Origin: an uncultured Ignavibacteriales bacterium
GTDB taxonomy: Bacteria; Zixibacteria; MSB-5A5; GN15; FEB-12
Direction: 5' to 3'
DNA: 64,000 nt
NCBI GenBank assembly: GCA_964371785.1
Contig: CAYJOL010000002.1
Span: forward strand, 21,534 to 85,533
Shown: positions 1-64,000 of the stretch, piece by piece
Layout: each line of letters begins with the position of its first letter
How positions within the stretch are numbered: position 1 is the stretch's first letter
Made by a program: the position numbers and the translations under genes
Notes under the pieces: generated by a model
The model's input: the letters and a program-made list of their open reading frames with translations, nothing else
Told to the model about the DNA's origin: nothing
The model's database searches: none

Positions 1-160
1 GTATATGAGATATTTGAATTCTGTCAAGCAGTTATCAGGATAGCCACCCCTTTTGTCTGAGCGTTGAGCCGTCCGATTACTCTGAAATTGCACCAGCAGT
101 GGTCCGCAATAGCGGTCTTTCTGCCAGAGATTTCTTTAAAACTCAATGCGACAAGTGCAA

Positions 161-189
161 ACAAAAACCGGCTCGATGTTGAGCCGGTT
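161..189 (-). terminator. Rho-independent terminator after the YfiR-like gene
   Basis: On the minus strand, AACCGGCTC-aacatc-GAGCCGGTT forms a 7-9 bp GC-rich stem. It is followed directly by TTTTTGT, about 40 nt past the stop at 227. Confidence 0.7.
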
Positions 190-226
190 CGAGTCTATCC
201 TGCCTTGGGAAGACTTCGTGTATAAA

Positions 227-754
227 TCAGATAATCACTGCCTGTTTAAGCAGGTCCGGCGCCAGTGAAACGCCTGCCATATCCAGAACCATTTTGTTCA
301 CTTCGAATTTTACTTTTGAACCGCTATTGTCGTCAATGATGTTGATCATCACACCAAAGCGGGCAAAGTCCTGAGCATCGCTTATAGTCACCACTTTCTT
401 GTTCTCTACCTTCTTGAGAACCTTGGCCAGCTTGCCCAGATCATCGGTTGGCAGATATACAATGTGACAGTTATCCACTTCGTCCGCCAGACCTACCACT
501 TTAATATCGAACTTTCGGTTAGCGGACCGCTGAGCGGCAAGCTCCTTAAGCTTGGCCACAATAGGCGCGTCTTCAACCACACAGATGGAAACCGTCTCGG
601 AGTCAGGAATCTTCTTTCCTTTGGTCCATTCGAGGTTGTCGACCAAGTCTATAATGAACTGTGCCTTGGCGGATAGAGCTTTATCGGATTGGTCCTGGGC
701 CAACACAGCCACGCTCATGGTCAGGCACAGTAACAGCACAGCGAGTCTTTTCAT
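227..754 (-). CDS. YfiR-like periplasmic protein (DUF4154 family)
   Basis: 175 aa with a signal peptide (MKRLAVLLLCLTMSVAVLA). The layout is YfiR-type: CHIVYL...VVTISD...FGVMINI...KFEVN...AGVSL...LLK. AGGAGA RBS upstream. Confidence 0.7.
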   Translation of the reverse strand: MKRLAVLLLCLTMSVAVLAQDQSDKALSAKAQFIIDLVDNLEWTKGKKIPDSETVSICVVEDAPIVAKLKELAAQRSANRKFDIKVVGLADEVDNCHIVYLPTDDLGKLAKVLKKVENKKVVTISDAQDFARFGVMINIIDDNSGSKVKFEVNKMVLDMAGVSLAPDLLKQAVII

Positions 755-1239
755 CTACTTATTCTCCTGAAATGCCTATTTCGATCGACTTTCGCGTTTC
801 CCGGCGAACTGTATCAGTAGTTCCGAATGGTCCAATTGAGTGGGCGGCAGTAGTGGAAACATATTATAGTGTATTATACTCCATAATTAACACAAAATCA
901 ACCAAAAAATGTTCCCTTTCCCCATCCCCTGTACTGTCTATTTTCGGCGGCTCCGACCATTTCTGAACTTGAATACTTCTTAAAGTACGTTCCGCAATCA
1001 ATTTCCAGCCCGAACGTGTACTACCGGCTCATTGTTTGCCGGATTCCGGGCATGCCCGCGACGGTCCTTGCTCAAATACTGAACACCGGGCAGCGAACCT
1101 TCGGGCATTCCTTCCTCAAAACGGACATACTCCGAACTCAAGTTAATGTTGCCTCAGCCTCTATGGACAGATATCTTGGGCCGATTGTCCGCACAACTTG
1201 AGATAGTAAGGCCCTGAGATAGACTACAGAACCGCCAAT

Positions 1240-2205
1240 ATGCAGACACGCTTAACCAACACGACTGCGCGAAAAATCATAGTCACGCTTATCAAGTTTG
1301 GGCTCGCCGCGATCGTGATTTACTTCGCCGCCAAACAGGTAGCCGCAAACTGGGATAAGGTGGTAAACTTTGACTGGACGCTGAATTTCTGGTATCTGGG
1401 TATTTCTTTGGTCGGACACGTGGTCACCCTTGCCCTTTTCTCCGGTGTCTGGTGCCTTCTCATCGATGGGTTCGGCTACCGTGTCCCGCTGAAGTACGGA
1501 TTCAAAATAGCCTACCTGACTAATCTGGGAAGGTACATCCCTGGAAAGATCTGGCAGGTCTTCGGCATGGTCTATATGGCACGCCAGGTGAAGATAAAAG
1601 AGGAAGCCGCTGTCGCTTCCTGGGTAATCGCGACGATATTTACCCTGCCACCAGCTTTTCTGGTGAGTTTTGGAGCGCTTCTGCTGTACCCAGAACTCAT
1701 TTCCGGTGAAGTCGGACGCTATCTGGGTCACTCCGTATATTTGCTTGCCGCCTTTACTCTGCTACTGTCCGCAACCATGGTGATCGCGCCTAATCGCATG
1801 TTCTTCCTGTTCAACCTTTTGCTGAAGCTGTTGAAGCGACCGGCCGTTCAGTTTGAACTCTCCAAGAAAATGGCCTTAAGTATCTTTGCCGGTTACTTTG
1901 TCTGCTGGGTCGCGTTCGGTATCTCGTTTTGGCTCTTTTTGCACGCCATCATCCCGGATCCCAATATCCCGCTCATTGCCGGTGGGGGGGCATTCGTTCT
2001 GGCTTACCAGATTGGTTTTGTCGCCCTGTTCGCTCCCGGTGGCCTGGGGATAAGAGAACTGGTCATTACCGGTATGCTCACACCTTACATCGGCCCGATC
2101 GCGGCTGGCCTGGCTGTGATAGCCAGACTATGGAATATGCTCGCGGAACTCATAGCCGCGATCATCGCGCTTTTGATCAAGCTTCCTTCGGACAGGTCTG
2201 AATAG
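1240..2205 (+). CDS. UPF0104 / lysyl-PG-synthase-TM-like (flippase-like) integral membrane protein
   Basis: 321 aa, polytopic. Family motifs present: NLGRYIPGKIWQVFGM and FAPGGLGIRELV. About 50% identical by eye to the ORF at 41774..42799. Confidence 0.75.
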   Translation: MQTRLTNTTARKIIVTLIKFGLAAIVIYFAAKQVAANWDKVVNFDWTLNFWYLGISLVGHVVTLALFSGVWCLLIDGFGYRVPLKYGFKIAYLTNLGRYIPGKIWQVFGMVYMARQVKIKEEAAVASWVIATIFTLPPAFLVSFGALLLYPELISGEVGRYLGHSVYLLAAFTLLLSATMVIAPNRMFFLFNLLLKLLKRPAVQFELSKKMALSIFAGYFVCWVAFGISFWLFLHAIIPDPNIPLIAGGGAFVLAYQIGFVALFAPGGLGIRELVITGMLTPYIGPIAAGLAVIARLWNMLAELIAAIIALLIKLPSDRSE

Positions 2206-2375
2206 GCCGTTTCCCTGCTCTATTTCAAACTTGATTCAGCATCGCCGGCCGTCTATTGTCCGCTATAGCCGGATGCGAATGAACGGTCCGGCATCGGGAA
2301 TGGCAACGGCCCCAATTTGAGTTCTGCTCATCCCGATATTCAAGCGTAAGAAGTTTCATCCGATCGGAGAATGTC

Positions 2376-5303
2376 ATGGCTGGATTACACATAGGCAAGA
2401 TTATAGGCACGGCGCTGACCATTGTGAGTTGGCTTTTCGTTTCGCTTGGCGCTGAACCACTGCAACCATCGCTACAAACTGAGAGCGTGGATCGGTCGTT
2501 GAGTGCAGACGATGCCACATGTGGCGCACTTAATTACAACAGCGGATTCTGCCGTCCCGGCCAGATCATCCCATCAGTAATTCGCATTGTCGATGGCAAG
2601 GTGTACGTGGGCGGAAGTACGATTATGCCCGGCGTGAATGGAGCCGCGACAACCATATGGGGGGTGTTCGTGTGGGACGGCAGCCACTGGAGCTTCCCAA
2701 CGTACGACCAGGGACTTGAACCACGGGCGGGAACTGATCTCATCAAGTCTATCGAGGTTGTAGGAAGTGACATATACGTGGGCGGCACATTTAATGGTAC
2801 GATAGGCGGAAACTCGCCAGGTATTCGAAATATTGCTCGATGGGACGGCCAGTCTTGGCACACCCTCGGCAGCGGTCTGAACAGTTCGGTCTGGACTATT
2901 GCCGCCGCTGATACGGGCACGACTATTTTCGTCGGCGGCGAATTCACCAAGAGCGACACGACCACTCTCAATCGGTTGGCGCAGTGGGACGGGAGCTCGT
3001 GGCTACCATTGCTTCAATCAGGCGGATCTGTCCCGGGGACCAATAATCGAGTTAACGATCTTGCCGTCCGGGGTGATACCGTTTTTTGCTGCGGACTATT
3101 TACCACGGTTGGCGATGGCTTGCGTGCGCGTTATGTCGCGCGATGGAGTCGGACAACACAGACTTGGGCTGAAATCGGCGGCGGTACGAGTTCCTACACT
3201 TACCATTTGGTCATTCATGATTCGGACATGTATATCAGCGGCGCGTTCACTCTGGTCGGAAGTGGCGACTCAGTACGAAACGTAGCTCGCTGGGACGGCC
3301 ACGGCTGGCATGATGTAGGGCTTAATGGTGCGTTCAAGGTTGATGATATCGCTGTCTCCGACAGCGGACTGCTCTACTTTTGCGGCGATTTCGGGTTGGG
3401 TGTGAATTCAGCGATGAGGTATGTTGGTCAGTGGAACGGCACGACCTGGTCTCCGATAAACAGCGTCTGCAATTCCGACCAGCCGGTGACTCGGGTGGAA
3501 ACCGGAGGCAACGATATATATATAATCGGTGGTGGTGGCACTTGCACCGGATTGACCGGCGGCCTCGCGCATTCAAACGGTGAGCGGTGGGTCGGATTGG
3601 GCAACGGCGTGTCTTCTTCGACCGCCGACCTGTTCGCTATCTTAATCGACCATGATACAGTCTACGCCTGCGGTAAATTCGAGCAGGCAGGCGGCGAGCA
3701 GCGGGATTTCAGCCTCAGTCAATGGTACGACAACGGGTGGCATAGGGTCCGCGCAGGGAGTTTCTCGGGCATCGGCCCGAATACATTCCAGTATCCGGTA
3801 TATGCAATGGACAAATACGGCGGGAAACTGTACGCGGGGGGGAATTTTACTCAGACAGGCGGTCACACGGTGTATTCAATTGCCGCCTGGGATGGATCTG
3901 ACTGGTCCGGTCTCGGCGGTGACAACACTGGCTTCAACGGAGCAACTGTGCGGGCGATGGCGGAATTCAACAACGATTTGTATATCGGCGGCGATTTCAC
4001 CTCCGCAGAAACACCCGGCGGCCCGCTCGATGTCTCCGGCCTGGTGCGATGGAACGGCACGTCGTGGCAGTCGATAATCGCTGATCAGGGATTCAACGGC
4101 GTCGGTGGAAGTGTCTTCGCGTTGGCCCCGGATGGAAATGTGCTTTACACAGGAGGGCGGTTCAGCCGGTCCGACGCAGTTCCTTCAGCTAATATAGCCG
4201 TATGGGATGGTATAGCCTGGCACGGTCTCGGTTCGGGGGTAGGCGGTTCGGTTCCAGCCGGAACAGTCGTACAGGTTAACTCGATTGCCGTCAGCGGTCC
4301 CGATCTCTTTGCCGGTGGAAATTTCAGCAATGCAATCAATTTTGATAGCTCCGTAGTTCAGGTACACAATTTGGCCAGATGGGACGGTCAGCACTGGCAC
4401 GCATCAGGTAATTTCAATGGAGCAATCAACGCCATTTACGCGAGGGGTGGAGAATTATACGCGGCCGGAGCATTTACACTGGTGGATGCCGTACCCGCAA
4501 ACCATCTGGCGAGATGGGACGGTGACCAGTGGAACGCAGTCGGCGACGGCACCAGGGGCCTTGAAACGGGATCGACCGGAGTGCTGTACTGTCTTACTCC
4601 CGATGACTCCGGCATGTGGATGGGCGGCAGGTTCACGCACGCCGGTTCATTGCCAATTTCAAATATTACTCACTGGAATTTCTGCACGGTGTCACCTCCG
4701 CTGGCAGGCGAAGACACTGCTTTCGTCAACGGCACCGAGGTCACTGTTGATTGGCAAGCCCCTACGGCCGGCAAATCCTCGCTTCGTCCGCGGGCGGTAA
4801 CCTTTCAGGTTCAGGTCGGAAACGGGACCGACTTCGAGGTAATCGCAGCTGATTTGAGCAACATTATCGACACGTTCATAACTATAAGCGGTCTGGAGCA
4901 GAACACCTTCTATTCCTGGCGGGTGCGGGCGGTAATCGACGGCACGGCGGGCGCTTGGTCCGAACGCTCGACCTTCACCACGGGCATTGCCACCGACATC
5001 ACCGACCCCTCCGAAATTCTGCCGAAGGTTTTTTCGCTCAGCCAGAACTATCCTAATCCGTTTAACCCGTCGACAACCATTCGATTCACTCTTCCCAGGC
5101 AGACATTCGTTCGGCTGGAAATCTTTAATGTCCTGGGACAGAAAGTTACCACACAGGTAGATCAACTCATGCCGGCCGGTGATTACACCATCAGCTGGGA
5201 CGGAACTGACAATGCCGGTCGTCCGGTTTCCAGCGGTGTTTATCTCTACCGGATCACTGCCGGAGAGTTTGTGGATACGCGAAAGATGCTGCTGCTGAAG
5301 TAA
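2376..5303 (+). CDS. Secreted beta-propeller-repeat protein with FN3-like module and T9SS C-terminal sorting domain
   Basis: 975 aa with a hydrophobic N-terminus. About 14 repeats of the [AV]RWDG..W..LG.G blade motif. FN3-like segment (VTVDWQAP...FYSWRVRAV). C-terminus LSQNYPNPFNPSTTIRF...VYLYRI...KMLLLK. GGAGA RBS 5 nt upstream. Confidence 0.85.
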   Translation: MAGLHIGKIIGTALTIVSWLFVSLGAEPLQPSLQTESVDRSLSADDATCGALNYNSGFCRPGQIIPSVIRIVDGKVYVGGSTIMPGVNGAATTIWGVFVWDGSHWSFPTYDQGLEPRAGTDLIKSIEVVGSDIYVGGTFNGTIGGNSPGIRNIARWDGQSWHTLGSGLNSSVWTIAAADTGTTIFVGGEFTKSDTTTLNRLAQWDGSSWLPLLQSGGSVPGTNNRVNDLAVRGDTVFCCGLFTTVGDGLRARYVARWSRTTQTWAEIGGGTSSYTYHLVIHDSDMYISGAFTLVGSGDSVRNVARWDGHGWHDVGLNGAFKVDDIAVSDSGLLYFCGDFGLGVNSAMRYVGQWNGTTWSPINSVCNSDQPVTRVETGGNDIYIIGGGGTCTGLTGGLAHSNGERWVGLGNGVSSSTADLFAILIDHDTVYACGKFEQAGGEQRDFSLSQWYDNGWHRVRAGSFSGIGPNTFQYPVYAMDKYGGKLYAGGNFTQTGGHTVYSIAAWDGSDWSGLGGDNTGFNGATVRAMAEFNNDLYIGGDFTSAETPGGPLDVSGLVRWNGTSWQSIIADQGFNGVGGSVFALAPDGNVLYTGGRFSRSDAVPSANIAVWDGIAWHGLGSGVGGSVPAGTVVQVNSIAVSGPDLFAGGNFSNAINFDSSVVQVHNLARWDGQHWHASGNFNGAINAIYARGGELYAAGAFTLVDAVPANHLARWDGDQWNAVGDGTRGLETGSTGVLYCLTPDDSGMWMGGRFTHAGSLPISNITHWNFCTVSPPLAGEDTAFVNGTEVTVDWQAPTAGKSSLRPRAVTFQVQVGNGTDFEVIAADLSNIIDTFITISGLEQNTFYSWRVRAVIDGTAGAWSERSTFTTGIATDITDPSEILPKVFSLSQNYPNPFNPSTTIRFTLPRQTFVRLEIFNVLGQKVTTQVDQLMPAGDYTISWDGTDNAGRPVSSGVYLYRITAGEFVDTRKMLLLK

Positions 5304-5307
5304 ATGA

Positions 5308-5838
5308 TTATTGGTCGGTGCCGGGCCGTAACGTTTTGCTCATGACCACGCTCCGGTAGTTGGTGACATTCCACTGAACATGTTCAACAAACCGGTATCC
5401 CATCCGCTGGTACCAGTTTATCAGGTGAGTAGCCGGTTCCGCCGTGTCCAGCGCCAGTTCATCGGCCCCATCCTCCAAAGCCACTTTCTCGACATGGCAA
5501 ATGAGCTTTGTGCCGATTCTCTGCCCACGCAACCGGGGCTCTACCCCCAGCTGGCCCATGTGGGAAGTGCCGGGCAGATCCAGAAATGGCGAGCCGTCCG
5601 TGTGAGCCGAATCATAGTACGTAATGGTGCCAATTATTACGCCGTCAAGCTCGGCTATGAAGCACTTGCCGGTCGATATGCGTTCGCGGGTGGTTTCCAT
5701 ATCCTGATGCGTTGCCAGGAATCGAAGGCCAAGGTCGGCAAGGACTTTGTAGGCACGATGGAGTAAAGTCGTCAACTCTTCGACGGAATCCTGGTCTGAC
5801 CAAGGGCGGATGATAATGTTGGTGTTCTGGTTGATCAT
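5308..5838 (-). CDS. GNAT family N-acetyltransferase
   Basis: Acetyl-CoA binding motif LGVEPRLRGQRIGTKL, with a typical GNAT length when started at MINQNTNIIIRPW. The ORF-track start at 5925 adds 29 implausible residues. Confidence 0.75.
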   Translation of the reverse strand: MINQNTNIIIRPWSDQDSVEELTTLLHRAYKVLADLGLRFLATHQDMETTRERISTGKCFIAELDGVIIGTITYYDSAHTDGSPFLDLPGTSHMGQLGVEPRLRGQRIGTKLICHVEKVALEDGADELALDTAEPATHLINWYQRMGYRFVEHVQWNVTNYRSVVMSKTLRPGTDQ

Positions 5839-5988
5839 AGCGCAAAATCGAATTCTAATCAACCTCTGTATCTCCCTGGTGTCAATGAAAATCAGGCAGC
5901 ACTTCGTCGATACCAGCCACTGCAATCATATCTTGCGTTCTATATGGCTCTCCGGGTATATTCATAATCAACAAAGGAGGGAGTTAGT

Positions 5989-6372
5989 ATGTTCTGTCCA
6001 AACTGCCGGTATGAGTACAAAGAAGGTGTCTCCACGTGTCCCGACTGCGACGTCCCGCTGGTAAGTGAGCTACCGCCTGAAGAGGAGATCGAACCCGAGT
6101 ATATCGAACTTGTCACCGTTCTTGAAACATCGAACCATTCGAAGATCCTGATTGCCAAGTCTATTCTCGATGAATCCGGGATCGATTATTATCCGGGCAA
6201 GGACAGTTTGCTCGACCTGTTCGGCGGCGGCCGACTCGGCCTTAACCCGGTGATCGGACATGTCCAGTTCCAAGTGCGCCCGGAAGATGAGGAGGCTGCA
6301 AGAGAACTTCTTTCGGAACTGGCCGATGAACCGGAGGAAGACATAGGAGACGATGAAGAGTCAAATCAGTAG
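5989..6372 (+). CDS. Zinc-ribbon plus DUF2007-like (putative signal-transducing) small protein
   Basis: 127 aa. N-terminal CPNC...CPDC ribbon, then a LVTVLETSNHSKILIAKSILDESGIDYY segment and an acidic tail. Strong AAAGGAGGG RBS upstream. Confidence 0.6.
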   Translation: MFCPNCRYEYKEGVSTCPDCDVPLVSELPPEEEIEPEYIELVTVLETSNHSKILIAKSILDESGIDYYPGKDSLLDLFGGGRLGLNPVIGHVQFQVRPEDEEAARELLSELADEPEEDIGDDEESNQ

Positions 6373-6409
6373 AAACCTCGATGACCGCTGTTAGTGAGCC
6401 TTACCTCTG

Positions 6410-7885
6410 ATGCGAAAACTGACTAAAGCGATTGGTATCGCCTTGCTCAGCCTGGCCGCAGTCTATCTGCCCCTGCTTATTCCTGCCGGCTCTACTTCAC
6501 CTGATAACAAAGTACCTCGCAAGCCGTTTGCGTGGAACCGGGATGCCCTCTGGGATTCTTTGGAGACCAAGTACCAGGCAGCACGTCAGGCGGACTCAGT
6601 ACTGCTGAACCATCAGCTTGACTCATCTCTGAGCAGGTTCAGCGCCTTGATCGATACGCTCGCCCAGGCTGTGTCCGGTCCGGACTCTCCTTTGCTCAGC
6701 GATATCGAGGCCTCGATGTTCGATGCCGCACCGGTGGTGGCAGCCTCGCATCACCGGGCCGCACAGTTCCTGGCCACTTATGTCAGGATGCGAAATGAAA
6801 TCAAACGGCAATCCATCGGGTGGGACCTGACATCACCCGATGTCAGAGCCAGACTTTATCGCATGCTGTATGGCGGACGAGCTGCGGCAGAGGAAATCCT
6901 GCTGCAACTTGTCCCGGATTCCGTCCCCGCACTGCTCCTGTGCCGGGACGAGCCGTCGAGAACGCCATCCAGTCAGATTCTCGGGGTGACGATACACAGC
7001 GGCGACATCCTCGTCTCGCGCGGAGGCGCTCCAACCTCGGCGCTGATCGCTCGTGGCAGCGACTTCCCGGGGAATTTCTCTCATGTGGCGTTAGTGTATG
7101 TCGATGACAGCTCCGGACAGGCATCCATTGTAGAAGCCCACATCGAAAAAGGGGTCGCTATCGCTTCGCTCGTGGACTACCTTCGCGACACCAAGCTTCG
7201 AGTGATGGTTCTTCGCCTGCGTTCCGATTTGCCTGCTCTGGTCGCAAATCCGATGCTCCCGCATGAAGCGGCCTCGCTGGGTCGTACCGAGGCCCGGACT
7301 CGCCACATCCCATACGATTTTGCGATGGACTACAACGATTCCACAAAGTTATTCTGTTCCGAAGTAGCTTCGTCGCCCTATCACCAACTTGGCATTACCC
7401 TCTGGATGGGCATTTCGCATATCTCCGCTCCGGGCGTACGCAACTGGCTGTCGGAATTCGGAGTGAGACACTTTGAGACCCAGGAGCCGTCCGATTTGGA
7501 GTATGACCCGCAACTTGTGGTCGTGGCCGAGTGGCGCGATCCCGAAACATTGTATAAGGACCATCTGGATAATGCGGTGATAGATGTCATGCTCGAGTCC
7601 GCGGATTCCGGACGTGCCCTGACTTACAACCCGCTCATGCTCCCGTTTGCCCGGGTACTTAAAGTGTATAGCCGGGGACTCAATCTGTTCGGTCGAGTCG
7701 GGCCGGTTCCCGAAGGGATGCCGGCTGAGGCGGCGCTGAGAAACAAGCAACTATCCAAAGATCATGAAGCAATCAAGCAAAGACTGACAGAACTGGCTGA
7801 TACCTTTCGGGCTGAAAGAGGCTACCGACCACCTTATTGGGAATTGGTGAAGCTCGCCAGGATAGCGCGTGATGAGATCTTCTAA
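6410..7885 (+). CDS. Membrane-anchored protein with YiiX/YaeF-type (C92) permuted papain-like domain
   Basis: 491 aa. GDILVSRG...FSHVALVYVDD...VEAHIEKGV...PYDFAMDY...LFCSEV aligns by eye with E. coli YiiX (GDIIFQ...YSHTGML...FEAV...PYDFSFSW...YCSEV). N-terminal signal or anchor. Confidence 0.6.
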   Translation: MRKLTKAIGIALLSLAAVYLPLLIPAGSTSPDNKVPRKPFAWNRDALWDSLETKYQAARQADSVLLNHQLDSSLSRFSALIDTLAQAVSGPDSPLLSDIEASMFDAAPVVAASHHRAAQFLATYVRMRNEIKRQSIGWDLTSPDVRARLYRMLYGGRAAAEEILLQLVPDSVPALLLCRDEPSRTPSSQILGVTIHSGDILVSRGGAPTSALIARGSDFPGNFSHVALVYVDDSSGQASIVEAHIEKGVAIASLVDYLRDTKLRVMVLRLRSDLPALVANPMLPHEAASLGRTEARTRHIPYDFAMDYNDSTKLFCSEVASSPYHQLGITLWMGISHISAPGVRNWLSEFGVRHFETQEPSDLEYDPQLVVVAEWRDPETLYKDHLDNAVIDVMLESADSGRALTYNPLMLPFARVLKVYSRGLNLFGRVGPVPEGMPAEAALRNKQLSKDHEAIKQRLTELADTFRAERGYRPPYWELVKLARIARDEIF

Positions 7886-9159
7886 GTTCCGATATGTTGT
7901 CCGGCGATCCATCCGGTCGTCCAGGCAGCTTGAAAATTGAACCCGCCGGTGATGCCGTCTATATCGAGAATCTCGCCTGCGAAGAACAACCCGTCCTGAA
8001 CTCTGCTTTGCATCGTCTTGAAGTCGATCTCTTTCAGGTCTACCCCTCCGCAGGTGACAAATTCCTCCTTAAATGCACCCTTCCCCTCGATCTGGTAGTG
8101 GTCGCAGGTCAGCGTCTGCCCGAGAATCCGAATTTGTTTCTTTGTCAGGTTGGCCCAGGTGGTATCATCGCTGATACCGATATGCCGAACTAGCCGCTCC
8201 CAGAGTCGCTTCGGTATAATGTCGGGACCGCCGGTGCGAATATCCCGTCGCGGATGAGTTTCCCGAAACTCGGACAGGACTTCGACAGCATTTTCGACCG
8301 TCTTTCCCGCGAGCCAGTTGATGCTGAGCTTTCCTTTGTATCCACTGTCCTTAAGGCAACGCGCTCCCCAGGCAGACAACTTGAGCACAGCTGGACCGCT
8401 TAACCCCCAGTGGGTGATCAAGACTGGTCCCTCCTGCGTAAACTCCTTCCCTTCAACATCCATTGCAAGGACGGCATGTTCACTACTCAGTCCGGAAAGA
8501 CCTTCAATGCGCGGATCCTTAATCTTGAACGTGAATAACGATGGCGCCCGGGGCGTGATTGCGTGGCCAAGTAACTGTGCTATGCGATAACCCTGCGGGC
8601 TGCTCCCTGTCGCCAGAAGAACTCTATCGAACCGCTCCACCCCGCTGTCTGCTACGTCGACACCGAACCGAACCTGTGAGTCATTGTCCGAATCCAGCCT
8701 GACATGCATGACTCGCGATCGATGCCGGATCCTTACACCGGCCTGGATTGCCGCCTGCTGCAGACAGTCGACAATTGTCGCTGAGTTATCCGTAACCGGG
8801 AACATGCGACCATCGTCTTCGCGTTTCAGCCGAACTCCCCTCTGCGCGAACCACTTGATTGTGTCGGCAGGCTGGAACCTGGTGAATGGTCCGATCAATT
8901 CCCGTCCGCCTCGGGGGTATGACCGCGAGAGATCCTGGGGGTCAAAACATGCGTGAGTGACATTGCACCTTCCTCCACCGGAGATACGAACTTTATCAAG
9001 CGGTGCCGATGTTGATTCGAACAGCGCTACCGATGCATGACGGCTTTTTTCGGCCGCCGAGATCGCACCGAAATAACCGGCCGCACCTCCACCCACTACG
9101 GCTATTTTCACCGAAATCTGTCTACCCAATTTGATTCCTTGCTGGAGAACATGTATCAA
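7882..9159 (-). CDS. BaiN/RdsA (HI0933-like) NAD(P)/FAD-dependent oxidoreductase
   Basis: 425 aa. Motifs VVGGGAAGYF, ISGGGRCNVTH, HWGLSGPAVLKLS and GLFFAGEILDIDGITGGFNFQAAWTTGW. Confidence 0.85.
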   Translation of the reverse strand: MIHVLQQGIKLGRQISVKIAVVGGGAAGYFGAISAAEKSRHASVALFESTSAPLDKVRISGGGRCNVTHACFDPQDLSRSYPRGGRELIGPFTRFQPADTIKWFAQRGVRLKREDDGRMFPVTDNSATIVDCLQQAAIQAGVRIRHRSRVMHVRLDSDNDSQVRFGVDVADSGVERFDRVLLATGSSPQGYRIAQLLGHAITPRAPSLFTFKIKDPRIEGLSGLSSEHAVLAMDVEGKEFTQEGPVLITHWGLSGPAVLKLSAWGARCLKDSGYKGKLSINWLAGKTVENAVEVLSEFRETHPRRDIRTGGPDIIPKRLWERLVRHIGISDDTTWANLTKKQIRILGQTLTCDHYQIEGKGAFKEEFVTCGGVDLKEIDFKTMQSRVQDGLFFAGEILDIDGITGGFNFQAAWTTGWIAGQHIGT

Positions 9160-9283
9160 GAGGCATGATAAAGCATTTCAGGGAGGGAATCAACATGATC
9201 CACGGCGTTCGGCACTCGCATGAAAGTGTAAGGTGCGCCGTCAGACCGGATTCGCTATCAGGGATGCCGCCGCGACAATCCAA

Positions 9284-11413
9284 CTACATCGGCAGCTTCT
9301 TCTTCAGTGGTGACTGCGTCAGGGCCCACTGTCCCTTAGCTACATTCTTGGCACCCTGGAAAACCAGATAGGAGTACTTCCCATAATGTGGTACGAGCTG
9401 GCCAATGCGAGCAAGAGAAGCCGTATCGCTCGAAATAACCACCAATAGCTTGTCGAATCCATCCCAATTCTGTCCGGCCAGTACAAAACTGTTTCCGGCC
9501 TTTGGATAGGTGACCCCGGCGATAGTGACTGAATCGGCCGCTACCGAGAGCTGGTCATTGAAATAGTCAGGCAGAGTTGTCGGGTTAAACAGCACCGGGG
9601 CCGTAGTCTTCTCCACACCCGCTAATACGGCCGGCGCGGTGAGAGCGATGCTGTCACCGGAGAAATTCTCCGCGAAAGCGGTAAAGGCATTTGAAGTCGA
9701 TTGGTCGGGACTGTAGGAAACAAATGTCCATGCCTCCTTTCCGATAACCGCGGCGATAACCGGCTCCACTTCTTCGGGGTAAAGCCGGCGGAATAAATCA
9801 TAATCAGGGTCGACCTCGACCGTGCTCGGGACCCCCGGAACATCGACGCTGAACGACGCCGCCGATACCTCGAGGGTCACCGACGTGTCATACGTAAACA
9901 AACTGCCGGTGAACCTGAGCGGCACTTGCAGAGTATAGACCTGGTCACCACGTTCTTCGAGCTCGAGACTTACAATTCGACCGGTACCCGAATCATCGGG
10001 CGTCACGCTGTTCACCCGTATATCGAGTGAGGGAGCTCCTGCGCGATCGATCCACTCGGGAATGATATACCCAAGATTTTTTCCGCTGACAGTCTCGAAC
10101 GCGTCGGTCCATTCTTCCCAGGATATTTGTTGGCCCTGATAGCGGTCATACACGAGCCGCCAGGTAGTAAAGAAGGCCGGCGTGCCGATGATTTTCTCAA
10201 TCATGTGATAAACCATCATCGCCTTGTTATAGCCAACCGTCCGGGTATCCGGGCTGGTACGCGCTTTGAAATCACGAAGCGGGAAATCATTGGAGGGATC
10301 CACGTATGACACGTACTGGTTGAGTATATCCTTGCGGTAGTCGCGTGCCTCGGCCGCCGATGACAGCAACTTGTACCGGTAATCCGCGCCATATACGGTC
10401 GCCCCTTCGCACCAGTTGCCGCGTTCATAATCTACAAACACACTGTTGCCCCACCAGTTATGCAGGACTTCATGACCCAGCGAGGTACTTATTATGAATG
10501 GCAGCCGAATGACATCCTGTCCGAGCAGGGTCCATGCGGGCATTCCATAACCGGTCGGGAAAAAGTTCTCAACCACGGTAAACTGGCGATACGGATAGGG
10601 GCCGATCAGCTCGTTATACATTTGGATGTAATTGGCCGAGGCGCGCAGATAATTGTCCATCAGCGAGGTATCAGCCGCAAAAAAGTAGCAGGCCACCGTG
10701 GTCCCGCTTAGACTGACCGATTTCACAACAACAGGAGCGGCAAAAAAGGTTATGCCGTCCGAAATAAACGGATTTTCAAAGGTCTGTATCCTGCGATCAC
10801 CAACGACATCAGACGAAACCACGTTGCCGTCGCTGATCCCCTCCCACTCAGCCGGGATGTTTCCGGTGACCGTGTAGCGAGCCAGGCGCTCCGTGCCTTG
10901 AGGATAGAAAATAGCCGAAGAGCCCAGGTATGCTCCCTTATCGAAAATCGTTCCCGAGATCTCGGCCCCGACTTTCTCGTTGGAAAACCGAATATTCTCC
11001 GTCTCCTGGTAAAACTCTCCGGAGTAGGACAGGGAGTAATCAAGCGGTCCCGCCTTGCGCGTTTTGAAAAACACCAACTGCGGTTGGCCCGTGGTGTCGA
11101 ATGGAGGCAGATTGTTAATCAACTCAGCAGGCAGTTTGAGTGTATCCTTGATCAAAACTGCCACAAACTCCGCCGGCTTGTCATCGATCTGAAACGAACT
11201 GATCGTCAAATTTCCCCCGAGACGGAACAAGTTCCAGCCCGGATCGGTATTGACGGTACCCGTATCGGTGAAGGTCGCCGAGTGCGACGCAACATCGAGC
11301 GTAAACATGACATGCTGGGATTCGAACTCAGCGGCATTGACCATCGTCGAGCTCAATATACCGAGTACAAAAAGGAATGCTCCGGGAGTGAATTTTATGG
11401 TTCGGAATGACAT
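9284..11413 (-). CDS. M1 family metallopeptidase (aminopeptidase N-like), secreted
   Basis: 709 aa with a signal peptide. Zinc motif HEVLHNWWGN plus a downstream glutamate in WCEGATVY. Confidence 0.85.
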   Translation of the reverse strand: MSFRTIKFTPGAFLFVLGILSSTMVNAAEFESQHVMFTLDVASHSATFTDTGTVNTDPGWNLFRLGGNLTISSFQIDDKPAEFVAVLIKDTLKLPAELINNLPPFDTTGQPQLVFFKTRKAGPLDYSLSYSGEFYQETENIRFSNEKVGAEISGTIFDKGAYLGSSAIFYPQGTERLARYTVTGNIPAEWEGISDGNVVSSDVVGDRRIQTFENPFISDGITFFAAPVVVKSVSLSGTTVACYFFAADTSLMDNYLRASANYIQMYNELIGPYPYRQFTVVENFFPTGYGMPAWTLLGQDVIRLPFIISTSLGHEVLHNWWGNSVFVDYERGNWCEGATVYGADYRYKLLSSAAEARDYRKDILNQYVSYVDPSNDFPLRDFKARTSPDTRTVGYNKAMMVYHMIEKIIGTPAFFTTWRLVYDRYQGQQISWEEWTDAFETVSGKNLGYIIPEWIDRAGAPSLDIRVNSVTPDDSGTGRIVSLELEERGDQVYTLQVPLRFTGSLFTYDTSVTLEVSAASFSVDVPGVPSTVEVDPDYDLFRRLYPEEVEPVIAAVIGKEAWTFVSYSPDQSTSNAFTAFAENFSGDSIALTAPAVLAGVEKTTAPVLFNPTTLPDYFNDQLSVAADSVTIAGVTYPKAGNSFVLAGQNWDGFDKLLVVISSDTASLARIGQLVPHYGKYSYLVFQGAKNVAKGQWALTQSPLKKKLPM

Positions 11414-11601
11414 GTTGGACCTCTTGTAGACTCAGACACCTTGTTATGGCGCGCGGGTCATATACCAAAAGCGTTGACTTGCGGCCCGCCCGTTGCCGGT
11501 TAGTATATATGCTGTTTAACGCCGGCGCAAGTTTAGAAGTGAGGCCCACCGTGCTATCGGTGAACTCGGGGTATCCTGTGGCACAGGCTGCTCTTTAGTT
11601 C

Positions 11602-12486
11602 TTGCCCGGATGTTTGTATAATAGTATAGTTGACCAGCAAAGACCATGCTTCGACCCCGATCGAAAGGAAAACGAGGAGCGCTTGCATCACAGTTTTGTC
11701 TGGAATTTGAACCCGACTATTCTTCAGTTCGGACCGTTTGAGCTTCGTTACTACGGCATTATTTTCGCCTCAATGCTGGTCCTGGGATACCTGCTGTGGC
11801 GCTGGCAGATGCTCCGGGGCGGTTACTCTTTAGATCTGGCCGACCGCTTCATCTTGTGGGGCGTGATAGCGGTCATCGTAGGCGCCCGTCTCGGCCATGT
11901 ACTGTTTTACGAGCCGAAGGAATATTTCTCGCACCCGCTGACGATATTCGAAGTCTGGCATGGCGGGCTGGCCAGTCATGGCGCCACGGTCGGGCTGTTA
12001 ATCGCCCTTTACTTCTTCGCGCGGCGAAACAAACTACCGCTCATGGAAATGTTGGACCGTTTCAGCTTTTCCGCCGCTGTCGGAGCAGCCTTGGTCAGAC
12101 TGGGAAATTTCCTCAATTCCGAAATTGTCGGCCGCCCGACTGACCTGCCCTGGGGGGTCCGCTTTATTCGTTACGATGGTGGCCGAGTGGCACGTCATCC
12201 ATCGCAAATCTATGAATTCCTGTTCGGTGTGTTCCTGTTGTGGATGCTGTGGTATGTGGACAAGAAATCCGGCAGCGAGAAACGCCCGATCGGCCTGCTG
12301 GCCGGACTCTTCATGACCGTCTATTTCTTCGGCCGGTTCATGGTCGAGTTCGTCAAAGAATATCAAGAGGAGACGCACTCCTATCTGACTATGGGCCAGT
12401 ATCTTTCGATCCTCCCGTTCCTGCTCGGGATCGGAATGCTGGTATGGTCATACCGCCACGCGAAACAGGCCCGCGCCTCGTCGTGA
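11602..12486 (+). CDS. lgt: Prolipoprotein diacylglyceryl transferase
   Basis: Motifs FGPFELRYYGIIF, GARLGHVLFYEP, IFEVWHGGLASHGA and RHPSQIYE. The true start is probably downstream of the 11602 ATG. Confidence 0.85.
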   Translation: MPGCLYNSIVDQQRPCFDPDRKENEERLHHSFVWNLNPTILQFGPFELRYYGIIFASMLVLGYLLWRWQMLRGGYSLDLADRFILWGVIAVIVGARLGHVLFYEPKEYFSHPLTIFEVWHGGLASHGATVGLLIALYFFARRNKLPLMEMLDRFSFSAAVGAALVRLGNFLNSEIVGRPTDLPWGVRFIRYDGGRVARHPSQIYEFLFGVFLLWMLWYVDKKSGSEKRPIGLLAGLFMTVYFFGRFMVEFVKEYQEETHSYLTMGQYLSILPFLLGIGMLVWSYRHAKQARASS

Positions 12487-12646
12487 CTTACGATTTCGCA
12501 AGATGAAATAGACTTCGAGCTGATCATCAGCGTCCTGCAAAATCCCTTAGTCACTTTCTGATTGCATGAACGTCCCTGCAATTGTATCGTATTTATAGAC
12601 TGCTCTATTCGCGTGAATTCAAGTTCCTTCTCTTAAGGAGGAGATC

Positions 12647-13708
12647 ATGAAGAAGCATATCTTATCGATCGCGCTCACCTTGTCCGTTGTCCTTGTCAGT
12701 TGCAGTAACAACACCACGCCGCCGACTGCCGACAACAACACCGGCCAACAGTCATCTTCGCTGCCCGCCGAGGTTCGGCAACTGCTGAATCAATATGCCT
12801 TGCCGGATGACGGTTCAATGCCTGAGGGCCAATCCTATCGCATCGATTCCACCCCGCCGCCATTGTCGGATACGAGCTACGATGTGTTCGCGGTTACGCT
12901 GGTCTGGGGAAGATTACCGATTGGATTCTCCCAACCGCCTCAGCCGGTAAACTGGTCGGGAAATGTATCGGTCAATGGGGTGTCCGTTCTGCAATTGCTC
13001 ACGACTATAAGTTTCGAGCACGCCCAGGATTCCATTGTCCCGGCCTCCATGGAGTCGTCTATCGCCTGGGTGTCAATCACCGATCATGACTTCGACGGCA
13101 TCACATTCCTGATTTATCTGAAACGGGGAATTGTCTATTTCACCGCGCCCGTTTTACGGTTCGAAACCGGACCGATGAATTTGGAATGGGATTTTGGACA
13201 GCTGGCTAGCCTCTACGGTTATTACCCGGCGGACAGCTCGAATGGCGTCGCCATTTTTTCACGCCAGCTCCATCCCCATATCTGTTCTCAGGGTCTGCTG
13301 ACCGGCGAATGGATTCGCAATGACGTTGGAGGCAGTGCCGGGACGCTGGCGGGCATGTGGGTCGGTACCGACGGCAGCCCGGTGGGTTACTTTACCGGCG
13401 TCTTTTGGATCGACTCCAATAACGTACGGCTCTTCAGCGGTCAACTTTCCGGTTACCATACTCCGCAAGTGATCGCCCGATTCGGCGGGACCTGGTTCTA
13501 CGATGACCCGCGGGACTGCCCGATGTGTGGAGCCGGACATGGTAAATTCGCAGGAAAGTATTACTATCTCGACGGAAGCTCCTCAGGGCGGATTGGTGGT
13601 GAATTTGGATGGGCCGATGACCCGGCCAACAATCATCTGCCGTTACATGGCACCTGGAAGCAGTTCTGTCCCTGGGTCAATTTTGATCTGGCGACACCTG
13701 CAAACTGA
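12647..13708 (+). CDS. Hypothetical lipoprotein
   Basis: 353 aa. Lipobox LVSC at residues 16-19. Strong AAGGAGGAG RBS. No family recognised. Confidence 0.65.
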   Translation: MKKHILSIALTLSVVLVSCSNNTTPPTADNNTGQQSSSLPAEVRQLLNQYALPDDGSMPEGQSYRIDSTPPPLSDTSYDVFAVTLVWGRLPIGFSQPPQPVNWSGNVSVNGVSVLQLLTTISFEHAQDSIVPASMESSIAWVSITDHDFDGITFLIYLKRGIVYFTAPVLRFETGPMNLEWDFGQLASLYGYYPADSSNGVAIFSRQLHPHICSQGLLTGEWIRNDVGGSAGTLAGMWVGTDGSPVGYFTGVFWIDSNNVRLFSGQLSGYHTPQVIARFGGTWFYDDPRDCPMCGAGHGKFAGKYYYLDGSSSGRIGGEFGWADDPANNHLPLHGTWKQFCPWVNFDLATPAN

Positions 13709-14080
13709 CCGAACTGTCGAAATCTGCTCAAACCGCCTGAGCGAGGCGCGGTAACAGGACTGTTTCTGTCGCCTTACTCCGCCATAAAAGTTCTCAGTGT
13801 GACGGAGTAGGGCTTTCTTATTTTTTGTACCTGCTTTCGTCCCATCTCAATGAACCTGAGTTGTAAAGTAACTGACACACCTTGCTTCCCGTTAATCGGT
13901 GGGTCATGCGGGGCAAGTTGGACTATCTCAGCCTACTTTAAAATGATAAAATAGAGTGTAATAGTACGCATTTGCGTCCATTTTTTTCGGATTATTATCG
14001 TCGGTGCGGAACCATCTCCGGGTTCGATTGTGTTATATGGACATTATCGTAAGGTTACGAAAGTAGGTGAATTCGTCTTT

Positions 14081-14419
14081 ATGTCAGCAGAAACTCTGGC
14101 GTTGATTGAAGAATTCCCTCTGGTCAAGCAGTACAGCAAGCGCATCCCCCAAGACCTCTGGGACATCTTTCTTCCTCAAAGTCCCGATGGACTCGAGACG
14201 TTCTCGGCCGCGATCAAAGCGCTTCGTCTCAAAGAGGAAGAGCGCAACTACGTTATGGAACTTCAGCAACAATATGAATTACCGCTCCGCCCAAATCTTA
14301 CGGTCAAAGAGACGATGATCCAGGTCAGGCTGAATCTCTTGCAGGAACGCAAACGTCGCGGGCAGGAGGCCGATGATCTGTCTATCGATGATTCCCTGCC
14401 GGTCGACCCGCTGGAGTAG
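14081..14419 (+). CDS. Hypothetical small charged protein
   Basis: ORF 14030..14419; the start is more plausibly MSAETLAL at 14081. Helical, charged composition with no recognisable motif. Confidence 0.4.
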   Translation: MSAETLALIEEFPLVKQYSKRIPQDLWDIFLPQSPDGLETFSAAIKALRLKEEERNYVMELQQQYELPLRPNLTVKETMIQVRLNLLQERKRRGQEADDLSIDDSLPVDPLE

Positions 14420-14444
14420 CGCCGGCCACCATCGCACAAGCATC

Positions 14445-14480
14445 CAAACAAAAGCCTCCGAGCTGAACAAGTCCGGAGGC
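14445..14480 (-). terminator. Rho-independent terminator between convergent genes
   Basis: GCCTCCG-13 nt-CGGAGGC stem-loop at 14454..14480. On the minus strand it is followed by TTTTGTTTGG, about 30 nt after the stop at 14512. Confidence 0.6.
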
Positions 14481-14511
14481 TTCATACTTTCCCTTCCAGT
14501 GGAACGCGCTA

Positions 14512-15561
14512 TTACTTCAACAACACCATCTTCTTTACATCCGAGAACAGCCCGGCATCGATTTTATAGAAGTAAACTCCGCTGGCAAATTGCGCGGCAT
14601 CCCAGGTCACATTGTGCACTCCCGCTTTGTAGTCCTGATCAGTTATAGTCGCTACCTTCTGGCCGCTCACGTTGAAAACACTCAGCGCCACATGGGCGGC
14701 CGTCGGCAGAGTAAAACTGAAAGCGGTGGTCGGGTTGAATGGGTTGGGATAGTTCTGGTCCAGCTGGAACTCAGTGGGCAGGTTATCCGGATTGTCATCG
14801 TCAGCATCAAGCGAGAAGCTCCACCCTTCAAGGGACGCCATCATCCACCACCAGGCCTTTCCCTTCTGGTAGCAGTTAAAGCAGTGAGAGTGCGCGCAGG
14901 TTCCTGAACAGCAAGTATGGGTCGAGCACCAGGTATAGCACCAGTTGCATGCATCCGATTCATCGGGGAAATAGGTGCCATCCGGATTGTAGCTTTCTAT
15001 ATCCGCAAAATCAAACAGCACTTTGTTGTGCGCCGAACAGTATGCCCGGATGACATTGTTATTCTGATACAACGTCCCTGTCGGGCCGGTGCCATCAAGA
15101 TGCCCGGTCATGTACACAAAGGTGACATTCGGGTACTGGCTTTCCAGCTGATCAATCTTGTTCAGATACACATTCATATCGGCTTCGGTGCTTATCGACA
15201 CTCCTCCGCACCAGGACAACATGACCATATTATAGTCCGGGTGTGCCGCCAGCCAGCTGCGGATACCCGCTACCCAGGTGGTGTCCCCGCCCGAACCAAG
15301 GTCATCGGCGACCTCGTAAAAGACCGGCGATGCATAGAGGCTGTTATCGGCATGGATGTAGTCAATACCGCTGATTATTTGACTGCCATGCGATGTATGA
15401 ACGTAATAGATCTTGTAGCCGCTCGTTATGTTTGCGATCACGTTAGACGGTATCTGGTCGAATTGCGCTATGCGGGTGTGGTCGACCAGGATTCCTCCGG
15501 CGAATGATGATCCGGCGAGCATCAGAGTAAGCAGTAATAACAGTAAAAAAGCGTGACGCAT
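14512..15561 (-). CDS. Secreted protein of unknown function with cysteine-rich insert and T9SS C-terminal sorting domain
   Basis: 349 aa with a signal peptide. C-terminus LDQNYPNPFNPTTAFSF...VYFYKI...KMVLLK. GGAGGG RBS upstream. Confidence 0.8.
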   Translation of the reverse strand: MRHAFLLLLLLTLMLAGSSFAGGILVDHTRIAQFDQIPSNVIANITSGYKIYYVHTSHGSQIISGIDYIHADNSLYASPVFYEVADDLGSGGDTTWVAGIRSWLAAHPDYNMVMLSWCGGVSISTEADMNVYLNKIDQLESQYPNVTFVYMTGHLDGTGPTGTLYQNNNVIRAYCSAHNKVLFDFADIESYNPDGTYFPDESDACNWCYTWCSTHTCCSGTCAHSHCFNCYQKGKAWWWMMASLEGWSFSLDADDDNPDNLPTEFQLDQNYPNPFNPTTAFSFTLPTAAHVALSVFNVSGQKVATITDQDYKAGVHNVTWDAAQFASGVYFYKIDAGLFSDVKKMVLLK

Positions 15562-15786
15562 TTTATCCCTCCAAATGATTATCCCGTTTTCCCGATTATC
15601 GACAGTTTCGTCGATATACTTGCGGCCGTTCTGTAACTCACGTATTTGCGAGACCTTACACCCCGTCTATAATAGACAAAGGTGCCCATTCCCCGCCCAA
15701 GGTAGAGTTGTTGACTGACCTGAGCAACCATAAAGTGGGGAAAAACCGCTCTGAAAGCCGATTTTCAGTAATCCGCATGAAAACGG

Positions 15787-17019
15787 ATGTCACCTAGACG
15801 TATCGAGGCCGTGAGAACGCCCGCTAAGCGATTCAAAGAAAAAAGGTTGCCAGACAGTATACAATTGAAGCAAACTGCCGTAGCCATGAACATCTCTGCT
15901 ATTCAGACGCCGACCCGAATCATTCAGACTTTGCCTACCGAAGGTATAAAGTACATCGGTTCCAAGAGAACCTTGATTCCTTACATATTGAAGATGCTTT
16001 CGAGCCTGCCTGTTCAGACCGTATTTGATGGCTTTGCCGGAACGACTCGCGTCGCGCAGGCGCTGGCCAAGAGTGGCTACACCGTCTGTTGCAACGATAT
16101 CGCCGTTTTCTCCCGTGTTTTTGCAGAATGCTATCTGCTTAACACCCAGCCGCCGGAATACTACGAACCGATACTCACCCACCTTAATAACCTCCCCGAA
16201 GTGAGAGGTTGGTTCACGATGCATTATGGCGGTACACCCAACGGAGGATGCTCGGTTCAGAACGACGGCAAAAAACGGATATGGCAGACGCACAATACGA
16301 TGAAGCTCGATGCTATCCGCCCGGAGATTGACCGCGTCACGCCCGACCCAATCGAACGGTCTGTTCTGCTCACCAGCTTGATTCTCGCCATGGACCAGGT
16401 TGACAATTCAGTGGGCCACCACGCCGCCTATTTGCGGGAGTGGGCACCACGCTCGTACAAGACTATGCGTATGACGGTTCCGGCATTCGCCCGATATGAT
16501 CCTGCCCACCGCGTCCATTGTGGCGACATATTCACGGCGCTACCCGACGTGAAAGCCGATGTCGCCTACCTCGACCCACCTTACGGCTCTAATAATGAAA
16601 AGATGCCGCCCTCACGGGTGCGTTATGCCTCCTACTATCATCTCTGGACGACTGTCTGTCTGAATGACCAGCCGGAGTTGACCGGGGCGGCGAACCGACG
16701 TCGCGATGCCACTGACCGGCTGGCGGCCTCGGAGTTCGAGGAGTTCCGTAAGGATGCGTCCGGTAAATATCTGGTGCTGGATTCTATCGAACGGCTGATC
16801 AATCAGACCAATACACGTTATATCATGCTGTCATATAACAACCGGGGACGGATATCGCCCTCCCAACTGCTGGAACTTCTCGGAGCGAACGAACGAACCG
16901 TATCGGTTACTTCTGTAGATTATCGACGCCATGTCATGTCCGGCATGACCTGGACAGACGCCTGGACCGACCGGACACTCACGCCGAATCAGGAGTTGTT
17001 ATTTCTTGTGGAAAAGTAA
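15787..17019 (+). CDS. D12-class (Dam-like) N6-adenine DNA methyltransferase, orphan
   Basis: Motifs KYIGSKR(x)LIPYI, FDGFAGTTRVA (SAM-binding motif I) and YLDPPY (catalytic motif IV). The start may instead be the internal MNISAIQ. Confidence 0.75.
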   Translation: MSPRRIEAVRTPAKRFKEKRLPDSIQLKQTAVAMNISAIQTPTRIIQTLPTEGIKYIGSKRTLIPYILKMLSSLPVQTVFDGFAGTTRVAQALAKSGYTVCCNDIAVFSRVFAECYLLNTQPPEYYEPILTHLNNLPEVRGWFTMHYGGTPNGGCSVQNDGKKRIWQTHNTMKLDAIRPEIDRVTPDPIERSVLLTSLILAMDQVDNSVGHHAAYLREWAPRSYKTMRMTVPAFARYDPAHRVHCGDIFTALPDVKADVAYLDPPYGSNNEKMPPSRVRYASYYHLWTTVCLNDQPELTGAANRRRDATDRLAASEFEEFRKDASGKYLVLDSIERLINQTNTRYIMLSYNNRGRISPSQLLELLGANERTVSVTSVDYRRHVMSGMTWTDAWTDRTLTPNQELLFLVEK

Positions 17020-17104
17020 AGCTCGGGACGAACCGGATTCTTTTCCGGCTATCTGTATCGCCGACTGCCCGGAAGTTGTGGCCCCCGACGTTCTCTGCAC
17101 GATT

Positions 17105-20100
17105 TCAGTCTGGAGACTTTCTTGCGCCCATCGCCAATTCAATCGCCTTCTCCACCGACGTATTCCGCCCCTCAATCCACTCTTTCTCAAAGCGGTCACC
17201 GCCGAGGGCACTTCGGACTGACGCGACCGAGCGATCATAATCCGCCCGCTCTGAAGGAGGCATCGGGTAGTGAATAGCGTCGCGGAGGGATTCTGCTGCA
17301 CCGAACAGTTTTGCTGCCATCTCGGCACCGCCGCGCAATTGGGAGGCTCTGGCGAACAGCTCCAGCGAACCGGCAATACCGTGCTTCATTCCTATATCAC
17401 AGTACACTTGTAATGCCTTCTTGAGATACTCCACTGCCTCGCTGTAATTCCCCATCTCAATTGCCACCGCCCCGAGATTGTTGTTGGCAGCTGCTGATAC
17501 TCGTTTTTCGCCGATTTCCTGAGATATTACAAGTGCTTCTTCAAAATGCGTCTTTGCCAGTCTATAGTTCCGTGTAATAACTGCTACGGCTCCCAAGTTT
17601 GAGAGAGCCATTGCAGTCGCACTCTTATCACCGACTTTACGCATAATCTCCAAAGCCTCGTTATACCTGTCCTGCGCCGACGAATAGTCACCGAGGTAAT
17701 AAGCGACAATACCCAGGTGGCCCAGTGAAATACCGATGCCCCTTGTATTACCCAAATCACGCATAATTGCAAGTCCCTGCTCAATCCGCGATCTTGCGAG
17801 TTTAAAATCCTCTGCTCGGGTAGCCAACATTCCCAGGTGCAGAAGGCTGTCTGCAATCCCTTGCTTATCTTCTATCTCTTGTCGGATTGACAGTGCTTTG
17901 TTGCTGGCGGCAAGCGCATCATCCTCATCCCCCTGTCTATCCGCCAGAATCCCGATGAAGTGCAGAGCTCTGCCTTTTGTTTTTTCTTCCAACCCATCTC
18001 GTTCCATCATCTGGTTCAACCACCTTCGTCCTTCTGACCAATGTCCCCGCATCTGCCAGAAAAGCGCCGCGCCAACTGCAAGCCTCAGGCCGGTCTCGGC
18101 CGCAGATTCTTGTGTTCGAGCCCAACTGAGCGCTGCCCTCAAATTCTCGTGTTCGTCCTCCAGCCGAATCAGCCATTCTGCCTGCTCCGCTCCGGTAAGA
18201 TGCAGCGCTGCGTGTTCTGTAAACGCAACGAAGAACCCAAGATGACGGGAGGATGCGGTCTGGTTTTCCTCTGACTCAATCAATTTCTCTTGCGCATATT
18301 GACGTACCGTTTCAAGCATTCTATACCTGCATCCCGCCAGTCCATCGCGGTCTCTGACAACAAGGGACTTATCGAGCAAACGCGTGATCATATCCAGCGC
18401 CTCGAACTCAGTTCCGTTTTCCCACATGATGTGCATTGCGGAACTCAGGGTCCATCCACCGGCGAAAACCGATAGGAATTTGAGGGAGCTCTGCTCCTCC
18501 GGCCTCAGATGGTCATAGCTCCACTGAATTGCTGCTCGAAGCGTCTGGTGCCTCGGCAACGCCGTCTTGCTTCCTCCAGTCAAGAGCATAAAGCGATGAT
18601 CCAGTCTGGACTGGATCTGAGCAGGCGACAGGACCCGCACAAGGGCCGCCGCCAGTTCAATCGCGAGAGGAATGCCGTCGAGCCGACGGCAGATTTCGGC
18701 GATCACTTGTGCATTTGAGAGGTCGAGCGCGAGCTCGTGCCGGATCAATTTCGCGCGATTAACAAACAAACGCACAGCCTCGAATGACTCGATCTCTCTC
18801 AGATCTGGTGAGGACGTCGCCGCCGGATATGTCAGGGGACGAACAACCATCGACTGCTCCCCTGTAATACTCAACCCCTCTCGACTGGTCACGATTATTT
18901 TAAGATTTGCCCCGGCAGCAAGCAGCGTCTCCACCACTTCGGCGCAAGCGGAAAGCAGATGTTCGCAGTTATCGAGTACAATCAACATGTGTCCGCTGGC
19001 AACGCGACGTTTAAGTGTCTCAATCAACGGCGTCCCCGCCTGCTCCTTCACGCCAAGGACTGTCGCCACTATTTGGACCACGAGAGTCGGATCGGACAGC
19101 GGAGCAAGATCCACAAACCAGACACCATCGTGAAAGCGTCCCAAAAGATTCTTGGCTAATTGTAGTGCCAGACGTGTCTTCCCAATTCCCCCAACACCCG
19201 TTAAAGTCAGAATGCGGGAATGGTCGAGCAAACGCATGCACTCAGTGACATCAGCGCCTCTGCCGATGAAACTGCTCGTTTCTGAAGGCAGATTATTCGG
19301 AATTGCCGATTGAACGTGCTCGGTTTCCCCCAGACTTTGATCTAATTGTCTCCGGACAATCCTAATGTCCGGCGTACGCCGGTCCACGTCTTTTTCCAGG
19401 CATTGTTCCAGGAGATCACGGACTGTCTGCGGAATTGACTTTTCCAGGAGGAACCATCGTGGCTCTACCGAGAGAATCGCCGTCACTCTTTCCATCGCGC
19501 TTGTGCCACTGAACGCGGCCGTACCGGTGATACATTCAAATAGCAGGCAACCGAATGCAAACAGGTCCGTTCTATGATCCTGGCGATCCCCTCGAACCTG
19601 CTCCGGGCTCATATACCCGGGCGTTCCTTCAATCGCACCGGACATACCGCCTCGTATGAAACTTACGGTGGAATCGTTCAGCGATGAATCCGCGGGATCC
19701 GTTTTGAAATTCCGCAGGTCTTGATTCTCCAATCTTGCGTTGACTTGAGCAAGTCCAAAGTCCAGCACTTTAACTCCACCAACCGCTGTAAGCATCACAT
19801 TGGCGGGCTTGAGGTCGCGATGAACCACGTTTCGGCTATGGGCGGCCTCCAGTGCTTCGGCGATTCCACGCCCGACGCAGAGCGCGTCACGCAATGGCAG
19901 CGGACCTCGCTTAAGTCGCTCCGAGAGCGGTTCCCCTTCGATGAGTTCGAGTACCAGATATCTTTCGGCCGAGGGGGTCTCCTCGAAACCATAGATGGCT
20001 CCGATATTTGGATGATTGAGCGACGCCAGAACTTTTGCCTCGCGTACGAAGCGGTCGAGCCGACCGGCGTCGGATGACACCGAGCCTGGCAGAACTTTGA

Positions 20101-20263
20101 TTGCCACATCTCGATCCAGACGAGTATCGCGGGCGCGATACACTTCTCCCATACCACCGGCACCAATAAGCGAGAGAATCTCGTATCGATCGATCTTCAT
20201 CCCCAGCATAATGGACATCATTTCCCTCGCGCGCGAAACTCTTTCGTCTAACGGAATTGGCAC
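17105..20263 (-). CDS. Ser/Thr protein kinase fused to NB-ARC/STAND NTPase and TPR array
   Basis: 1052 aa. Kinase motifs GAGGMGEVY, AIK, HRDLKPANVM and GTPGYMSPE. P-loop LTGVGGIGKTRLA with Walker B LIVLDNCEH. C-terminal half consists of repeated TPR-like units (A..LGNLG.VA...G.Y..A...). Confidence 0.85.
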   Translation of the reverse strand: MPIPLDERVSRAREMMSIMLGMKIDRYEILSLIGAGGMGEVYRARDTRLDRDVAIKVLPGSVSSDAGRLDRFVREAKVLASLNHPNIGAIYGFEETPSAERYLVLELIEGEPLSERLKRGPLPLRDALCVGRGIAEALEAAHSRNVVHRDLKPANVMLTAVGGVKVLDFGLAQVNARLENQDLRNFKTDPADSSLNDSTVSFIRGGMSGAIEGTPGYMSPEQVRGDRQDHRTDLFAFGCLLFECITGTAAFSGTSAMERVTAILSVEPRWFLLEKSIPQTVRDLLEQCLEKDVDRRTPDIRIVRRQLDQSLGETEHVQSAIPNNLPSETSSFIGRGADVTECMRLLDHSRILTLTGVGGIGKTRLALQLAKNLLGRFHDGVWFVDLAPLSDPTLVVQIVATVLGVKEQAGTPLIETLKRRVASGHMLIVLDNCEHLLSACAEVVETLLAAGANLKIIVTSREGLSITGEQSMVVRPLTYPAATSSPDLREIESFEAVRLFVNRAKLIRHELALDLSNAQVIAEICRRLDGIPLAIELAAALVRVLSPAQIQSRLDHRFMLLTGGSKTALPRHQTLRAAIQWSYDHLRPEEQSSLKFLSVFAGGWTLSSAMHIMWENGTEFEALDMITRLLDKSLVVRDRDGLAGCRYRMLETVRQYAQEKLIESEENQTASSRHLGFFVAFTEHAALHLTGAEQAEWLIRLEDEHENLRAALSWARTQESAAETGLRLAVGAALFWQMRGHWSEGRRWLNQMMERDGLEEKTKGRALHFIGILADRQGDEDDALAASNKALSIRQEIEDKQGIADSLLHLGMLATRAEDFKLARSRIEQGLAIMRDLGNTRGIGISLGHLGIVAYYLGDYSSAQDRYNEALEIMRKVGDKSATAMALSNLGAVAVITRNYRLAKTHFEEALVISQEIGEKRVSAAANNNLGAVAIEMGNYSEAVEYLKKALQVYCDIGMKHGIAGSLELFARASQLRGGAEMAAKLFGAAESLRDAIHYPMPPSERADYDRSVASVRSALGGDRFEKEWIEGRNTSVEKAIELAMGARKSPD

Positions 20264-20615
20264 TTATCCGCTACACAGCACGAGACTTCCGCCGGTATCT
20301 GAGTCTGTCTTGGACGTTAAAGAACTCCAAACCCTACTTTATGGAGTTCCTATATAGTATTGCGCCCTTTATGGCCAGAATGCAAGTAATCAGATTTCCC
20401 CCGAGTCTACGATCGTATTTTAAGAGAAATCAAGAGTACGGCCGTCATATGCCACCCTCCCCCCAATTTGCCCCATTATATCCGGCCGATACGTGTTTTA
20501 AGCTATTGTGCCCAATAGCCTTCCAGACCTCGGGGCCCGCGGTTTCTGCCGGGGATACTTCGATGGACTCAAGATTATTTCGCCCATCAATTCTGAAACC
20601 CAGAACTGCGGTTAT

Positions 20616-21182
20616 TTACAGCATCGGCTCGTAGCACAAAAACACATTCCCGTTCTTGAACGCCCGGTTCTTTGTCAGCCTGAGCGACAGTTTCTCAGTC
20701 ACGCCATCGAAAATCGTCCGCCCCTTACCAAGCACCACCGGTACGACCAACAACTGATACTCATCAATCAGTCCGAGTGGCGTCAGCTGGGCGATGATAC
20801 TTCCGCTTCCGAGAATCGCCATGCCCTCGCCCGGTTCGCTTTTCATTTTCCGAACTTCGTCAATCGGATCGCCCTTAACCAGTCGCGTGTTGCTCCATGA
20901 CGCCGTGTCCAGCGTTCTTGAGAAGACGATCTTCTTCCGCTTATTCATGTTCTCAGCTATTATGGGATCAAACTCCGCCGCCATCGGGGTGGGCCAGAAG
21001 CTCGCCATCAGTTCGTATGTGATCCGCCCGAACAGCAGTATCCCTCCGCCCTGTGCATTTTCCTGGGAGAAAGCGTTCCACTCCGGGTCTCGGTTGACCT
21101 TGTTGTGCCAGCTGATGTCACCGTTTTCACCGGTGAAGTAGCCATCAAGTGTTATCAGATTGAATGCGATCAATTTCCGCAT
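20616..21182 (-). CDS. Dihydrofolate reductase-family protein (RibD C-terminal domain)
   Basis: 188 aa. MRKLIAFNLITLDGYF...ISWH...LLFGRITYE...AILGSGSI...DEYQLLVVPVVLGKG. Confidence 0.75.
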   Translation of the reverse strand: MRKLIAFNLITLDGYFTGENGDISWHNKVNRDPEWNAFSQENAQGGGILLFGRITYELMASFWPTPMAAEFDPIIAENMNKRKKIVFSRTLDTASWSNTRLVKGDPIDEVRKMKSEPGEGMAILGSGSIIAQLTPLGLIDEYQLLVVPVVLGKGRTIFDGVTEKLSLRLTKNRAFKNGNVFLCYEPML

Positions 21183-21337
21183 GGTAGATTTCCTTCTGCC
21201 TAAGAGTGAACATTCCGTTCGAGTTCAATTACAATGTCATACGCTTTTTGAGTTCGTCTGTGTTGGCATCTGCGGCGAACCCGTCACCGAGCATCAACAG
21301 TAATTGACTGAAAAACTAATTGCAGACCGGCGCTGCC

Positions 21338-21360
21338 AAAAAGCGGAGAGGCAGGGATTC
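21338..21360 (-). repeat. Displaced copy of the tRNA-Ser 3' end (putative distal att site)
   Basis: AAAAAGCGGAGAGGCAGGGATTC is identical over 23 nt, in the same orientation, to 53723..53745. The latter covers the 3' 17 nt of tRNA-Ser(GGA) plus 6 nt beyond it. Similarity stops abruptly on both sides. Confidence 0.75.
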
Positions 21361-21515
21361 TCCGCCGCCGTTTTCGTGTTACCCCATATATAGCTGTTAA
21401 ACTGCTGAGAAGCAACAGCGACAGCGACAGCAGAAGACTGGTAGAATAACACGCTCTCCGCACAAAGCCTCCTTTACTTCAAATGTCTCAACTACCGCAT
21501 GAAGCAATCATGCCT

Positions 21516-23102
21516 CTATTTGATCAATAGCACCTTCCGAGTGAATGATGCCCTTTCGTTCAAGCTGAGTCGGTAAATATAGACCCCAGATGAGACTACG
21601 TCGCCCGCATTGTCTCTTCCGTTCCAGATAAGCCGGTATTTGCCAGCCGTAGCCTGTGAGTTAAACAGAGTTCTGACTGATTCTCCCAAGATGTTAAAAA
21701 TGCTTAGATCGGCCTTTCCTGCCCTGGGCAGGTCAAATTCGATAGTCGTACTCAAATTGAAAGGGTTTGGATAATTCTGCTTTAGGTCAAATTCATTTGG
21801 CAACGTAGCATCATAATCATAGGGCACGTCAGTTCCGCTGTCCCATCCCGAGAATAGGAAGATCAGGGGAATAGTCCCGGCTCCCCTTAGTGTTGAGATT
21901 GCGAAGTCATCCAATCCATCTCCATTAATGTCTCCCAATCCCGAGACCTCATGCGCGAAGTAGTCGTGGTAATTTGGAAAATCGCTTATATCAATATGAA
22001 CATCTGGAATGCTATCCATGCTTGGGCCACCGTAGTAGATATTCGACCACCCCAGACCAGAGAGCGATGTAGAATACCCAGTGATCAGATCGGCATAGCC
22101 ATCATGATTCACGTCTCCGGCCAACCGACCCTTTTGACCCCAATCGCTCAATATGATATCCGGAATGGCGTCCAGACTTGGTCCCCCCCAGTACAGAAAG
22201 GAACGCGGGTCACTAGACGAACTCCCATAATAGTCTACATAGATATCAGGATAATTGTCGCCGTTCAGATCGCCAACGTCCTCCAGCAGCGATCCGAATT
22301 GTACGTATTGAGACGCAAAAGTGTCCGCTGGAGTAAAGATCAGATCAGGTATCGTGTCGAACAGTGGTCCCCCCCAGTACAACAGAACCTGTCCGTTAAT
22401 CTTCCGCAGCTCTTGATACGTAACGTCGGTAACCAAGTCGGGCCAGCCGTCATCATTATAGTCTTCTGTTAGAATCGAGTATCCAAAATTGGTCGATGAG
22501 GAACGATCGTTGGGTGGATATAGAATCTGGCTTGGTGTGCTGTCCCAGACCGCCCCGAGCTCAAATATTAGCAAGTATCGTTGGCGAGTGTCCCGGGTGA
22601 TAAGCTCCGGCGTCCCATTGTGGTTAATATCATTCCCATAGATCGCATTGCTGGCAAATGGCCAGTTTGTATCGTCGCCGAACAGGAAAACCGGCGTCGT
22701 AGTGAGCCCCGGCCCGCCATAAAACAGGGCAAGCCGCATCCTGCCATCTGAAAGTAGCCTTATTAGAGTGAAGTCTTTGTATCCATCGCCGTTTATGTCC
22801 CCCAGATTACTCATGTAACCCGATAGCATACTGTCAAATTCCATATAGTAGTTTGAGTTAGGAGGATTTCCACCTAGATAGAGATAGACCACTGGGCCTG
22901 CTTCGCCTACAAGGTAATCATCAAACCCGTCTCCATTCTGGTCACCAACTGGAACTATCCAATCACCAAACCAACTGTTGACAGAGTGTCCGAAAAGAGT
23001 ATCGATCATTGGTGGTATTGTCGCAACGTCCGCCCTACAAATACCTGCCATGGGAAGCGACAAGACAACGAAGAAAATGGAAGCTATTAGCCACAACTTC
23101 AT
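21516..23102 (-). CDS. FG-GAP (integrin-alpha/VCBS-like) repeat protein with T9SS C-terminal sorting domain
   Basis: Repeated GD[IVL]N[GH]DG[YL].D motifs at least 6 times. Signal peptide when started at MKLWLIASIFF (23102). C-terminus LKQNYPNPFNLSTTIEF...VYIYRL...KVLLIK. Confidence 0.85.
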   Translation of the reverse strand: MKLWLIASIFFVVLSLPMAGICRADVATIPPMIDTLFGHSVNSWFGDWIVPVGDQNGDGFDDYLVGEAGPVVYLYLGGNPPNSNYYMEFDSMLSGYMSNLGDINGDGYKDFTLIRLLSDGRMRLALFYGGPGLTTTPVFLFGDDTNWPFASNAIYGNDINHNGTPELITRDTRQRYLLIFELGAVWDSTPSQILYPPNDRSSSTNFGYSILTEDYNDDGWPDLVTDVTYQELRKINGQVLLYWGGPLFDTIPDLIFTPADTFASQYVQFGSLLEDVGDLNGDNYPDIYVDYYGSSSSDPRSFLYWGGPSLDAIPDIILSDWGQKGRLAGDVNHDGYADLITGYSTSLSGLGWSNIYYGGPSMDSIPDVHIDISDFPNYHDYFAHEVSGLGDINGDGLDDFAISTLRGAGTIPLIFLFSGWDSGTDVPYDYDATLPNEFDLKQNYPNPFNLSTTIEFDLPRAGKADLSIFNILGESVRTLFNSQATAGKYRLIWNGRDNAGDVVSSGVYIYRLSLNERASFTRKVLLIK

Positions 23103-23234
23103 GATTCGCCCTTTCAATACCCAATTATCCTGATACTTGGGCCGGGTGGCCCACCCCTTGGGGTGGGTTTCCTCATTAGTCCATCTGTATATCATCTATA
23201 TCGTCCATGTGTATTGGTACGTTCTCAACACCCG

Positions 23235-23267
23235 GGTGCCCCACAGCTCTGCTGTGGGAAAGTCACG
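23235..23267 (+). repeat. REP-like palindromic unit, copy A
   Basis: GGTGCCCCACAGCTCTGCTGTGGGAAAGTCACG, with an internal hairpin CCACAGC-TCT-GCTGTGG. Confidence 0.7.
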
Positions 23268-23280
23268 CACCCAGACAAAT

Positions 23281-23493
23281 TTACAATTCATAATCATCCA
23301 TTTCAAGCGGAACTTCTCGATGTCCGCAATACCACGTGTAACTGGACCATCGCCACTCACCCGGCTCGGAAACCAATCCCCGTTTCACCGGATTAGTGTG
23401 ACAATAGGTAATCTTCTCTCTGACAGTCTCGGCCGATCGACAATTATGGTCATAGCATCGGCGCTGCCAATACACCCGTGTCCGGTGCCCCAT
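23281..23493 (-). pseudogene. Truncated REP-associated tyrosine transposase (RAYT / IS200-like Y1), C-terminal half only
   Basis: YWQRRCYDHN...ITYCHTNPVKRGLVSEPGEWRWSSY matches the conserved RAYT C-terminus (Y.H.NPV..GLV..P..W.WSS). The N-terminal HUH half is absent. The apparent ATG lies inside REP copy B. Confidence 0.7.
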
Positions 23494-23516
23494 AGCTCTG
23501 CTGTGCGCAAGTTACG
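23484..23516 (+). repeat. REP-like palindromic unit, copy B
   Basis: GGTGCCCCATAGCTCTGCTGTGCGCAAGTTACG, same register and orientation as copy A. It abuts the break point of the RAYT remnant. Confidence 0.65.
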
Positions 23517-23593
23517 ACCGACGTATCTTTCCGGGCAAGCTCTAAGAAGGACCCTGCCCGACTGAATCAATCCGCACATGATCTCAGAAAGAG

Positions 23594-24160
23594 CTACTGC
23601 AGTTTCCCGGCATCCTTCATCATGTGCTTAAGGATCAGTATCTGACCGAAGTGTCCGGCGAAATGCTCCAGCACATGATACAGTGTCCACATCCGGGAAT
23701 ACTGCCGCTTGTTCAGTTTGTACAGCTTGTCCAGATCGCGATCACGCCAGGTTTTCATCTCGCGATGAGCGGAGCGCCGGGCCCGGGTTATCGCCTCCAG
23801 ATATTTATCGATTGTGTAGCCGCGAAGATACTCTGGATGCGTTCCGTCGGGCGGCAACGGCATGCCGTCGTCTTCAAAACCGCAAATCTTGCGGATCACC
23901 TGCTTGCCTTCCGGTTCCCACGGTATGCCTGCCGGCGCGACATTGATCCACCAGACTTCAACGAGCGCCTGGTGAGCCAGCAGCATGCCGATAGTATTCA
24001 TTCCCGGGCGTTGCTGCCATTCCAGTTGTTCGACCGTAAGACCCGCGACGCTTTCTTTAAGCTTCTTGAGCTGATCATCGAGTTGAGCGGCGAAGAGTCC
24101 GACTTTGGTCTGCGTTTTCGGATCGTAGCCCCGCGGAACCTTGATTTCGCGCTTTACCAT
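23594..24160 (-). CDS. DinB-family (DinB_2/DUF664-like) four-helix-bundle protein
   Basis: 188 aa. LLAHQALVEVWW...HREM...HVLEHFAGHFGQILILKH gives the conserved His triad spacing. GGAGGG RBS upstream. Confidence 0.7.
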   Translation of the reverse strand: MVKREIKVPRGYDPKTQTKVGLFAAQLDDQLKKLKESVAGLTVEQLEWQQRPGMNTIGMLLAHQALVEVWWINVAPAGIPWEPEGKQVIRKICGFEDDGMPLPPDGTHPEYLRGYTIDKYLEAITRARRSAHREMKTWRDRDLDKLYKLNKRQYSRMWTLYHVLEHFAGHFGQILILKHMMKDAGKLQ

Positions 24161-24237
24161 TTTTCCCTCCGGGTTTGTGTATGTTACCTTTGCACATACG
24201 TTCGTACCATGTTTCCGGTTGCGAAGACGAGACCGCC

Positions 24238-25533
24238 CTACGACCGGTTACCGGTGAGTCTTGTGATTTCCGGCAATTGCACTTTGGACGGACAGAGCTC
24301 CTTCAACCGCATCAGACCTTCTATCATCGGTGGTAAGGTCTCGGTAGCCCAGTTGCCGTCGATCAGCAAAGTGCTCAGGTGGGCTCTGTCACCGCTGGGA
24401 TGAAGGTCCGGCTCGATTGACTCCCAGTTTATTTTCATTTGTCCGCCGTACTTCTTCCAGAAAGTCGGATCATGAATTGCAAACAGGATTCCGTATTCAT
24501 AATTGCCCGAGAGGGCATTGAAACCGTACGACACTAATTCGATCGCTATATTGTGTCTATTGTCCAAGAGCCACTTCAATGCCTCGCAATTCTCGAAATA
24601 GTAACCCGGCTGAATATGGGTCGAACCGCCTTCCACTTCTTCGCCGCCAAAGAGTTCTTCATAGATCTCACGATACACGGTGTGGAGGACGTTTGCTTCA
24701 ACCCGCCGGTTACACATATGTTGATGGAACGCCCGGGGGATCACGCTGATGGAGTTCTGGTTGTCTGCTACTTTTGACGATCGAATCTGAGTAACCAGAT
24801 AGTAATCGTTGTGCGGCGACGGTCGAGCGGCGGCAAAGACGACAAACACTCCGCCTGCGCATATACGGTGTCTTGGCGACAATATGGCCGAGCGGCTCGG
24901 CAACAGCATTTCCCGAATCGACAGGCAATTCATTCGATCTTCGAGAATGTGTTCGCAGTCATGTCCCTCTTCGATCAACGCTTCGTAGAGCTCGTCGATC
25001 ACCAGACCCATCGTAAACTTATACGTGAAGAAATCCGTGACCGCAAATGTCGATTGATACTCGCTTGCATCCAACTTGAAATCCGTCATGCGATAGATAG
25101 GGCGATCTTCGAGCTGAAGGTTCTGTCCCTCCACTACCGCAAGCAGTCGCGAAACTTTATTAATATCGGGGAGCACAACTTTCAGCGGCTCATCGACCAA
25201 CCGGCACGAGCCGTCGTCAATGTCCAGGCTGATGATGCGTTCATTCCACGATGGCCTCGTCAGGGCGTTGGTGTGAATACTCTTTCCATCGACCGAATAT
25301 GAGTAGAAATAGGAATCATCGGCCGGATTGCGCCGTTCGTAGTATTGCCTGAGAAGGGTCGTGTCGAGATTGTTTCTGAAGATATCGGCGAATTGTCTCC
25401 TGCGTTCCTGCTGATATCTGATATCCTGGATATCCTTGCCCCGTTGTCGGTAATCGGCGAGCTTCTTGGAGAGCTCTTTCACTGACAGTCCGGTTATCAC
25501 CGCTATGGCCGACAAGATTTCAATACCGAACAT
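24238..25533 (-). CDS. Hypothetical protein with degenerate Nudix-like fold
   Basis: 431 aa with a GGGAGG RBS. Residues about 225-300 read GGVFVVF...YYLVTQIRS...SVIPRAF...E(x8)REIYEELFGGEE. This resembles the Nudix box GX5EX7REUXEEXGU but is off by one residue in two places. Confidence 0.55.
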   Translation of the reverse strand: MFGIEILSAIAVITGLSVKELSKKLADYRQRGKDIQDIRYQQERRRQFADIFRNNLDTTLLRQYYERRNPADDSYFYSYSVDGKSIHTNALTRPSWNERIISLDIDDGSCRLVDEPLKVVLPDINKVSRLLAVVEGQNLQLEDRPIYRMTDFKLDASEYQSTFAVTDFFTYKFTMGLVIDELYEALIEEGHDCEHILEDRMNCLSIREMLLPSRSAILSPRHRICAGGVFVVFAAARPSPHNDYYLVTQIRSSKVADNQNSISVIPRAFHQHMCNRRVEANVLHTVYREIYEELFGGEEVEGGSTHIQPGYYFENCEALKWLLDNRHNIAIELVSYGFNALSGNYEYGILFAIHDPTFWKKYGGQMKINWESIEPDLHPSGDRAHLSTLLIDGNWATETLPPMIEGLMRLKELCPSKVQLPEITRLTGNRS

Positions 25534-25689
25534 GGCATACCTCCCGCTACCGAGTACAAAACCGGCGTTTCAGAATCTGTTTGGCTTTTCCCACGTTATC
25601 GACAATGTAAGAACAAACAGCCTTTGACACAAGGCCTCACAAACAGTTTTCTTATCGGGTCGAATTGTCTCCACGGACGTCCACATCCG

Positions 25690-25758
25690 GGTTCCTCACA
25701 GCTCTGCCGGGTGCTGCAGAGCTGTGGTGCCCCATAGCTCTGCTATGGGAAGGTCACA
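25690..25758 (+). repeat. Composite REP-like element (copies C1 and C2)
   Basis: CACAGCTCTGC-8 nt-GCAGAGCTGTG forms a perfect 11-bp hairpin at 25697..25726. It is fused to the unit GGTGCCCCATAGCTCTGCTATGGGAAGGTCACA at 25726..25758. Confidence 0.7.
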
Positions 25759-25818
25759 TGATGCAACCATATTACGGTTTACCCCCGTCCAATTCAATCA
25801 GAGCACCGCGTTGTCCAA

Positions 25819-25930
25819 CTGGACTTCCCATCCGGTGTTTGCATGCCACTTGCCCGCCGCTGACGGCGGCAATGATACGGCGGGCTCGAAGACGAGTCCA
25901 CCCTACGAAGAAACGCATCTACTATTACGG
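25819..25930 (+). repeat. 112-bp structured repeat, copy 1
   Basis: Aligns without gaps to 53581..53692 at roughly 90% identity. Contains two GC-rich hairpins, one around CCGCCG-CTGA-CGGCGG and one at GGCGGGCTCG-AAGA-CGAGTCCACC. Confidence 0.8.
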
Positions 25931-25998
25931 CTAGGTGACCCAGTCGTCATCCGGCGGGTCAGCCAAATCTACACCACATAGGCAACCCAATTCGCCGA

Positions 25999-26790
25999 TC
26001 AGCCACCTAGATGAACGATCTTCCAGAAATCTGCCTCGGAATAATTTCGTTTATCGAAAAACAGCGATTTGCCCAAAGCATCGATGATCTCGTTCTCCTT
26101 CATTCTGCCTGATGGTGTGCCTATGAGCCCAGAGTCCCGGTACAATCTGACCAAACGTCCATCCCCAATCGGCTCACTCTGAAAAAATTTCAAGCGATCC
26201 AGCCGTTCCTGCCCTATTTCGGACATTGCCCACTTACTGAAGTAGGTTACCCAGTACAGACCGGGAAACATGGCACAAAAATCGTCGCGGCGACATCTTC
26301 CGCCAGCCGTCTGGCCCACATAGAACTCTGTAGATCCCAATTCCTCCTTTAGAAACACGAAATGCTTCTGATCAAGGTCTTTCACAGTTGTAAGATAACC
26401 AAACGCCGGATCGAAATTCTCCACAACAAATCTAAACAATTCAACCGCCAACTCATCTCCGGCGTTCATGGCCAGATAAACGCGGCAACCCCAGGGAAAC
26501 CGATTGGGATTCAGGCCCACTCTTTCGCTCCAGTCCATATTGGCCGTGAATCTCGGTCGAGATGCTCGCCTTAACATGACGGGAGACTTATACTTCAGCC
26601 ACAGGGAAATCGCTCCCTCCACACCGTCTTCGCTCAGTTTCCTTCGAATTGGCTCGCCGGATCCGTAATATTCCGGCCGAAGCAGGGAATTCCTGTGGCC
26701 GCACCAATCGGTCAGTAAGGAACGTGCAAATTCCTCCGATCCAATGTTCTTTATTGTTTGAATATTGATATAGTACATCGGTGCCCTCAT
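25999..26790 (-). CDS. Putative immunity protein for the upstream Rhs C-terminal toxin
   Basis: 263 aa. The start codon overlaps the Rhs stop in an ATGA arrangement at 26787..26790. No signal peptide and no family recognised. The call rests on position only. Confidence 0.6.
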   Translation of the reverse strand: MRAPMYYINIQTIKNIGSEEFARSLLTDWCGHRNSLLRPEYYGSGEPIRRKLSEDGVEGAISLWLKYKSPVMLRRASRPRFTANMDWSERVGLNPNRFPWGCRVYLAMNAGDELAVELFRFVVENFDPAFGYLTTVKDLDQKHFVFLKEELGSTEFYVGQTAGGRCRRDDFCAMFPGLYWVTYFSKWAMSEIGQERLDRLKFFQSEPIGDGRLVRLYRDSGLIGTPSGRMKENEIIDALGKSLFFDKRNYSEADFWKIVHLGG

Positions 26791-29700
26791 TCCTCAGGGG
26801 GATTCAGATACGTTCTTCTTATTACTCTTGTGGGGAGCTCTGGGACTGCCCCAGATACCTTGCTATTCCTACCAGTATAGATTATGTGTTTTCTTCCAGT
26901 GTCCTTAGCGTATTGCCGCTGAGTCTGTATCTGCCTTGTGTTGTCAACTCTCCTGCTATTCTTGATTTCAACAACGGATTTAGCATCCAAATGATCGGGA
27001 ACAGAACTTTTGCCGTCGGCGCTGATCTTAGTAGTATTCTTTGTCAATCCTTCTTTCTGAATGGCTTCACTTTCCTTAATCAATCCGCGCTTCATTGGAC
27101 TGACCTCTGATGCCCCACTGACTGCGGCCCCCGAAAGTGCCTTGTTTGTACCGTACATAAAGCTAACTGCTCCCCCCGCAGCCAGCATCCTTTGAACTAC
27201 TGTTTCGCCCGTACTCATCTCAGTGTAGTCACCCTCTTGAGTCGGGGCTTGTACATAACTCGCATCGTTTAGGACGTAGGAGAACGCGGCAGCGAGCGCC
27301 CCTAAAAACAACAGAGCCGGACACTGTCCATTAGGATCAACAAAGTTCATCGGATTGTCTAGTGTATACGCATAAGGACTCCAGGCAGGATATTCGTTGG
27401 CCAAAGGATCGACCGACAAAAACCGACGCATAAGTGGATCATAATACCGAGCGCCAAAGTAATCTAGCTCCATGCTCAACTCGGGGTCAAGCTCTTTTCC
27501 AGTATACTCGAATCGATTCGCGTCGGTCACCGTGCGACGGAGGGTTATCCCATAGGGCCGGTACTGATACCAGTTCTTCAGTTGTCCGGTTCCGTCAACT
27601 GTGGCCACCACTGAACCAAGTTGATCCGACATGAAGTACCGGACATCAGCAGCTGTCGTCTTGAAAGACGCTTCCCTTTGTCCGTTCACGTAGACGTAGT
27701 TGTTGATCAAAGTGCTGGTTTGGGAACCGGAGTAATCCGCCAGTATGTTGTCCCCAAAGTAGTAGTAGCCGGTGTAAACGTTTGCCCACGCATAACAGTA
27801 GGTCGGTGTCACGTCCAAAACAAACATTGGACTGAACAACCTGAAGTATCTTCGCGGCCCAGTGAGTAGATCATTTCCCACGCGAAAGTTAGTCGCAGCG
27901 CAATCGACGTCCGCAAGGAATGGACCATCAACCGAGATATCATCTGTGCCGCCAATCGGCACCGGATCGATTGGGTCATTCTCATCGCATTCGTACCGAT
28001 AGCGATATCGGTACTTTTTCGCTATTCGTTGACCTTCGGAGTTGTACCAGTAGTCGACGATACTCGTGGTCGTATATAGCCCTGGAGCTGTTCTTTGCCT
28101 GAGTTCCTCTCGATCATTGTATATGAAATTCATCGACTTGTTATCATATCGCGACAGAGCACCAGATGGTGTGTATTGTAGGCAGGAGGCACCCGGATAC
28201 ACTCCTGATATCTGCTCCAGTCGATTGCTGTTCGGGTAGTACGTATAATCAGCGACCACTGAATCAGTCTCTGAGAGGAGCGCATCTATATTGCCATTAT
28301 CGTCGTATGTGTACTTAAGAGGTGATAGTGGGTTGAGACCTTCATAGGACTCACCTACAAGACGTCCTGCACCGTCGTACGCATAGTGCTGAGTGACATC
28401 TGTTGTTCCGCTTCCCGGACTGACGGTCAATCGGTATGATGCGATATTGCCGGTGAAATAGCCTGACGGGAATTCGCATTCGTCTGCGCAATCCCCTTGA
28501 TATCCTCCCTGCGTGTACTGAAGCTGCAGAGCGAAATGATCCTCTGGACCAGAGGTTTGATCGGAGACCATTCCGCTATTGATAGACGTCAGCCAACCAC
28601 GACAGTTATAATCATAATCCACGGTCTGTCTTGGAAGCACTGTCCCGACTCGCTTCTGTTTCACCCTCCCGGTGGGCCAGTACGTGTAAGCGAGCTTGAG
28701 ATAACCGTCTGCATCCGTCACGTTTTCCACTTGTCCCGATCTGTCGTATTCGTACACGATAGACTTCCCGTTGGGATAAGTGGTACCGGTAATCTGCTGC
28801 TGTTTGTTATATGTAGCCTCCACAGTCTTTTGAAGTGAAGCGTCTATCACGCTAACAAACTGGTCCGCGCGCACTTCGTTTCCATATACATCGTATTGAT
28901 AAGACGACCATGATGCAGAATCCGGAAATCCGTTGTGATAGTGTATCGACTTTGTGAGTTGACCGGCACCGTATTTGCCTTCATCATACTCGTACTTGGA
29001 CAGGGTCTTTCGACCAGCTGCTTCTTCTTCTGGATAATCAGGATCGGTCTCAGCTAAGGCCCAAGCTAACATATCACATACTACTCCCTCTTCGACGACC
29101 CGTTGGTGCGTATCATATTTGTAGTACCGGAAGGTAGCGGTGGGAAGCCCCGTCGCGGACAATGTCATGCGGCGATTTCCCATAACATCATACATGTAAT
29201 AATCGTTGCCTCTATCTGCACTCGAATTAACGATTAGCCAGCTGTTGTTCAGATGCACCTGTACGACTCGATCTCCTGCCGGTTTTACAATCGAGTCGAC
29301 ATACCCATTGAAATCTCGATAGAATAAGGTCCTTATATTCAATCCAGTCGTGCTGGAATCCTGAACGGTAGCCACGACCTTCCCTGTCTTGTCTTTGTAG
29401 GTGAACGTAGCGTAGCCATCCTCATCGGTGACCTTTTCAGAGAAGAGGTTGTTTGGTCCAGAGAATACTGGATCAAGGCCTGCCAATATGCCCTCGCTAT
29501 GGCCATAGCTGAAAGTCCTTGGCTTATCCCTAAACACCCCTTCGGCGCGAGTAGCTGTAAGTCTCCTCAAGGGATCGGCCGAATAACTCGATTGGGTATA
29601 CGGGGCGAAATAACCTGAAGGTGTTCTACAATCTGGTGTCTGTGCCGAGTTATAATATGCATACAGCCTGCTCTGATCACTAAGTACTTCGCCGGGTGAC

Positions 29701-32700
29701 CAGTCGTACATAACGCCGCTTATGAGATAGGAGTCTATATAATCAAAAGGATTAGTACTGTCACTTATCACGCCAAAATCTACATCGCCATAGCCGTCCG
29801 ACATTAGCACTGGTATTGGCAGAAACGTTGCCTCGCTCCGTCCGTCAAGCGTATTCGTACCACCACTTACAATTATATCGGTTCCATCGAATTGTTGAGT
29901 CTGCTTTACTATACCGAAGGCATTGACAAAATACGACGTCACTTCAGGATCGCTGTAAAACGCAATGTTATCGACCCAGAGTTTGTGTTGCCCCACCTCA
30001 ATGTCGCCAGGGTGTTTCAGTCGAAACTTGAGAAAGCTTAAATCATCAATCATTTGGCCCGCCAGCTTGACATGGTATACGCATTCTCCGTTGTAGAAAA
30101 AGAAGAGATTGTCTTCAATCTTGCCGACCATAAACCGCCTTTTTCCTTCGGCGTTAATCTCGACCCAGGGGCCGTAGAGATCCTTATTTGTTAGTATATT
30201 CGTTGGATTGTCATAATCACCGTTGTACTGGAAAACGTAAAACTTGCCTTCATACGTGTTATTAGTGCGACAGATAGCAAGACCGTACCCCTGCCCTGAG
30301 TGATTCTCAAATCCGAACCACAAGTCTGTACGATATAATGGATTATCTGGGGGCTGATTGGTCGCCCCTGTCGTGGAGCTATCTGAAAAATCGAATGCAA
30401 AAAAACCATCTGCAAAAGGTGCTAGGGGAATTTTGACATCACGATAATCATCAATATCTTCCCCGGCAAAACTCATTCGCTCTTGATAATCGATTGTTCC
30501 ACCCGAGCCAGACACTTCATAGCCGTGCGGCGTTGGATCCGATGACAATGCGGTCACAGCACCCTGCCGGCTGAAGTTCTCAATGAAACCAATTCCTCTT
30601 GAGGCAAACATGTGCTCCACGTTTGGCAGATCCCGGCGATATTTTCCCGGTGATTGCGTCGGAAAAAGAGCTTCTGTCGACTTATAAAATGTCTCTTTAC
30701 CGGATAGCGGGTTCCACTCAAGATCGGCCGTGGCACAAGCGTAGCCGTATTGGTCATAGTATTTTCTAACTGGGATGTTTGCCTCGTCGGACGTCGCAAT
30801 GACTCTGCCCAAATCGTCATAACTCCACGACTTGACTATGCAATCAATCGGACGAATGCGTACGTCATCGATATACATTTCATCCTGAGCACCACCAGCG
30901 TAACACGCAATCCATTGACCCAGGGCAACGTGTAAAGTGCACGCGATATGCTGCCACTCAAATGGAGTCTCAGCGATCCTCTGAATCGAATCAACAACAC
31001 CGAAGTCAGAATATACTATAAACGTAAAACTCAAGGAGTTCGCATTGGACGAGAATAGCCACGCGTCCGCAACATAGTCTCCAGCAGGGACATTCACGAG
31101 TTCCCCGGAGAAGGCGTAGTGTCCGCCTCCAAAATCATAGGCTCCACCGCGTCCCGAGAAGCCGCAACTCAACGGCAATTCAAACCAATTCCAAGAAACA
31201 GGTTGGGTAGCCCCATCGTCCACACTCTCGCCAGTGAATATGCCAAAATTCCTAGAGTCTACATCTTCGAACTCGGCCTCTAGTCCGAATCTATTGTAAA
31301 TCCGCGCTGTTAACACTCCATCCGGTCTCCGAACTTGAGTAGCATTACCATAGCGGTCCACATCTTCGGTGATCGTTGAGATAAATTCATTATTGTAGTC
31401 GATCTGGTGATCACTGTTTTTGTCGATCCATTGCCTCACTTCGGATTGATAGAATAAGCTGTCACCTCCGCGTCTATTCTGCGATGGGAAATCGCTTCTA
31501 TACTGAAATTGTGTGAATTGCTGGTTGGTCCTTACGCCACCCGAATCCTTTTCAACGAGTTCAAAATCCTTAGCCATTAAGAAATAGGCCCTTCTCATAG
31601 CATTCGGAAAATCTTCACAGTCTCCAGCCAATTTGTCCGGCATGGAGAGCGGACATGTGGCATACGATGTTGTTGTGACAGACTGATAACCATTCAAATC
31701 GACAGACTTTGTCAGTAGGCGGTATGGGAAATTGTCCTCGTATGTATAGTGAGTCGCAGTACCAACACCGTCGTTGCGCTCGACGACAGAGTCAAGCACT
31801 ACCCAGTAGGAGCACCCAAGGGTATCCGCATAGGATCCATCGGGGCGCAAGAACCGTTCTCCGAACGGGTAGAACGAATCGTCTTGATATAGATTGGCTT
31901 TCGCGCTGGGCCAGCGATAATACTGCTGGCTGAAGTTAATCTCGTGGCCTGCTTGATTCTTGAAAATGGTCCTGTAAAGTAGACCCTGAATAGGCGAGTT
32001 ATCTAGAAAATATCCGTAGTATGTGCTGAAAATCGAGTTTTGTCCAGAAAACTGATCCAGAAGCATTGTCAAGAGCACATCCTGCGAGGTCGAATCTGAA
32101 GTGAGGTAGTAATACTCCGCAGATCCTTTACCCGGCAAAAGCCATGTAATCACGGGGTATTGAATTTGATGTGAAACGTTGTCAGAGAGAAAAGTAATGT
32201 ACTCGGTAGGCAGGTATGGCGCGCTAAAATCAAAAGTTCTACTACCAAGCGCATACATAAAGGAATGATAGTTGCCCGGCATACTTGTCGGATGACCAAT
32301 TCCATCATTTGTTTGAGAGCCAGGGTCGTACACTCCGTACTTCAAATTGATTGTTTCGGTTCCTGCCATGTCTCTATTGATGGACGGAACAGCGGTATTT
32401 GTGTCGAAGTTTGTCGTGATCGATTTTACCCGGCATCCGCCGCCGTAATGATGGTGCCCATCAAGAATGTACTCGTCCGACTCGTATTCGTAGGCATAGG
32501 TCAATCCTTCCGGCGTGGTCATTGACGTGAGTGACCATGCCTGCGGATAAATGTAATTGTATCCGAAGAATTCCCGATCCCCCCACGCTTTGTGAACGAA
32601 GTCACTCAACGTATCGAGCCAAAGTTGACTTTTCAGCTGGTCTATCGTCGGATTCTCATAGCCTCCGACAAGGGCTGGATGCACCTCATCATCCTTCCCA

Positions 32701-34274
32701 TATATCCAATTTGTATAACTCCTGAAATAGATGCTCTTGTTTAGCATGTAGCTTGAAGATTTGTCTAGTGTCGTGTCATAGGAAAAAGAGTACCTCTTCT
32801 TGTATCCATTGCTGAAACGCTCCCTGGCTTCCACAGTAAATTCCGGAGACTCCGGGTCAGGTGATTGAGAATATTGATTGTCCGTACCGATGGTTATGCT
32901 TCGGAGGGTCGGTTCGCCATGTCTTTCAAGGTCTGACCTGTCACACTCTGTCTCCTCCATCTCGAAATACTGGTGCCATTTTGTTTTGAGAGGACTAACA
33001 CCGGGCATCTCGTAATTGAATGTCGCCTGGTAGTAAGTTTCTGATGATAGTGGTGAGCGACCTTTCACGGTAAACCGGCTTAAGACGTAATCCTTTTTCC
33101 GCGACGACAAGTTGTCGCCCGAACGCCAGAATCTAATTGTTCGAAACTTGTCCACTGTCGTCAATTCGAAGTTCACTCTGACGTTAGGAGTTACGATAGA
33201 CTTGAGATAAGTTACTTCCGTAGTATCATAGCGACTCGCGATATGGTCCAGATTTATGCAGTCCCAGTCGGACATGAAAAGCGTATCTATATCCGGAACA
33301 CTAGTACTTGTATCGTGGTATTTGAATGCCACATACCATCCCCTGACTGGTTCAAAATCATCCGTCGGGTCTAGTGGAGTGCCACCGCCATCAACATAAT
33401 CGCGACTCAAGATTTCGGTGAGTACCCATTCACTCGTCTCAAGATAGTCCTTATAGTACACCAGGGTATTGTCACCCAGCTCTGGAAAAGAGGAAATGAA
33501 GTCGAGTCGAGCTTCTCCGACAGAACTGCTTTTTAGCCCCAACCTGAATATGTACTTCGTCGCATTCTCGTCGATCAGCACAAAGTAGTTGTATTTGAAA
33601 TAGTACCAGTTGTCGCTAATAATATCTGTGCCTCCGTAATATTCTCGTTGCGGAAAGATCGTTTCAGGGACGATCACGGTATCTGGAAGCTCCGGCGGCA
33701 ACGGATTAGTGATTGTCGTATCCATGGCAACTTCAGCATAAAGAGAGTCGCGTGTACCTGAGATCGGTACAAAGTGAGGATGGCCCATCGTACCAATATT
33801 CATGAATCGAATGCTACGCCCCGGAATAGTCACCTCATACATATCATTGACAAACAGACGCGTCTCCTTACTCAAGTATTCGAAACCATGGATATCGGCG
33901 CCATGAATTGTTACCCGCTTCACTGACCATCCCCCGAAATTCCAACCGAGTCCGACCCAGGAGGCGCTCTGGTCTACCTTTATTCCCGACTGATATGACA
34001 GATTTAGTGGTATGGGAATTGGGCCTGGAACCGTAAACAACGGAATGTTTACGCTTAGATCGCCTCCCGGCCCAACGTTGTTGTATTTCTGAACGGCTTC
34101 AATTCCGTTTGTGCCGACAAATCCAGACTCGCGCGGCAAGCTGAACGGGTGATTCGTAGGGGGGCCATCAGCTGCAATGCTGATATCTCCAACAAAACCC
34201 ACAGAACCAAGCAGAAATGCGATTGACAAAAGGCAACCCTGTAGCCTTCCAGACTGAACCAAACGTGATAACAT
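26787..34274 (-). CDS. Rhs/YD-repeat polymorphic toxin with TcB/SpvB-like N-terminus and PD-(D/E)xK nuclease-like C-terminal domain
   Basis: Signal peptide from MLSRLVQSG, with a GGGGGAA RBS 6 nt upstream. SpvB-like segment LSVNIPLFTVPG...LNLSYQSG...WVGLGWNF. YD repeats include YQYDVYGN, YEYDRSGQ, YAYDGAGRL and YTYDDNGN. Rhs core reads YTGKELD...YFGARYYDP..RRFLSVDP...FVDPNGQ. The 178-aa tail carries VPDHLD...VVEIKN...QIQTQ. Confidence 0.9.
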   Translation of the reverse strand: MLSRLVQSGRLQGCLLSIAFLLGSVGFVGDISIAADGPPTNHPFSLPRESGFVGTNGIEAVQKYNNVGPGGDLSVNIPLFTVPGPIPIPLNLSYQSGIKVDQSASWVGLGWNFGGWSVKRVTIHGADIHGFEYLSKETRLFVNDMYEVTIPGRSIRFMNIGTMGHPHFVPISGTRDSLYAEVAMDTTITNPLPPELPDTVIVPETIFPQREYYGGTDIISDNWYYFKYNYFVLIDENATKYIFRLGLKSSSVGEARLDFISSFPELGDNTLVYYKDYLETSEWVLTEILSRDYVDGGGTPLDPTDDFEPVRGWYVAFKYHDTSTSVPDIDTLFMSDWDCINLDHIASRYDTTEVTYLKSIVTPNVRVNFELTTVDKFRTIRFWRSGDNLSSRKKDYVLSRFTVKGRSPLSSETYYQATFNYEMPGVSPLKTKWHQYFEMEETECDRSDLERHGEPTLRSITIGTDNQYSQSPDPESPEFTVEARERFSNGYKKRYSFSYDTTLDKSSSYMLNKSIYFRSYTNWIYGKDDEVHPALVGGYENPTIDQLKSQLWLDTLSDFVHKAWGDREFFGYNYIYPQAWSLTSMTTPEGLTYAYEYESDEYILDGHHHYGGGCRVKSITTNFDTNTAVPSINRDMAGTETINLKYGVYDPGSQTNDGIGHPTSMPGNYHSFMYALGSRTFDFSAPYLPTEYITFLSDNVSHQIQYPVITWLLPGKGSAEYYYLTSDSTSQDVLLTMLLDQFSGQNSIFSTYYGYFLDNSPIQGLLYRTIFKNQAGHEINFSQQYYRWPSAKANLYQDDSFYPFGERFLRPDGSYADTLGCSYWVVLDSVVERNDGVGTATHYTYEDNFPYRLLTKSVDLNGYQSVTTTSYATCPLSMPDKLAGDCEDFPNAMRRAYFLMAKDFELVEKDSGGVRTNQQFTQFQYRSDFPSQNRRGGDSLFYQSEVRQWIDKNSDHQIDYNNEFISTITEDVDRYGNATQVRRPDGVLTARIYNRFGLEAEFEDVDSRNFGIFTGESVDDGATQPVSWNWFELPLSCGFSGRGGAYDFGGGHYAFSGELVNVPAGDYVADAWLFSSNANSLSFTFIVYSDFGVVDSIQRIAETPFEWQHIACTLHVALGQWIACYAGGAQDEMYIDDVRIRPIDCIVKSWSYDDLGRVIATSDEANIPVRKYYDQYGYACATADLEWNPLSGKETFYKSTEALFPTQSPGKYRRDLPNVEHMFASRGIGFIENFSRQGAVTALSSDPTPHGYEVSGSGGTIDYQERMSFAGEDIDDYRDVKIPLAPFADGFFAFDFSDSSTTGATNQPPDNPLYRTDLWFGFENHSGQGYGLAICRTNNTYEGKFYVFQYNGDYDNPTNILTNKDLYGPWVEINAEGKRRFMVGKIEDNLFFFYNGECVYHVKLAGQMIDDLSFLKFRLKHPGDIEVGQHKLWVDNIAFYSDPEVTSYFVNAFGIVKQTQQFDGTDIIVSGGTNTLDGRSEATFLPIPVLMSDGYGDVDFGVISDSTNPFDYIDSYLISGVMYDWSPGEVLSDQSRLYAYYNSAQTPDCRTPSGYFAPYTQSSYSADPLRRLTATRAEGVFRDKPRTFSYGHSEGILAGLDPVFSGPNNLFSEKVTDEDGYATFTYKDKTGKVVATVQDSSTTGLNIRTLFYRDFNGYVDSIVKPAGDRVVQVHLNNSWLIVNSSADRGNDYYMYDVMGNRRMTLSATGLPTATFRYYKYDTHQRVVEEGVVCDMLAWALAETDPDYPEEEAAGRKTLSKYEYDEGKYGAGQLTKSIHYHNGFPDSASWSSYQYDVYGNEVRADQFVSVIDASLQKTVEATYNKQQQITGTTYPNGKSIVYEYDRSGQVENVTDADGYLKLAYTYWPTGRVKQKRVGTVLPRQTVDYDYNCRGWLTSINSGMVSDQTSGPEDHFALQLQYTQGGYQGDCADECEFPSGYFTGNIASYRLTVSPGSGTTDVTQHYAYDGAGRLVGESYEGLNPLSPLKYTYDDNGNIDALLSETDSVVADYTYYPNSNRLEQISGVYPGASCLQYTPSGALSRYDNKSMNFIYNDREELRQRTAPGLYTTTSIVDYWYNSEGQRIAKKYRYRYRYECDENDPIDPVPIGGTDDISVDGPFLADVDCAATNFRVGNDLLTGPRRYFRLFSPMFVLDVTPTYCYAWANVYTGYYYFGDNILADYSGSQTSTLINNYVYVNGQREASFKTTAADVRYFMSDQLGSVVATVDGTGQLKNWYQYRPYGITLRRTVTDANRFEYTGKELDPELSMELDYFGARYYDPLMRRFLSVDPLANEYPAWSPYAYTLDNPMNFVDPNGQCPALLFLGALAAAFSYVLNDASYVQAPTQEGDYTEMSTGETVVQRMLAAGGAVSFMYGTNKALSGAAVSGASEVSPMKRGLIKESEAIQKEGLTKNTTKISADGKSSVPDHLDAKSVVEIKNSRRVDNTRQIQTQRQYAKDTGRKHIIYTGRNSKVSGAVPELPTRVIRRTYLNPPEE

Positions 34275-34335
34275 TACGACTTCCCCCGAATTGATGATTG
34301 AATGGCAAAGTGCCCTAACGCACCCTCTCCTCATT

Positions 34336-34364
34336 TATATAATTTAGACAAAATTGTCTGTCAA
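34336..34364 (-). promoter_or_regulatory. Sigma70-like promoter for the Rhs operon with an inverted repeat in the spacer
   Basis: On the minus strand: TTGACA (34364..34359), a 17-nt spacer, then TATATA (34341..34336). The inverted repeat AGACAA-AA-TTGTCT (34346..34359) lies in the spacer. The position supports the 34274 start over 34334. Confidence 0.4.
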
Positions 34365-34525
34365 GTCAGAATTTTCTGAGAAGTCAGGTTTCTGGGCTGA
34401 AACATCGACTCAGTCAGCACCGATGCTCGCCATTGAGTGGACTCGTCTGTTCCAAAACCGGATTTCACCTAACAATTGGGCTCCACTGAAACACCACAAC
34501 TAATGTATCTGAAGTTATTCTGGTC

Positions 34526-35795
34526 TGACCTTCCCCCAAAAAACCGGACAATTTGAGAGTAAAGTATTTGACTGAATGCGGATCTTCGAGAAGGAGGATA
34601 TTGCATGAGGAGGTCACGATTCACCGAACAGCGGATTGCCTATGCCCTTCGGCTGGCTGAGAAGGGGGCGCCTGCTGTGGAGGTCTGCCGCAAGCTGGGG
34701 TATCCGAGCCGGCCTTTTACGCCTGGAAGAAGAAGTACGCCAGGATGGGGATCACGGAGCAGCGCCGGGTCAAACAGCTGGAGGAAGAGAACCGGAAGGT
34801 CAAGAACTGGTTGCGGGTCTGAGCCTCGACAAGCAGATGCTGCAGGACGTTCTGTCAAAAGAGCTCTAAAGCCCGTGCGCAAACGCGAGACCGTGCAGAC
34901 CCTGACCGGACAGTATGGGGTAAGCAGTCGTCGCGCGTGCGGGCTGGTACAGCTGCATCGATCAACGTTTTATTACGTGTCCCACCGGCCGGGATGACTG
35001 GGCGTTGCGGATGCGATTGCGAAGGCTGGCGGCAGCAGACCCCGTTTCGGTTATTTGCGTTTGCATGTACGATTGCGCCGACAGGGCTGGCTGGTGAATC
35101 GGAAGCGGACCTATCGATTGTTCTGCGAGGAAGGATTGAGTGTGCGGACAAAGCACCGACGGAAACGGGCCAATCACTGCCGGGTGACACCGGTTCTCCC
35201 AGCCGCGCCGAATCAATGCTGGGGTATGGATTTTGTAGCCGATACCTTGGATGACGGACAGCGGTTCCGGGTATTGACTGTAGTCGATCTATTCACCAGA
35301 GAACGCCTGGGCATTGAAGCCGACTTCTCCCAGCCCGGTCGAAGGGTCACTGCTGTACTCGATCATCTCTCCACGACCCGCTGTCTGCCTCAGATCATTA
35401 CGGTGGACAACGGATCGGAGTATATTTCCAAAGTGATGGATTCCTGGGCCTATCGCCGGGGTGTACAACTCGATTTCATTCATCCCGGCCGACCCGTCGA
35501 AAACGCCCACATCGAGAGCTTCAACGGTCGACTTCGGGACGAATGCCTGAATGCCGAACTGTTCTTGAAATTGGAGGACGCCCGAAAGAAATCAGCTGAG
35601 TGGAAATCAGATAACAACAAGATCCGGCCGCACAGTTCTCTGAAGACCTTTCTCCTCTGGAATTCGCGGTCCAATGGAGTTCAACCAACCCGCAGGCAGT
35701 CGTATTCCCTAACCAGAAATTGGTCCAGTCCACGGCGTGAGGTCAAACTACGAAACCGTTAGGTTATGACTGGACCAAAGAATGGGGGAAGGTCA
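34526..35795 (+). mobile_element. IS3-family (IS407-group-like) insertion sequence, inactivated
   Basis: 1270 bp bounded by perfect 13-bp terminal inverted repeats: TGACCTTCCCCCA at 34526 and TGGGGGAAGGTCA ending at 35795. The internal orfAB is broken by several frameshifts. No target-site duplication is evident. Confidence 0.85.
34605..35762 (+). pseudogene. IS3-family transposase orfAB, multiply frameshifted
   Basis: Conserved segments are scattered over all three frames. These include RFTEQRIAYAL...CRKLG, SEPAFYAWKKKYARMGITEQRRVKQLEEENRKVK, LVAGLSLDKQMLQDVLSK and ALKPVRKRE...RRACGLV. Further downstream are DDWALRMRLRRLAAADP, RFGYLRLHVRLRRQGWLVNRKRTYRL...DNGSEY...ESFNGRLRDECLN...RPHSSL and EDLSPLEFA. 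Confidence 0.85.
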
Positions 35796-36034
35796 GTTGA
35801 AAAAGAGCTACTTCCATGTTCATCTGCAATTAGTCACTGCATATTTTCTCATTTGGCGCTAAATAACGGCAGGTTATAGGACGGACCACGCCCTACTAAG
35901 GCTTTTTCGGCAGGTCCCAAGCGATTGACCTCCCGTGCAAAGAAGGATATCGCAAGTTTCAAGTCGCCCAAACCATAGAGACGGGCATGCGGCAAGCAAA
36001 CTCGTCTCTTGGCAATGATTCACCGGGGTGACAT

Positions 36035-39000
36035 TTACTTTAGAAGCAACATTTTCTTTGTGTCGGCTTGGTTCCCCGAAACTAATCTGTAAATGTAAAG
36101 ACCTGAGGACACATGATGGCCCGCGCCGTCCGTACCGTCCCAGGTCACCGAGTGAGTACCAGCTTCGTAGTGCCCTGAGGCCAGCACAGCTATCTCTTGA
36201 CCCAAAATATTGAATATTGACAAGCGAATCTCATCCGTTCGAGGAATTGAAAATACTATCTGCGTGGATGGATTAAATGGGTTAGGATAGTTTTGCTCCA
36301 GTTCGAACTGTTCCGGCATCAAATTGCCACTAACAATTGTGGCTAGAACAGCCTCATGGTTCATGTCAGAGGCAATGGCCGCATCTATCTCAAACCGGCC
36401 TTCAATACGCATCAGGTCATACGAACCAGAGGCAAGTGTAGACAATCCTTTGAGGTCTACAAGCCCCAAGATGTTGGTTCCGTCGATCAAATCGATTTTG
36501 TCCCCAAGCATGCTGGTGACCTTTGGTCCGTTTGACGGCCCTGAGACAGTGAGTTGCAGCCCACGAAGTTCGACTGGGGTTGCTAGGCTTACGACAGTAT
36601 AGCCATCGGCGTATGAGGTGCTCAGGATGATCTGATCGTTAGTGGCAAGGGGGGCGCCCCCCGCAGCTGGTGAGCAGGTGGGGGCAGCGCCGCCAGTGAA
36701 CATGTAACTAACCAAATAGGTTATGTCGGCAATATTGTAATTGCCCGTTCCATTGGCATCAGCAGCGGCATCAACGCAAATACTGTGGAATCCAGTAAAG
36801 ATGTCTTCAACAATACAGACTAGGTCTGCTACGTCAACGAAGCCACTTCCATCCGCATCACCAGGGACATAGCCGCTTATCTCAGTCGAGTCCTGAGTGC
36901 GATCAAAAGTGGCCCTCAAGTCATAATTGTTCAAATCGGAAAGTAATAACATATGCTGCGGATCACTGCTGAATGCCGTATCCCAGTGTAGATATTGACT
37001 CTCCACACAGGCCCTGGAAGCAGTAAACAATATGTTGAAGACAGTATTCTTTCCGATTGGAATTGAATCAGATGTTAGCGTATAGAATCCTACGGCATAC
37101 TCGCCTGTTGCTGGAGTTGGCGCATAAACCTGAATTATCCAGTTCTCAGTGTAGAGACCAGTTGTCGTGACACCACAATAACTCGCACCGGAGGGCACCT
37201 TGAATGGTATCATGCCTCCCCTAATCGCTTGCGTCAGCTCAAGTGCAACTGGCTGCAACATAGTGTCACTAGCACACGGAGAGTAACTGCCCGCGCTGAA
37301 TCTTAGCGCCTCATTCGACGGAGAGGCTCCCCCATACGGTACAGCGCCCATGTCGTTACGGGTACCGTTTGGATCATTGTAAGCCGGGTCAGGATTACCC
37401 GCGTCAATACAAGGCGAATTCTCATATAGCTCATAGGTCGGGGCCAGAAGCGGATCAGATTGAATTGAACCAACGCCAGGGCTGGCTATCTCCTGATACG
37501 GAACAGGGTTTCCAAACACGTCATTGTAGGACAGGTTCGGTTGGGCAACCCCACCAATCAGGCCTTCCCGGTGAATACCGTAATGCAGGTTGTCTGCTAT
37601 AATCGTATTCATGATGGTCGGAGCATCAACCGAAAACGTCGAGGCCCCTCCATTTGCACACCCAACAATGGTATTGTTGATAATGACCGCAGGAGAATGG
37701 CCTATCGGGGTAGCCCCATCACCACCTAAAGATATAGCTCCCCAGTTGGTCACCTGCTGATTCACCAGAAGATTCCGCTGTATTGTCGGCCCCGCATATA
37801 AACATAGGACACCGATCCAGCCGCCTTCCAGACGAAATCCTTCCAGTACCGCCGCCGATGTCTCCCGAGTCCGGAAGGTTATCAAATTCTCGTTCGAGGC
37901 CGCAGTAATTGTCGTTACCAATGGCCCATCCGAAGACATCACCAGTATTGACTTACCTAAGAAGTTCACTACCCCAGTATACGTGCCTGGCTTGACCAGC
38001 ACAGTATCATCATCATAAGCCGCCTCTATCGCTTCCTGAATGGTCGCATATTCGTCTGGCACTACGAGTACACCGGGTACATGAGGCGAGTAAATCTCAT
38101 AAGGCCGAGCTCCTAAGTCATTACGGCTGCCGTCAGGATCATTGTACATCGGATTTGGGTCACCAGCATCAACCACCGGCGAGCCTTCCATCAGATAGAA
38201 TAACCCTGATAGGCTCGGCTCATACTGTGGATCAACCGCCAGATCATTAGGACCGGCAACCATGGAGATGTAATTAGGTGTGTTGTTCCAAACATCATTG
38301 TAGTCATAGGTCACATCAACGTTCACACCGGCGTCTTCAAGCCATTCCATTCCCCCATAGGTATTGCCGGTAATCAGATTGTTCCGGATATCTGCCGATA
38401 CCACCGACAAAATAGTCATTCCTACGGTATTGTAATTGATCGTATTGTTCACCACAATAATGCTGTCAGCATGGACGTAAATCGCCCCTCTCCGCTGAGA
38501 ACCGATGGTCGCAATGTTATTATATATAGAATTACCAGATACCATAGCCTTATCACCCTCAATGAGCGATATGGCGGGACCGTTTCCGGACATGTTGCCA
38601 TATATAACATTACTCCGAATCTGTACCTCACCGTAGCCATAGCCCAAACGAACAAAAATACCTCCACCCGAAATCGGCGCTATGTTCTCCCGAATAACAT
38701 TATCAACTATGACCGGAGCGCCATTCTGGAAAAATATCCCACCCCCATCATATGAACCACGACACTCCTCGATAACACAATTACGAACTGTCGGCGAACT
38801 GTTCAACCCGTATATCCCGCGCGTCTGCCATCCTCCACGTATCGTAAAGCCGGAAATCTCTGCAGTTGTCCCAATGTCATCCAGTTGAATAACGCCACTT
38901 ATAGCATCTGAGGAGAGACTTTGCTTATTCAACAAGTCGCGGGCCGAGATAGAATCATAGACAATCGGTCTCTGGAAGGCTGCCTTTAAGGCTGATGGAG

Positions 39001-39250
39001 CCTCTATTATCGTCGTCCCAGCGCCATCTTCAGAGGTCACGACAATATTCTTGCCTGACAGCGTGACAGATTCCAGATAAGTGCCAGGAGATACGAGAAC
39101 AGTGTCTCCATACACAGCCTGGTTTACTGCTAACTGAATGCTGGTGTAATCAGCTGGCACCTTTATGGTGGCGCCTAAAAGGGTTGATGCCCACAGTAAC
39201 GAAACGCAGGCAAGAATCCAACTGTACGATCGGCGGGAAATCAGTCTCAC
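36035..39250 (-). CDS. Right-handed parallel beta-helix (pectate-lyase-fold) protein with dockerin-like pair and T9SS C-terminal sorting domain
   Basis: GTG start at 39250, preceded by GGGAGG 6 nt upstream, then a signal peptide (SWILACVSLLWASTLLGA). Two similar beta-helix modules are present. EF-hand-like pair GDADGSGFVDVADL and DANGTGNYNIADI. C-terminus LEQNYPNPFNPSTQIVF...LYIYRL...KMLLLK. Confidence 0.85.
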   Translation of the reverse strand: MRLISRRSYSWILACVSLLWASTLLGATIKVPADYTSIQLAVNQAVYGDTVLVSPGTYLESVTLSGKNIVVTSEDGAGTTIIEAPSALKAAFQRPIVYDSISARDLLNKQSLSSDAISGVIQLDDIGTTAEISGFTIRGGWQTRGIYGLNSSPTVRNCVIEECRGSYDGGGIFFQNGAPVIVDNVIRENIAPISGGGIFVRLGYGYGEVQIRSNVIYGNMSGNGPAISLIEGDKAMVSGNSIYNNIATIGSQRRGAIYVHADSIIVVNNTINYNTVGMTILSVVSADIRNNLITGNTYGGMEWLEDAGVNVDVTYDYNDVWNNTPNYISMVAGPNDLAVDPQYEPSLSGLFYLMEGSPVVDAGDPNPMYNDPDGSRNDLGARPYEIYSPHVPGVLVVPDEYATIQEAIEAAYDDDTVLVKPGTYTGVVNFLGKSILVMSSDGPLVTTITAASNENLITFRTRETSAAVLEGFRLEGGWIGVLCLYAGPTIQRNLLVNQQVTNWGAISLGGDGATPIGHSPAVIINNTIVGCANGGASTFSVDAPTIMNTIIADNLHYGIHREGLIGGVAQPNLSYNDVFGNPVPYQEIASPGVGSIQSDPLLAPTYELYENSPCIDAGNPDPAYNDPNGTRNDMGAVPYGGASPSNEALRFSAGSYSPCASDTMLQPVALELTQAIRGGMIPFKVPSGASYCGVTTTGLYTENWIIQVYAPTPATGEYAVGFYTLTSDSIPIGKNTVFNILFTASRACVESQYLHWDTAFSSDPQHMLLLSDLNNYDLRATFDRTQDSTEISGYVPGDADGSGFVDVADLVCIVEDIFTGFHSICVDAAADANGTGNYNIADITYLVSYMFTGGAAPTCSPAAGGAPLATNDQIILSTSYADGYTVVSLATPVELRGLQLTVSGPSNGPKVTSMLGDKIDLIDGTNILGLVDLKGLSTLASGSYDLMRIEGRFEIDAAIASDMNHEAVLATIVSGNLMPEQFELEQNYPNPFNPSTQIVFSIPRTDEIRLSIFNILGQEIAVLASGHYEAGTHSVTWDGTDGAGHHVSSGLYIYRLVSGNQADTKKMLLLK

Positions 39251-39589
39251 GGGAGCCCTCCCTATGTGGAAAAGTTTTATTTGCCGCCCACTCTGCGTAG
39301 TACCTGAGAATAGCAAAATAGGCAATGAAATAATAATCATCAGCGTTATAAATATAGTATCCAACCGGTATTTGGTCAAGACAAAATGGACTTCTAGTTG
39401 GATGTTAGCTCCACTTCTCTTTAGCAATCAGAAGTCAACTCTGGCCGTATAAAGAACATGCGAATATCAGGACGGAAGCTCATGATTCTCAGTGAGCGAA
39501 AGCTATGTTAAAGCACTTGCCCTATGCTACTGGTTGCCTTATATTTGGAATCCTGGTCAAAGCAACCTCACAAAACATGGTAGAGTAAC

Positions 39590-40678
39590 TTGAATACGAT
39601 TTTAGAACGCTACACTGACAGCCCGCAGGGTCGAAAGAAACTAATGGCTTTCTATGAGGAAGTGTATCCGGATGCACCTTGGCAGCTCGACGATGACAGG
39701 TTCGATTGGCAAAATCTTAGAAATCCGCTTCAATCCTCGGATGCGACTGAAATATGGCTCCTTACCGAAGATGGTCGCATAATCGGACATAATATCTTCA
39801 TACTGTACACGCTCAACATTGGCGAAAGGCCTCATCAAGGCTACTGCTCTACAAACTTGATAGTGAGGCCTGGCCTAGTAGGCAAGGGTATAGGACACAA
39901 GCTCATCGAATGTAACGAGAATCGAGGGGGAGTTGCGTACGCTGTCGGCATTACGCACGCTTCAACCCGCGCTTTCGTCAAACGGGGGTGGGTACCAGTA
40001 GATGACGCCCGACTTTTCACCCAAATCATCAATCCGGGGCCTAATCTGCGGTACGTCGGAATGGCCAAATGGAAAGCTTCTCTTGCCTCCCCGGCTTTGA
40101 AAATTTTCGGTCTGGCCCACAGGCTGTTGGCCCGAATAAGGACTGAAAGAACACTTCCTGACGTAGAAGTATCAGAAATTGACCGGTTTGACCCCGCCCA
40201 TGATAAACTGTGGAGGAGTTTTCTCAATGGCTATGCCCTCTCATTTGATCGAAATGCCGTGCAACTGAACTATAAGTATAAGTCAAGAACTGACATATCA
40301 CACTCCATTTTCCTCTTTCGCAAAAAAGGAGTTCCGATCGGCTACGGAGTCTGCCGTATGTCCGTAAACCAGGTGAAACGTATTCGTCTCGGACGGATTG
40401 TCGATTTGGTCGCCGACCCACGACAGGGGGCGAAGCTGATCAGTTTCATGATAGGAGTCATGAAACGGTATCTCGCCCAGTTTAACGTTGATGGGTATGT
40501 TGGTGTAGCAGCAGACGATAAGATTGCGACTGCTTTTCGTCGTCAGGGCTTCTTCCTTTCGCGGGTACAGCCTGCGATTATCAAGGAAAACGGCTTCAGC
40601 GTCAAAGAGCTGCGACAAAAGTATGAATCTCTCTGGTACATCACATTGGGAGATTCCGACCTTGACAACTACTGGTAG
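39590..40678 (+). CDS. GNAT-superfamily acetyltransferase-like protein (two-lobed)
   Basis: 362 aa. LIVRPGLVGKGIGHKLIE fits the acetyl-CoA motif. A second GNAT-like lobe lies near the C-terminus (VGVAADDKIATAFRRQGF). Confidence 0.55.
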   Translation: MNTILERYTDSPQGRKKLMAFYEEVYPDAPWQLDDDRFDWQNLRNPLQSSDATEIWLLTEDGRIIGHNIFILYTLNIGERPHQGYCSTNLIVRPGLVGKGIGHKLIECNENRGGVAYAVGITHASTRAFVKRGWVPVDDARLFTQIINPGPNLRYVGMAKWKASLASPALKIFGLAHRLLARIRTERTLPDVEVSEIDRFDPAHDKLWRSFLNGYALSFDRNAVQLNYKYKSRTDISHSIFLFRKKGVPIGYGVCRMSVNQVKRIRLGRIVDLVADPRQGAKLISFMIGVMKRYLAQFNVDGYVGVAADDKIATAFRRQGFFLSRVQPAIIKENGFSVKELRQKYESLWYITLGDSDLDNYW

Positions 40679-40683
40679 GAGTA

Positions 40684-41730
40684 ATGATGATATCGGCGAA
40701 GGTGATGAAAACCGTGTACATAGTAGTCGGGTGCGATACCGACCCTGACCGAACAACATTCCTAGACGGTTTGCTGTCAGATACGCTCTCTTGGCGTGGT
40801 ATGTTAGAAGGAATTCCAATAGCCAAGGAACGCATCAAGGAAGTTCGTGACTCACAGGGGTCAAGTCCAATTTTCACTTGGTGTCTAAGAGCAGATTCTC
40901 AGATAAAGGAATACTATGGAGCATACAATTGGGTTCTCAGGTCCCACACTGATTTTCTTTTGAATCTCGAAAGACAGGGTGATGAATTGGCATGGCATCC
41001 GCACTTCTGGAGATTCGATACTCAGAATTCCGATTGGTATCAAGAGTGCTTTGACTTGGAGTGGCAAGTTAACATGCTTCGGGAGGCACACGCTGATTAC
41101 CTGAACATTCTGCCAGGTCGAGCGAAGTCCGTTCGGATGGGGTGGGATTACCATAATACCGACACCTTCGCTACGCTTGAATCGCTTGGAGTGATAGTCG
41201 ACTTCAGTGGGATACCTGGCTTGGCGCTCACTGCATCGAATCACGGTGTCCGATCTGTCAACTTCTTTGACTGGGGTCTCTCGCCGAATCGACCATACTA
41301 TCCCGCAACATTAGACTATCGTCGAGAGGCAAGAGAAGGCGAAACGGCTTTCCATCTTTTGGAAGCACCGAACTTCGTATCAAAGTCCAGACTTTGGGGT
41401 ATTATGGCCGGACTGCAGTATGCGAAGAAAACCGGAAGTCTGCGACCCTTCATTAGATCAATATTCAAACCAACCTATTTCATCGGGACCACGGGCAAGC
41501 CTAGTTTGTTCGCACCGCTGGTGGATCAACTGATCAGGGAACTCGAGTGGCGTGATCCCATTGTCTTCGTCACATACTTTCACCCTGACGAGCTCCTGGA
41601 AAACAAACATCCCCTTTATTCTCTTGGCTACATGGTCGAAAATCTGTCACTTTTGATTGCTATGGTCAGAGCATATGGCGCGACCACGAAGTTCATTAAG
41701 GCGTCTGAGATTCCAGGCGTAGTCAGTTAG
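40684..41730 (+). CDS. Putative polysaccharide deacetylase-like (CE4-fold) protein
   Basis: 348 aa, starting 6 nt after the previous gene. VVGCDTDPD (DxD-like) and WHPHFW (His pair) resemble CE4 metal-site motifs. The assignment is tentative. Confidence 0.4.
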   Translation: MMISAKVMKTVYIVVGCDTDPDRTTFLDGLLSDTLSWRGMLEGIPIAKERIKEVRDSQGSSPIFTWCLRADSQIKEYYGAYNWVLRSHTDFLLNLERQGDELAWHPHFWRFDTQNSDWYQECFDLEWQVNMLREAHADYLNILPGRAKSVRMGWDYHNTDTFATLESLGVIVDFSGIPGLALTASNHGVRSVNFFDWGLSPNRPYYPATLDYRREAREGETAFHLLEAPNFVSKSRLWGIMAGLQYAKKTGSLRPFIRSIFKPTYFIGTTGKPSLFAPLVDQLIRELEWRDPIVFVTYFHPDELLENKHPLYSLGYMVENLSLLIAMVRAYGATTKFIKASEIPGVVS

Positions 41731-41773
41731 TGATAGACCATCAAGATGATGAAATACAGGGCACAAACTGAAG

Positions 41774-42799
41774 TTGAAACAGGGAGTTACATTGGCGAAA
41801 AACAGTATTAGGTCGCTGCTGATCAAATTCGCTAAGATAGCTTTTGTGCTCCTGGCCATCGGGCTTGCCCTCTATCAATTGGCCATTCATTGGAGCGCCG
41901 TGTCCGATTTCCACTGGCGATTTGACCCCGTATGGCTGGCACTGTCGATAGCTGGTCATCTGGCGACCTTCTGGTTATTCTCTTTAGTTTGGTGTCAGCT
42001 GATTGCGGGATTCGGTTACACCGTGCCCGTCAAGTACGGATTCAAAATAGGATACATCACCAATCTCGGTCGATACTTACCCGGGCGGATTTGGCCAGTA
42101 TTCGGCATGGCATATTTCGCTAAACGCTTAGGCATTCGAGAGCAGGATTCGGTTACCTCTTGGGTGATTGCACTCGTATTTGCACTTACTGCTTCATTCA
42201 TTGCCGCGGGAATAGGTCTCTTATTGACACCTGAGTTGATGAAAGCTGGACTTCAGAAGCAAATTGGAGCTGGAGTTCTCGTTGCTGCTGTGCTCCTCTT
42301 ACTTGCTTCCATTGCGTTGGTTCTGCTACCGGGTCCGACGCTCTCTGCTCTCAATCTAGTACTTCGGGCGTTTCGCAGGTCTGAAGTCAACTTCAGCATA
42401 TCTGTGAGGGTAGCTGTTAAGGTCACAGCTGGGTACTTCGTATGCTGGGTGGTTTATGGGATTTCATTTTGGATGTTTCTGAAGTCGATCGTAGGAGGGG
42501 TAAGTCTGCCAATGGTGCCGATGATCACGACCTTCATTATCGCCTACCAACTGGGGTACCTCGCACTTTTTACGCCTGGAGGAGTGGGTGTAAGAGAGCT
42601 TGTAATTATCGGACTGCTCTCTATATATGTTGGACCAGTCGCAGCAGGAATGGCAATCGCAGCGAGGCTCTGGAATCTGGTAGTCGAAATTTTTGCTTTC
42701 ACAATCGCTTGGCGGATACCGTTTTCTGCCCCACCGGACTGCGCTAATCCTGAGGTCGGGTCGCATGGCACAAATAGAGTGACTGAAGACGATGTGTAG
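41774..42799 (+). CDS. UPF0104 / lysyl-PG-synthase-TM-like (flippase-like) membrane protein, paralog of 1240..2205
   Basis: 341 aa. Motifs NLGRYLPGRIWPVFGM and FTPGGVGVRELV. Collinear with the 1240..2205 product. Confidence 0.75.
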   Translation: MKQGVTLAKNSIRSLLIKFAKIAFVLLAIGLALYQLAIHWSAVSDFHWRFDPVWLALSIAGHLATFWLFSLVWCQLIAGFGYTVPVKYGFKIGYITNLGRYLPGRIWPVFGMAYFAKRLGIREQDSVTSWVIALVFALTASFIAAGIGLLLTPELMKAGLQKQIGAGVLVAAVLLLLASIALVLLPGPTLSALNLVLRAFRRSEVNFSISVRVAVKVTAGYFVCWVVYGISFWMFLKSIVGGVSLPMVPMITTFIIAYQLGYLALFTPGGVGVRELVIIGLLSIYVGPVAAGMAIAARLWNLVVEIFAFTIAWRIPFSAPPDCANPEVGSHGTNRVTEDDV

Positions 42800-42847
42800 G
42801 TATACCATACCTTCTGAGACACTTTTAGCGTAGATTGGAAGTAAATC

Positions 42848-43749
42848 GTGGAGGTTTGGCTGATGAGCAAAGAAGCGAGAGATTGCCTGGAGTTTCAGAG
42901 AAGAGTAGCGACCTTCAAGTATGCAGCTGCATGGGGGAATGTGGCCAAAGCGTGTCGGGCGTTCGGTGTTCCCAGAGCTTCCTACTACAAGTGGAAGAAG
43001 GCCTACGACGTCGAGGGCGAAACTGGCTTGGTGCGGAAGCGGCCGATCGACAGAAAGCGCCCGCGAGCGATTCCCCAGGCAACCATAGATTAAGTTTTGG
43101 AACTACGAACCAAGTACCACCTCGGGCCGCAGCGAATTGTTTGGTACATGGAGCGGTACCACGAAATTCGGATCGCTTTCTCCAGCGTTTACCGGATTCT
43201 ATTGCGGCATGGGGTTAGCCGTTTTTCAAGTCGAACTGGCTGCCGCGCCTTGCACACCCGACGTTATTCGAAGCAGGTACCCGGCCATCATGTTCAAGTG
43301 GACGTGAAGGTCCTCTCCCTCAAGGGGCCGGCGGGCAAGACCATTCGTCGCTTCCAGTAAACGACCATAGACGATGCCACGCGAATACGGGCATTCCGAA
43401 TCTACCCGCGCCACTGTCAGGCCAACGCGATCAGCTTCATCGACTGTGTGCTCGAAAGGTTCCCGTTCCGGGTCCACACCATCAGGACAGACCGCGACCA
43501 CGAGTTCCAAGCGCTGTTTCATTGGCATGTGGAGGACAAAGGGATTCGACATGTGTACATCAAGCCACGTGCGCATGAGTTGACCGGTAAGGTCGAGCGG
43601 TCGCATCAGACCAATGGTGAGGAATTCCATCAGCTCTTGAGTTACACTGACGATGTCGATCTGGACCGAATGGGGTGCACGGCCGCATGACGCCGTACGA
43701 AGCACTCAGAACGATGCTTGACTCGAAAAAAAGTGTCTCAATTACTTGA
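42848..43749 (+). mobile_element. Degraded IS481-family transposase gene
   Basis: HTH part reads MSKEARDCLEFQRRVATFKY...ASYYKWKKAYDVEGETGLVRKRP. rve core reads LGPQRIVWYMERYH...VPGHHVQVDVK...IDDATRIRAFRIY...IRTDRDHEF...NGKVERSH-like. It is interrupted by in-frame TAA codons near 43091 and 43361. Frameshifts or a deletion lie before the terminal TPYEALR. Confidence 0.75.
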
Positions 43750-43874
43750 CAATACTACAATTGAGCTTCGCTTATGCCCACCGGCAGAAATTGGCAGGGT
43801 CCACCATTACATAACAATCACTTAGCGTGGGATATAAGCGTTTCGAGGTGCACACATTCAGGCTATCGAACGTA

Positions 43875-45071
43875 TTACAATTTAACCGCCAGATCGAACA
43901 AGGGCAGGTACATTGATATGAGAATGAATGCGATAAAAACGCCGAGCACGATAATGATAACCGGCTCCAGCAGCGATGTGAGGATGTTCATCTCCGACTC
44001 AGTCTCCTTTTCAAAATAATCGGCGGCCTGTAAGAGCATTTCCGCCAATCGCCCGGTCTTTTCGCCAGACGCGGCCAACCGGAGCATCGTCCTCGGGAAT
44101 ACCCCGAAAGATGAAATCGAGTCGGTAAACGACCGACCTTGGGAGAGGTTGAATTGCGCCTCTGCAAGGAGATTGCCCAGATACATGTTCCCGGTCGTCT
44201 TAGAGGCGATATGTACGGCGGTGATAATGTCGATCCCCGACTTCGACAACATCCCCAGCGTTCGACAGAACCGTACCGAAATCAGTCTCGTGCTTAAATT
44301 TCGCAACAGAGGTAGCCGAAGTAATAGCCGGTGTCGCATAAGGGTAACCGATTTGGATCGGAAGGCAAAAGCCGCGGACGCCACAATGCAGATCAGAGCA
44401 AGCGTCAACCACATTAGATTGCCCCTGATCATCACACTGACGCCGATGATTGATTTCGTCAATGAAGGTAGCTCAACCCCGAAGTTCTCGTACATCGACG
44501 AGAATACCGGTACGATGTAGATCACAATTGCAGCCATGACCAAAGTGGCTACTAACACTACCAAAGTGGGATATGCTATTGCGGAACGCACCTTCCGCGT
44601 CAGCGCTTCTGATTTTTCCAAGTGCAGAGCTATCTGGTCAAACGTCGTGCTTAGTAATCCGGAGAGTTCACCGGCTCTTATGAGGCTGATGTATAGTTCA
44701 TCGAAAATAACCGGGTACTCGCCGAACGCTGTTGCCAATGACTGCCCAGACTCCACGCTCTGCGCGACGTTCTTGATAATGTCCTTAATAACCCTGTTCC
44801 TTGACTGCTCACCTGCTAGTTCTAGCGATTCCAAAAGCGGCACGCCGTTTGAAAGAAGCATCTGTATCTGGCGTGTGAGTCGGGTGAGTTCGGCGCGCTG
44901 AAAAGTCCGGATAAGTTGTTGTTGGATTATACTGTAGGTAAGCTTGTAACTAACGACAAAAAGCCCTTTGTCGATCAACTTCATCTGGAGCTCACTGACA
45001 TCGCGTGCCGTCATTATTCCGTTAGCTTGGTCGCCTGTCAATGTTTTTCCTGAATATTTATATCTGGGCAT
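43875..45071 (-). CDS. GspF/PilC-family inner-membrane platform protein
   Basis: 398 aa with two repeated T2SSF-type halves (LSNGVPLLESLE... and LSKSGIDIITAV...) and three TM segments. Divergent from the ATPase gene. Confidence 0.85.
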   Translation of the reverse strand: MPRYKYSGKTLTGDQANGIMTARDVSELQMKLIDKGLFVVSYKLTYSIIQQQLIRTFQRAELTRLTRQIQMLLSNGVPLLESLELAGEQSRNRVIKDIIKNVAQSVESGQSLATAFGEYPVIFDELYISLIRAGELSGLLSTTFDQIALHLEKSEALTRKVRSAIAYPTLVVLVATLVMAAIVIYIVPVFSSMYENFGVELPSLTKSIIGVSVMIRGNLMWLTLALICIVASAAFAFRSKSVTLMRHRLLLRLPLLRNLSTRLISVRFCRTLGMLSKSGIDIITAVHIASKTTGNMYLGNLLAEAQFNLSQGRSFTDSISSFGVFPRTMLRLAASGEKTGRLAEMLLQAADYFEKETESEMNILTSLLEPVIIIVLGVFIAFILISMYLPLFDLAVKL

Positions 45072-45127
45072 CTTGCCTGCACCCTTACTTTGTCATATAA
45101 TATATACAAGTTTGTCAACTGTGGGGA

Positions 45128-46564
45128 ATGGTTTTCTTGATGGGCCGGGAAATTTCCGATTCATTTTCGCAGCGATTCTGTGAACAGTTCAACCTGCTCC
45201 CTCTGCTTGAACAAGAGCACGTTAAGCTGCTGTTCTGTGAACACAGCGATCTGTCGATTGTGCCGTACATTGCGATGAAGGCACAGATACCTATTACTTT
45301 CCAGCGGACGACATCAAGCGAGTTGGAGGAATCGATTGAACGAGCTTTCACTCAGGACAAGGATCGCGAACCGAATTCCCAGGTGATGGCCAGTCCGACC
45401 CGCGTTCATACCTATAATAACGCTGTAGATTCACTGAACAAATTGATCGCCGGCAGTATTGCTCAGCGAGCTTCGGACATTCATTTTGAACCACAAGCTG
45501 ATTCAATGATCTGCCGGATGAGAATAGACGGGGTGCTCTTCAAAAAGTCTGCATACACAAAGGCTGAGGTGCCGGAAGTCATTTCTCGCATCAAGATCAT
45601 GTCGGGACTGGACATTGCGGAGAAGCGTCGACCGCAGGATGGCCGAATTCGTTTTTCACATGATAATAGGATTGTGGATATCCGAGTATCGGTAATACCC
45701 ACCGATTTCGGTGAAAAGGCAGTCCTGCGCATCCTCGACAAGAAGAGCCTGAAGGTGGAGTTAAGCGCTCTCGGGTTCTCCACGCGACAACTCAGTACAT
45801 TTCAGGAGACCATCAAATTGCCGCATGGCATTATTCTGGTAACCGGTCCAACCGGGTCTGGCAAAACAACAACACTGTACGCAGCCCTTTCAGCACTCAA
45901 GTCATCCGAAGTCAACATCTCGACGGTTGAAGACCCCATCGAATATAATCTGGAGGGCATCAATCAAACGCAAATCCGACCTGAAATTAATGTCAGCTTT
46001 GCCGTAATGATGCGGGCCTTGCTCAGACAGGACCCAAACATTCTCATGGTAGGTGAGATCCGCGATCCTGAAACGCTTGAAATGGCTATCCGGGCATCAC
46101 TCACCGGACACCTGGTCTTGTCAACCCTGCATACGAACGACGCAGTCTCGACCATCAATAGGCTGGTTGACATGGGGGCCGAGCGCTCGCTATTGGCGTC
46201 GACTCTCAGGGCAATCATCGCTCAACGTCTTGTACGAAGGATTTGTGCTCGCTGTCAAACGGACAGTGTGAATGATCTTAACATCCTGGCTGCGCGCAAA
46301 CTCCAGATCGAACCATCTACCGGCTTCCGGCAAGGTTTGGGCTGCGAACGGTGTCTGCAGTCGGGCTACTTTGGAAGAACTGCTGTGTATGAGGTGTTAT
46401 CCGTAGACAATAGCGTTCGTGAGGTAATCCTAAATGGTGGGATAGAGGCAGATTTGCTTCAAAGGGCACGTCAGAACGGCTTTGAAACAATGCACGAACG
46501 TGCCGTTGAGCTTATTGGAAATAGCATAACTACTCCGACGGAAGTGCTAAGAGAGATAGGCTAG
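45128..46564 (+). CDS. GspE/PilB-family secretion/assembly ATPase
   Basis: Walker A GPTGSGKTTTLY, Asp box STVEDPIE, Walker B ILMVGEIRD, His box LVLSTLHTND and tetracysteine motif CARC...CERC. The N-terminal domain is short. Confidence 0.9.
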   Translation: MVFLMGREISDSFSQRFCEQFNLLPLLEQEHVKLLFCEHSDLSIVPYIAMKAQIPITFQRTTSSELEESIERAFTQDKDREPNSQVMASPTRVHTYNNAVDSLNKLIAGSIAQRASDIHFEPQADSMICRMRIDGVLFKKSAYTKAEVPEVISRIKIMSGLDIAEKRRPQDGRIRFSHDNRIVDIRVSVIPTDFGEKAVLRILDKKSLKVELSALGFSTRQLSTFQETIKLPHGIILVTGPTGSGKTTTLYAALSALKSSEVNISTVEDPIEYNLEGINQTQIRPEINVSFAVMMRALLRQDPNILMVGEIRDPETLEMAIRASLTGHLVLSTLHTNDAVSTINRLVDMGAERSLLASTLRAIIAQRLVRRICARCQTDSVNDLNILAARKLQIEPSTGFRQGLGCERCLQSGYFGRTAVYEVLSVDNSVREVILNGGIEADLLQRARQNGFETMHERAVELIGNSITTPTEVLREIG

Positions 46565-46567
46565 CTG

Positions 46568-48526
46568 ATGAGGATTGGCGCAAACAAACTTATAATAAGC
46601 ACATTTTTGACTTTAGCACTGGGTATCGGCATGGCTGCAACCAATCGCGCTGACGCGCAAATCAGCGCAGACCTGCTGAAGCAGGCGCTTACGAAGAATG
46701 CTCAGGATAGTCTCGCACCGAATGACTCCAGCGCAGCGCCGCGCTCCCAAAGAATTGTTGACACAGTCCTGACAATCCCCAAGCTGGACTACGCCAATGT
46801 AAAACTCTCAGATGCCCTGACGGCCCTTGGTCGTGCGTACGGATTGTCTATGTATGTGGACTCATCGGTGACCGGAAATATTTCGATGCGCCTGGACAAC
46901 GTTAGCCTCAATGACGCCCTGCTTTTCATTATCCGCCAATACAAACTCTCGTGGGACAAGACCGGCGACATTATTAAGATCTTTCGGCCGGAGATTCCCC
47001 CTCCCCCGCCTGAGCCTTTGAACATCTCGTTCAAGGACCAGTTGTTATCAGTCAATGTGTCCAAGTGCGACCTGGAGCGATTCGTGTCAGCTCTTTCCGA
47101 CACTACCGGCAAGAACATTGTATTGGAAAAGGATACCAAGGGCACCATCAGCTCAAGAGTCACTGATATGGCCCTGGACAAGGCGCTGAGCGTCATCTTT
47201 ACCGCTAACGGCTACACTTACCGTGACATAGATGGTGTTGCGTACGTTGGTGTTGAAATTGACGCCAAGGCGGGCAAGCCGAAGGGGCGAAATCTAAATG
47301 CTAATTGCCGGGACGGATTGATTTCGGTTGACCTCACGAACGTCGGGCTGGCCGATTTGATTCCTTACCTCAAATCGGAATGCGGGATTAACCTGTTCAT
47401 TCAATCAGCGCTTGAAGGGAACATTAGTGCCAGTTTCACGGACAAGACCATCGAGGAAGCGTTGACATATATTTTCATCAACTCACCATATACCTACAAG
47501 CAGGTCGGCGACTTGTATCTGATCGGCCAGCGAACATCCGAGGACTTGTATGTAACGAAGCTGGTGAAACTCAAACACCTGATCGCCTCGGCGGTCGAGT
47601 CGTTAATTCCAGCGACTGTGTCAAAACAGTTGTCGATCAAGGTGGTGAAGGAACACAACGGTCTCGTATTGACCGGGCCAATAACAGCGATCAGTGAAGC
47701 AGAATCGTTCATTGATGCGATCGATATTCCAATGGCACAGGTATTGTTTGAAGTACTGGTCGTTGATTATTCGAGCACAGACCGGGCGGAATTCGGCCTC
47801 ACGGCCAACAACTTCGGCGGTGATTCCGGACTTCCCGGTCAATCGTATTACCCTAATATCGACGTCAGCGGCATCGGAAGTGATTTGAACTATAACCTGC
47901 GCTCGGTGGAACGGCATCTAGGCATCGGTAATCTCGGCACACTTGATGATAATTTCTTTGTCAGACTGCAGATGCTGCAACAGCAAGGTAAGGCCAATAT
48001 CCGATCTCATCCGACCATCGCCGCCCTAAACGGTCATCCGGCCTCCATTAGTATCGGGACGACCCAGTATTTCCTGCTGGAAAGCAAGACAGTTTACCCG
48101 ACGGAACAATCGTCGCTGTCGACCCAGACCTCGCAACATTTCGAGTTGGTGGAAGCGGACATGAAACTGGAGATCACGCCGTTTGTGAACTCCAGCGGCG
48201 AGTTGATCGTCGATATCAAGCCGGAGTTCAGCACACCGGCCAGCACCTTCAACCCGGACGTGCCACCTACTATCAACAAGCGAGTGTTGAATTCCACAGT
48301 ACGGTTGCGTAATGGCGAGACGATTGTACTTGGCGGATTGGTACAATCGAGTAAGAATGAGCACATCGAGAAGCTTCCCATCCTTGGTTCGTTTCCAATC
48401 CTGGGAAGACTATTCCAAAATCGAACATCGACTGACGTAAAGTCCGAACTGATGATTTATGTAACTCCGTACGTCTATTACGGAGCGGAAGGTTCAGTCA
48501 ATCGGGACAGCCTCCTGAAGAGATAA
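46568..48526 (+). CDS. Secretin (GspD/PilQ family) with three N-terminal STN-like modules
   Basis: 652 aa with a signal peptide. Three tandem modules of about 80 aa (..LSDALTALGRAYGLSM.., ..LERFVSALSDTTGKNI.., ..LADLIPYLKSECGINL..). C-terminal secretin core INKRVLNSTVRLRNGETIVLGGL...LPILGSFPILGRLF. Confidence 0.85.
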   Translation: MRIGANKLIISTFLTLALGIGMAATNRADAQISADLLKQALTKNAQDSLAPNDSSAAPRSQRIVDTVLTIPKLDYANVKLSDALTALGRAYGLSMYVDSSVTGNISMRLDNVSLNDALLFIIRQYKLSWDKTGDIIKIFRPEIPPPPPEPLNISFKDQLLSVNVSKCDLERFVSALSDTTGKNIVLEKDTKGTISSRVTDMALDKALSVIFTANGYTYRDIDGVAYVGVEIDAKAGKPKGRNLNANCRDGLISVDLTNVGLADLIPYLKSECGINLFIQSALEGNISASFTDKTIEEALTYIFINSPYTYKQVGDLYLIGQRTSEDLYVTKLVKLKHLIASAVESLIPATVSKQLSIKVVKEHNGLVLTGPITAISEAESFIDAIDIPMAQVLFEVLVVDYSSTDRAEFGLTANNFGGDSGLPGQSYYPNIDVSGIGSDLNYNLRSVERHLGIGNLGTLDDNFFVRLQMLQQQGKANIRSHPTIAALNGHPASISIGTTQYFLLESKTVYPTEQSSLSTQTSQHFELVEADMKLEITPFVNSSGELIVDIKPEFSTPASTFNPDVPPTINKRVLNSTVRLRNGETIVLGGLVQSSKNEHIEKLPILGSFPILGRLFQNRTSTDVKSELMIYVTPYVYYGAEGSVNRDSLLKR

Positions 48527-49827
48527 TGAATCAACGACTGAAAGCAATGGTCTCCGAAGGAGTCAGGCTGACGCCTTCGGAGTATATCGTATGGATAGGC
48601 AGAGCTGAACTGCTTTTCCTTAGGGTGCGCAATCGTGGCGGATGCAAGATACTTTTTCGTTGCTCTAATGTGAGACCGACAGACAGAACTCTTGAGACTT
48701 GTCTCTCGTCGCTAATTGCATCCCCTGCCTATTTTGGACAGCCGATCGATATTATTCTTAATACTGAAGGCTATTCGTATATCAAACACATTGGTAAGAT
48801 TGACGCTTCTCAGTTATTCGAGCGGCTGAAGCTTGTACGTGATGCGGATTTTGCGGTCGCCTATCGAGCCAAAAAACACAAACGCAAGACGTACCTGGTA
48901 TACGAGGCCTCAGACAGCCAATATCTGTCTCAGCTGTATGAGATTACCGGCCGTTTGGGGATACCCATATGTCAGGTAGCGCGCGCGTCTACACTGTTGT
49001 TCGAGGCCGCTTTGGAGAGAATCACCGGCAATTATGTCGCCGAGTTCCGTCTTACCGAACACGAGCGTCTCGTACTGGCGTTTGACCAATCGGGGAACGC
49101 GCTGGCAGTGTCAGTTTCGCCCACGGCAGAGTACCCCGACCAAAACACGGTTGCCACGCTCTTTGAGCATACCAATTATGTGCACGAGTTGTTTACGGAA
49201 GTACCTCGGAACACCGGGACTAACCACGTGCCCTCCTTATCACACATACTCCTGACCGGGCTGAGGCGACTGCCACGCGCAAAAACGACTGGCAAAAATG
49301 GCCGGAAACTCGGAGTGGCACGACTGCTTAAACTCGCTCTGAACAGCGCCAAGTTGCTTGTGATACTCCTTCTGGCGATGAATGTCTTCTTGGGAGCAGT
49401 TCTCCTGTCCTTCACAGTATTCATTGAGAAGCCGAGCGATGCCATCCGAACATATCAGTTCGCATACAGCCGCAAATATATGCTCCAGCAGTCTATCGAT
49501 TCCTTGAATGCGTATTTCACCACGGCCGGGGCCCACTCTACACGTACTAGCGCTGCCGCCATTGTCAGCCTATTCTGCCAACGATCCGTCTCCGGATTGT
49601 ATGTCGATCAACTGGTGTTAAAAATGGGAACGGCCGACAGCCTGCAAGTAGAAGTATCGGGCAAAGCGAGAAATGAGCGAAGCGTGTTTGCCTATCGTAC
49701 GATGTTAGACAGCCTGTTTGCACCGCTGGCATTCACTATGAACTCTGTCAGGCCTGTTCTGGTGACCGACATGGGACGACCAGATACACTCACAAACTTC
49801 AAACTGGCTACTCAATTGCATGATTAG
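48526..49827 (+). CDS. Bitopic assembly protein, GspL-like or PilM/PilN-fusion-like
   Basis: 433 aa. Cytoplasmic part of about 265 aa, one TM segment (LLVILLLAMNVFLGAVLLSFTVFI), then a periplasmic tail. The start overlaps the secretin stop. The call rests on topology and position only. Confidence 0.45.
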   Translation: MNQRLKAMVSEGVRLTPSEYIVWIGRAELLFLRVRNRGGCKILFRCSNVRPTDRTLETCLSSLIASPAYFGQPIDIILNTEGYSYIKHIGKIDASQLFERLKLVRDADFAVAYRAKKHKRKTYLVYEASDSQYLSQLYEITGRLGIPICQVARASTLLFEAALERITGNYVAEFRLTEHERLVLAFDQSGNALAVSVSPTAEYPDQNTVATLFEHTNYVHELFTEVPRNTGTNHVPSLSHILLTGLRRLPRAKTTGKNGRKLGVARLLKLALNSAKLLVILLLAMNVFLGAVLLSFTVFIEKPSDAIRTYQFAYSRKYMLQQSIDSLNAYFTTAGAHSTRTSAAAIVSLFCQRSVSGLYVDQLVLKMGTADSLQVEVSGKARNERSVFAYRTMLDSLFAPLAFTMNSVRPVLVTDMGRPDTLTNFKLATQLHD

Positions 49828-50329
49828 AACACTTCAAAACCATGGAGCTGTCCTCTTGCTGGTATCATTTGTGGGCCTATCGGCCGTGATGGTTTATAGT
49901 GTCGTAGTTTTGATCGATCAGGTCGCGGGGTCCGTTAAGATTTTCACTTTGGCGCTAGATTCTCAGGAACACAGTGCCACAATCCAGGCCGAAGTGGTTT
50001 CATTGGAGAAGCGATTGGCGACTCTATCCAGCCTAAAGGAACATCAACAGGAGCGCAGACCATTGTCGCTGTCTTCGATAGAAGGATGCGCCAGACAGAA
50101 TCGGTTAGGGATCGGGGCCGTAGAACGACTCAGTTCAGGTTCCAAAAACGGTGAAACATCCGGTGTTAGGTACAGCGTCTCGATTATCGGAACCATAGGT
50201 AATATGGTTAGGTTTCTCGATCAGCTGGAAAAGGAATGTGTGATAGAATCTGACAACATCACTATTCGCCCCGATAATGCAGATGGGACGCAGGTAGTTT
50301 CGGTAATGAATGTGATACTAAACGAGTAG
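49820..50329 (+). CDS. GspM/PilO-like bitopic protein
   Basis: 169 aa. N-terminal TM segment, a coiled segment, then a small C-terminal domain. Overlaps the previous gene by 8 nt. Confidence 0.45.
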   Translation: MIRTLQNHGAVLLLVSFVGLSAVMVYSVVVLIDQVAGSVKIFTLALDSQEHSATIQAEVVSLEKRLATLSSLKEHQQERRPLSLSSIEGCARQNRLGIGAVERLSSGSKNGETSGVRYSVSIIGTIGNMVRFLDQLEKECVIESDNITIRPDNADGTQVVSVMNVILNE

Positions 50330-50334
50330 CGGTC

Positions 50335-50814
50335 ATGAGTCGTCAGAATTGGAGAAGAGCAATCCTGGGCGTACTGACGTTAGTAGCGGTCTGGCTCTGG
50401 TGGGGAAATTTGCAGCTGTTCTATACAAGCAACTCAGTTCAGCCGATTCCGGTGTCAATGGAACGATCCACACCCATCCACTCGTCTCGGGCCGCTGCCT
50501 TAAAATATCTGCCGCCCAAGACTAATCCGTTTTTTAAGGGTACGGTGCGTGCAGTGTCCGGTGACGCGTCGACTAGACCACAGAAGTCGGTCCAACAGAT
50601 TCCGAAGCGACCGAGTTCGGACCATGCGCTGTCCGGCTTCGTGACCGAGACCAAAGTCCCGCAAGTGATTGTGATTGATCCGGGGAAATCCAGCAGAATA
50701 CTGACCATAGGCGATTCAATTAATGGTTGGCAACTGGTAAGAATTCATGACAATTCTGTTCTGTTTCAGTATGACAATATTTGTGACACACTGTTCCTTT
50801 CTCCGAGTAAATAG
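50335..50814 (+). CDS. GspC/PilP-like bitopic protein
   Basis: 159 aa. N-terminal TM segment, a Pro/Ser-rich linker, and a C-terminal beta segment (ILTIGDSINGWQLVRIHDNSVLFQYD) typical of the PilP/GspC HR domain. Confidence 0.45.
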   Translation: MSRQNWRRAILGVLTLVAVWLWWGNLQLFYTSNSVQPIPVSMERSTPIHSSRAAALKYLPPKTNPFFKGTVRAVSGDASTRPQKSVQQIPKRPSSDHALSGFVTETKVPQVIVIDPGKSSRILTIGDSINGWQLVRIHDNSVLFQYDNICDTLFLSPSK

Positions 50815-50842
50815 GACATATGGCCCAGTTTGCCAGGGTACC

Positions 50843-52165
50843 GTGCTGGTGTCCGTACTGGCCATCATGCTGGCGCTATTGACGATTTTTCTGTTCGCCA
50901 TGACCTATGTGCTGTCCCGTTTCAGTATTCATCAAAGAAACGTGAATCAGCTTGCGGCGCGAAATCTCTCGGAGATGGGAGTTGCTGCTGGACTGCACCG
51001 ACTGATGTCAAGGCGTGATGCCACAGCTCAGGACAGCCTCGTAAGATTCGAAGAGGGTTTGTATTTTACGAGCATTGTACCTTGGGGTCCCTTCTTCCTT
51101 CTGACGTCGACCGGCACTTGTGCGAACCAAACAGCCACGACCCGGGCCATAATCGGTTCTGACTCAAGGCCTGAAATAGAGTCGGCAATCACTCTAACAG
51201 ACTTAAACTTCCCGCTATATGTAGCTGGAACTGCCAGAATCCATGGCAACGTTATCACCGGCCCCCTTGGCATGGCAGCCGGGCAGATTGGCGGAGAGGC
51301 TCCTGAGCAGCACTTTCATATAGGTGACGTACTGAAGAAGCCGTACGTTTCATTTCCCAGGCTTGACACGGCCGTGATTGAACAGTATTTCCGCGAGGTG
51401 GAGAATCGGCGCCTTAACACAAAGAAGGTGCTAAGTAGTTCGCTTGTTTTGGGCAAGAGTGATAGTATTCAATTCAGTGCTGAGGGCACGCTATGCATAG
51501 AAAACGACCTGTTGATTAATGGAGCAGAAGTCTCGGTGTACGGCACCGTGATGTCGGTGTTTGTTGACGGTTCGAGCGAGATTGTGGCAAATTCAAAAGT
51601 GGGCGGCTTCATTGAATTGGTGTCAGGCGGCCCGGTGCTTATGGATGATGACGCGGTGGTTGATAATGTGCTCATATATTGTGAAGATGCCATAAATATT
51701 ACCGGCTATGTGACGTTTTCGGGTATCGCCATTAGCCGAAAGCGGATTGTTGTTGACGACCAAGCCACCCTCGTTTATCCAGCGACATTGATAGTTCTGG
51801 CGGACAGCACGGAATGCGACAGTTGCGGTATCTATCTTCGAAGTAGCAGGTCAATGGAAGGAGTCTGTCAGATTGCCTTGACAGATACGGCCGTAGGTCA
51901 GAATGACTATCTCCTCTATTTGGACAAAGCGTCAGTATTCACCGGGCTGTTGATTGCGCAGACGGCCGCCGACCTGCGTGGTACTGTGAATGGCAGCGCC
52001 GTCGTCAGGCAGTTCCGATACGAGCAGCCCCCAACGACATATATCAATTGGATACGAGACTTGAAGATAGATAATAGTAAACTAACCTTCGTACCCACGA
52101 CTCCGCTTTCAGCGACAGTTGAGGATTCGGCGAGGTTTCGAATTCTTGAGCAGGTGACAAGGTAA
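50843..52165 (+). CDS. GspK/PilX-like large minor-pilin-associated protein
   Basis: The ORF opens at 50747, but that would overlap the previous gene by 68 nt. In-frame GTG codons at 50843 and 50849 and an ATG at 50867 are more plausible. The N-terminus QGTVLVSVLAIMLALLTIF resembles PilX/GspK anchors. The remainder looks beta-rich and repetitive. Confidence 0.5.
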   Translation: MLVSVLAIMLALLTIFLFAMTYVLSRFSIHQRNVNQLAARNLSEMGVAAGLHRLMSRRDATAQDSLVRFEEGLYFTSIVPWGPFFLLTSTGTCANQTATTRAIIGSDSRPEIESAITLTDLNFPLYVAGTARIHGNVITGPLGMAAGQIGGEAPEQHFHIGDVLKKPYVSFPRLDTAVIEQYFREVENRRLNTKKVLSSSLVLGKSDSIQFSAEGTLCIENDLLINGAEVSVYGTVMSVFVDGSSEIVANSKVGGFIELVSGGPVLMDDDAVVDNVLIYCEDAINITGYVTFSGIAISRKRIVVDDQATLVYPATLIVLADSTECDSCGIYLRSSRSMEGVCQIALTDTAVGQNDYLLYLDKASVFTGLLIAQTAADLRGTVNGSAVVRQFRYEQPPTTYINWIRDLKIDNSKLTFVPTTPLSATVEDSARFRILEQVTR

Positions 52166-52527
52166 TGGGAAGCAAGGTTTTGAATAATCAACGAGGAATC
52201 TCACTCATTGAAGTCCTGGTAGCTTCCGTAATTTTCATGATTGGATTCTCTATCCTGGTTATGTTGTTGAATGGCGTCACGGGCAGATTTGATGCAAAGG
52301 AGATCGAAACGGCAGCGGCTTTGGCAGACGATTTCATGAACCTCGCGGTCGCAGAAAAGGACACCCTGCCTCAAGACACAATGTTTGTGGCATCTGGTAT
52401 CCGTTATCGGGTGCTGAAGTCCTGCGTTGTAGAAAAAGGAATAGTCAAGCTGGAAATCGTTGTCAAAAGGTTCTCCTCTGACAAAGAATTGGTGAGGCTT
52501 CACAATGCGTTTCTTACTGCAACATAA
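52165..52527 (+). CDS. Minor pseudopilin with prepilin-type N-terminal domain (GspI/PilV-like)
   Basis: 120 aa. NQRGISLIEVLVASVIFMIGF matches the class III signal (G/[FIV]xLxE). Confidence 0.75.
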   Translation: MGSKVLNNQRGISLIEVLVASVIFMIGFSILVMLLNGVTGRFDAKEIETAAALADDFMNLAVAEKDTLPQDTMFVASGIRYRVLKSCVVEKGIVKLEIVVKRFSSDKELVRLHNAFLTAT

Positions 52528-53026
52528 CGAAAAGGGCGTGACTTTGGTCGAATTGCTCGTCACCCTCGGTGTGTCGGCCATTCTGATTGTATTCGTCGTG
52601 TCAGGCAGTCTTTTCATCCAGAAATATGTTTCTAACGAACAGCAAGCCAGCAGGTTGTTCGAAGAACTCTCAGCTATTAGCTCAGAGCTTCGTACTGCCA
52701 TCGCAAAAGCAAACCGTATCCAAACGTATTCGGATAGTCTCGTTTGCGCATCAGATCTAAATGATCAAGTTACATACTCATGGCACGATAGCTCTTTTGC
52801 CCGCAACGGCCATGAGCTTCTGAGTACGAGCTTTAGATTAACCTCAGTAACGGTTGAAAAATTGGAATTGCCAAGACCAGGTGATTCCACTATATATAGT
52901 AATGTAAGACGATACTCTGCCGGACTCTACAGGGTGCGAGTAATCGTCGCAGATAAGAAAGGGGTTCGAGATTCTCTGACCTTTACGGTGACGAACGAGC
53001 ATGAAAAAACAAAATTCAGTCCGTAA
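52505..53026 (+). CDS. Minor pseudopilin with prepilin-type N-terminal domain (GspJ/PilW-like)
   Basis: 173 aa. EKGVTLVELLVTLGVSAILIVFV. Confidence 0.75.
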   Translation: MRFLLQHNEKGVTLVELLVTLGVSAILIVFVVSGSLFIQKYVSNEQQASRLFEELSAISSELRTAIAKANRIQTYSDSLVCASDLNDQVTYSWHDSSFARNGHELLSTSFRLTSVTVEKLELPRPGDSTIYSNVRRYSAGLYRVRVIVADKKGVRDSLTFTVTNEHEKTKFSP

Positions 53027-53462
53027 GCGACGGTCCCTTCTAAGATCGATGTCTGGCTTCTCTTTGCTGGAGCTGCTGATTGTGCTTGTTATAATAGCCA
53101 TCATTGCCGGGCTGGCAATTCCTCGATACATGAGTAGCACCGTCAAGGCCAAGCAAATGGAAGCTCAGGAATTACTGCACCAAATCTACCTGATGGAACG
53201 GTCTTTCTATCAGAAGAATGATCATTATTGGATACCTGCCAGTGGAATTGTGGCAGACAAGAACAATCCTTACGCATTCGATTCGCTCGGTGTCGAGATC
53301 ATGACTTCAGCAAGGTATACCTATTCGATAACGGGTGATGAGATTCACTTTGTCGCGACAGCCACGGCTGAGCGCCTCGACGATGACCCGGCGATTGACC
53401 AGTGGCAGATTGACGATCGAGGCACGCTGAGGTGTGTCATAGATGACTCGATTGTTCATTGA
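53001..53462 (+). CDS. Major pilin/pseudopilin (PilA/GspG-like)
   Basis: 153 aa. SGFSLLELLIVLVIIAIIAGLAIPRY followed by an amphipathic helix. Confidence 0.8.
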   Translation: MKKQNSVRKRRSLLRSMSGFSLLELLIVLVIIAIIAGLAIPRYMSSTVKAKQMEAQELLHQIYLMERSFYQKNDHYWIPASGIVADKNNPYAFDSLGVEIMTSARYTYSITGDEIHFVATATAERLDDDPAIDQWQIDDRGTLRCVIDDSIVH

Positions 53463-53488
53463 GAATATGAGGACCCGCATAACGACGT

Positions 53489-53510
53489 ATGTGCTGGACG
53501 CACATGTTTT
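53489..53510 (+). terminator. Possible rho-independent terminator after the pilin gene
   Basis: ATGTGC-tggac-GCACAT stem-loop followed by GTTTT, about 27 nt after the stop. The stem is short. Confidence 0.45.
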
Positions 53511-53580
53511 GGAGCCATGAGTGCAAGTGATGGTCGACAAAATGTTCCCCAATTAGCCTAATGCTGATCTATGCGTGATT

Positions 53581-53692
53581 CTGGGCTGCCCGTCCGGTGT
53601 TTGCATGCCACTTGCCCGCCGCTGGCGGCGGCAAGGATAAGGCAGGCTCGAAGACGAGTCTTCCCTACTAAGAAACGGTTCTACTATTACGG
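53581..53692 (+). repeat. 112-bp structured repeat, copy 2
   Basis: Gap-free match to 25819..25930 in the same orientation. Ends 30 nt from the tRNA-proximal att-like repeat. Confidence 0.8.
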
Positions 53693-53722
53693 AAACTATT
53701 TGCCAGCCCAATCTCCCCAATT

Positions 53723-53745
53723 AAAAAGCGGAGAGGCAGGGATTC
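53723..53745 (-). repeat. tRNA-proximal copy of the 23-nt direct repeat (putative att site)
   Basis: Identical to 21338..21360. It covers the T-arm 3' strand, acceptor 3' strand and discriminator base of tRNA-Ser, plus 6 nt downstream. Confidence 0.75.
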
Positions 53746-53814
53746 GAACCCTGGATAGGGGTTACCTATACACACTTTCCAGGCGTGCGCCTTCAGCCGC
53801 TCGGCCACCTCTCC
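53729..53814 (-). tRNA. tRNA-Ser (anticodon GGA)
   Basis: 86 nt on the minus strand: GGAGAGG-TG-GCCGAGCGGCTGAAGGC-G-CACGC-CTGGAAA-GTGTG-long variable arm-CAGGG-TTCGAAT-CCCTG-CCTCTCC-G. Cloverleaf folded by hand. CCA is not encoded. Confidence 0.9.
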
Positions 53815-54067
53815 GTACATGTATGTCTGACGCCCCCGGAAAGACCCGGAGACAGGCCGTAATTTAACCATTCCGGTTAAAAATACAAGCTGAATGTACA
53901 GGTTTTTCCCCCGACCGGCCCGGCCTAACTCTTTTGGGGATATATGGGTCGACGGGCGGTCGATTCAATGACCTTCACCCTCTCCCTCTTCCAAGGGAAA
54001 GGGTAAGAAAATAATATGGCAGTGCAAAAGCGGACATTCGGCCCAACGGAATAACTCGTTCTTCCTC

Positions 54068-54102
54068 CCCTCGCCCTCTGGGAGAGGGGCCGGGGGCGAG
54101 GG
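54068..54102 (-). terminator. GC-rich stem-loop just after the fetB-like stop (possible terminator)
   Basis: CCCTCGCCC...GGGCGAGGG, with a nested CCCTCT-GGG-AGAGGG, 8 nt past the stop at 54111. No clear U-tract follows. Confidence 0.3.
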
Positions 54103-54110
54103 AAACCACC

Positions 54111-54872
54111 CTACACCCCGTGCCGTAATTGGTGGTAGCGGGTGAAGAATTTGCGCACGGTCAGCTCGACGCTGACGATAGAGGTAATCGTGACCGCCAT
54201 CAGGAGCATATAGGCGACAATAATCTGCAGGAAAACGGCGCTCAGCGGATCGGCTCCGGCCAGAATCATGCCGGTCATCGCACCCGGCAACGCCACAATC
54301 CCGACCGTCTTCATGAAATTAAGCACCGTGATCATGCCGGTGGTGTTAGCCGCCCGGATATACTTCGCGGCCGCCAGCCGCCAGCCTTTGCCGAGTGAAA
54401 GCGCGGACTCAATCGCCAGCCGGTTGCCGCGGATATCTGCGGTCAGCCGGTCGATTGTCAGCGCCGATGCATTCATTGAATTGCCGATAATCATCCCGCC
54501 CAATGGAATGATATACCGTGCCTCGAACGAAATAATCCGAAACGCCAGCATCAGTCCGATCGTGATCAAGGACCCGGCCAGCATAGCGATCAGCGAGATC
54601 ACAAATGCGCCGTGCAGATTCTTGGTGCGGCTCGAGGCCGCCTGGGCACCGACTGAAATCATGATCAGTATTGCCATCAGGATCAGCCAGACCGAATCAA
54701 GCTGGAAAATAAACTGCAGTGCATATCCCACGGCAATCAGTTGCACGAACGCCCGCACTGAGCCGATACTGATGTCCTTTATGACTGGAATCTTCCAGTA
54801 CCGGTTGATGGCGATCGACAACAGCACCAGCAAAGCTGACACGCCGACCTGCAACAGCCCGGGTGTTTTCAC
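54111..54872 (-). CDS. fetB: FetB/YbbM-family (UPF0014) ABC permease, putative iron exporter
   Basis: 253 aa, polytopic. Overlaps the upstream ATPase gene by 4 nt. Length and composition fit the family. Confidence 0.7.
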   Translation of the reverse strand: MKTPGLLQVGVSALLVLLSIAINRYWKIPVIKDISIGSVRAFVQLIAVGYALQFIFQLDSVWLILMAILIMISVGAQAASSRTKNLHGAFVISLIAMLAGSLITIGLMLAFRIISFEARYIIPLGGMIIGNSMNASALTIDRLTADIRGNRLAIESALSLGKGWRLAAAKYIRAANTTGMITVLNFMKTVGIVALPGAMTGMILAGADPLSAVFLQIIVAYMLLMAVTITSIVSVELTVRKFFTRYHQLRHGV

Positions 54873-55594
54873 AGGAGTTTCCTTGTCTTGTAATTCATTC
54901 CTGCTTCGGACTGCGGGTCGTTAATAATCTGCTCGACCGGACCGGATTCAATAAGCTTACCACTGTGCATCAACAAGGCTTCCTGCCCGATCCTGAGCGC
55001 CTGCTCCGGGTTGTGCGTGACCACGATCGCCGCCAGGTCTTGTTTTGGGACAATTTCTTTGATCAGTTCCTCGATGGCCGAAGTATAGCCGGGGTCAAGC
55101 GCCGAGGTCGGTTCATCCAACAGGATGACTTCGGGTCTCGTCGCCAGTAACCGCGCGATAGCCACTCTCTGCTTCTCCCCGACCGAGAAATTTGTGGTCG
55201 ACTGGTTGACTTGCTCCGCCTTAATGTGGGCCTCACGGGCAAGTGTTTCGACCTCGTCATCGGTGAGATCCGCGTTCGCGTAGAGTAGATTGTCCCTGAC
55301 GGTGCCATCGAAAAGGTATGGTGTCTGAAACAGGTAGCCTACTTTCTTGCGGAGCTGGCAGGGGGTGTACTCGAGATGGCTCTTGCCATGAAAGAGCACC
55401 TCGCCGGAGTCCGGTTCATCCAGGCGATTCAGCAGTCTGAGAAACGATGATTTCCCCGCCCCGGATGGTCCGATAACAGCGTAAATCTTCCTGCGGCAGA
55501 ACGAGAAGCTGATATCATCGATAATTGTCCTGGGCTGGTTATCCAGCATGACGGTGCGGCGGAGATTCTTGACATCGAGAATGGGTGTGGCCAT
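54869..55594 (-). CDS. fetA: FetA/YbbL-like ABC transporter ATP-binding protein
   Basis: Walker A GPSGAGKSS, signature FSVGEKQR, Walker B ILLDEPTSALD and H-loop VVTHN. Confidence 0.75.
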   Translation of the reverse strand: MATPILDVKNLRRTVMLDNQPRTIIDDISFSFCRRKIYAVIGPSGAGKSSFLRLLNRLDEPDSGEVLFHGKSHLEYTPCQLRKKVGYLFQTPYLFDGTVRDNLLYANADLTDDEVETLAREAHIKAEQVNQSTTNFSVGEKQRVAIARLLATRPEVILLDEPTSALDPGYTSAIEELIKEIVPKQDLAAIVVTHNPEQALRIGQEALLMHSGKLIESGPVEQIINDPQSEAGMNYKTRKLL

Positions 55595-55601
55595 AGCGGC
55601 G

Positions 55602-56552
55602 CTATCCCTCGTCCCCTTCGCCGAAATACAAATACCGGCTGATCAGGCTGACATAATCGGACCAGCCTTTGCCGTCGTGACGCTCCCGGATTCGGTCGAT
55701 CGCCCCCATCTTGCTGTCTATCTCATCGCAATAGTACACCACGAACGCTTCCGGCATCTGGGGCACGACCGGCGTGGCATATTCGAGTTCTCCCTGATGC
55801 GAGAGAATGATATGCCGCAATTTCATCAATAACTTTTCGGGGAAATTTTCAATTGACGCGGCCCGTCGGCAGATCCAGTCATCGACCAGGCAGATATGTC
55901 CGATCAATCGGCCTTCGTCGGTGTAATCTATGATCGTATTCGTGCTGTAAGTCGTGATCTTTCCGGCATCGTGAAACAACCCGCCGAAAATCAGATAATC
56001 TTTGTTCAGGAAATCATAGCCGGCGGCTACGCGAAGCGCCAGTTCACCGACATTGGCGGAGTGCTCGGACAGTCCGCCGATATACGAATGGTGCCAGAGC
56101 TTGCCGGCCGGGGCTTTCAAAAATTCGGCGAGGAATTTTTCATCATTCCAGAATGACTCGACCAGCGATTTGATATAGCTGTTCTCGATTTTATTAGTGA
56201 GCCCCAGAATCCGGGCCTTGCGCTCCTCGTTGGTTTGTTTCGAGAACGGCATGATATCTTCGATCGTGAACTCGTCATCGGTCGCCAGCCGGATGCGATT
56301 GATGGTCAGCTGTGCCTTGCCGTTATACTCCCCCACCACGCCCTTGACTTTCACCACCATGCCTTCGGCCAGTTCGGTCAGGCAGAACTGATCCGGCTCC
56401 CAGCAGACCGCGTTGACCCGACCGGTCGAGTCACCCAGCTCAAGCGAGACAAACTGGCCCTTGGTATATTCCCGGACCGTTTTCTTGCGTACGGCAAAGA
56501 AATTGGTGACGATATCCTCGGGGACGAAATCGATGATCTTTTTGTCGGCCAT
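55602..56552 (-). CDS. YhaM-like OB-fold plus HD-domain phosphohydrolase/3'-5' exoribonuclease
   Basis: 316 aa. N-terminal OB fold (FVSLELGDSTGRVNAVCW...KVKGVV), then GGLSEHS...LFHDAGK HD motifs. Confidence 0.75.
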   Translation of the reverse strand: MADKKIIDFVPEDIVTNFFAVRKKTVREYTKGQFVSLELGDSTGRVNAVCWEPDQFCLTELAEGMVVKVKGVVGEYNGKAQLTINRIRLATDDEFTIEDIMPFSKQTNEERKARILGLTNKIENSYIKSLVESFWNDEKFLAEFLKAPAGKLWHHSYIGGLSEHSANVGELALRVAAGYDFLNKDYLIFGGLFHDAGKITTYSTNTIIDYTDEGRLIGHICLVDDWICRRAASIENFPEKLLMKLRHIILSHQGELEYATPVVPQMPEAFVVYYCDEIDSKMGAIDRIRERHDGKGWSDYVSLISRYLYFGEGDEG

Positions 56553-56676
56553 AGTGACTAATTATAATGTCGCGCGTCCCGGCAGGCAAGGACGATATGC
56601 CCTCAGCCTGGCTGCCCGGCATGCTTTGAAATCAACTTGGCGGCGGAATGTATAACTTATATATTAGCGGTACTTT

Positions 56677-58002
56677 ATGAAGATACTCACCAGATATATA
56701 CTCAGGGAGCATATTGCTCCGTTTTTCTTCGCGTTTTTTACGATCACGTTCCTGCTGGTAATCGACTATGTCCCCAAGATCACCGACCACGTGATTGACA
56801 AGGACCTTTCGGTCTGGGTCGCACTGGAACTTCTGGGACTGAATCTTGCCTGGATGCTGGCGCTGTCGATTCCGATGGCTGTTCTGGTGGCCTGCCTGAT
56901 GGCATTCGGTCGCATGACGGCGGACTTTGAGATAACAGCTATCAAGGCCTCCGGTGTGAACATGATACGCATCATCTTTCCGTTGCTCGTCGCCGGCGCT
57001 GTGCTCACTTTTGGCATGGTGGAATTCAACGACAAAATCCTGCCCGACCTTAATAAGCGGGCGCGCGAGCTATGGGGAGACATATCGGCCATGCGGCCGA
57101 CGCTCGTGTTCAAGTCAGGGGTGTTTATTTCCGATATCCCCGGCTATCTGGTGCTGATCGACCATATCGACCATAAGACTTCGCGGGTCGATGGTGTCCG
57201 CATCACCGACACGCGCGACAACAACAAGCCGCGAATAATTGTCGCCAAATATGGCTACCTCAAAATGACCGACAACAATAAGAATATGCAGTTCACGCTG
57301 TACGACGGCGAGATTCATTCGCTCGATGTGTCCGATGCCAGCAATTACCGCAGGGTTGACTTTGACAAACAGATCATCAACGTTTCCGAAGCAGGGTCGG
57401 AACTTCAGCGTACCGACTCGGACTACCGGGGCGACCGGGAGATGTCAATCAAAGATATGCAAAAACGGGTCGGGGAGGCCTACAATCAGATAGACCCGTT
57501 CCGCACACGGATCTATGAATCCTATGTCCAGAGAATCGACTACTTATTTACCGACAGCGCTCTTTCTCCTCCGAAAGACACCGTTACTGACTCAGTTGCT
57601 TATGCACAGGTAAAGACGAATGCCGCGACATTCGCAAGACAGGTGGAGCGAAACAAACAACAGATAGTCTCGCAGGAACAGACGGTTGACAAGTACATGT
57701 CTGAAATTTATAAGAAGTACTCGATCCCGGGCGCTATCATCGCGTTCATCCTGATCGGCGCGCCGTTGGGTGTCATGTCCCGGCGAAAAGGGATGGGAAT
57801 AGCGATTGCCATTTCGATAATATTGTTCGTCATTTACTGGGTGTTTCTCATCGGCGGCGAGGATCTGGCTGACCGGGGATTGCTCTCGCCGTTCTGGGCG
57901 ATGTGGTCGGCGAACTTTTTGATTGGCGGAGTCGGCCTCTACCTGCTGTACATCGTAGTGACCGAAAAACCATTATTCAGTTATTTCCGGCAAATAAAGT
58001 GA
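56677..58002 (+). CDS. lptF: LptF/LptG-family LPS export permease
   Basis: 441 aa. MKILTRYILREHIAPFFFAF, with a large periplasmic loop between TM3 and TM4. The F versus G assignment follows gene order only. Confidence 0.7.
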   Translation: MKILTRYILREHIAPFFFAFFTITFLLVIDYVPKITDHVIDKDLSVWVALELLGLNLAWMLALSIPMAVLVACLMAFGRMTADFEITAIKASGVNMIRIIFPLLVAGAVLTFGMVEFNDKILPDLNKRARELWGDISAMRPTLVFKSGVFISDIPGYLVLIDHIDHKTSRVDGVRITDTRDNNKPRIIVAKYGYLKMTDNNKNMQFTLYDGEIHSLDVSDASNYRRVDFDKQIINVSEAGSELQRTDSDYRGDREMSIKDMQKRVGEAYNQIDPFRTRIYESYVQRIDYLFTDSALSPPKDTVTDSVAYAQVKTNAATFARQVERNKQQIVSQEQTVDKYMSEIYKKYSIPGAIIAFILIGAPLGVMSRRKGMGIAIAISIILFVIYWVFLIGGEDLADRGLLSPFWAMWSANFLIGGVGLYLLYIVVTEKPLFSYFRQIK

Positions 58003-58009
58003 CGCGGCT

Positions 58010-59095
58010 ATGATCAAGAAGCTCGATCGATACCTCCTCCGGCATTTTTTTATCGCACTCGGTGTAGTCGTGGTGGCGATCGGGCTCACTATTATCATTA
58101 TCAATATGATCGAAGGGCTGAGCGACTTTATCGATAACCAGGTACCGCTGATCGATGTACTCACCTACTACACGTATTTCGGGGGCTGGGTGCTCAAATC
58201 GTTCTTCCCGGTCTTTGTCCTGCTGGCGACGTTGTTTGCCGTCTCGGTGCTTGCTCGTCGGAACGAGATTCTCGCGATGAACTCGGCGGGGCTGTCCCTC
58301 TATCGCATCGCGGCGCCTTTTATAATCGTCTCACTGATACTTGCAGTCGGTCACTTTTATTACAACGAGTATATCTTCCCGCCGGCCAACAAGAAACGTC
58401 TGGAAATAAAAGAGTTTACGATTAAAAAACACTCGAAACGACGCTACACCCAGGTGGCCAATATCTATCGCCAGATAGGACCCGGATATTTCTACACTAT
58501 CGGTCAGTTAAATGTCGAGCGGGAAGAAGGCAAAGATCTTAAAATGTACCGGACCAAGAGAAATCGCCTCAGTGAAATCCTGACAGCATCGGCGGTAGAA
58601 TACCGGGAAAAACGATGGCGCGCACTCAATGGTGTAATCCGGACGTTCAACGATTCTTCCACCGAATCATCGTTTCAGCAATTCACCCAGATGGAATTGC
58701 CCGACATCAAGGACACCCCCGAAGATCTCTCCCGGAAACTCGGCGACCCCGCGGACATGGGTCTGGAGGAGCTGAAATCATATATAGATCTGATGAAACG
58801 CACCGGCGGCCCGTATGTACGCGAGTCAATCGATTACCGCCTGAAGTACTCCTATCCGCTGGCTTCATTCATTGTCGTTCTGATCAGCGTCCCGCTGGCG
58901 GCGCGCAGTCGAAGAGGCGGAATTGCCGTCTCATTCGCGACCGGCACCGGTATCGCGCTGGTTTATTTTGTGCTGTTTCGCGTTTTGCAGTCGGCCGGCT
59001 ACAACGAAAAAATCCCCGACTGGATGGCAATCTGGGGAATCAATGGTGTCTTCTTCCTCATCGGCATGGTCACCATCATCTCAGCAAAGAAATAA
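58010..59095 (+). CDS. lptG: LptF/LptG-family LPS export permease
   Basis: 361 aa. MIKKLDRYLLRHFFIAL, with the same topology as the upstream gene. Confidence 0.7.
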   Translation: MIKKLDRYLLRHFFIALGVVVVAIGLTIIIINMIEGLSDFIDNQVPLIDVLTYYTYFGGWVLKSFFPVFVLLATLFAVSVLARRNEILAMNSAGLSLYRIAAPFIIVSLILAVGHFYYNEYIFPPANKKRLEIKEFTIKKHSKRRYTQVANIYRQIGPGYFYTIGQLNVEREEGKDLKMYRTKRNRLSEILTASAVEYREKRWRALNGVIRTFNDSSTESSFQQFTQMELPDIKDTPEDLSRKLGDPADMGLEELKSYIDLMKRTGGPYVRESIDYRLKYSYPLASFIVVLISVPLAARSRRGGIAVSFATGTGIALVYFVLFRVLQSAGYNEKIPDWMAIWGINGVFFLIGMVTIISAKK

Positions 59096-59096
59096 T

Positions 59097-59876
59097 ATGC
59101 CCGATCAGAATAACGAGAAGAACCGGGTCGCCTGGAACGAGATGGCCCGGGTGCATTTCGATCACCCGGATTATCGCGTTAAGGAATTTCTTCAGGGTCA
59201 ATGCACGCTCAAGAGTATCGAGCTTAATGAGATCGGTGATGTCTCCGGTAAGCGTCTACTTCACCTGTTCTGCCAGTTCGGCCTGGACACGCTCTCCTGG
59301 GCGCGCAGAGGCGCCGATGTAACTGGGGTGGATATTTCCGACACATCTATCGACCTCGCTAAGGAGCTTACGTCAAAAGCTGGACTGCAGGCAGAGTGGT
59401 TGAGGTCCGATATCCTCGAACTGGCAGGAAAGCTGAGCGGCAAGTTTGACATTGTCTTTCAATCGTATGGCACCCATCACTGGATCGGTGATCTGAACAA
59501 ATGGGCTCAGATTGTTTCTGACCATCTCAAACCGGGCGGGTTTCTTTACCTGATAGACATTCACCCGGTCATGGTCCCGTGGCTGGAAACCGATGTCTCT
59601 TATTTCAAAAAGGGGCCGTACACGTATGCGAACGACGTAGATTATTGTAACAAGGATTACACAGTTAAGTCCGAACGGGTGGAATGGCAGCACTCTCTGG
59701 CGGATATTATCAACGCCATTATTGGCGCCGGTATGACGATTGAGTTCCTGCATGAATTTGACAAGTGCTGTTACCCCCGTGAGCGAGACTGGTACGAAAA
59801 GGACGGATATTTCTATCCGCCCGATGGTCCCACGCGATATCCGATGTTGTTTTCTTTGCGGGCCGTCAAGAGCTGA
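59097..59876 (+). CDS. Class I SAM-dependent methyltransferase
   Basis: Started at MPDQNNEK, 1 nt after the lptG stop. Motif I reads RLLHLFCQFGLDTLSWARRGADVTGVDIS. The ORF-track start at 58923 overlaps lptG. Confidence 0.75.
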   Translation: MPDQNNEKNRVAWNEMARVHFDHPDYRVKEFLQGQCTLKSIELNEIGDVSGKRLLHLFCQFGLDTLSWARRGADVTGVDISDTSIDLAKELTSKAGLQAEWLRSDILELAGKLSGKFDIVFQSYGTHHWIGDLNKWAQIVSDHLKPGGFLYLIDIHPVMVPWLETDVSYFKKGPYTYANDVDYCNKDYTVKSERVEWQHSLADIINAIIGAGMTIEFLHEFDKCCYPRERDWYEKDGYFYPPDGPTRYPMLFSLRAVKS

Positions 59877-59879
59877 GCG

Positions 59880-62305
<2,426 letters not shown>

Positions 62306-62363
62306 TCTTCATACTCCTTTAGCAAATACGTCAAGCAATGCGGGCTCCCTGCTGAACTGTCGT

Positions 62364-63341
62364 TCAGCGCCCGCCGATTTCAGTGGAATCACCTACGCTG
62401 ACCACCTTCTTCTCGCCTATGATCACGGCGTCACTGCCGATAATCGACTCTTCCAGAATCATATTTTCCAGCCGAACGTTCCGGCCGATAATCGCATTTG
62501 TCACGATCGAGCTGATTATCACCGATCCTTCGTCTATGGACACATGGGGTCCGATAATGGAATTCTCAATTCGCACATCATCTGCAATATGCACCGGTGG
62601 GTTGATGATGGAACCATCGACCACCTGTGTTCTCGCGTGTTTATTCAACAGATGTTGATGCGACGTCAGGATCGTCTCTTTCTTGCCGCAATCGTACCAC
62701 CCGTGTACCTCGAACGGTTTGAACTTCACCCCTTTCCTGATCATCGCGTCGAGCGCGTCGGTCAGTTGAATCTCTCCGCTGGTCGTCTTGCCGGAAGCCA
62801 CCAGGCTGGCCAGCTCCTGCTTGAGCAGGGTCGGGTCCGAGAAGTAGTACAGCCCGATCAGGGCCAGATCGCTTTTGGGATGCTGCGGTTTTTCGACCAG
62901 GTCACTGACAAAGCCGTCTTCTATCTCCGCGATACCGAACCTTCGGGGATTTTCGACCTTTCTCACGCCGAGAACATATTCCCCTGCGCTCGTAAAACTG
63001 GGGAGATCGCATTCGACTATGGTGTCGCCGAGGATCACGAGCAGGGGCTCATTGTGAACATGCGCCATCGCTATGTGCAATGCGTAGCCGAGACCGAGCA
63101 ACTTGTCCTGTTCGACAAATGTCGATTTGAAGGTAAACCGGCGACGGACATGCTCGGCAATCAGGTCCCCTTTGTAACCAATCACAAAAATGACTTCTTC
63201 CGGTTTCAGTTCGATAAGCGGATCGAGCAGATGGTCCAGAATAGCCTTATTTCCCACTTTCAGCAGCGGTTTCGGCAATGTAATAGTATGTGGTTTCAGC
63301 CTGTTACCGATACCGGCAACAGGAATAATGACTTTCATCAA
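62364..63341 (-). CDS. Sugar-phosphate nucleotidyltransferase with C-terminal left-handed beta-helix
   Basis: 325 aa. N-terminal motif IIPVAGIGNRLKPHTITLPKPLL. C-terminal hexapeptide repeats (I.D.V.IENSIIG..V.I). Confidence 0.8.
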   Translation of the reverse strand: MMKVIIPVAGIGNRLKPHTITLPKPLLKVGNKAILDHLLDPLIELKPEEVIFVIGYKGDLIAEHVRRRFTFKSTFVEQDKLLGLGYALHIAMAHVHNEPLLVILGDTIVECDLPSFTSAGEYVLGVRKVENPRRFGIAEIEDGFVSDLVEKPQHPKSDLALIGLYYFSDPTLLKQELASLVASGKTTSGEIQLTDALDAMIRKGVKFKPFEVHGWYDCGKKETILTSHQHLLNKHARTQVVDGSIINPPVHIADDVRIENSIIGPHVSIDEGSVIISSIVTNAIIGRNVRLENMILEESIIGSDAVIIGEKKVVSVGDSTEIGGR

Positions 63342-63364
63342 AATACCTCTTTAGAATTCGGTAT

Positions 63365-63393
63365 ATAGTAGCCAAAGTCGGTCGGTTTGACAA
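63365..63393 (-). promoter_or_regulatory. Sigma70-like promoter upstream of the nucleotidyltransferase-metK-ahcY operon
   Basis: On the minus strand: TTGTCA (63393..63388), a 17-nt spacer, then TACTAT (63370..63365). This lies about 25 nt upstream of the start codon. Confidence 0.35.
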
Positions 63394-63502
63394 GCACTAA
63401 TCTGTTAGAAGGTCTTAAGTCGGAATCGGAAACTCGATCGGTCACAGCCGCCGGCAGCGGAATACGATGGGATCGGCCCCAAAATGGCCGAACCTGCTCT
63501 AT

Positions 63503-63988
63503 TTATCTAAAGATATGGGAGAAACTCCCGATCCAGTCTTCGATGAGAAACTGGACGCGGCCAATAAGCAGTGAAACCCGTCCCATCACCGTGTAGCCGA
63601 AATGTGCTCCAAAGGCCACCATGATAAACCAGATACCAACCTTGGCCGTAACACCCAGCACTCCCACATGCTCCTTTGAGAAGTAGAAGTAAATAAGGGT
63701 GGAAATGACACCTACAACGACAATGACAGCCAAAAGCGATGCCGCCCAGCCGCCGCTGTCGATCAGCGGCACCATAGTAGCTTTCATTTGCGGGAGCACC
63801 AGGCCATGCAATTGGGTAGTAAGAAATACCCCGGCGGTGGTGCCCATGACAAAAGCCAGGGCGAGCCGCGACAGCCAGGAATACTTGGGAAAGAAACGGG
63901 CGAACATGAGGCATCCGATAATACCCGGAATCGCCAGCCACCAGCGGCCATCCTGGACCATCGGGTCCCACAGCTGCTGAACGATCAC
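63503..63988 (-). CDS. Hypothetical polytopic membrane protein
   Basis: 161 aa with 4-5 hydrophobic segments and no motif recognised. The N-terminus lies near the window edge and may extend beyond it. Confidence 0.5.
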   Translation of the reverse strand: MIVQQLWDPMVQDGRWWLAIPGIIGCLMFARFFPKYSWLSRLALAFVMGTTAGVFLTTQLHGLVLPQMKATMVPLIDSGGWAASLLAVIVVVGVISTLIYFYFSKEHVGVLGVTAKVGIWFIMVAFGAHFGYTVMGRVSLLIGRVQFLIEDWIGSFSHIFR

Positions 63989-64000
63989 GGTATCCCAGAT

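What the first reader, a model, noticed from the sequence alone, without database searches (positions are those of the whole stretch)
21338..53814. tRNA-Ser(GGA)-anchored island of about 32.4 kb bounded by an exact 23-nt direct repeat, with no integrase left
AAAAAGCGGAGAGGCAGGGATTC occurs exactly twice, in the same orientation. At 53723..53745 its last 17 nt are the 3' end of an intact tRNA-Ser on the minus strand. At 21338..21360 it sits in a noncoding gap, and similarity ends abruptly on both sides.

The second copy lies on the 3' side of the tRNA. That is the attL/attR geometry left by a tyrosine-integrase element inserting into a tRNA 3' end.

The enclosed genes are all accessory. They include an Rhs toxin with immunity gene, two dead IS copies, a RAYT stump, T9SS cargo proteins and a T2SS/T4P-like cluster. 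The outside flanks are housekeeping.

No tyrosine or serine recombinase ORF is present, so the island appears immobilised. Hand counts of a few 60-nt lines gave 33% and 47% GC in the Rhs gene and 47% in the secretin gene, against 53% and 58% in the flanks. One line in the T2SS-like cluster was 60%, so the sample is too sparse to be conclusive.
Basis: partly seen in the sequence, partly recalled or inferred. Interest (0 to 1): 0.8.

Follow-up and report, generated by a model that had tools for sequence, protein, structure and literature searches.

The report
Decayed mosaic island at tRNA-Ser
In an uncultured Zixibacteria genome, the stretch after a serine tRNA gene is an old, integrase-less patchwork of acquired and native genes, not one 32-kb mobile element; this is an ordinary kind of genomic island, whose most interesting cargo is a toxin gene linked to a secretion-system cluster.

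Summary
The 23-mer occurs exactly twice (21338-21360, 53723-53745). The second copy covers the last 17 nt of an intact tRNA-Ser(GGA) plus 6 nt of trailer. No recombinase or recombinase relic is present.

The host is a Zixibacteria MAG.
- Synteny on the fetAB side runs up to this tRNA in all relatives and stops there.
- Two distant relatives carry a tyrosine integrase directly after the same tRNA.
- Three others have their own direct repeat starting in the T-loop.
So the repeat is best read as an att relic at a real integration hot spot.

The 32.4 kb is not one element.
- The distal repeat and its 34-nt inner flank are shared with sister species, where they bound only 1.9-2.9 kb.
- DinB (23594-24160), inside the "island", is a backbone gene syntenic with the left flank in a sister species.
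- The foreign-looking part is 25931-53580. It is bracketed by a separate 112-nt direct repeat and has lower GC3 (0.54 against 0.62-0.66). Its T2SS-like genes have no relative above about 60% identity.

This is a decayed, composite tRNA-linked island, fixed in its population. Separately, Rhs toxins sit beside this T2SS-like cluster in five independent genomes.

The parts
53728..53814 (-). tRNA-Ser(GGA), intact, no encoded CCA. It lies downstream of fetA/fetB. This fetB-tRNA linkage is conserved across Zixibacteria.
   Evidence: ARAGORN. The same tRNA follows fetB in 18 of 32 related loci.
53723..53745 (.). Proximal copy of the 23-nt repeat: 17 nt of the tRNA 3' end (from within the T-loop) plus 6 nt of trailer.
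21338..21360 (.). Distal copy of the 23-nt repeat, read as an att relic. On the minus strand it can form the hairpin GCGGAGA/TCTCCGC followed by T5.
   Evidence: The fold is not better than shuffles in the window.
21361..21394 (.). Inner flank of the distal repeat, conserved with L002 14553-14586. It is the shared end of an ancestral islet.
   Evidence: blastn 87.5% over 64 nt including the repeat; alignment
53581..53692 (.). R2A: tRNA-trailer segment with two hairpins, and first copy of a 112-nt direct repeat. Its tRNA-proximal part (53641-53692) is conserved next to the tRNA in L001 and L002.
25819..25930 (.). R2B: second copy of the 112-nt repeat (89% identical). It lies between the Rhs immunity gene and the 431-aa gene.
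25931..53580 (.). Compositionally foreign 27.65-kb block bracketed by R2A and R2B. It is the most plausible horizontally acquired part.
   Evidence: GC 0.493; GC3 0.537 against 0.62-0.66; tetranucleotide r 0.39-0.70. No orthologs downstream of the tRNA in any relative. T2SSE best outside hit 55-58%.
26787..34334 (-). Rhs/YD-repeat toxin, 2515 aa, with a C-terminal Tox-REase-7 nuclease domain.
   Evidence: Pfam
25999..26790 (-). 263-aa ORF overlapping the Rhs stop codon; inferred immunity protein. It has no family hit. Population contigs break here.
34525..35796 (+). Decayed IS3-family element of 1272 bp with 14-nt perfect terminal inverted repeats. Its orfA and orfB are frameshifted.
   Evidence: Pfam HTH_Tnp_1, rve, rve_3; ORFs and inverted repeats
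36035..39427 (-). T9SS cargo protein: right-handed beta-helix plus Por_Secre_tail C-terminal domain.
39590..42799 (+). GNAT acetyltransferase, a 348-aa unknown, and an LPG_synthase_TM-like membrane protein (paralog of 1240-2205).
43875..45071 (-). T2SS/T4P platform protein (T2SSF), divergent from the rest of the cluster.
45128..53462 (+). T2SS-like operon: T2SSE ATPase, secretin, 433, 169, 159 (GspC-like) and 472 aa proteins, then three N-methyl pseudopilins. No prepilin peptidase.
   Evidence: Same gene order in L107, L108/109, L112/113 and L114. Peptidase absent.
24238..25533 (-). 431-aa protein of unknown function with host-like composition. Its ortholog in L002 lies about 390 kb from the tRNA locus.
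23594..24160 (-). DinB/MST-family gene. It is backbone, not island cargo.
23287..23511 (-). C-terminal stump of a REP-associated tyrosine transposase (RAYT). It is flanked by 33-nt REP-like repeats at 23235-23267 and 23484-23516.
   Evidence: tblastn 63% over 75 aa to the L002 RAYT
21516..23195 (-). FG-GAP T9SS cargo protein with atypical GC3 (0.527). It is absent from the sister species.
17105..21182 (-). RibD_C-like reductase and a Ser/Thr kinase-NB-ARC-TPR (STAND) gene. They lie outside the 23-mer but are also variable: the DinB-MTase interval of L105/L106 lacks them.

Best explanation
The fetAB-linked tRNA-Ser(GGA) gene is a site-specific integration hot spot in Zixibacteria. The 23-nt repeat is the remnant of an attL/attR pair made by a tyrosine integrase crossing over between the T-loop and the 3' end of the tRNA.

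That event is old. The common ancestor of this species and its sister species (L001, L002) already had the distal copy with the same inner flank. There it bounded a small islet that holds a RAYT transposase in L002.

In the window's lineage the interval was then rebuilt into a 32.4-kb mosaic with four parts:
1. A 27.65-kb horizontally acquired block (25931-53580), flanked by its own 112-nt repeat of the tRNA trailer. It carries an Rhs nuclease toxin with presumed immunity gene, a dead IS3, a T9SS cargo gene, lipid-modification genes and a T2SS-like cluster.
2. Native-looking genes (the 431-aa gene and DinB) that were moved in by rearrangement.
3. A RAYT stump with REP-like repeats.
4. A T9SS cargo gene.

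All recombination genes are gone. The region cannot move by itself and is fixed in the sampled population. In the terms used for streptococcal elements, it resembles tandem accretion followed by decay to a cis-mobilizable-element-like state.

Shown here: the repeats, the tRNA, the absence of an integrase, the composition, the synteny breaks, the shared distal end, and integrases at this tRNA in relatives. Inferred: that an integrase made the repeat, the order of events, and that the R2 repeats mark the insertion of the 27.65-kb block.
For: - Repeat and tRNA.
- Right-flank synteny stops at the tRNA in every relative.
- PF00589 integrases lie 41-79 nt after the same tRNA in L024 and L026.
- Independent direct repeats of the tRNA 3' end start in the T-loop: L002 (45 nt exact, 2.9 kb apart), L011 (22 nt, 2.5 kb) and L015 (18 nt plus extension, 7.5 kb). 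L011/L015 have a different inner-flank family from the window/L002.
- The distal repeat plus inner flank is shared with L002, and the L001 contig ends at the homologous point.
- The RAYT in L002 and the stump in the window are homologous.
- DinB is backbone and syntenic with the left flank in L105/L106.
- The R2 repeat coincides with the compositional boundaries.
- T2SSE has no homolog above about 60% identity, whereas backbone proteins are 82-94% identical to sister species.
- There is no integrase relic.
- The arrangement is identical in more than 10 independent assemblies of the same population.
- CIME and accretion are defined in PMC5704250.
Against: - No empty site was found at strain level.
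- No relative has the left flank abutting the tRNA.
- None of the four repeat-bounded segments seen (window, L002, L011, L015) contains an integrase, so integrase action is inferred only from L024/L026 and from the T-loop boundary.
- In L002 the duplication runs about 190 nt, with a 45-nt exact core. That is long for an att core and includes REP-like sequence.
- DinB lies on different sides of the distal repeat in the window and in L002. This needs an unobserved block rearrangement.
- R2 copy number elsewhere in the genome is unknown, so R2 might be a low-copy dispersed repeat rather than an insertion scar.
Confidence: 0.7

Rival explanations
1. One reading: one 32.4-kb integrative element inserted once into the tRNA-Ser 3' end. 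The 23-mers are its attL and attR, and it later lost its integrase.
For: Exact 23-nt direct repeat with correct geometry. Lower GC inside. No recombinase.
Against: - The distal repeat and its inner flank predate the content. They are shared with L002 and L001, where they bound 2.9 and about 1.9 kb.
- DinB, inside the region, is a backbone gene syntenic with the outside left flank.
- Composition is heterogeneous, and its boundary is at about 25.9 kb, not 21.3 kb.
- An internal 112-nt repeat is present.
Confidence: 0.08
2. No integrase was ever involved. The tRNA 3' end plus trailer was duplicated by homologous or illegitimate recombination, for example Campbell-type insertion of DNA carrying trailer homology, unequal crossing-over, or events promoted by the REP/RAYT-rich trailer. 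The region is simply a recombination-prone plasticity zone.
For: - The duplication is long (about 190 nt) and imperfect in L002, and 112 nt at 89% for R2 in the window.
- RAYT and at least 8 REP copies lie around the L002 tRNA.
- No integrase is present in any of the four repeat-bounded segments.
Against: - The inner edge of identity falls in the T-loop (within 2 nt) in lineages with two unrelated inner flanks. This is typical of tyrosine-integrase cores and unlikely for random breakpoints.
- Integrase genes sit directly after this tRNA in L024 and L026.
- From established knowledge, RAYT and IS200-type enzymes are not known to duplicate target sequence.
Confidence: 0.17
3. The distal 23-mer is a functional hairpin (a transcription terminator for the upstream T9SS cargo gene, or a small RNA). 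It resembles the tRNA end for structural reasons, and its position says nothing about mobility.
For: - GCGGAGA/TCTCCGC stem plus a T-run.
- The stem is kept while the loop has diverged in L105.
- Similar hairpins follow genes in L110 and L111.
Against: - The loop is 9 nt of exact T-arm sequence with no structural reason to be so. 23 of 23 identity is not expected by chance.
- Fold energies are not better than shuffles (z = +0.5 in the window, -2.0 at best in L002), and the window's minimum-energy fold uses another pairing.
- The terminator scan did not call it.
- The L011 and L015 copies have no such stem.
- A terminator role is compatible with an att-relic origin, so it is not really a rival for the origin.
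Confidence: 0.05

Closest known systems
tRNA-linked genomic islands (pathogenicity-island type; tyrosine-integrase elements that target the T-loop-to-3'-end part of tRNA genes)
   Same: It sits at the 3' end of a tRNA gene and has a direct repeat of the tRNA 3' part. GC and codon usage are atypical. The cargo is toxin, secretion and IS genes. Most of it is absent from the nearest species, and integrases occupy the same site in other members of the phylum.
   Different: No integrase or relic is present. The repeat-bounded interval contains a backbone gene (DinB) and is a mosaic of different ages. The distal repeat is older than most of the content.
CIMEs (cis-mobilizable elements) and tandem accretion, as defined for ICESt1-related elements of Streptococcus thermophilus (PMC5704250; Pavlovic et al. 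2004, cited there)
   Same: att-like sites are retained while integration and transfer genes are lost. Three copies of the tRNA-trailer sequence in direct orientation (at the tRNA, R2B, and the distal 23-mer) suggest successive units stacked at one site.
   Different: No remnant of conjugation or mobilization genes shows descent from an ICE or IME. The middle copy lacks the tRNA part. Mobilization in cis by an incoming element is untested. The host is an uncultured FCB-group phylum.
REP/RAYT (REPIN) systems
   Same: A RAYT gene (intact-length but frameshifted in L002, a stump in the window) and palindromic REP-like repeats populate the tRNA trailer region.
   Different: They do not explain the duplication of the tRNA 3' end. 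They look like passengers that add to the instability of the region.
Rhs/YD polymorphic toxin loci with downstream immunity genes
   Same: A giant YD-repeat protein with a C-terminal nuclease (Tox-REase-7) is followed by a small overlapping ORF. Assemblies break at the toxin tip and immunity gene, as expected for polymorphic modules.
   Different: No PAAR, VgrG or other T6SS association was seen. Instead the toxin is genetically linked to a T2SS-like secretin/pseudopilin cluster.

Membership tests
tRNA-linked genomic island | Insertion adjacent to the 3' end of a tRNA gene | tested here: met
   tRNA-Ser(GGA) at 53728-53814. Synteny with all relatives ends there.
tRNA-linked genomic island | Flanking direct repeats derived from the tRNA 3' end | tested here: met
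   23-nt exact repeat; 0 expected by chance
tRNA-linked genomic island | Base composition and codon usage different from the core genome | tested here: met
   Met for 25931-53580 and the FG-GAP gene. Not met for DinB and the 431-aa gene.
tRNA-linked genomic island | Mobility genes (integrase, transposase) present | tested here: not met
   No integrase or relic. Only a dead IS3 and a RAYT stump are present.
tRNA-linked genomic island | Whole interval absent from close relatives (an empty site exists) | tested here: inconclusive
   Most genes are absent downstream of the tRNA in sister species. However, no empty site with the left flank abutting the tRNA was found, DinB is shared, and the population is monomorphic.
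CIME (cis-mobilizable element) | attL and attR retained | tested here: inconclusive
   The core repeats are intact. Arm sites cannot be judged without the cognate integrase.
CIME (cis-mobilizable element) | Integration and transfer genes lost | tested here: met
   None detected
CIME (cis-mobilizable element) | Derived from an ICE or IME and mobilizable by a related incoming element | not testable with these tools
   No conjugation-gene remnants were seen. Mobilization needs an experiment.
Prophage or satellite | Phage structural, replication or lysis genes | tested here: not met
   No PHROG hit for the unknown ORFs. Pfam content is secretion, toxin and IS genes. The hairpin-type att sequence is absent from IMG/VR.
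Type II secretion / type IV pilus-like system | ATPase (T2SSE), platform (T2SSF), secretin, N-methylated (pseudo)pilins and prepilin peptidase | tested here: inconclusive
   E, F, secretin and three N_methyl proteins are present. The prepilin peptidase is missing from the window, though present at the cluster's end in three related clusters.

The most novel reading that the evidence does not exclude
The Rhs toxin and the T2SS-like secretin/pseudopilin cluster may form one functional, horizontally mobile module in Zixibacteria: a secretion apparatus dedicated to exporting or delivering a giant YD-repeat polymorphic toxin. I know of no described Rhs route of this kind. The module would have been captured at an old tRNA-Ser att relic, where integrase-less, repeat-bounded cassettes are shuffled by integrases supplied in trans, like those seen at the same tRNA in L024 and L026. 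Evidence so far: an Rhs/DUF6443/YD protein lies within 10 kb on the T2SSF side in five of five independent contexts (and the window). Four lineages carry repeat-bounded segments without an integrase.
Probability: 0.25. Interest if true: 0.6.

Novelty: new member of a known kind. Interest (0 to 1): 0.3.

Why it matters
As an island this is routine. It shows that tRNA-Ser(GGA) next to fetAB is an integration and plasticity hot spot in the little-studied, uncultured phylum Zixibacteria. It also shows that a clean-looking direct repeat can outlive, and mislead about, the unit that created it, which is a caution for repeat-based island callers. The more useful lead is in the cargo. Rhs toxins are repeatedly linked to a T2SS-like cluster across Zixibacteria, which could point to a new export route for polymorphic toxins in bacteria that show no T6SS association at these loci.

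Tried and rejected
- **Strain-level empty site.** Exact-protein look-ups of RibD_C and FetB gave more than 20 contigs, all with the same arrangement.
- **Integrase relic.** Pfam, NCBIfam and PHROGs on all ORFs, including the 431-aa unknown that sits where an integrase would be expected after R2B, found nothing. tblastn with the L024 and L026 integrases also found nothing.
- **Distal repeat as terminator.** The fold z-scores are not significant and the consensus scan does not call it. I kept this only as a minor possibility.
- **Intact element carrying the inner flank plus core.** The metagenome scan gave 2 hits, both short contexts without an integrase. IMG/VR gave 0.
- **Extending L002 beyond DinB.** This failed because the long-read MAG has frameshifts, so its DinB is not on record as an exact protein.
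- **Defence-system annotation of unknown ORFs.** There were no PADLOC hits inside the region.
- **Literature on a T2SS-Rhs link or on Zixibacteria T2SS.** Two searches found nothing relevant.

Full report
**1. Observation**

The 23-mer AAAAAGCGGAGAGGCAGGGATTC occurs exactly twice, at 21338-21360 and 53723-53745, in the same orientation. There are no near-matches at up to 3 mismatches and none in 100 shuffles. ARAGORN finds a single tRNA, tRNA-Ser(GGA), at 53728-53814 on the minus strand.

Reading the acceptor stem (GGAGAGG/CCTCTCC, discriminator G) puts the mature 3' end at 53729. The repeat therefore spans the last 4 nt of the T-loop, the 3' strands of the T-stem and acceptor stem, the discriminator, and 6 nt of T-rich trailer. 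The second copy lies downstream of the tRNA 3' end, in the gap between a RibD_C-like gene and an FG-GAP gene.

**2. Content**

By Pfam, reading from the distal repeat towards the tRNA, the interval holds:
- an FG-GAP T9SS cargo protein (21516-23195);
- a RAYT stump (23287-23511) flanked by 33-nt REP-like repeats;
- a DinB/MST gene (23594-24160);
- a 431-aa unknown (24238-25533);
- a 263-aa ORF overlapping the end of a 2515-aa Rhs protein with a Tox-REase-7 tip (25999-34334);
- a 1272-bp IS3 relic with perfect 14-nt inverted repeats and frameshifted ORFs (34525-35796);
- a beta-helix T9SS cargo protein;
- a GNAT, an unknown and an LPG-synthase-TM-like gene;
- a T2SS-like cluster: T2SSF, T2SSE, secretin, four unknowns (one of them GspC-like) and three N-methyl pseudopilins, ending at 53462.

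No tyrosine or serine recombinase is present. NCBIfam and PHROGs add nothing for the unknowns. tblastn with two Zixibacteria integrases finds no relic.

**3. Composition**

GC is 0.495 inside against 0.53 in both flanks. Tetranucleotide correlation with the flanks is 0.82-0.93 for flank windows. It falls to 0.39-0.70 between 26 and 54 kb, rises sharply at the tRNA, and is intermediate at 20-28 kb.

GC3 averages 0.537 for the 20 genes in 25931-53580, against 0.62 (left flank) and 0.66 (right flank); Mann-Whitney p = 8.6e-7. DinB (0.667) and the 431-aa gene (0.623) are host-like. The FG-GAP gene (0.527) is not.

**4. Organism and relatives**

A FetB-based scan of species-representative genomes places the window in Zixibacteria. 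The nearest relatives are L001 (92% FetB identity) and L002 (91%, on a 794-kb contig). About 10 kb of right flank is collinear in L001, L002, L004, L005, L019 and others. It includes fetAB, an OB-HD protein, lptFG, a methyltransferase, AdoHcyase and SAM synthetase, at 82-94% protein identity to the sister species. Collinearity ends at the tRNA in every one of them.

tRNA-Ser(GGA) follows fetB in 18 of 32 loci examined. None has the T2SS cluster or the window's left-flank genes within 10 kb after the tRNA.

**5. Is this tRNA an integration site?**

Yes. In L024 and L026 a PF00589 tyrosine integrase starts 79 and 41 nt after the tRNA. L002, L011 and L015 each carry a second direct copy of the tRNA 3' end, 2.9, 2.5 and 7.5 kb downstream.

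In all of them, as in the window, identity begins within the T-loop (GAATCC or TCGAATCC). L011 and L015 share an inner flank (AATGCCA..CGTC) that is unrelated to the one in the window and L002. So at least two element types used the same crossover region.

None of these repeat-bounded segments has an integrase:
- L011 holds a T9SS cargo gene.
- L015 holds signalling genes.
- L002 holds a frameshifted RAYT and REP copies.

**6. The repeat is older than the content**

The window's distal repeat plus 34 nt of inner flank (21361-21394) aligns to L002 14553-14616. In L002 the duplicated block is 45 nt exact and about 190 nt in all.

The L001 contig ends at the point homologous to L002's interior end: L001 13241-13596 matches L002 14136-14579. 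So L001 has the same islet, about 1.9 kb long, and its short-read assembly breaks at the repeat. The RAYT stump in the window is homologous to the L002 RAYT.

The L001 MAG carries a further copy of the hairpin plus trailer, with a diverged loop, 9.2 kb upstream of its DinB (L105 693-798). The distal repeat was therefore already present in the ancestor of the three species, bounding a small islet.

**7. The interval is not one unit**

DinB has about 700 Zixibacteria homologs at 56-79% identity. In L105 (same MAG as L001) and L106, DinB is followed by two small genes. After these come orthologs of the window's left-flank genes: the Dam-like MTase (15787-17019, 70%), the T9SS protein (14512-15561, 78%), 14030-14419 and 12647-13708.

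So DinB belongs to the backbone that continues into the left flank. The 23-mer sits inside a small variable patch between DinB and the MTase. That patch holds FG-GAP, RibD_C and STK-NB-ARC-TPR here, and DUF4386 plus a 127-aa gene in L105.

In L002, DinB lies 5.6 kb beyond the distal repeat. The window therefore needs a block rearrangement that I cannot reconstruct. The 431-aa gene's ortholog in L002 is about 390 kb away from the tRNA locus.

**8. A better-fitting unit**

A 112-nt direct repeat (R2; 53581-53692 and 25819-25930; 89% identical) copies part of the tRNA trailer, including two hairpins. It brackets exactly the compositionally foreign 27.65 kb.

The T2SSE ATPase in this block has no homolog above about 60% identity outside its own population. 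Full-length hits are 55-58%, and partial-coverage hits reach 63%. The sister MAGs are in the database but contribute no close hit.

The same cluster order exists at 20-72% identity in distant Zixibacteria (L107, L108/109, L112/113, L114), away from fetB. Acquisition from a distant donor within or near the phylum is the simplest reading. The window's cluster lacks the terminal prepilin peptidase seen in three of those clusters, so it may have been clipped at the tRNA-side junction.

**9. Population**

More than 20 contigs from the ERZ136929xx assemblies and two Logan runs carry the identical RibD_C or FetB protein. All show the same arrangement across both junctions. No empty site or alternative junction was seen. 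Some contigs break inside the immunity gene, as expected for a polymorphic toxin tip.

**10. Interpretation**

The evidence best fits an old integrase-made att duplication at a phylum-wide tRNA hot spot. Accretion, rearrangement and decay then produced a 32.4-kb mosaic that can no longer move by itself. The nearest described concept is tandem accretion with decay to cis-mobilizable elements (PMC5704250), but there is no evidence of ICE or IME ancestry.

Three rivals were weighed:
- A non-integrase duplication by homologous or REP-associated recombination keeps some weight. The duplications are long and no repeat-bounded segment has an integrase.
- A single-element model is contradicted by points 6-8.
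- A purely structural terminator origin is not supported by folding statistics.

**11. Side finding**

In five of five independent genomic contexts, a giant Rhs/YD (or DUF6443-Rhs) protein lies within 10 kb on the T2SSF side of this T2SS-like cluster. In three of them it is immediately adjacent (and the window). Two literature searches found nothing on such a link. This may indicate a dedicated export route and deserves its own analysis.

**12. Verdict**

This is a new member of a well-known kind, of modest interest in itself.

Noticed in passing
window 26787-34334 and 43875-53462; L107, L108, L109, L112, L113, L114: A giant Rhs/YD-repeat (or DUF6443-Rhs) protein lies beside the T2SSF gene of the same T2SS-like cluster in five of five independent Zixibacteria contexts. 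In the window the two are separated by about 9.5 kb of IS3 relic and other genes. This may be a dedicated Rhs export system.
   Followed up: partly
window 53462-53580 (end of the T2SS-like cluster): The cluster lacks the prepilin peptidase (Peptidase_A24) gene that ends it in L107, L108/109 and L112/113. No A24 homolog exists anywhere in the window.
   Followed up: yes
L002 11400-18000; window 23235-23267 and 23484-23516: REP-like palindromic repeats occur in at least 8 copies around a RAYT gene next to the tRNA in the sister species (GGGTGGCCCAyCCGCTTGCGGTGGGTTTC in L002; a CCACAGCAGAGCTGTGG type in both). The window keeps only a RAYT stump with two flanking REPs.
   Followed up: partly
L024 11069-12226; L026 11043-12239: Intact tyrosine integrases, 71% identical to each other, lie directly downstream of the fetB-linked tRNA-Ser(GGA) in two more distant Zixibacteria. 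The far ends of these elements lie beyond the 10 kb fetched.
   Followed up: partly
window 21338-21371; L105 693-745; L110 660-700; L111 3930-3953: The tRNA-3'-like copies are preceded by GCGGA, so that GCGGAGA pairs with TCTCCGC. In L105 the stem is kept while the loop has diverged. Several copies follow T9SS cargo genes. A secondary terminator role is possible but is not supported statistically.
   Followed up: partly
window 24238-25533: This 431-aa protein has an N-terminal hydrophobic segment and a Nudix-box-like motif (REIYEELFGGEE). It has no hit in Pfam, NCBIfam, PHROGs or PADLOC, and only 11 homologs in 5.8 billion proteins.
   Followed up: partly
window 17105-20263: A Ser/Thr kinase-NB-ARC-TPR (STAND) protein just outside the distal repeat matches PADLOC PD-T4-6-type defence kinases. 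It is absent from the sister species' DinB-MTase interval, so it may be defence-related accessory cargo.
   Followed up: no
window 1240-2205 and 41774-42799: Two LPG_synthase_TM paralogs, one in the left flank and one in the foreign block, share a 126-nt stretch at 73% DNA identity. L006 has a homolog 2.5 kb after its tRNA-Ser.
   Followed up: no
L083, L084 (contig starts); window 25999-26790: Several population assemblies break inside the putative Rhs immunity gene. This suggests strain-level polymorphism of the toxin tip and immunity module.
   Followed up: no

Follow-up and report, generated by a model that had tools for sequence, protein, structure and literature searches.

The locus raises the question of how a very large Rhs protein with a predicted Sec-type leader could be exported and delivered by a host that LptF/G and Lgt mark as diderm. 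On balance, the window (the whole 64,000-nucleotide stretch of DNA that was analysed) probably encodes an antibacterial Rhs-class polymorphic toxin whose chassis is unusual and whose export route most likely is too. The recurrent linkage of such genes to T2SS/pilus-like operons suggests that a Rhs-type bacterial weapon leaves by an export route not described before.

Architecture of the Rhs protein

The following features were assigned to the Rhs gene and the gene downstream of it, listed in the direction of transcription:

34170..34274, minus strand: predicted Sec-type signal peptide (aa 1-35), predicted cleavage near ISIA/AD
33825..34142, minus strand: conserved N-terminal module (aa ~45-150; GDLSVNIPLF...LSYQSG...WVGLGW)
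31143..34169, minus strand: N-terminal half of a β-hairpin shell, TcB-like at fold level (aa 36-1044)
30819..31142, minus strand: CBM16-like β-sandwich insert (aa ~1045-1152), with MYIDDVRIRP at its C-terminal end
29808..30446, minus strand: second inserted β-sandwich, predicted (aa ~1277-1489), containing KLWVDNIAFYSD
27564..29807, minus strand: C-terminal half of the YD/Rhs shell, TcC-like (aa 1490-2237)
27324..27563, minus strand: Rhs-associated core with autoproteolysis region (FGARYYDP...VDPNGQ; TIGR03696)
27258..27323, minus strand: hydrophobic helix opening the tail (aa 2318-2339)
26847..27068, minus strand: Tox-REase-7 (PD-(D/E)xK) domain (aa 2403-2476; PF15649)
25999..26790, minus strand: candidate cognate immunity gene (263 aa), in ATGA overlap with the Rhs stop

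The Rhs ORF (26787..34334, minus strand) encodes 2515 aa from its first ATG and 2495 aa from the ATG at 34274, the start chosen in the preliminary description, which is preceded by GGGGAAG and agrees with the N-terminal ends of relatives. All motifs quoted in that description were found in the 2495-aa protein, as was a leader-like N-terminus with a hydrophobic core: in aa 1-35, two Arg residues come first, then a run of hydrophobic residues (hydropathy 2.25 over 13 aa at aa 16) and ISIA/AD, and a Sec-type leader is predicted from this residue pattern and hydropathy. Of 14 relatives checked, 13 had a comparable leader and one, the N-terminally truncated P0009, did not. Two other signal types were ruled out, a prepilin (class III) signal by the absence of a Gly/Phe...Glu5 motif and of a Glu at +5 after Gly, and a lipobox by the position of the Cys before the h-region. 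The absence of PAAR, VgrG, Hcp, TcA and a T9SS C-terminal domain from the Rhs protein (domain searches), and of T6SS or TcA genes among the ~45 window ORFs scanned, holds as it had been claimed.

The N-terminal 1750 aa define a rare family with 15 representatives (E<1e-30) among 1.84 billion, found in Zixibacteria, Ignavibacteriales, Ca. Abyssobacteria and unnamed metagenome contigs. Its best-conserved region is the module at aa ~45-150 (58-59% column identity), this module alone being common to hundreds of ~1600-aa Bacteroidota proteins. The SpvB/TcB-like N-terminus proposed earlier was retained at fold level, where TcB-TcC cocoons were the best matches, and was lost at the level of profiles, Pfam SpvB having no match, even at E<=1, to the window protein, in which no integrin-like β-propeller was detected either. 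No above-threshold Pfam family was found in aa 36-1044; DUF6531 matched weakly at aa 80-113 (E 0.06-0.11), and the equivalent N-terminal region of a distant relative, P0017, matched Pfam SpvB (E 1.8e-6).

Both AF2 models of the shell are of low confidence (pLDDT 55 and 57.5; alignments of 11-13 sequences), and TM-scores to TcB and TcC were modest (0.26-0.47). The Pfam searches and the N-terminal modelling that the preliminary description had proposed gave Tox-REase-7 and RHS_repeat matches for the window protein and TcB-TcC cocoons, at low confidence, as the best structural match. The model of the N-terminal half (md405b51b5027; pLDDT 55, pTM 0.54) consisted nearly entirely of long β-hairpins and matched Rhs/Tc/teneurin shells in Foldseek at E ~1e-14, with TMq of 0.26-0.30 for 6l7i_F, 6sup, 6h6e_F, 6suq and 6h6f_F, 0.19-0.20 for YenB and two holotoxin entries, and ~0.1 for T6SS Rhs. 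The second half, in which RHS_repeat and YD_repeat_2x matched aa 1822-1857, gave the TcC chains 6l7i_G, 4igl_D and 5kis_B (TMt 0.46-0.47, E 1e-16 to 1e-17), its top overall match being SGS1 (8fjp_A; E 2.7e-27). These low-confidence models suggest a fused BC-type cocoon, TcB-like in its first half and TcC-like in its second.

Two jelly-roll/CBM-like stretches had also been described. One was upheld as CBM16-like by structure match (MYIDDVRIRP at aa 1133-1142; pLDDT 70-84; Foldseek 2zey, 2zex and 3oeb, E 5e-5 to 1e-4, TMt 0.43-0.48), while the other (KLWVDNIAFYSD at aa 1431-1442) is a predicted β-sandwich without a family match. In the latter, residues 148-360 of model m07c2aa1f1412 formed 13 β-strands (pLDDT mostly 51-84, with short dips <50) with no domain-level structural match in Foldseek, and it could be called lectin/LamG-like by inference only. 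Both β-sandwiches are, to judge from the models, probably inserted on the shell exterior, where they would bind glycans of target cells.

Putative nuclease tail and its partner

Rhs_assc_core (TIGR03696) matched aa 2238-2317 (E 5e-18), a region ending in VDPNGQ (aa 2312-2317), beyond which lies a tail of 178 aa; family conservation collapses just past aa ~2320. The tail starts with CPALLFLGALAAAFSYVL (aa 2318-2335), and the helix to which this belongs (aa 2318-2339) and the leader contain the sole hydrophobic 19-mers in the Rhs protein. Tails in the family are polymorphic on a conserved chassis (REase, HNH and metallopeptidase-like). The hydrophobic helix is also present in the HNH-tailed P0008 and P0013 and in P0156 (tail unclassified), lies deeper in the tail of P0010 (tail unassigned), and is absent from the metallopeptidase-like P0011 and P0015, of which the former has HEGHH (by eye) and the latter an M91-like tail.

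The PD-(D/E)xK pattern of Tox-REase-7 type noted previously in the window tail was borne out by PF15649, which scored above its cut-off of 25 bits with the whole protein (E 9e-8, 32.7 bits) and with the tail alone (E 2.4e-9, 37.8 bits) as query. All residues of the published signature (GxxxE / IxD / ExK / Q) were present, as GLIKE at 2397, VPD at 2425, EIK at 2436 and QIQTQ at 2448 (VPDHLD, aa 2425-2430; VEIKN, aa 2435-2439; QIQTQ, aa 2448-2452). Profile and signature support the assignment of the window protein as a putative polymorphic toxin of Rhs type that carries a Tox-REase-7 tail.

The ATGA overlap and the leaderless nature of the downstream gene were confirmed, the 263-aa protein having no N-terminal hydrophobic segment; an alternative start (ATG 26778, with GAGGG upstream) would give 259 aa. 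Sequence searches against Pfam, NCBIfam and PDB gave no match for this protein, whose family comprised only 6 clusters in 5.8 billion proteins and is, judged by sequence, new. The suggested pairing of the tail with a downstream cytoplasmic protein recurred behind the same tail type in two independent loci (L001 and L002, two unrelated metagenomic loci), in which relatives of the 263-aa protein (39-44% identity) lie directly 3' of Rhs-core plus Tox-REase-7 tails that keep the signature residues. Because of this recurrence, the tail and the 263-aa protein are read as a candidate conserved toxin/immunity pair. The two diverge in step, tails being 33-48% and partners 39-55% identical among the window, L001 and L002.

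Linkage to a T2SS/T4P-like cluster

The adjacent T2SS/T4P-like cluster had been put forward as a speculative export candidate, and no part of the earlier account has proved stronger, because the linkage is conserved across the Rhs family (7/10 loci). The relevant features in the window are:

34525..35796, plus strand: IS3-family insertion sequence, with perfect 14-nt terminal inverted repeats and HTH_Tnp_1 and rve ORFs
43875..53462: T2SS/T4P-like cluster (Pfam T2SSF, T2SSE, Secretin/STN/N0, N_methyl)
43875-45071, minus strand: GspF
45128-46564: GspE
46568-48526: secretin
52165-53462: three pseudopilins, preceded by three conserved unknowns

Toxin and cluster are 9.6 kb apart in the window and not in one operon, and between them lies the IS3 element, at a distance of 250 bp upstream from the start codon of Rhs. 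Rhs relatives in L084, L085/L086, L087, L088, L091 and L092 are bordered by or embedded in orthologous clusters (secretin 39-57%, GspE 48-55% and GspF 33-56% identity). Counting the window, 7 of the 10 family loci have the Rhs gene inside, adjoining or <=10 kb from such a GspE/GspF/secretin/pseudopilin cluster: L084, L085/L086 and L091 carry it within the operon, L087 and L092 beside GspF, and L088 at a distance of 6 kb. The position of the gene in relatives was between GspE and secretin, or between pseudopilin genes and GspF. In an eighth locus (L089), a sequence preceding Rhs on its upstream side, amid integrase and transposase genes, matched GspF weakly (E 8e-5), and L006 and L090 had no T2SS genes within their available sequence.

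Relatives sharing the synteny represent different phyla at identities of only 24-37%, and in the most divergent (24-25% identity) the Rhs gene lies inside the operon; the synteny partly reflects shared ancestry and is to that extent not independent evidence. As a negative control, 12 unrelated window genes were searched in 76 Bacteroidota loci, and each was found in 0-1 of them. GspE, GspF or secretin occurred in 13 of these 76 loci, compared with 6 of 9 family loci (E<=1e-5). The linkage of the Rhs family to the T2SS-like cluster is conserved, and the control genes have no such linkage. T9SS cargo genes are also present nearby; the Rhs protein has no T9SS C-terminal domain despite them.

Export and delivery

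From the conserved gene neighbourhood we infer, as the best reading of export, passage by Sec and then a dedicated T2SS-like step. Sec would carry the Rhs protein into the periplasm, where the co-inherited T2SS/T4P-like machine (GspE, GspF, secretin, PilN/O-like proteins and pseudopilins) would handle it and move it across the outer membrane, or present it there; in the window, the IS3 element and a few other genes may have loosened the toxin-cluster linkage to 9.6 kb. From knowledge of the families involved, the Rhs core would cleave the tail, which would stay encapsulated until a target is met, and the hydrophobic helix may aid passage of the nuclease over the target's inner membrane. The Tox-REase-7 nuclease would then degrade DNA, and the immunity protein would bind the nuclease in the cytoplasm and so protect sibling cells. 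In Tc structures the folded BC-type cocoon is ~100 Å across, a width that a classical GspD channel would seem unable to admit, and folded passage through the secretin is therefore mechanistically doubtful.

The whole cocoon need not traverse the secretin if the same toxin/immunity pair arms a contact weapon mounted on a pilus or pseudopilus, displayed at the fibre tip or base and pushed onto a neighbour, by analogy with tip adhesins (PilY1) or myxobacterial Tad-like killing and not with soluble release. This is unlikely, if credible. Gene positions between GspE and secretin, or pseudopilins and GspF, are typical of fibre-associated accessory proteins; the PilN/PilO, MshEN-type ATPase and ComP-like pilin features of the cluster are more T4P-like than classical T2SS, and Tad-like contact killing has been described (PMC10433427). 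The leader, however, is not a prepilin signal, the Rhs protein has no pilin-like or known tip-adhesin domain, and a retraction ATPase was not seen in the examined clusters.

Rather unlikely is a course in which Sec takes the protein to the periplasm or outer membrane only and exit is by T10SS-like lysis, in outer-membrane vesicles or through a transporter not yet recognised, the T2SS-like neighbourhood being an accident, of history or of regulation, in a variable genomic region. Such an accident would agree with the separation in the window, where toxin and cluster stand on opposite sides of the IS element and unrelated genes, with L089, L090 and L006, which have no intact cluster nearby, and with a folded cocoon very large for a secretin; it fits poorly with a gene that the most divergent relatives carry within the operon and with linkage specific relative to the 12 control genes. 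Lysis has a precedent in the large classical Tc toxins, which exit by the T10SS (PMC10847048), but these have no signal sequences, whereas the Rhs family keeps its leaders, and holin, endolysin and spanin genes were not seen in the window ORFs scanned.

Conventional delivery of the protein by T6SS or TcA, as a Rhs/BC component whose partner genes lie elsewhere in the genome, is highly improbable. The modelled fold-level similarity to TcB-TcC would suit TcA, but no SpvB profile match and no β-propeller, the TcA-docking element, were found, nor any TcA gene in the window or the relatives' 10-kb flanks; PAAR, VgrG, prePAAR and DUF4150 domains are absent, and T6SS and Tc cargo is loaded from the cytoplasm without the Sec leader that the Rhs family has. 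A surface adhesin or teneurin-like shell protein with a degenerate remnant for a tail, and no weapon at all, is scarcely believable, since against the lectin-like inserts, the TEN_YD-shell matches in relatives and the Foldseek matches to teneurins and the teneurin-like protein 9ifo stand an entirely intact Tox-REase-7 signature, a coupled partner gene that co-varies with the tail, and tails exchanged between relatives in the manner of active polymorphic toxin systems.

Relation to known systems

Like Tc BC components (TcdB2-TccC3, YenB-YenC), the window protein has a shell of ~2300 aa, the length of TcB + TcC, halves that match TcB and TcC, respectively, an N-terminal 'LxLxYxS...GxGW' motif resembling the SpvB/TcB start, and a Rhs core with a self-cleaving DPxG motif and a C-terminal toxin that would be encapsulated. 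It differs in being a single polypeptide with a predicted Sec leader, which Tc components do not have (PMC10847048), in lacking Pfam SpvB, TcdB_toxin_mid, a β-propeller and a TcA, in its antibacterial-type nuclease tail with candidate immunity gene, and in its linkage to a T2SS-like operon and not a lysis cassette. With T6SS Rhs effectors (RhsA, Rhs1/Tre23, RhsP, Tse5 and Tse15; Foldseek E 1e-14 to 1e-24) it shares the YD shell, Rhs core, polymorphic C-terminal toxin and adjacent immunity gene; it is >2x their size, has a putative Sec leader in place of PAAR/prePAAR/VgrG-binding N-termini, and has no T6SS genes nearby.

Tox-REase-7 was listed with RHS repeats and a 'T2SS' export-pathway label by Zhang et al. 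2012, whose Sec-dependent Rhs/YD toxins, like Gram-positive WapA, have the same order of signal peptide, RHS repeats and C-terminal toxin, with immunity downstream. WapA-type toxins cross a single membrane, whereas the window host is diderm; unlike in both groups, the toxin genes here are embedded in or beside a secretin/pseudopilin operon, and the candidate immunity protein of the window is not ImmHEAT, Imm23 or Imm54. The 'T2SS' label in that list reportedly appears to mean a Sec signal peptide.

Mosquito SGS1 likewise has a Tc-like shell with several surface receptor domains, comparable to the CBM16-like and second β-sandwich inserts of the window protein. SGS1 and teneurin-like proteins are, in contrast, eukaryotic and without a nuclease/immunity module, and at its end SGS1 has no enzyme but helices for which a transmembrane state is predicted. 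For the cluster itself, the putative Bacteroidota T2SS of Cytophaga hutchinsonii (chu_3191-3202), for which no Rhs or giant neighbour gene and no substrate were reported and whose described phenotype is cellulose utilisation, similarly combines secretin, GspE, GspF, pseudopilins and PilM/N/O-like proteins, in a gene order that differs from Proteobacteria and within the same superphylum.

Rhs gene, leader and toxin tail

The Rhs gene of the window lies in an uninterrupted minus-strand ORF (26787..34334), within which the ATG at 34274, chosen in the preliminary description, gives a protein of 2495 aa. This start codon has GGGGAAG upstream and agrees with the beginning of the relatives' N-termini. 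The first 35 aa look like a Sec leader by a sequence heuristic (not SignalP), with two Arg residues, a hydrophobic core (13-aa hydropathy 2.25) and then ISIA/AD. Leader features, as T2SS substrates require for transit to the periplasm by Sec or Tat, were shared by the window protein and by 13 of 14 examined relatives, the exception (P0009) being N-terminally truncated. Three other assignments were rejected: an LQGC motif lies upstream of the hydrophobic core and is not a lipobox, the Glu at +5 of a prepilin-type leader is missing, and the protein carries no C-terminal T9SS sorting domain (Por_Secre_tail or CHU_C), as had been noted before, though neighbouring genes do. A promoter and terminator scan of the sequence performed no better than on shuffled sequence.

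Window genes with a T9SS C-terminal sorting domain (Por_Secre_tail or CHU_C with FlgD_ig):
2376-5303, plus strand
14512-15561, minus strand
21516-23195, minus strand
36035-39427, minus strand

Since these four neighbouring genes were matched, the T9SS profiles work in the host genome, and the predicted sorting domains show that the host, a diderm (LptF/G and Lgt are present) that is probably of the FCB type, uses a T9SS for other surface proteins.

RHS/YD repeats were matched by PF05593 (E 2e-7) and TIGR01643, with an RHS_repeat at aa 1822-1857 (Pfam, NCBIfam), and Rhs shells were matched by Foldseek (E 1e-14 to 1e-27). The Rhs_assc_core (TIGR03696, E 5e-18) spans aa 2238-2317 and closes in VDPNGQ, so that a putative DPxG self-cleavage motif is in place (FGARYYDP...VDPNGQ). 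Hydrophobic segments occur at only two sites in the whole protein: in the leader and, directly past the predicted Rhs cleavage site, in a helix at aa 2317-2339. In the 178-aa tail beyond the core (aa 2318-2495), Tox-REase-7 (PF15649, curated cut-off 25 bits) was matched at aa 2403-2476; the score was 32.7 bits for the full-length protein and 37.8 bits when the tail was searched by itself. The four-part Tox-REase-7 signature (GxxxE, IxD, ExK and Q; Zhang et al. 2012, PMC3482391) was found complete, as GLIKE (2397), VPD (2425, with Val for Ile), EIK (2436) and QIQTQ (2448), and the signature residues were kept in the tails of two related loci, L001 and L002. The Rhs core and PD-(D/E)xK tail proposed in the preliminary description were thus borne out, every motif quoted there was found at its place, and the observation as a whole proved real and its interpretation essentially right. 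Taken jointly, a Rhs polymorphic toxin with a Tox-REase-7 nuclease and a cognate immunity gene is predicted with high confidence; the toxin itself is ordinary.

Candidate immunity gene

The ORF behind the Rhs gene (25999..26790, 263 aa) overlaps the Rhs stop codon with its own start codon (ATGA), an alternative start being the ATG at 26778 with GAGGG upstream, and its product has no leader. The 263-aa protein gave no Pfam or NCBIfam match at E<=1 and no PDB sequence match, so that a search for a known Imm family, suggested in the preliminary description, ended empty. The families known to accompany Tox-REase-7 are ImmHEAT, Imm23 and Imm54 (PMC3482391), and the 263-aa protein matched none of these three profiles. 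Relatives were confined to six clusters among 5.8 billion proteins. Two of them, in L001 (44% identity) and L002 (39%), lie directly behind genes ending in a Rhs core and a Tox-REase-7-like tail (Pfam E 7e-5 and 1.3e-9, respectively), overlapping them as TGATG in L001 and separated from them by 10 nt in L002. The tails are 33-48% and the partners 39-55% identical, with invariant catalytic residues; tail and partner therefore appear to diverge together. The coupled immunity gene of the preliminary description stands on the overlap, the lack of a leader and the recurrence of the same pairing in L001 and L002. As judged from these gene arrangements, the 263-aa gene is very probably the cognate immunity gene of the tail, and its family is a candidate new immunity family.

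A homologue with 83% identity was found in L003 (273-1052), where the 240 nt of available upstream sequence contain no toxin gene. Some 70 bp behind it (1120-1233), a 38-aa stretch was 82% identical to window ORF 53571-53867, which sits at the end of the T2SS-like cluster; in L003, a related organism may carry an orphaned immunity gene next to its cluster. L001 (745-1695) and L002 (1924-3102) encode mini-Rhs toxins of about 316-390 aa. Each combines a signal peptide of its own with a small number of YD repeats, a Rhs core and a toxin tail, which is Tox-REase-7 in L001 and HExxH in L002. These mini-Rhs proteins are far too short for a cocoon.

A conserved chassis with exchanged tails

Searching with the N-terminal 1750 aa gave about ten full-length relatives (24-37% identical, 2049-2749 aa), and an exhaustive HMMER search over 1.84 billion representatives produced only 15 proteins at E<1e-30. 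Named sources were candidate division Zixibacteria, Ca. Abyssobacteria SURF_17, Ignavibacteriales and 'bacterium AH-315-J21'. Column identity peaks at aa 51-150 (58-59%) and collapses past aa ~2320, where the tails differ.

Tails of family members:
P0008 and P0013, HNH
P0015, M91-like metallopeptidase
P0011, HEGHH motif, found by eye
P0010 and P0017, no assigned type

Such apparent variety of tails on a conserved chassis is what defines polymorphic toxin systems. The hydrophobic helix behind the core was shared by the window protein (REase tail), P0008 and P0013 (HNH) and P0156 (tail unclassified), was missing from the metallopeptidase-like P0011 and P0015, and was replaced in P0010 by a hydrophobic segment deeper in the tail; in this small sample, the distribution would fit a role in crossing the inner membrane of the target.

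Downstream of the relatives, cassette remains were observed in three loci: two Imm33 genes and an orphan AHH toxin with Imm11 in L088 (17425-19714), and orphan Rhs-CT fragments in L089 (20730-22009) and L087 (19400-19696 and 20777-25498), the last of which also has a second, DUF6531-type Rhs gene. These are typical Rhs 'graveyards'. In the window, orphan Rhs-CT or immunity cassettes were not found by tblastn.

Predicted fold of the shell

Two AlphaFold models, covering aa 36-1235 (pLDDT 55, pTM 0.54) and aa 1130-2329 (pLDDT 57.5, pTM 0.45), were both weak because the family alignments stayed shallow: only 11-13 sequences were available for the structure alignments, and a profile search with the N-terminal alignment enlarged the family by two fragments only. 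Long β-hairpins were predicted almost throughout both models. The first half was placed by Foldseek among Rhs, Tc and teneurin shells (E ~1e-14), with TMq of 0.26-0.30 to TcdB-TccC entries (6l7i_F, 6sup, 6h6e_F, 6suq, 6h6f_F), 0.19-0.20 to YenB and holotoxin entries (6suf_F, 6sue_F) and ~0.1 to T6SS Rhs. The second half was matched best locally by TcC chains (TMt 0.46-0.47) and best overall (E 2.7e-27) by mosquito SGS1, a Tc-like Rhs/YD shell with several receptor domains (PMC9935623). Within the shell, aa ~1045-1152, closing in MYIDDVRIRP, matched CBM16 modules (Foldseek E ~1e-4, TMt 0.43-0.48), and aa ~1277-1489, containing KLWVDNIAFYSD, were modelled as a 13-strand β-sandwich with no family assignment. 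The simplest reading of the models is a single-chain TcB+TcC-type cocoon of about 2300 aa with two lectin-like surface domains, and we regard a fused BC-type cocoon with lectin-like inserts as likely.

The TcB/SpvB-like N-terminus of the preliminary description held in part: the modelled N-terminal half resembles a TcB-TcC shell with a CBM16-like insert, weakly given a pLDDT of 55, but SpvB (PF03534) was not matched by the window protein at E<=1. Its sole N-terminal Pfam match was a weak DUF6531. Remote SpvB homology is nevertheless plausible on sequence grounds, because the distant relative P0017 matches SpvB (E 1.8e-6) and aligns to the window N-terminus (E 1.6e-10). As for an integrin-like β-propeller, FG-GAP and TcdB_toxin_mid were unmatched and the AF2 model is too uncertain across aa 140-560 to speak against one. 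PDB sequence searches with the full protein, the immunity protein and the N-terminal profile returned chance-level matches only.

Linkage to a T2SS/T4P-like cluster

A T2SS/T4P-like cluster (43875-53462), suggested in the preliminary description as a delivery candidate, lies upstream of the Rhs gene, past an IS3-family element and a few unrelated genes. It encodes GspF, GspE, a secretin with FecR_C/N0/STN, three conserved unknown proteins and three pseudopilins, the T2SS proteins being closest to those of Zixibacteria. Pfam gave no matches for its unannotated genes or for the gene downstream of the immunity gene.

Table. Position of the Rhs gene relative to T2SS-like genes in the window and in family loci (relative in brackets)
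L084 (P0015): Rhs inside the cluster; order GspE, Rhs, 104-aa ORF, secretin, PilN, PilO, ..., pilins, GspF
L085/L086 (P0016): Rhs inside; order GspE, Rhs, secretin, PilN, PilO, ..., pilin, GspF; small ORF absent
L091 (P0014): Rhs inside, between pilin genes and GspF; a second Rhs gene precedes the secretin
L087 (P0010, Zixibacteria): Rhs adjoins GspF
L092 (P0011): Rhs adjoins GspF; GspF fragment 56% identical to that of the window
L088 (P0013, Ignavibacteriales): Rhs 6 kb from the cluster
Window: Rhs 9.6 kb from the cluster
L089 (P0008): weak GspF-like match (E 8e-5) upstream of Rhs, amid integrase and transposase genes
L006 (P0009, short contig): T2SS genes absent from the available sequence
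L090 (P0017, most distant relative): T2SS genes absent from the available sequence

The preliminary suggestion was strengthened by linkage in seven of the ten family loci, plus one with a weak remnant, counts that are not independent trials as the loci share ancestry. The cluster proteins were orthologous to those of the window (secretin 39-57%, GspE 48-55% and GspF 33-56% identical). Because linkage is kept at 24-37% identity across phyla, and the gene lies inside the operon in the most divergent members, the gene order argues for a functional tie between the Rhs family and the T2SS-like cluster. The second Rhs/YD-shell gene of L091 (1-1965; FG-GAP_3, RHS and TEN_YD-shell) lies directly upstream of the secretin, and the L091 cluster therefore carries two Rhs genes.

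The IS3-family element lies 250 bp upstream of the Rhs start codon and appears intact, with perfect 14-nt terminal inverted repeats (CTGACCTTCCCCCA / TGGGGGAAGGTCAG); a clear target-site duplication was looked for around it and not found. It may have helped to separate the toxin gene from the T2SS-like cluster.

IS3-family element:
34525-35796, whole element
34605-34997, orfA (HTH_Tnp_1)
35055-35762, orfB (rve)

Further genes were noted in passing. Two paralogous LPG_synthase_TM (lysyl-phosphatidylglycerol synthase-like) membrane proteins are encoded at 1240-2205 and 41774-42799 (both plus strand), one of them between the Rhs gene and the T2SS-like cluster, and a 1052-aa STAND protein at 17105-20263 (minus strand) combines an N-terminal Ser/Thr kinase, an NB-ARC/AAA NTPase and C-terminal TPR repeats. 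In L088, a Pkinase-GAF-sigma54 activator gene lies between the T2SS-like cluster and the Rhs gene.

Proposed delivery and alternatives

In the mechanism that we propose, the Rhs protein would be exported by Sec to the periplasm, where the co-inherited T2SS/T4P-like machine would handle it for secretion or surface display. The inserted β-sandwiches would bind glycans of the target, the self-cleaved tail would be released, with the hydrophobic helix aiding entry, and DNA would be degraded, kin being protected by the cytoplasmic immunity protein. In sequence, the scheme rests on the leader, the Rhs core with its cleavage motif, the intact nuclease signature, the coupled partner gene, the polymorphic tails and the synteny. 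For the export step itself, we lean slightly towards T2SS-like export or display.

The weakest step is the passage of a folded cocoon through the secretin. With a width of about 100 Å, a Tc cocoon would seem not to fit a classical GspD pore, and pilus- or pseudopilus-mounted, contact-dependent use was for that reason kept as the main rival, unlikely as we consider it; the mismatch between cocoon and secretin pore is an interesting mechanistic problem in its own right. Ranked next, and also improbable, is export by Sec only, followed by lysis or vesicles; the linkage to the cluster would then be coincidental. Conventional T6SS or TcA delivery is very improbable because both routes load leaderless cargo from the cytoplasm (PMC10847048); consistent with the 'no T6SS context' noted earlier, a domain scan of the 64-kb window found no T6SS or TcA genes, the Rhs protein lacks a PAAR, prePAAR or VgrG-interacting N-terminus, and the relatives' flanks contained no TcA partner gene. 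Broadening the preferred T2SS-like export or display, a T2SS/type IV filament lineage of the FCB group and neighbouring phyla might be dedicated to the export or display of giant SpvB-like/Rhs cocoons and recognise its cargo via the ~100-aa N-terminal module, a proposal that we make tentatively; this module is also common to hundreds of ~1600-aa Bacteroidota proteins.

Relation to known systems

Rhs toxins are delivered by T6SS, by T7SS, by TcA syringes after lysis or, in monoderms, by simple Sec export, WapA being the Sec-only case. For the exit of leader-bearing Rhs proteins from diderm cells, we know only of the default 'T2SS' label, which in the work of Zhang and colleagues reportedly denotes a Sec leader. 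The embedding of a rare and strongly diverged Rhs family in secretin/pseudopilin operons across several phyla turns this label into a concrete and testable hypothesis. Neither the toxin nor the Rhs core is new, nor is the broad notion of an Rhs protein routed through Sec, since signal peptide, RHS and Tox-REase-7 were listed together with the export label 'T2SS' by Zhang et al. 2012 (PMC3482391), who kept the 'TcdB/TcaC' route for proteins that combine a signal peptide with SpvB and an integrin-like propeller. Three things appear to be new: the chassis family, whose predicted shell is of fused BC length and carries lectin-like inserts; the putative immunity family of the 263-aa protein; and the siting of Rhs genes within a secretin/pseudopilin operon, a linkage of which no report was found in the literature searched.

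If correct, the proposal would add a delivery pathway for Rhs polymorphic toxins beside T6SS, T7SS, Tc/T10SS and Sec-only WapA; a tie to a type IV filament machine that is conserved in this way was not expected and lends itself to direct testing. The proposal would further point to a class of cargo for the T2SS of Bacteroidota and relatives, which is uncharacterised, the first for the poorly understood Bacteroidota system; the putative T2SS of Cytophaga hutchinsonii, comparable in composition to the window cluster, is without an identified substrate (PMC5553014). Tox-REase-7 would gain a new immunity family, and a BC-type cocoon that occurs naturally as a single chain, with lectin-like domains on its surface, could help in understanding protein-delivery capsules and perhaps in engineering them.

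Bacteroidota proteins sharing the N-terminal module

Hundreds of Pfam-blank Bacteroidota proteins of ~1600-1850 aa (Fulvivirga, Chryseolinea, Algoriphagus, Aquimarina, Paraflavitalea and others) share with the Rhs family just the leader and the module at aa 45-150. Among 76 such Bacteroidota loci (L008-L083; for example, L020, L074, L076, L058 and L023), GspE, GspF or a secretin was encoded within ~10 kb in 13, and each of 12 unrelated window genes, taken as controls, in 0-1 of the 76. The Rhs family proper has no member from a cultured strain, but module-only proteins occur in cultured Bacteroidota such as Fulvivirga sp. M361, Algibacter sp. 2305UL17-15, Aquimarina mytili and Paraflavitalea, and of these it is the Algibacter locus (L074) in which GspE and a secretin are encoded close by. 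The same T2SS-like machine may have a second class of cargo in these module-only proteins. The module was also found on contigs binned as Nanoarchaeota or Woesearchaeota MAGs (L009, L016, L037 and L045), which are probably mis-binned bacterial contigs.
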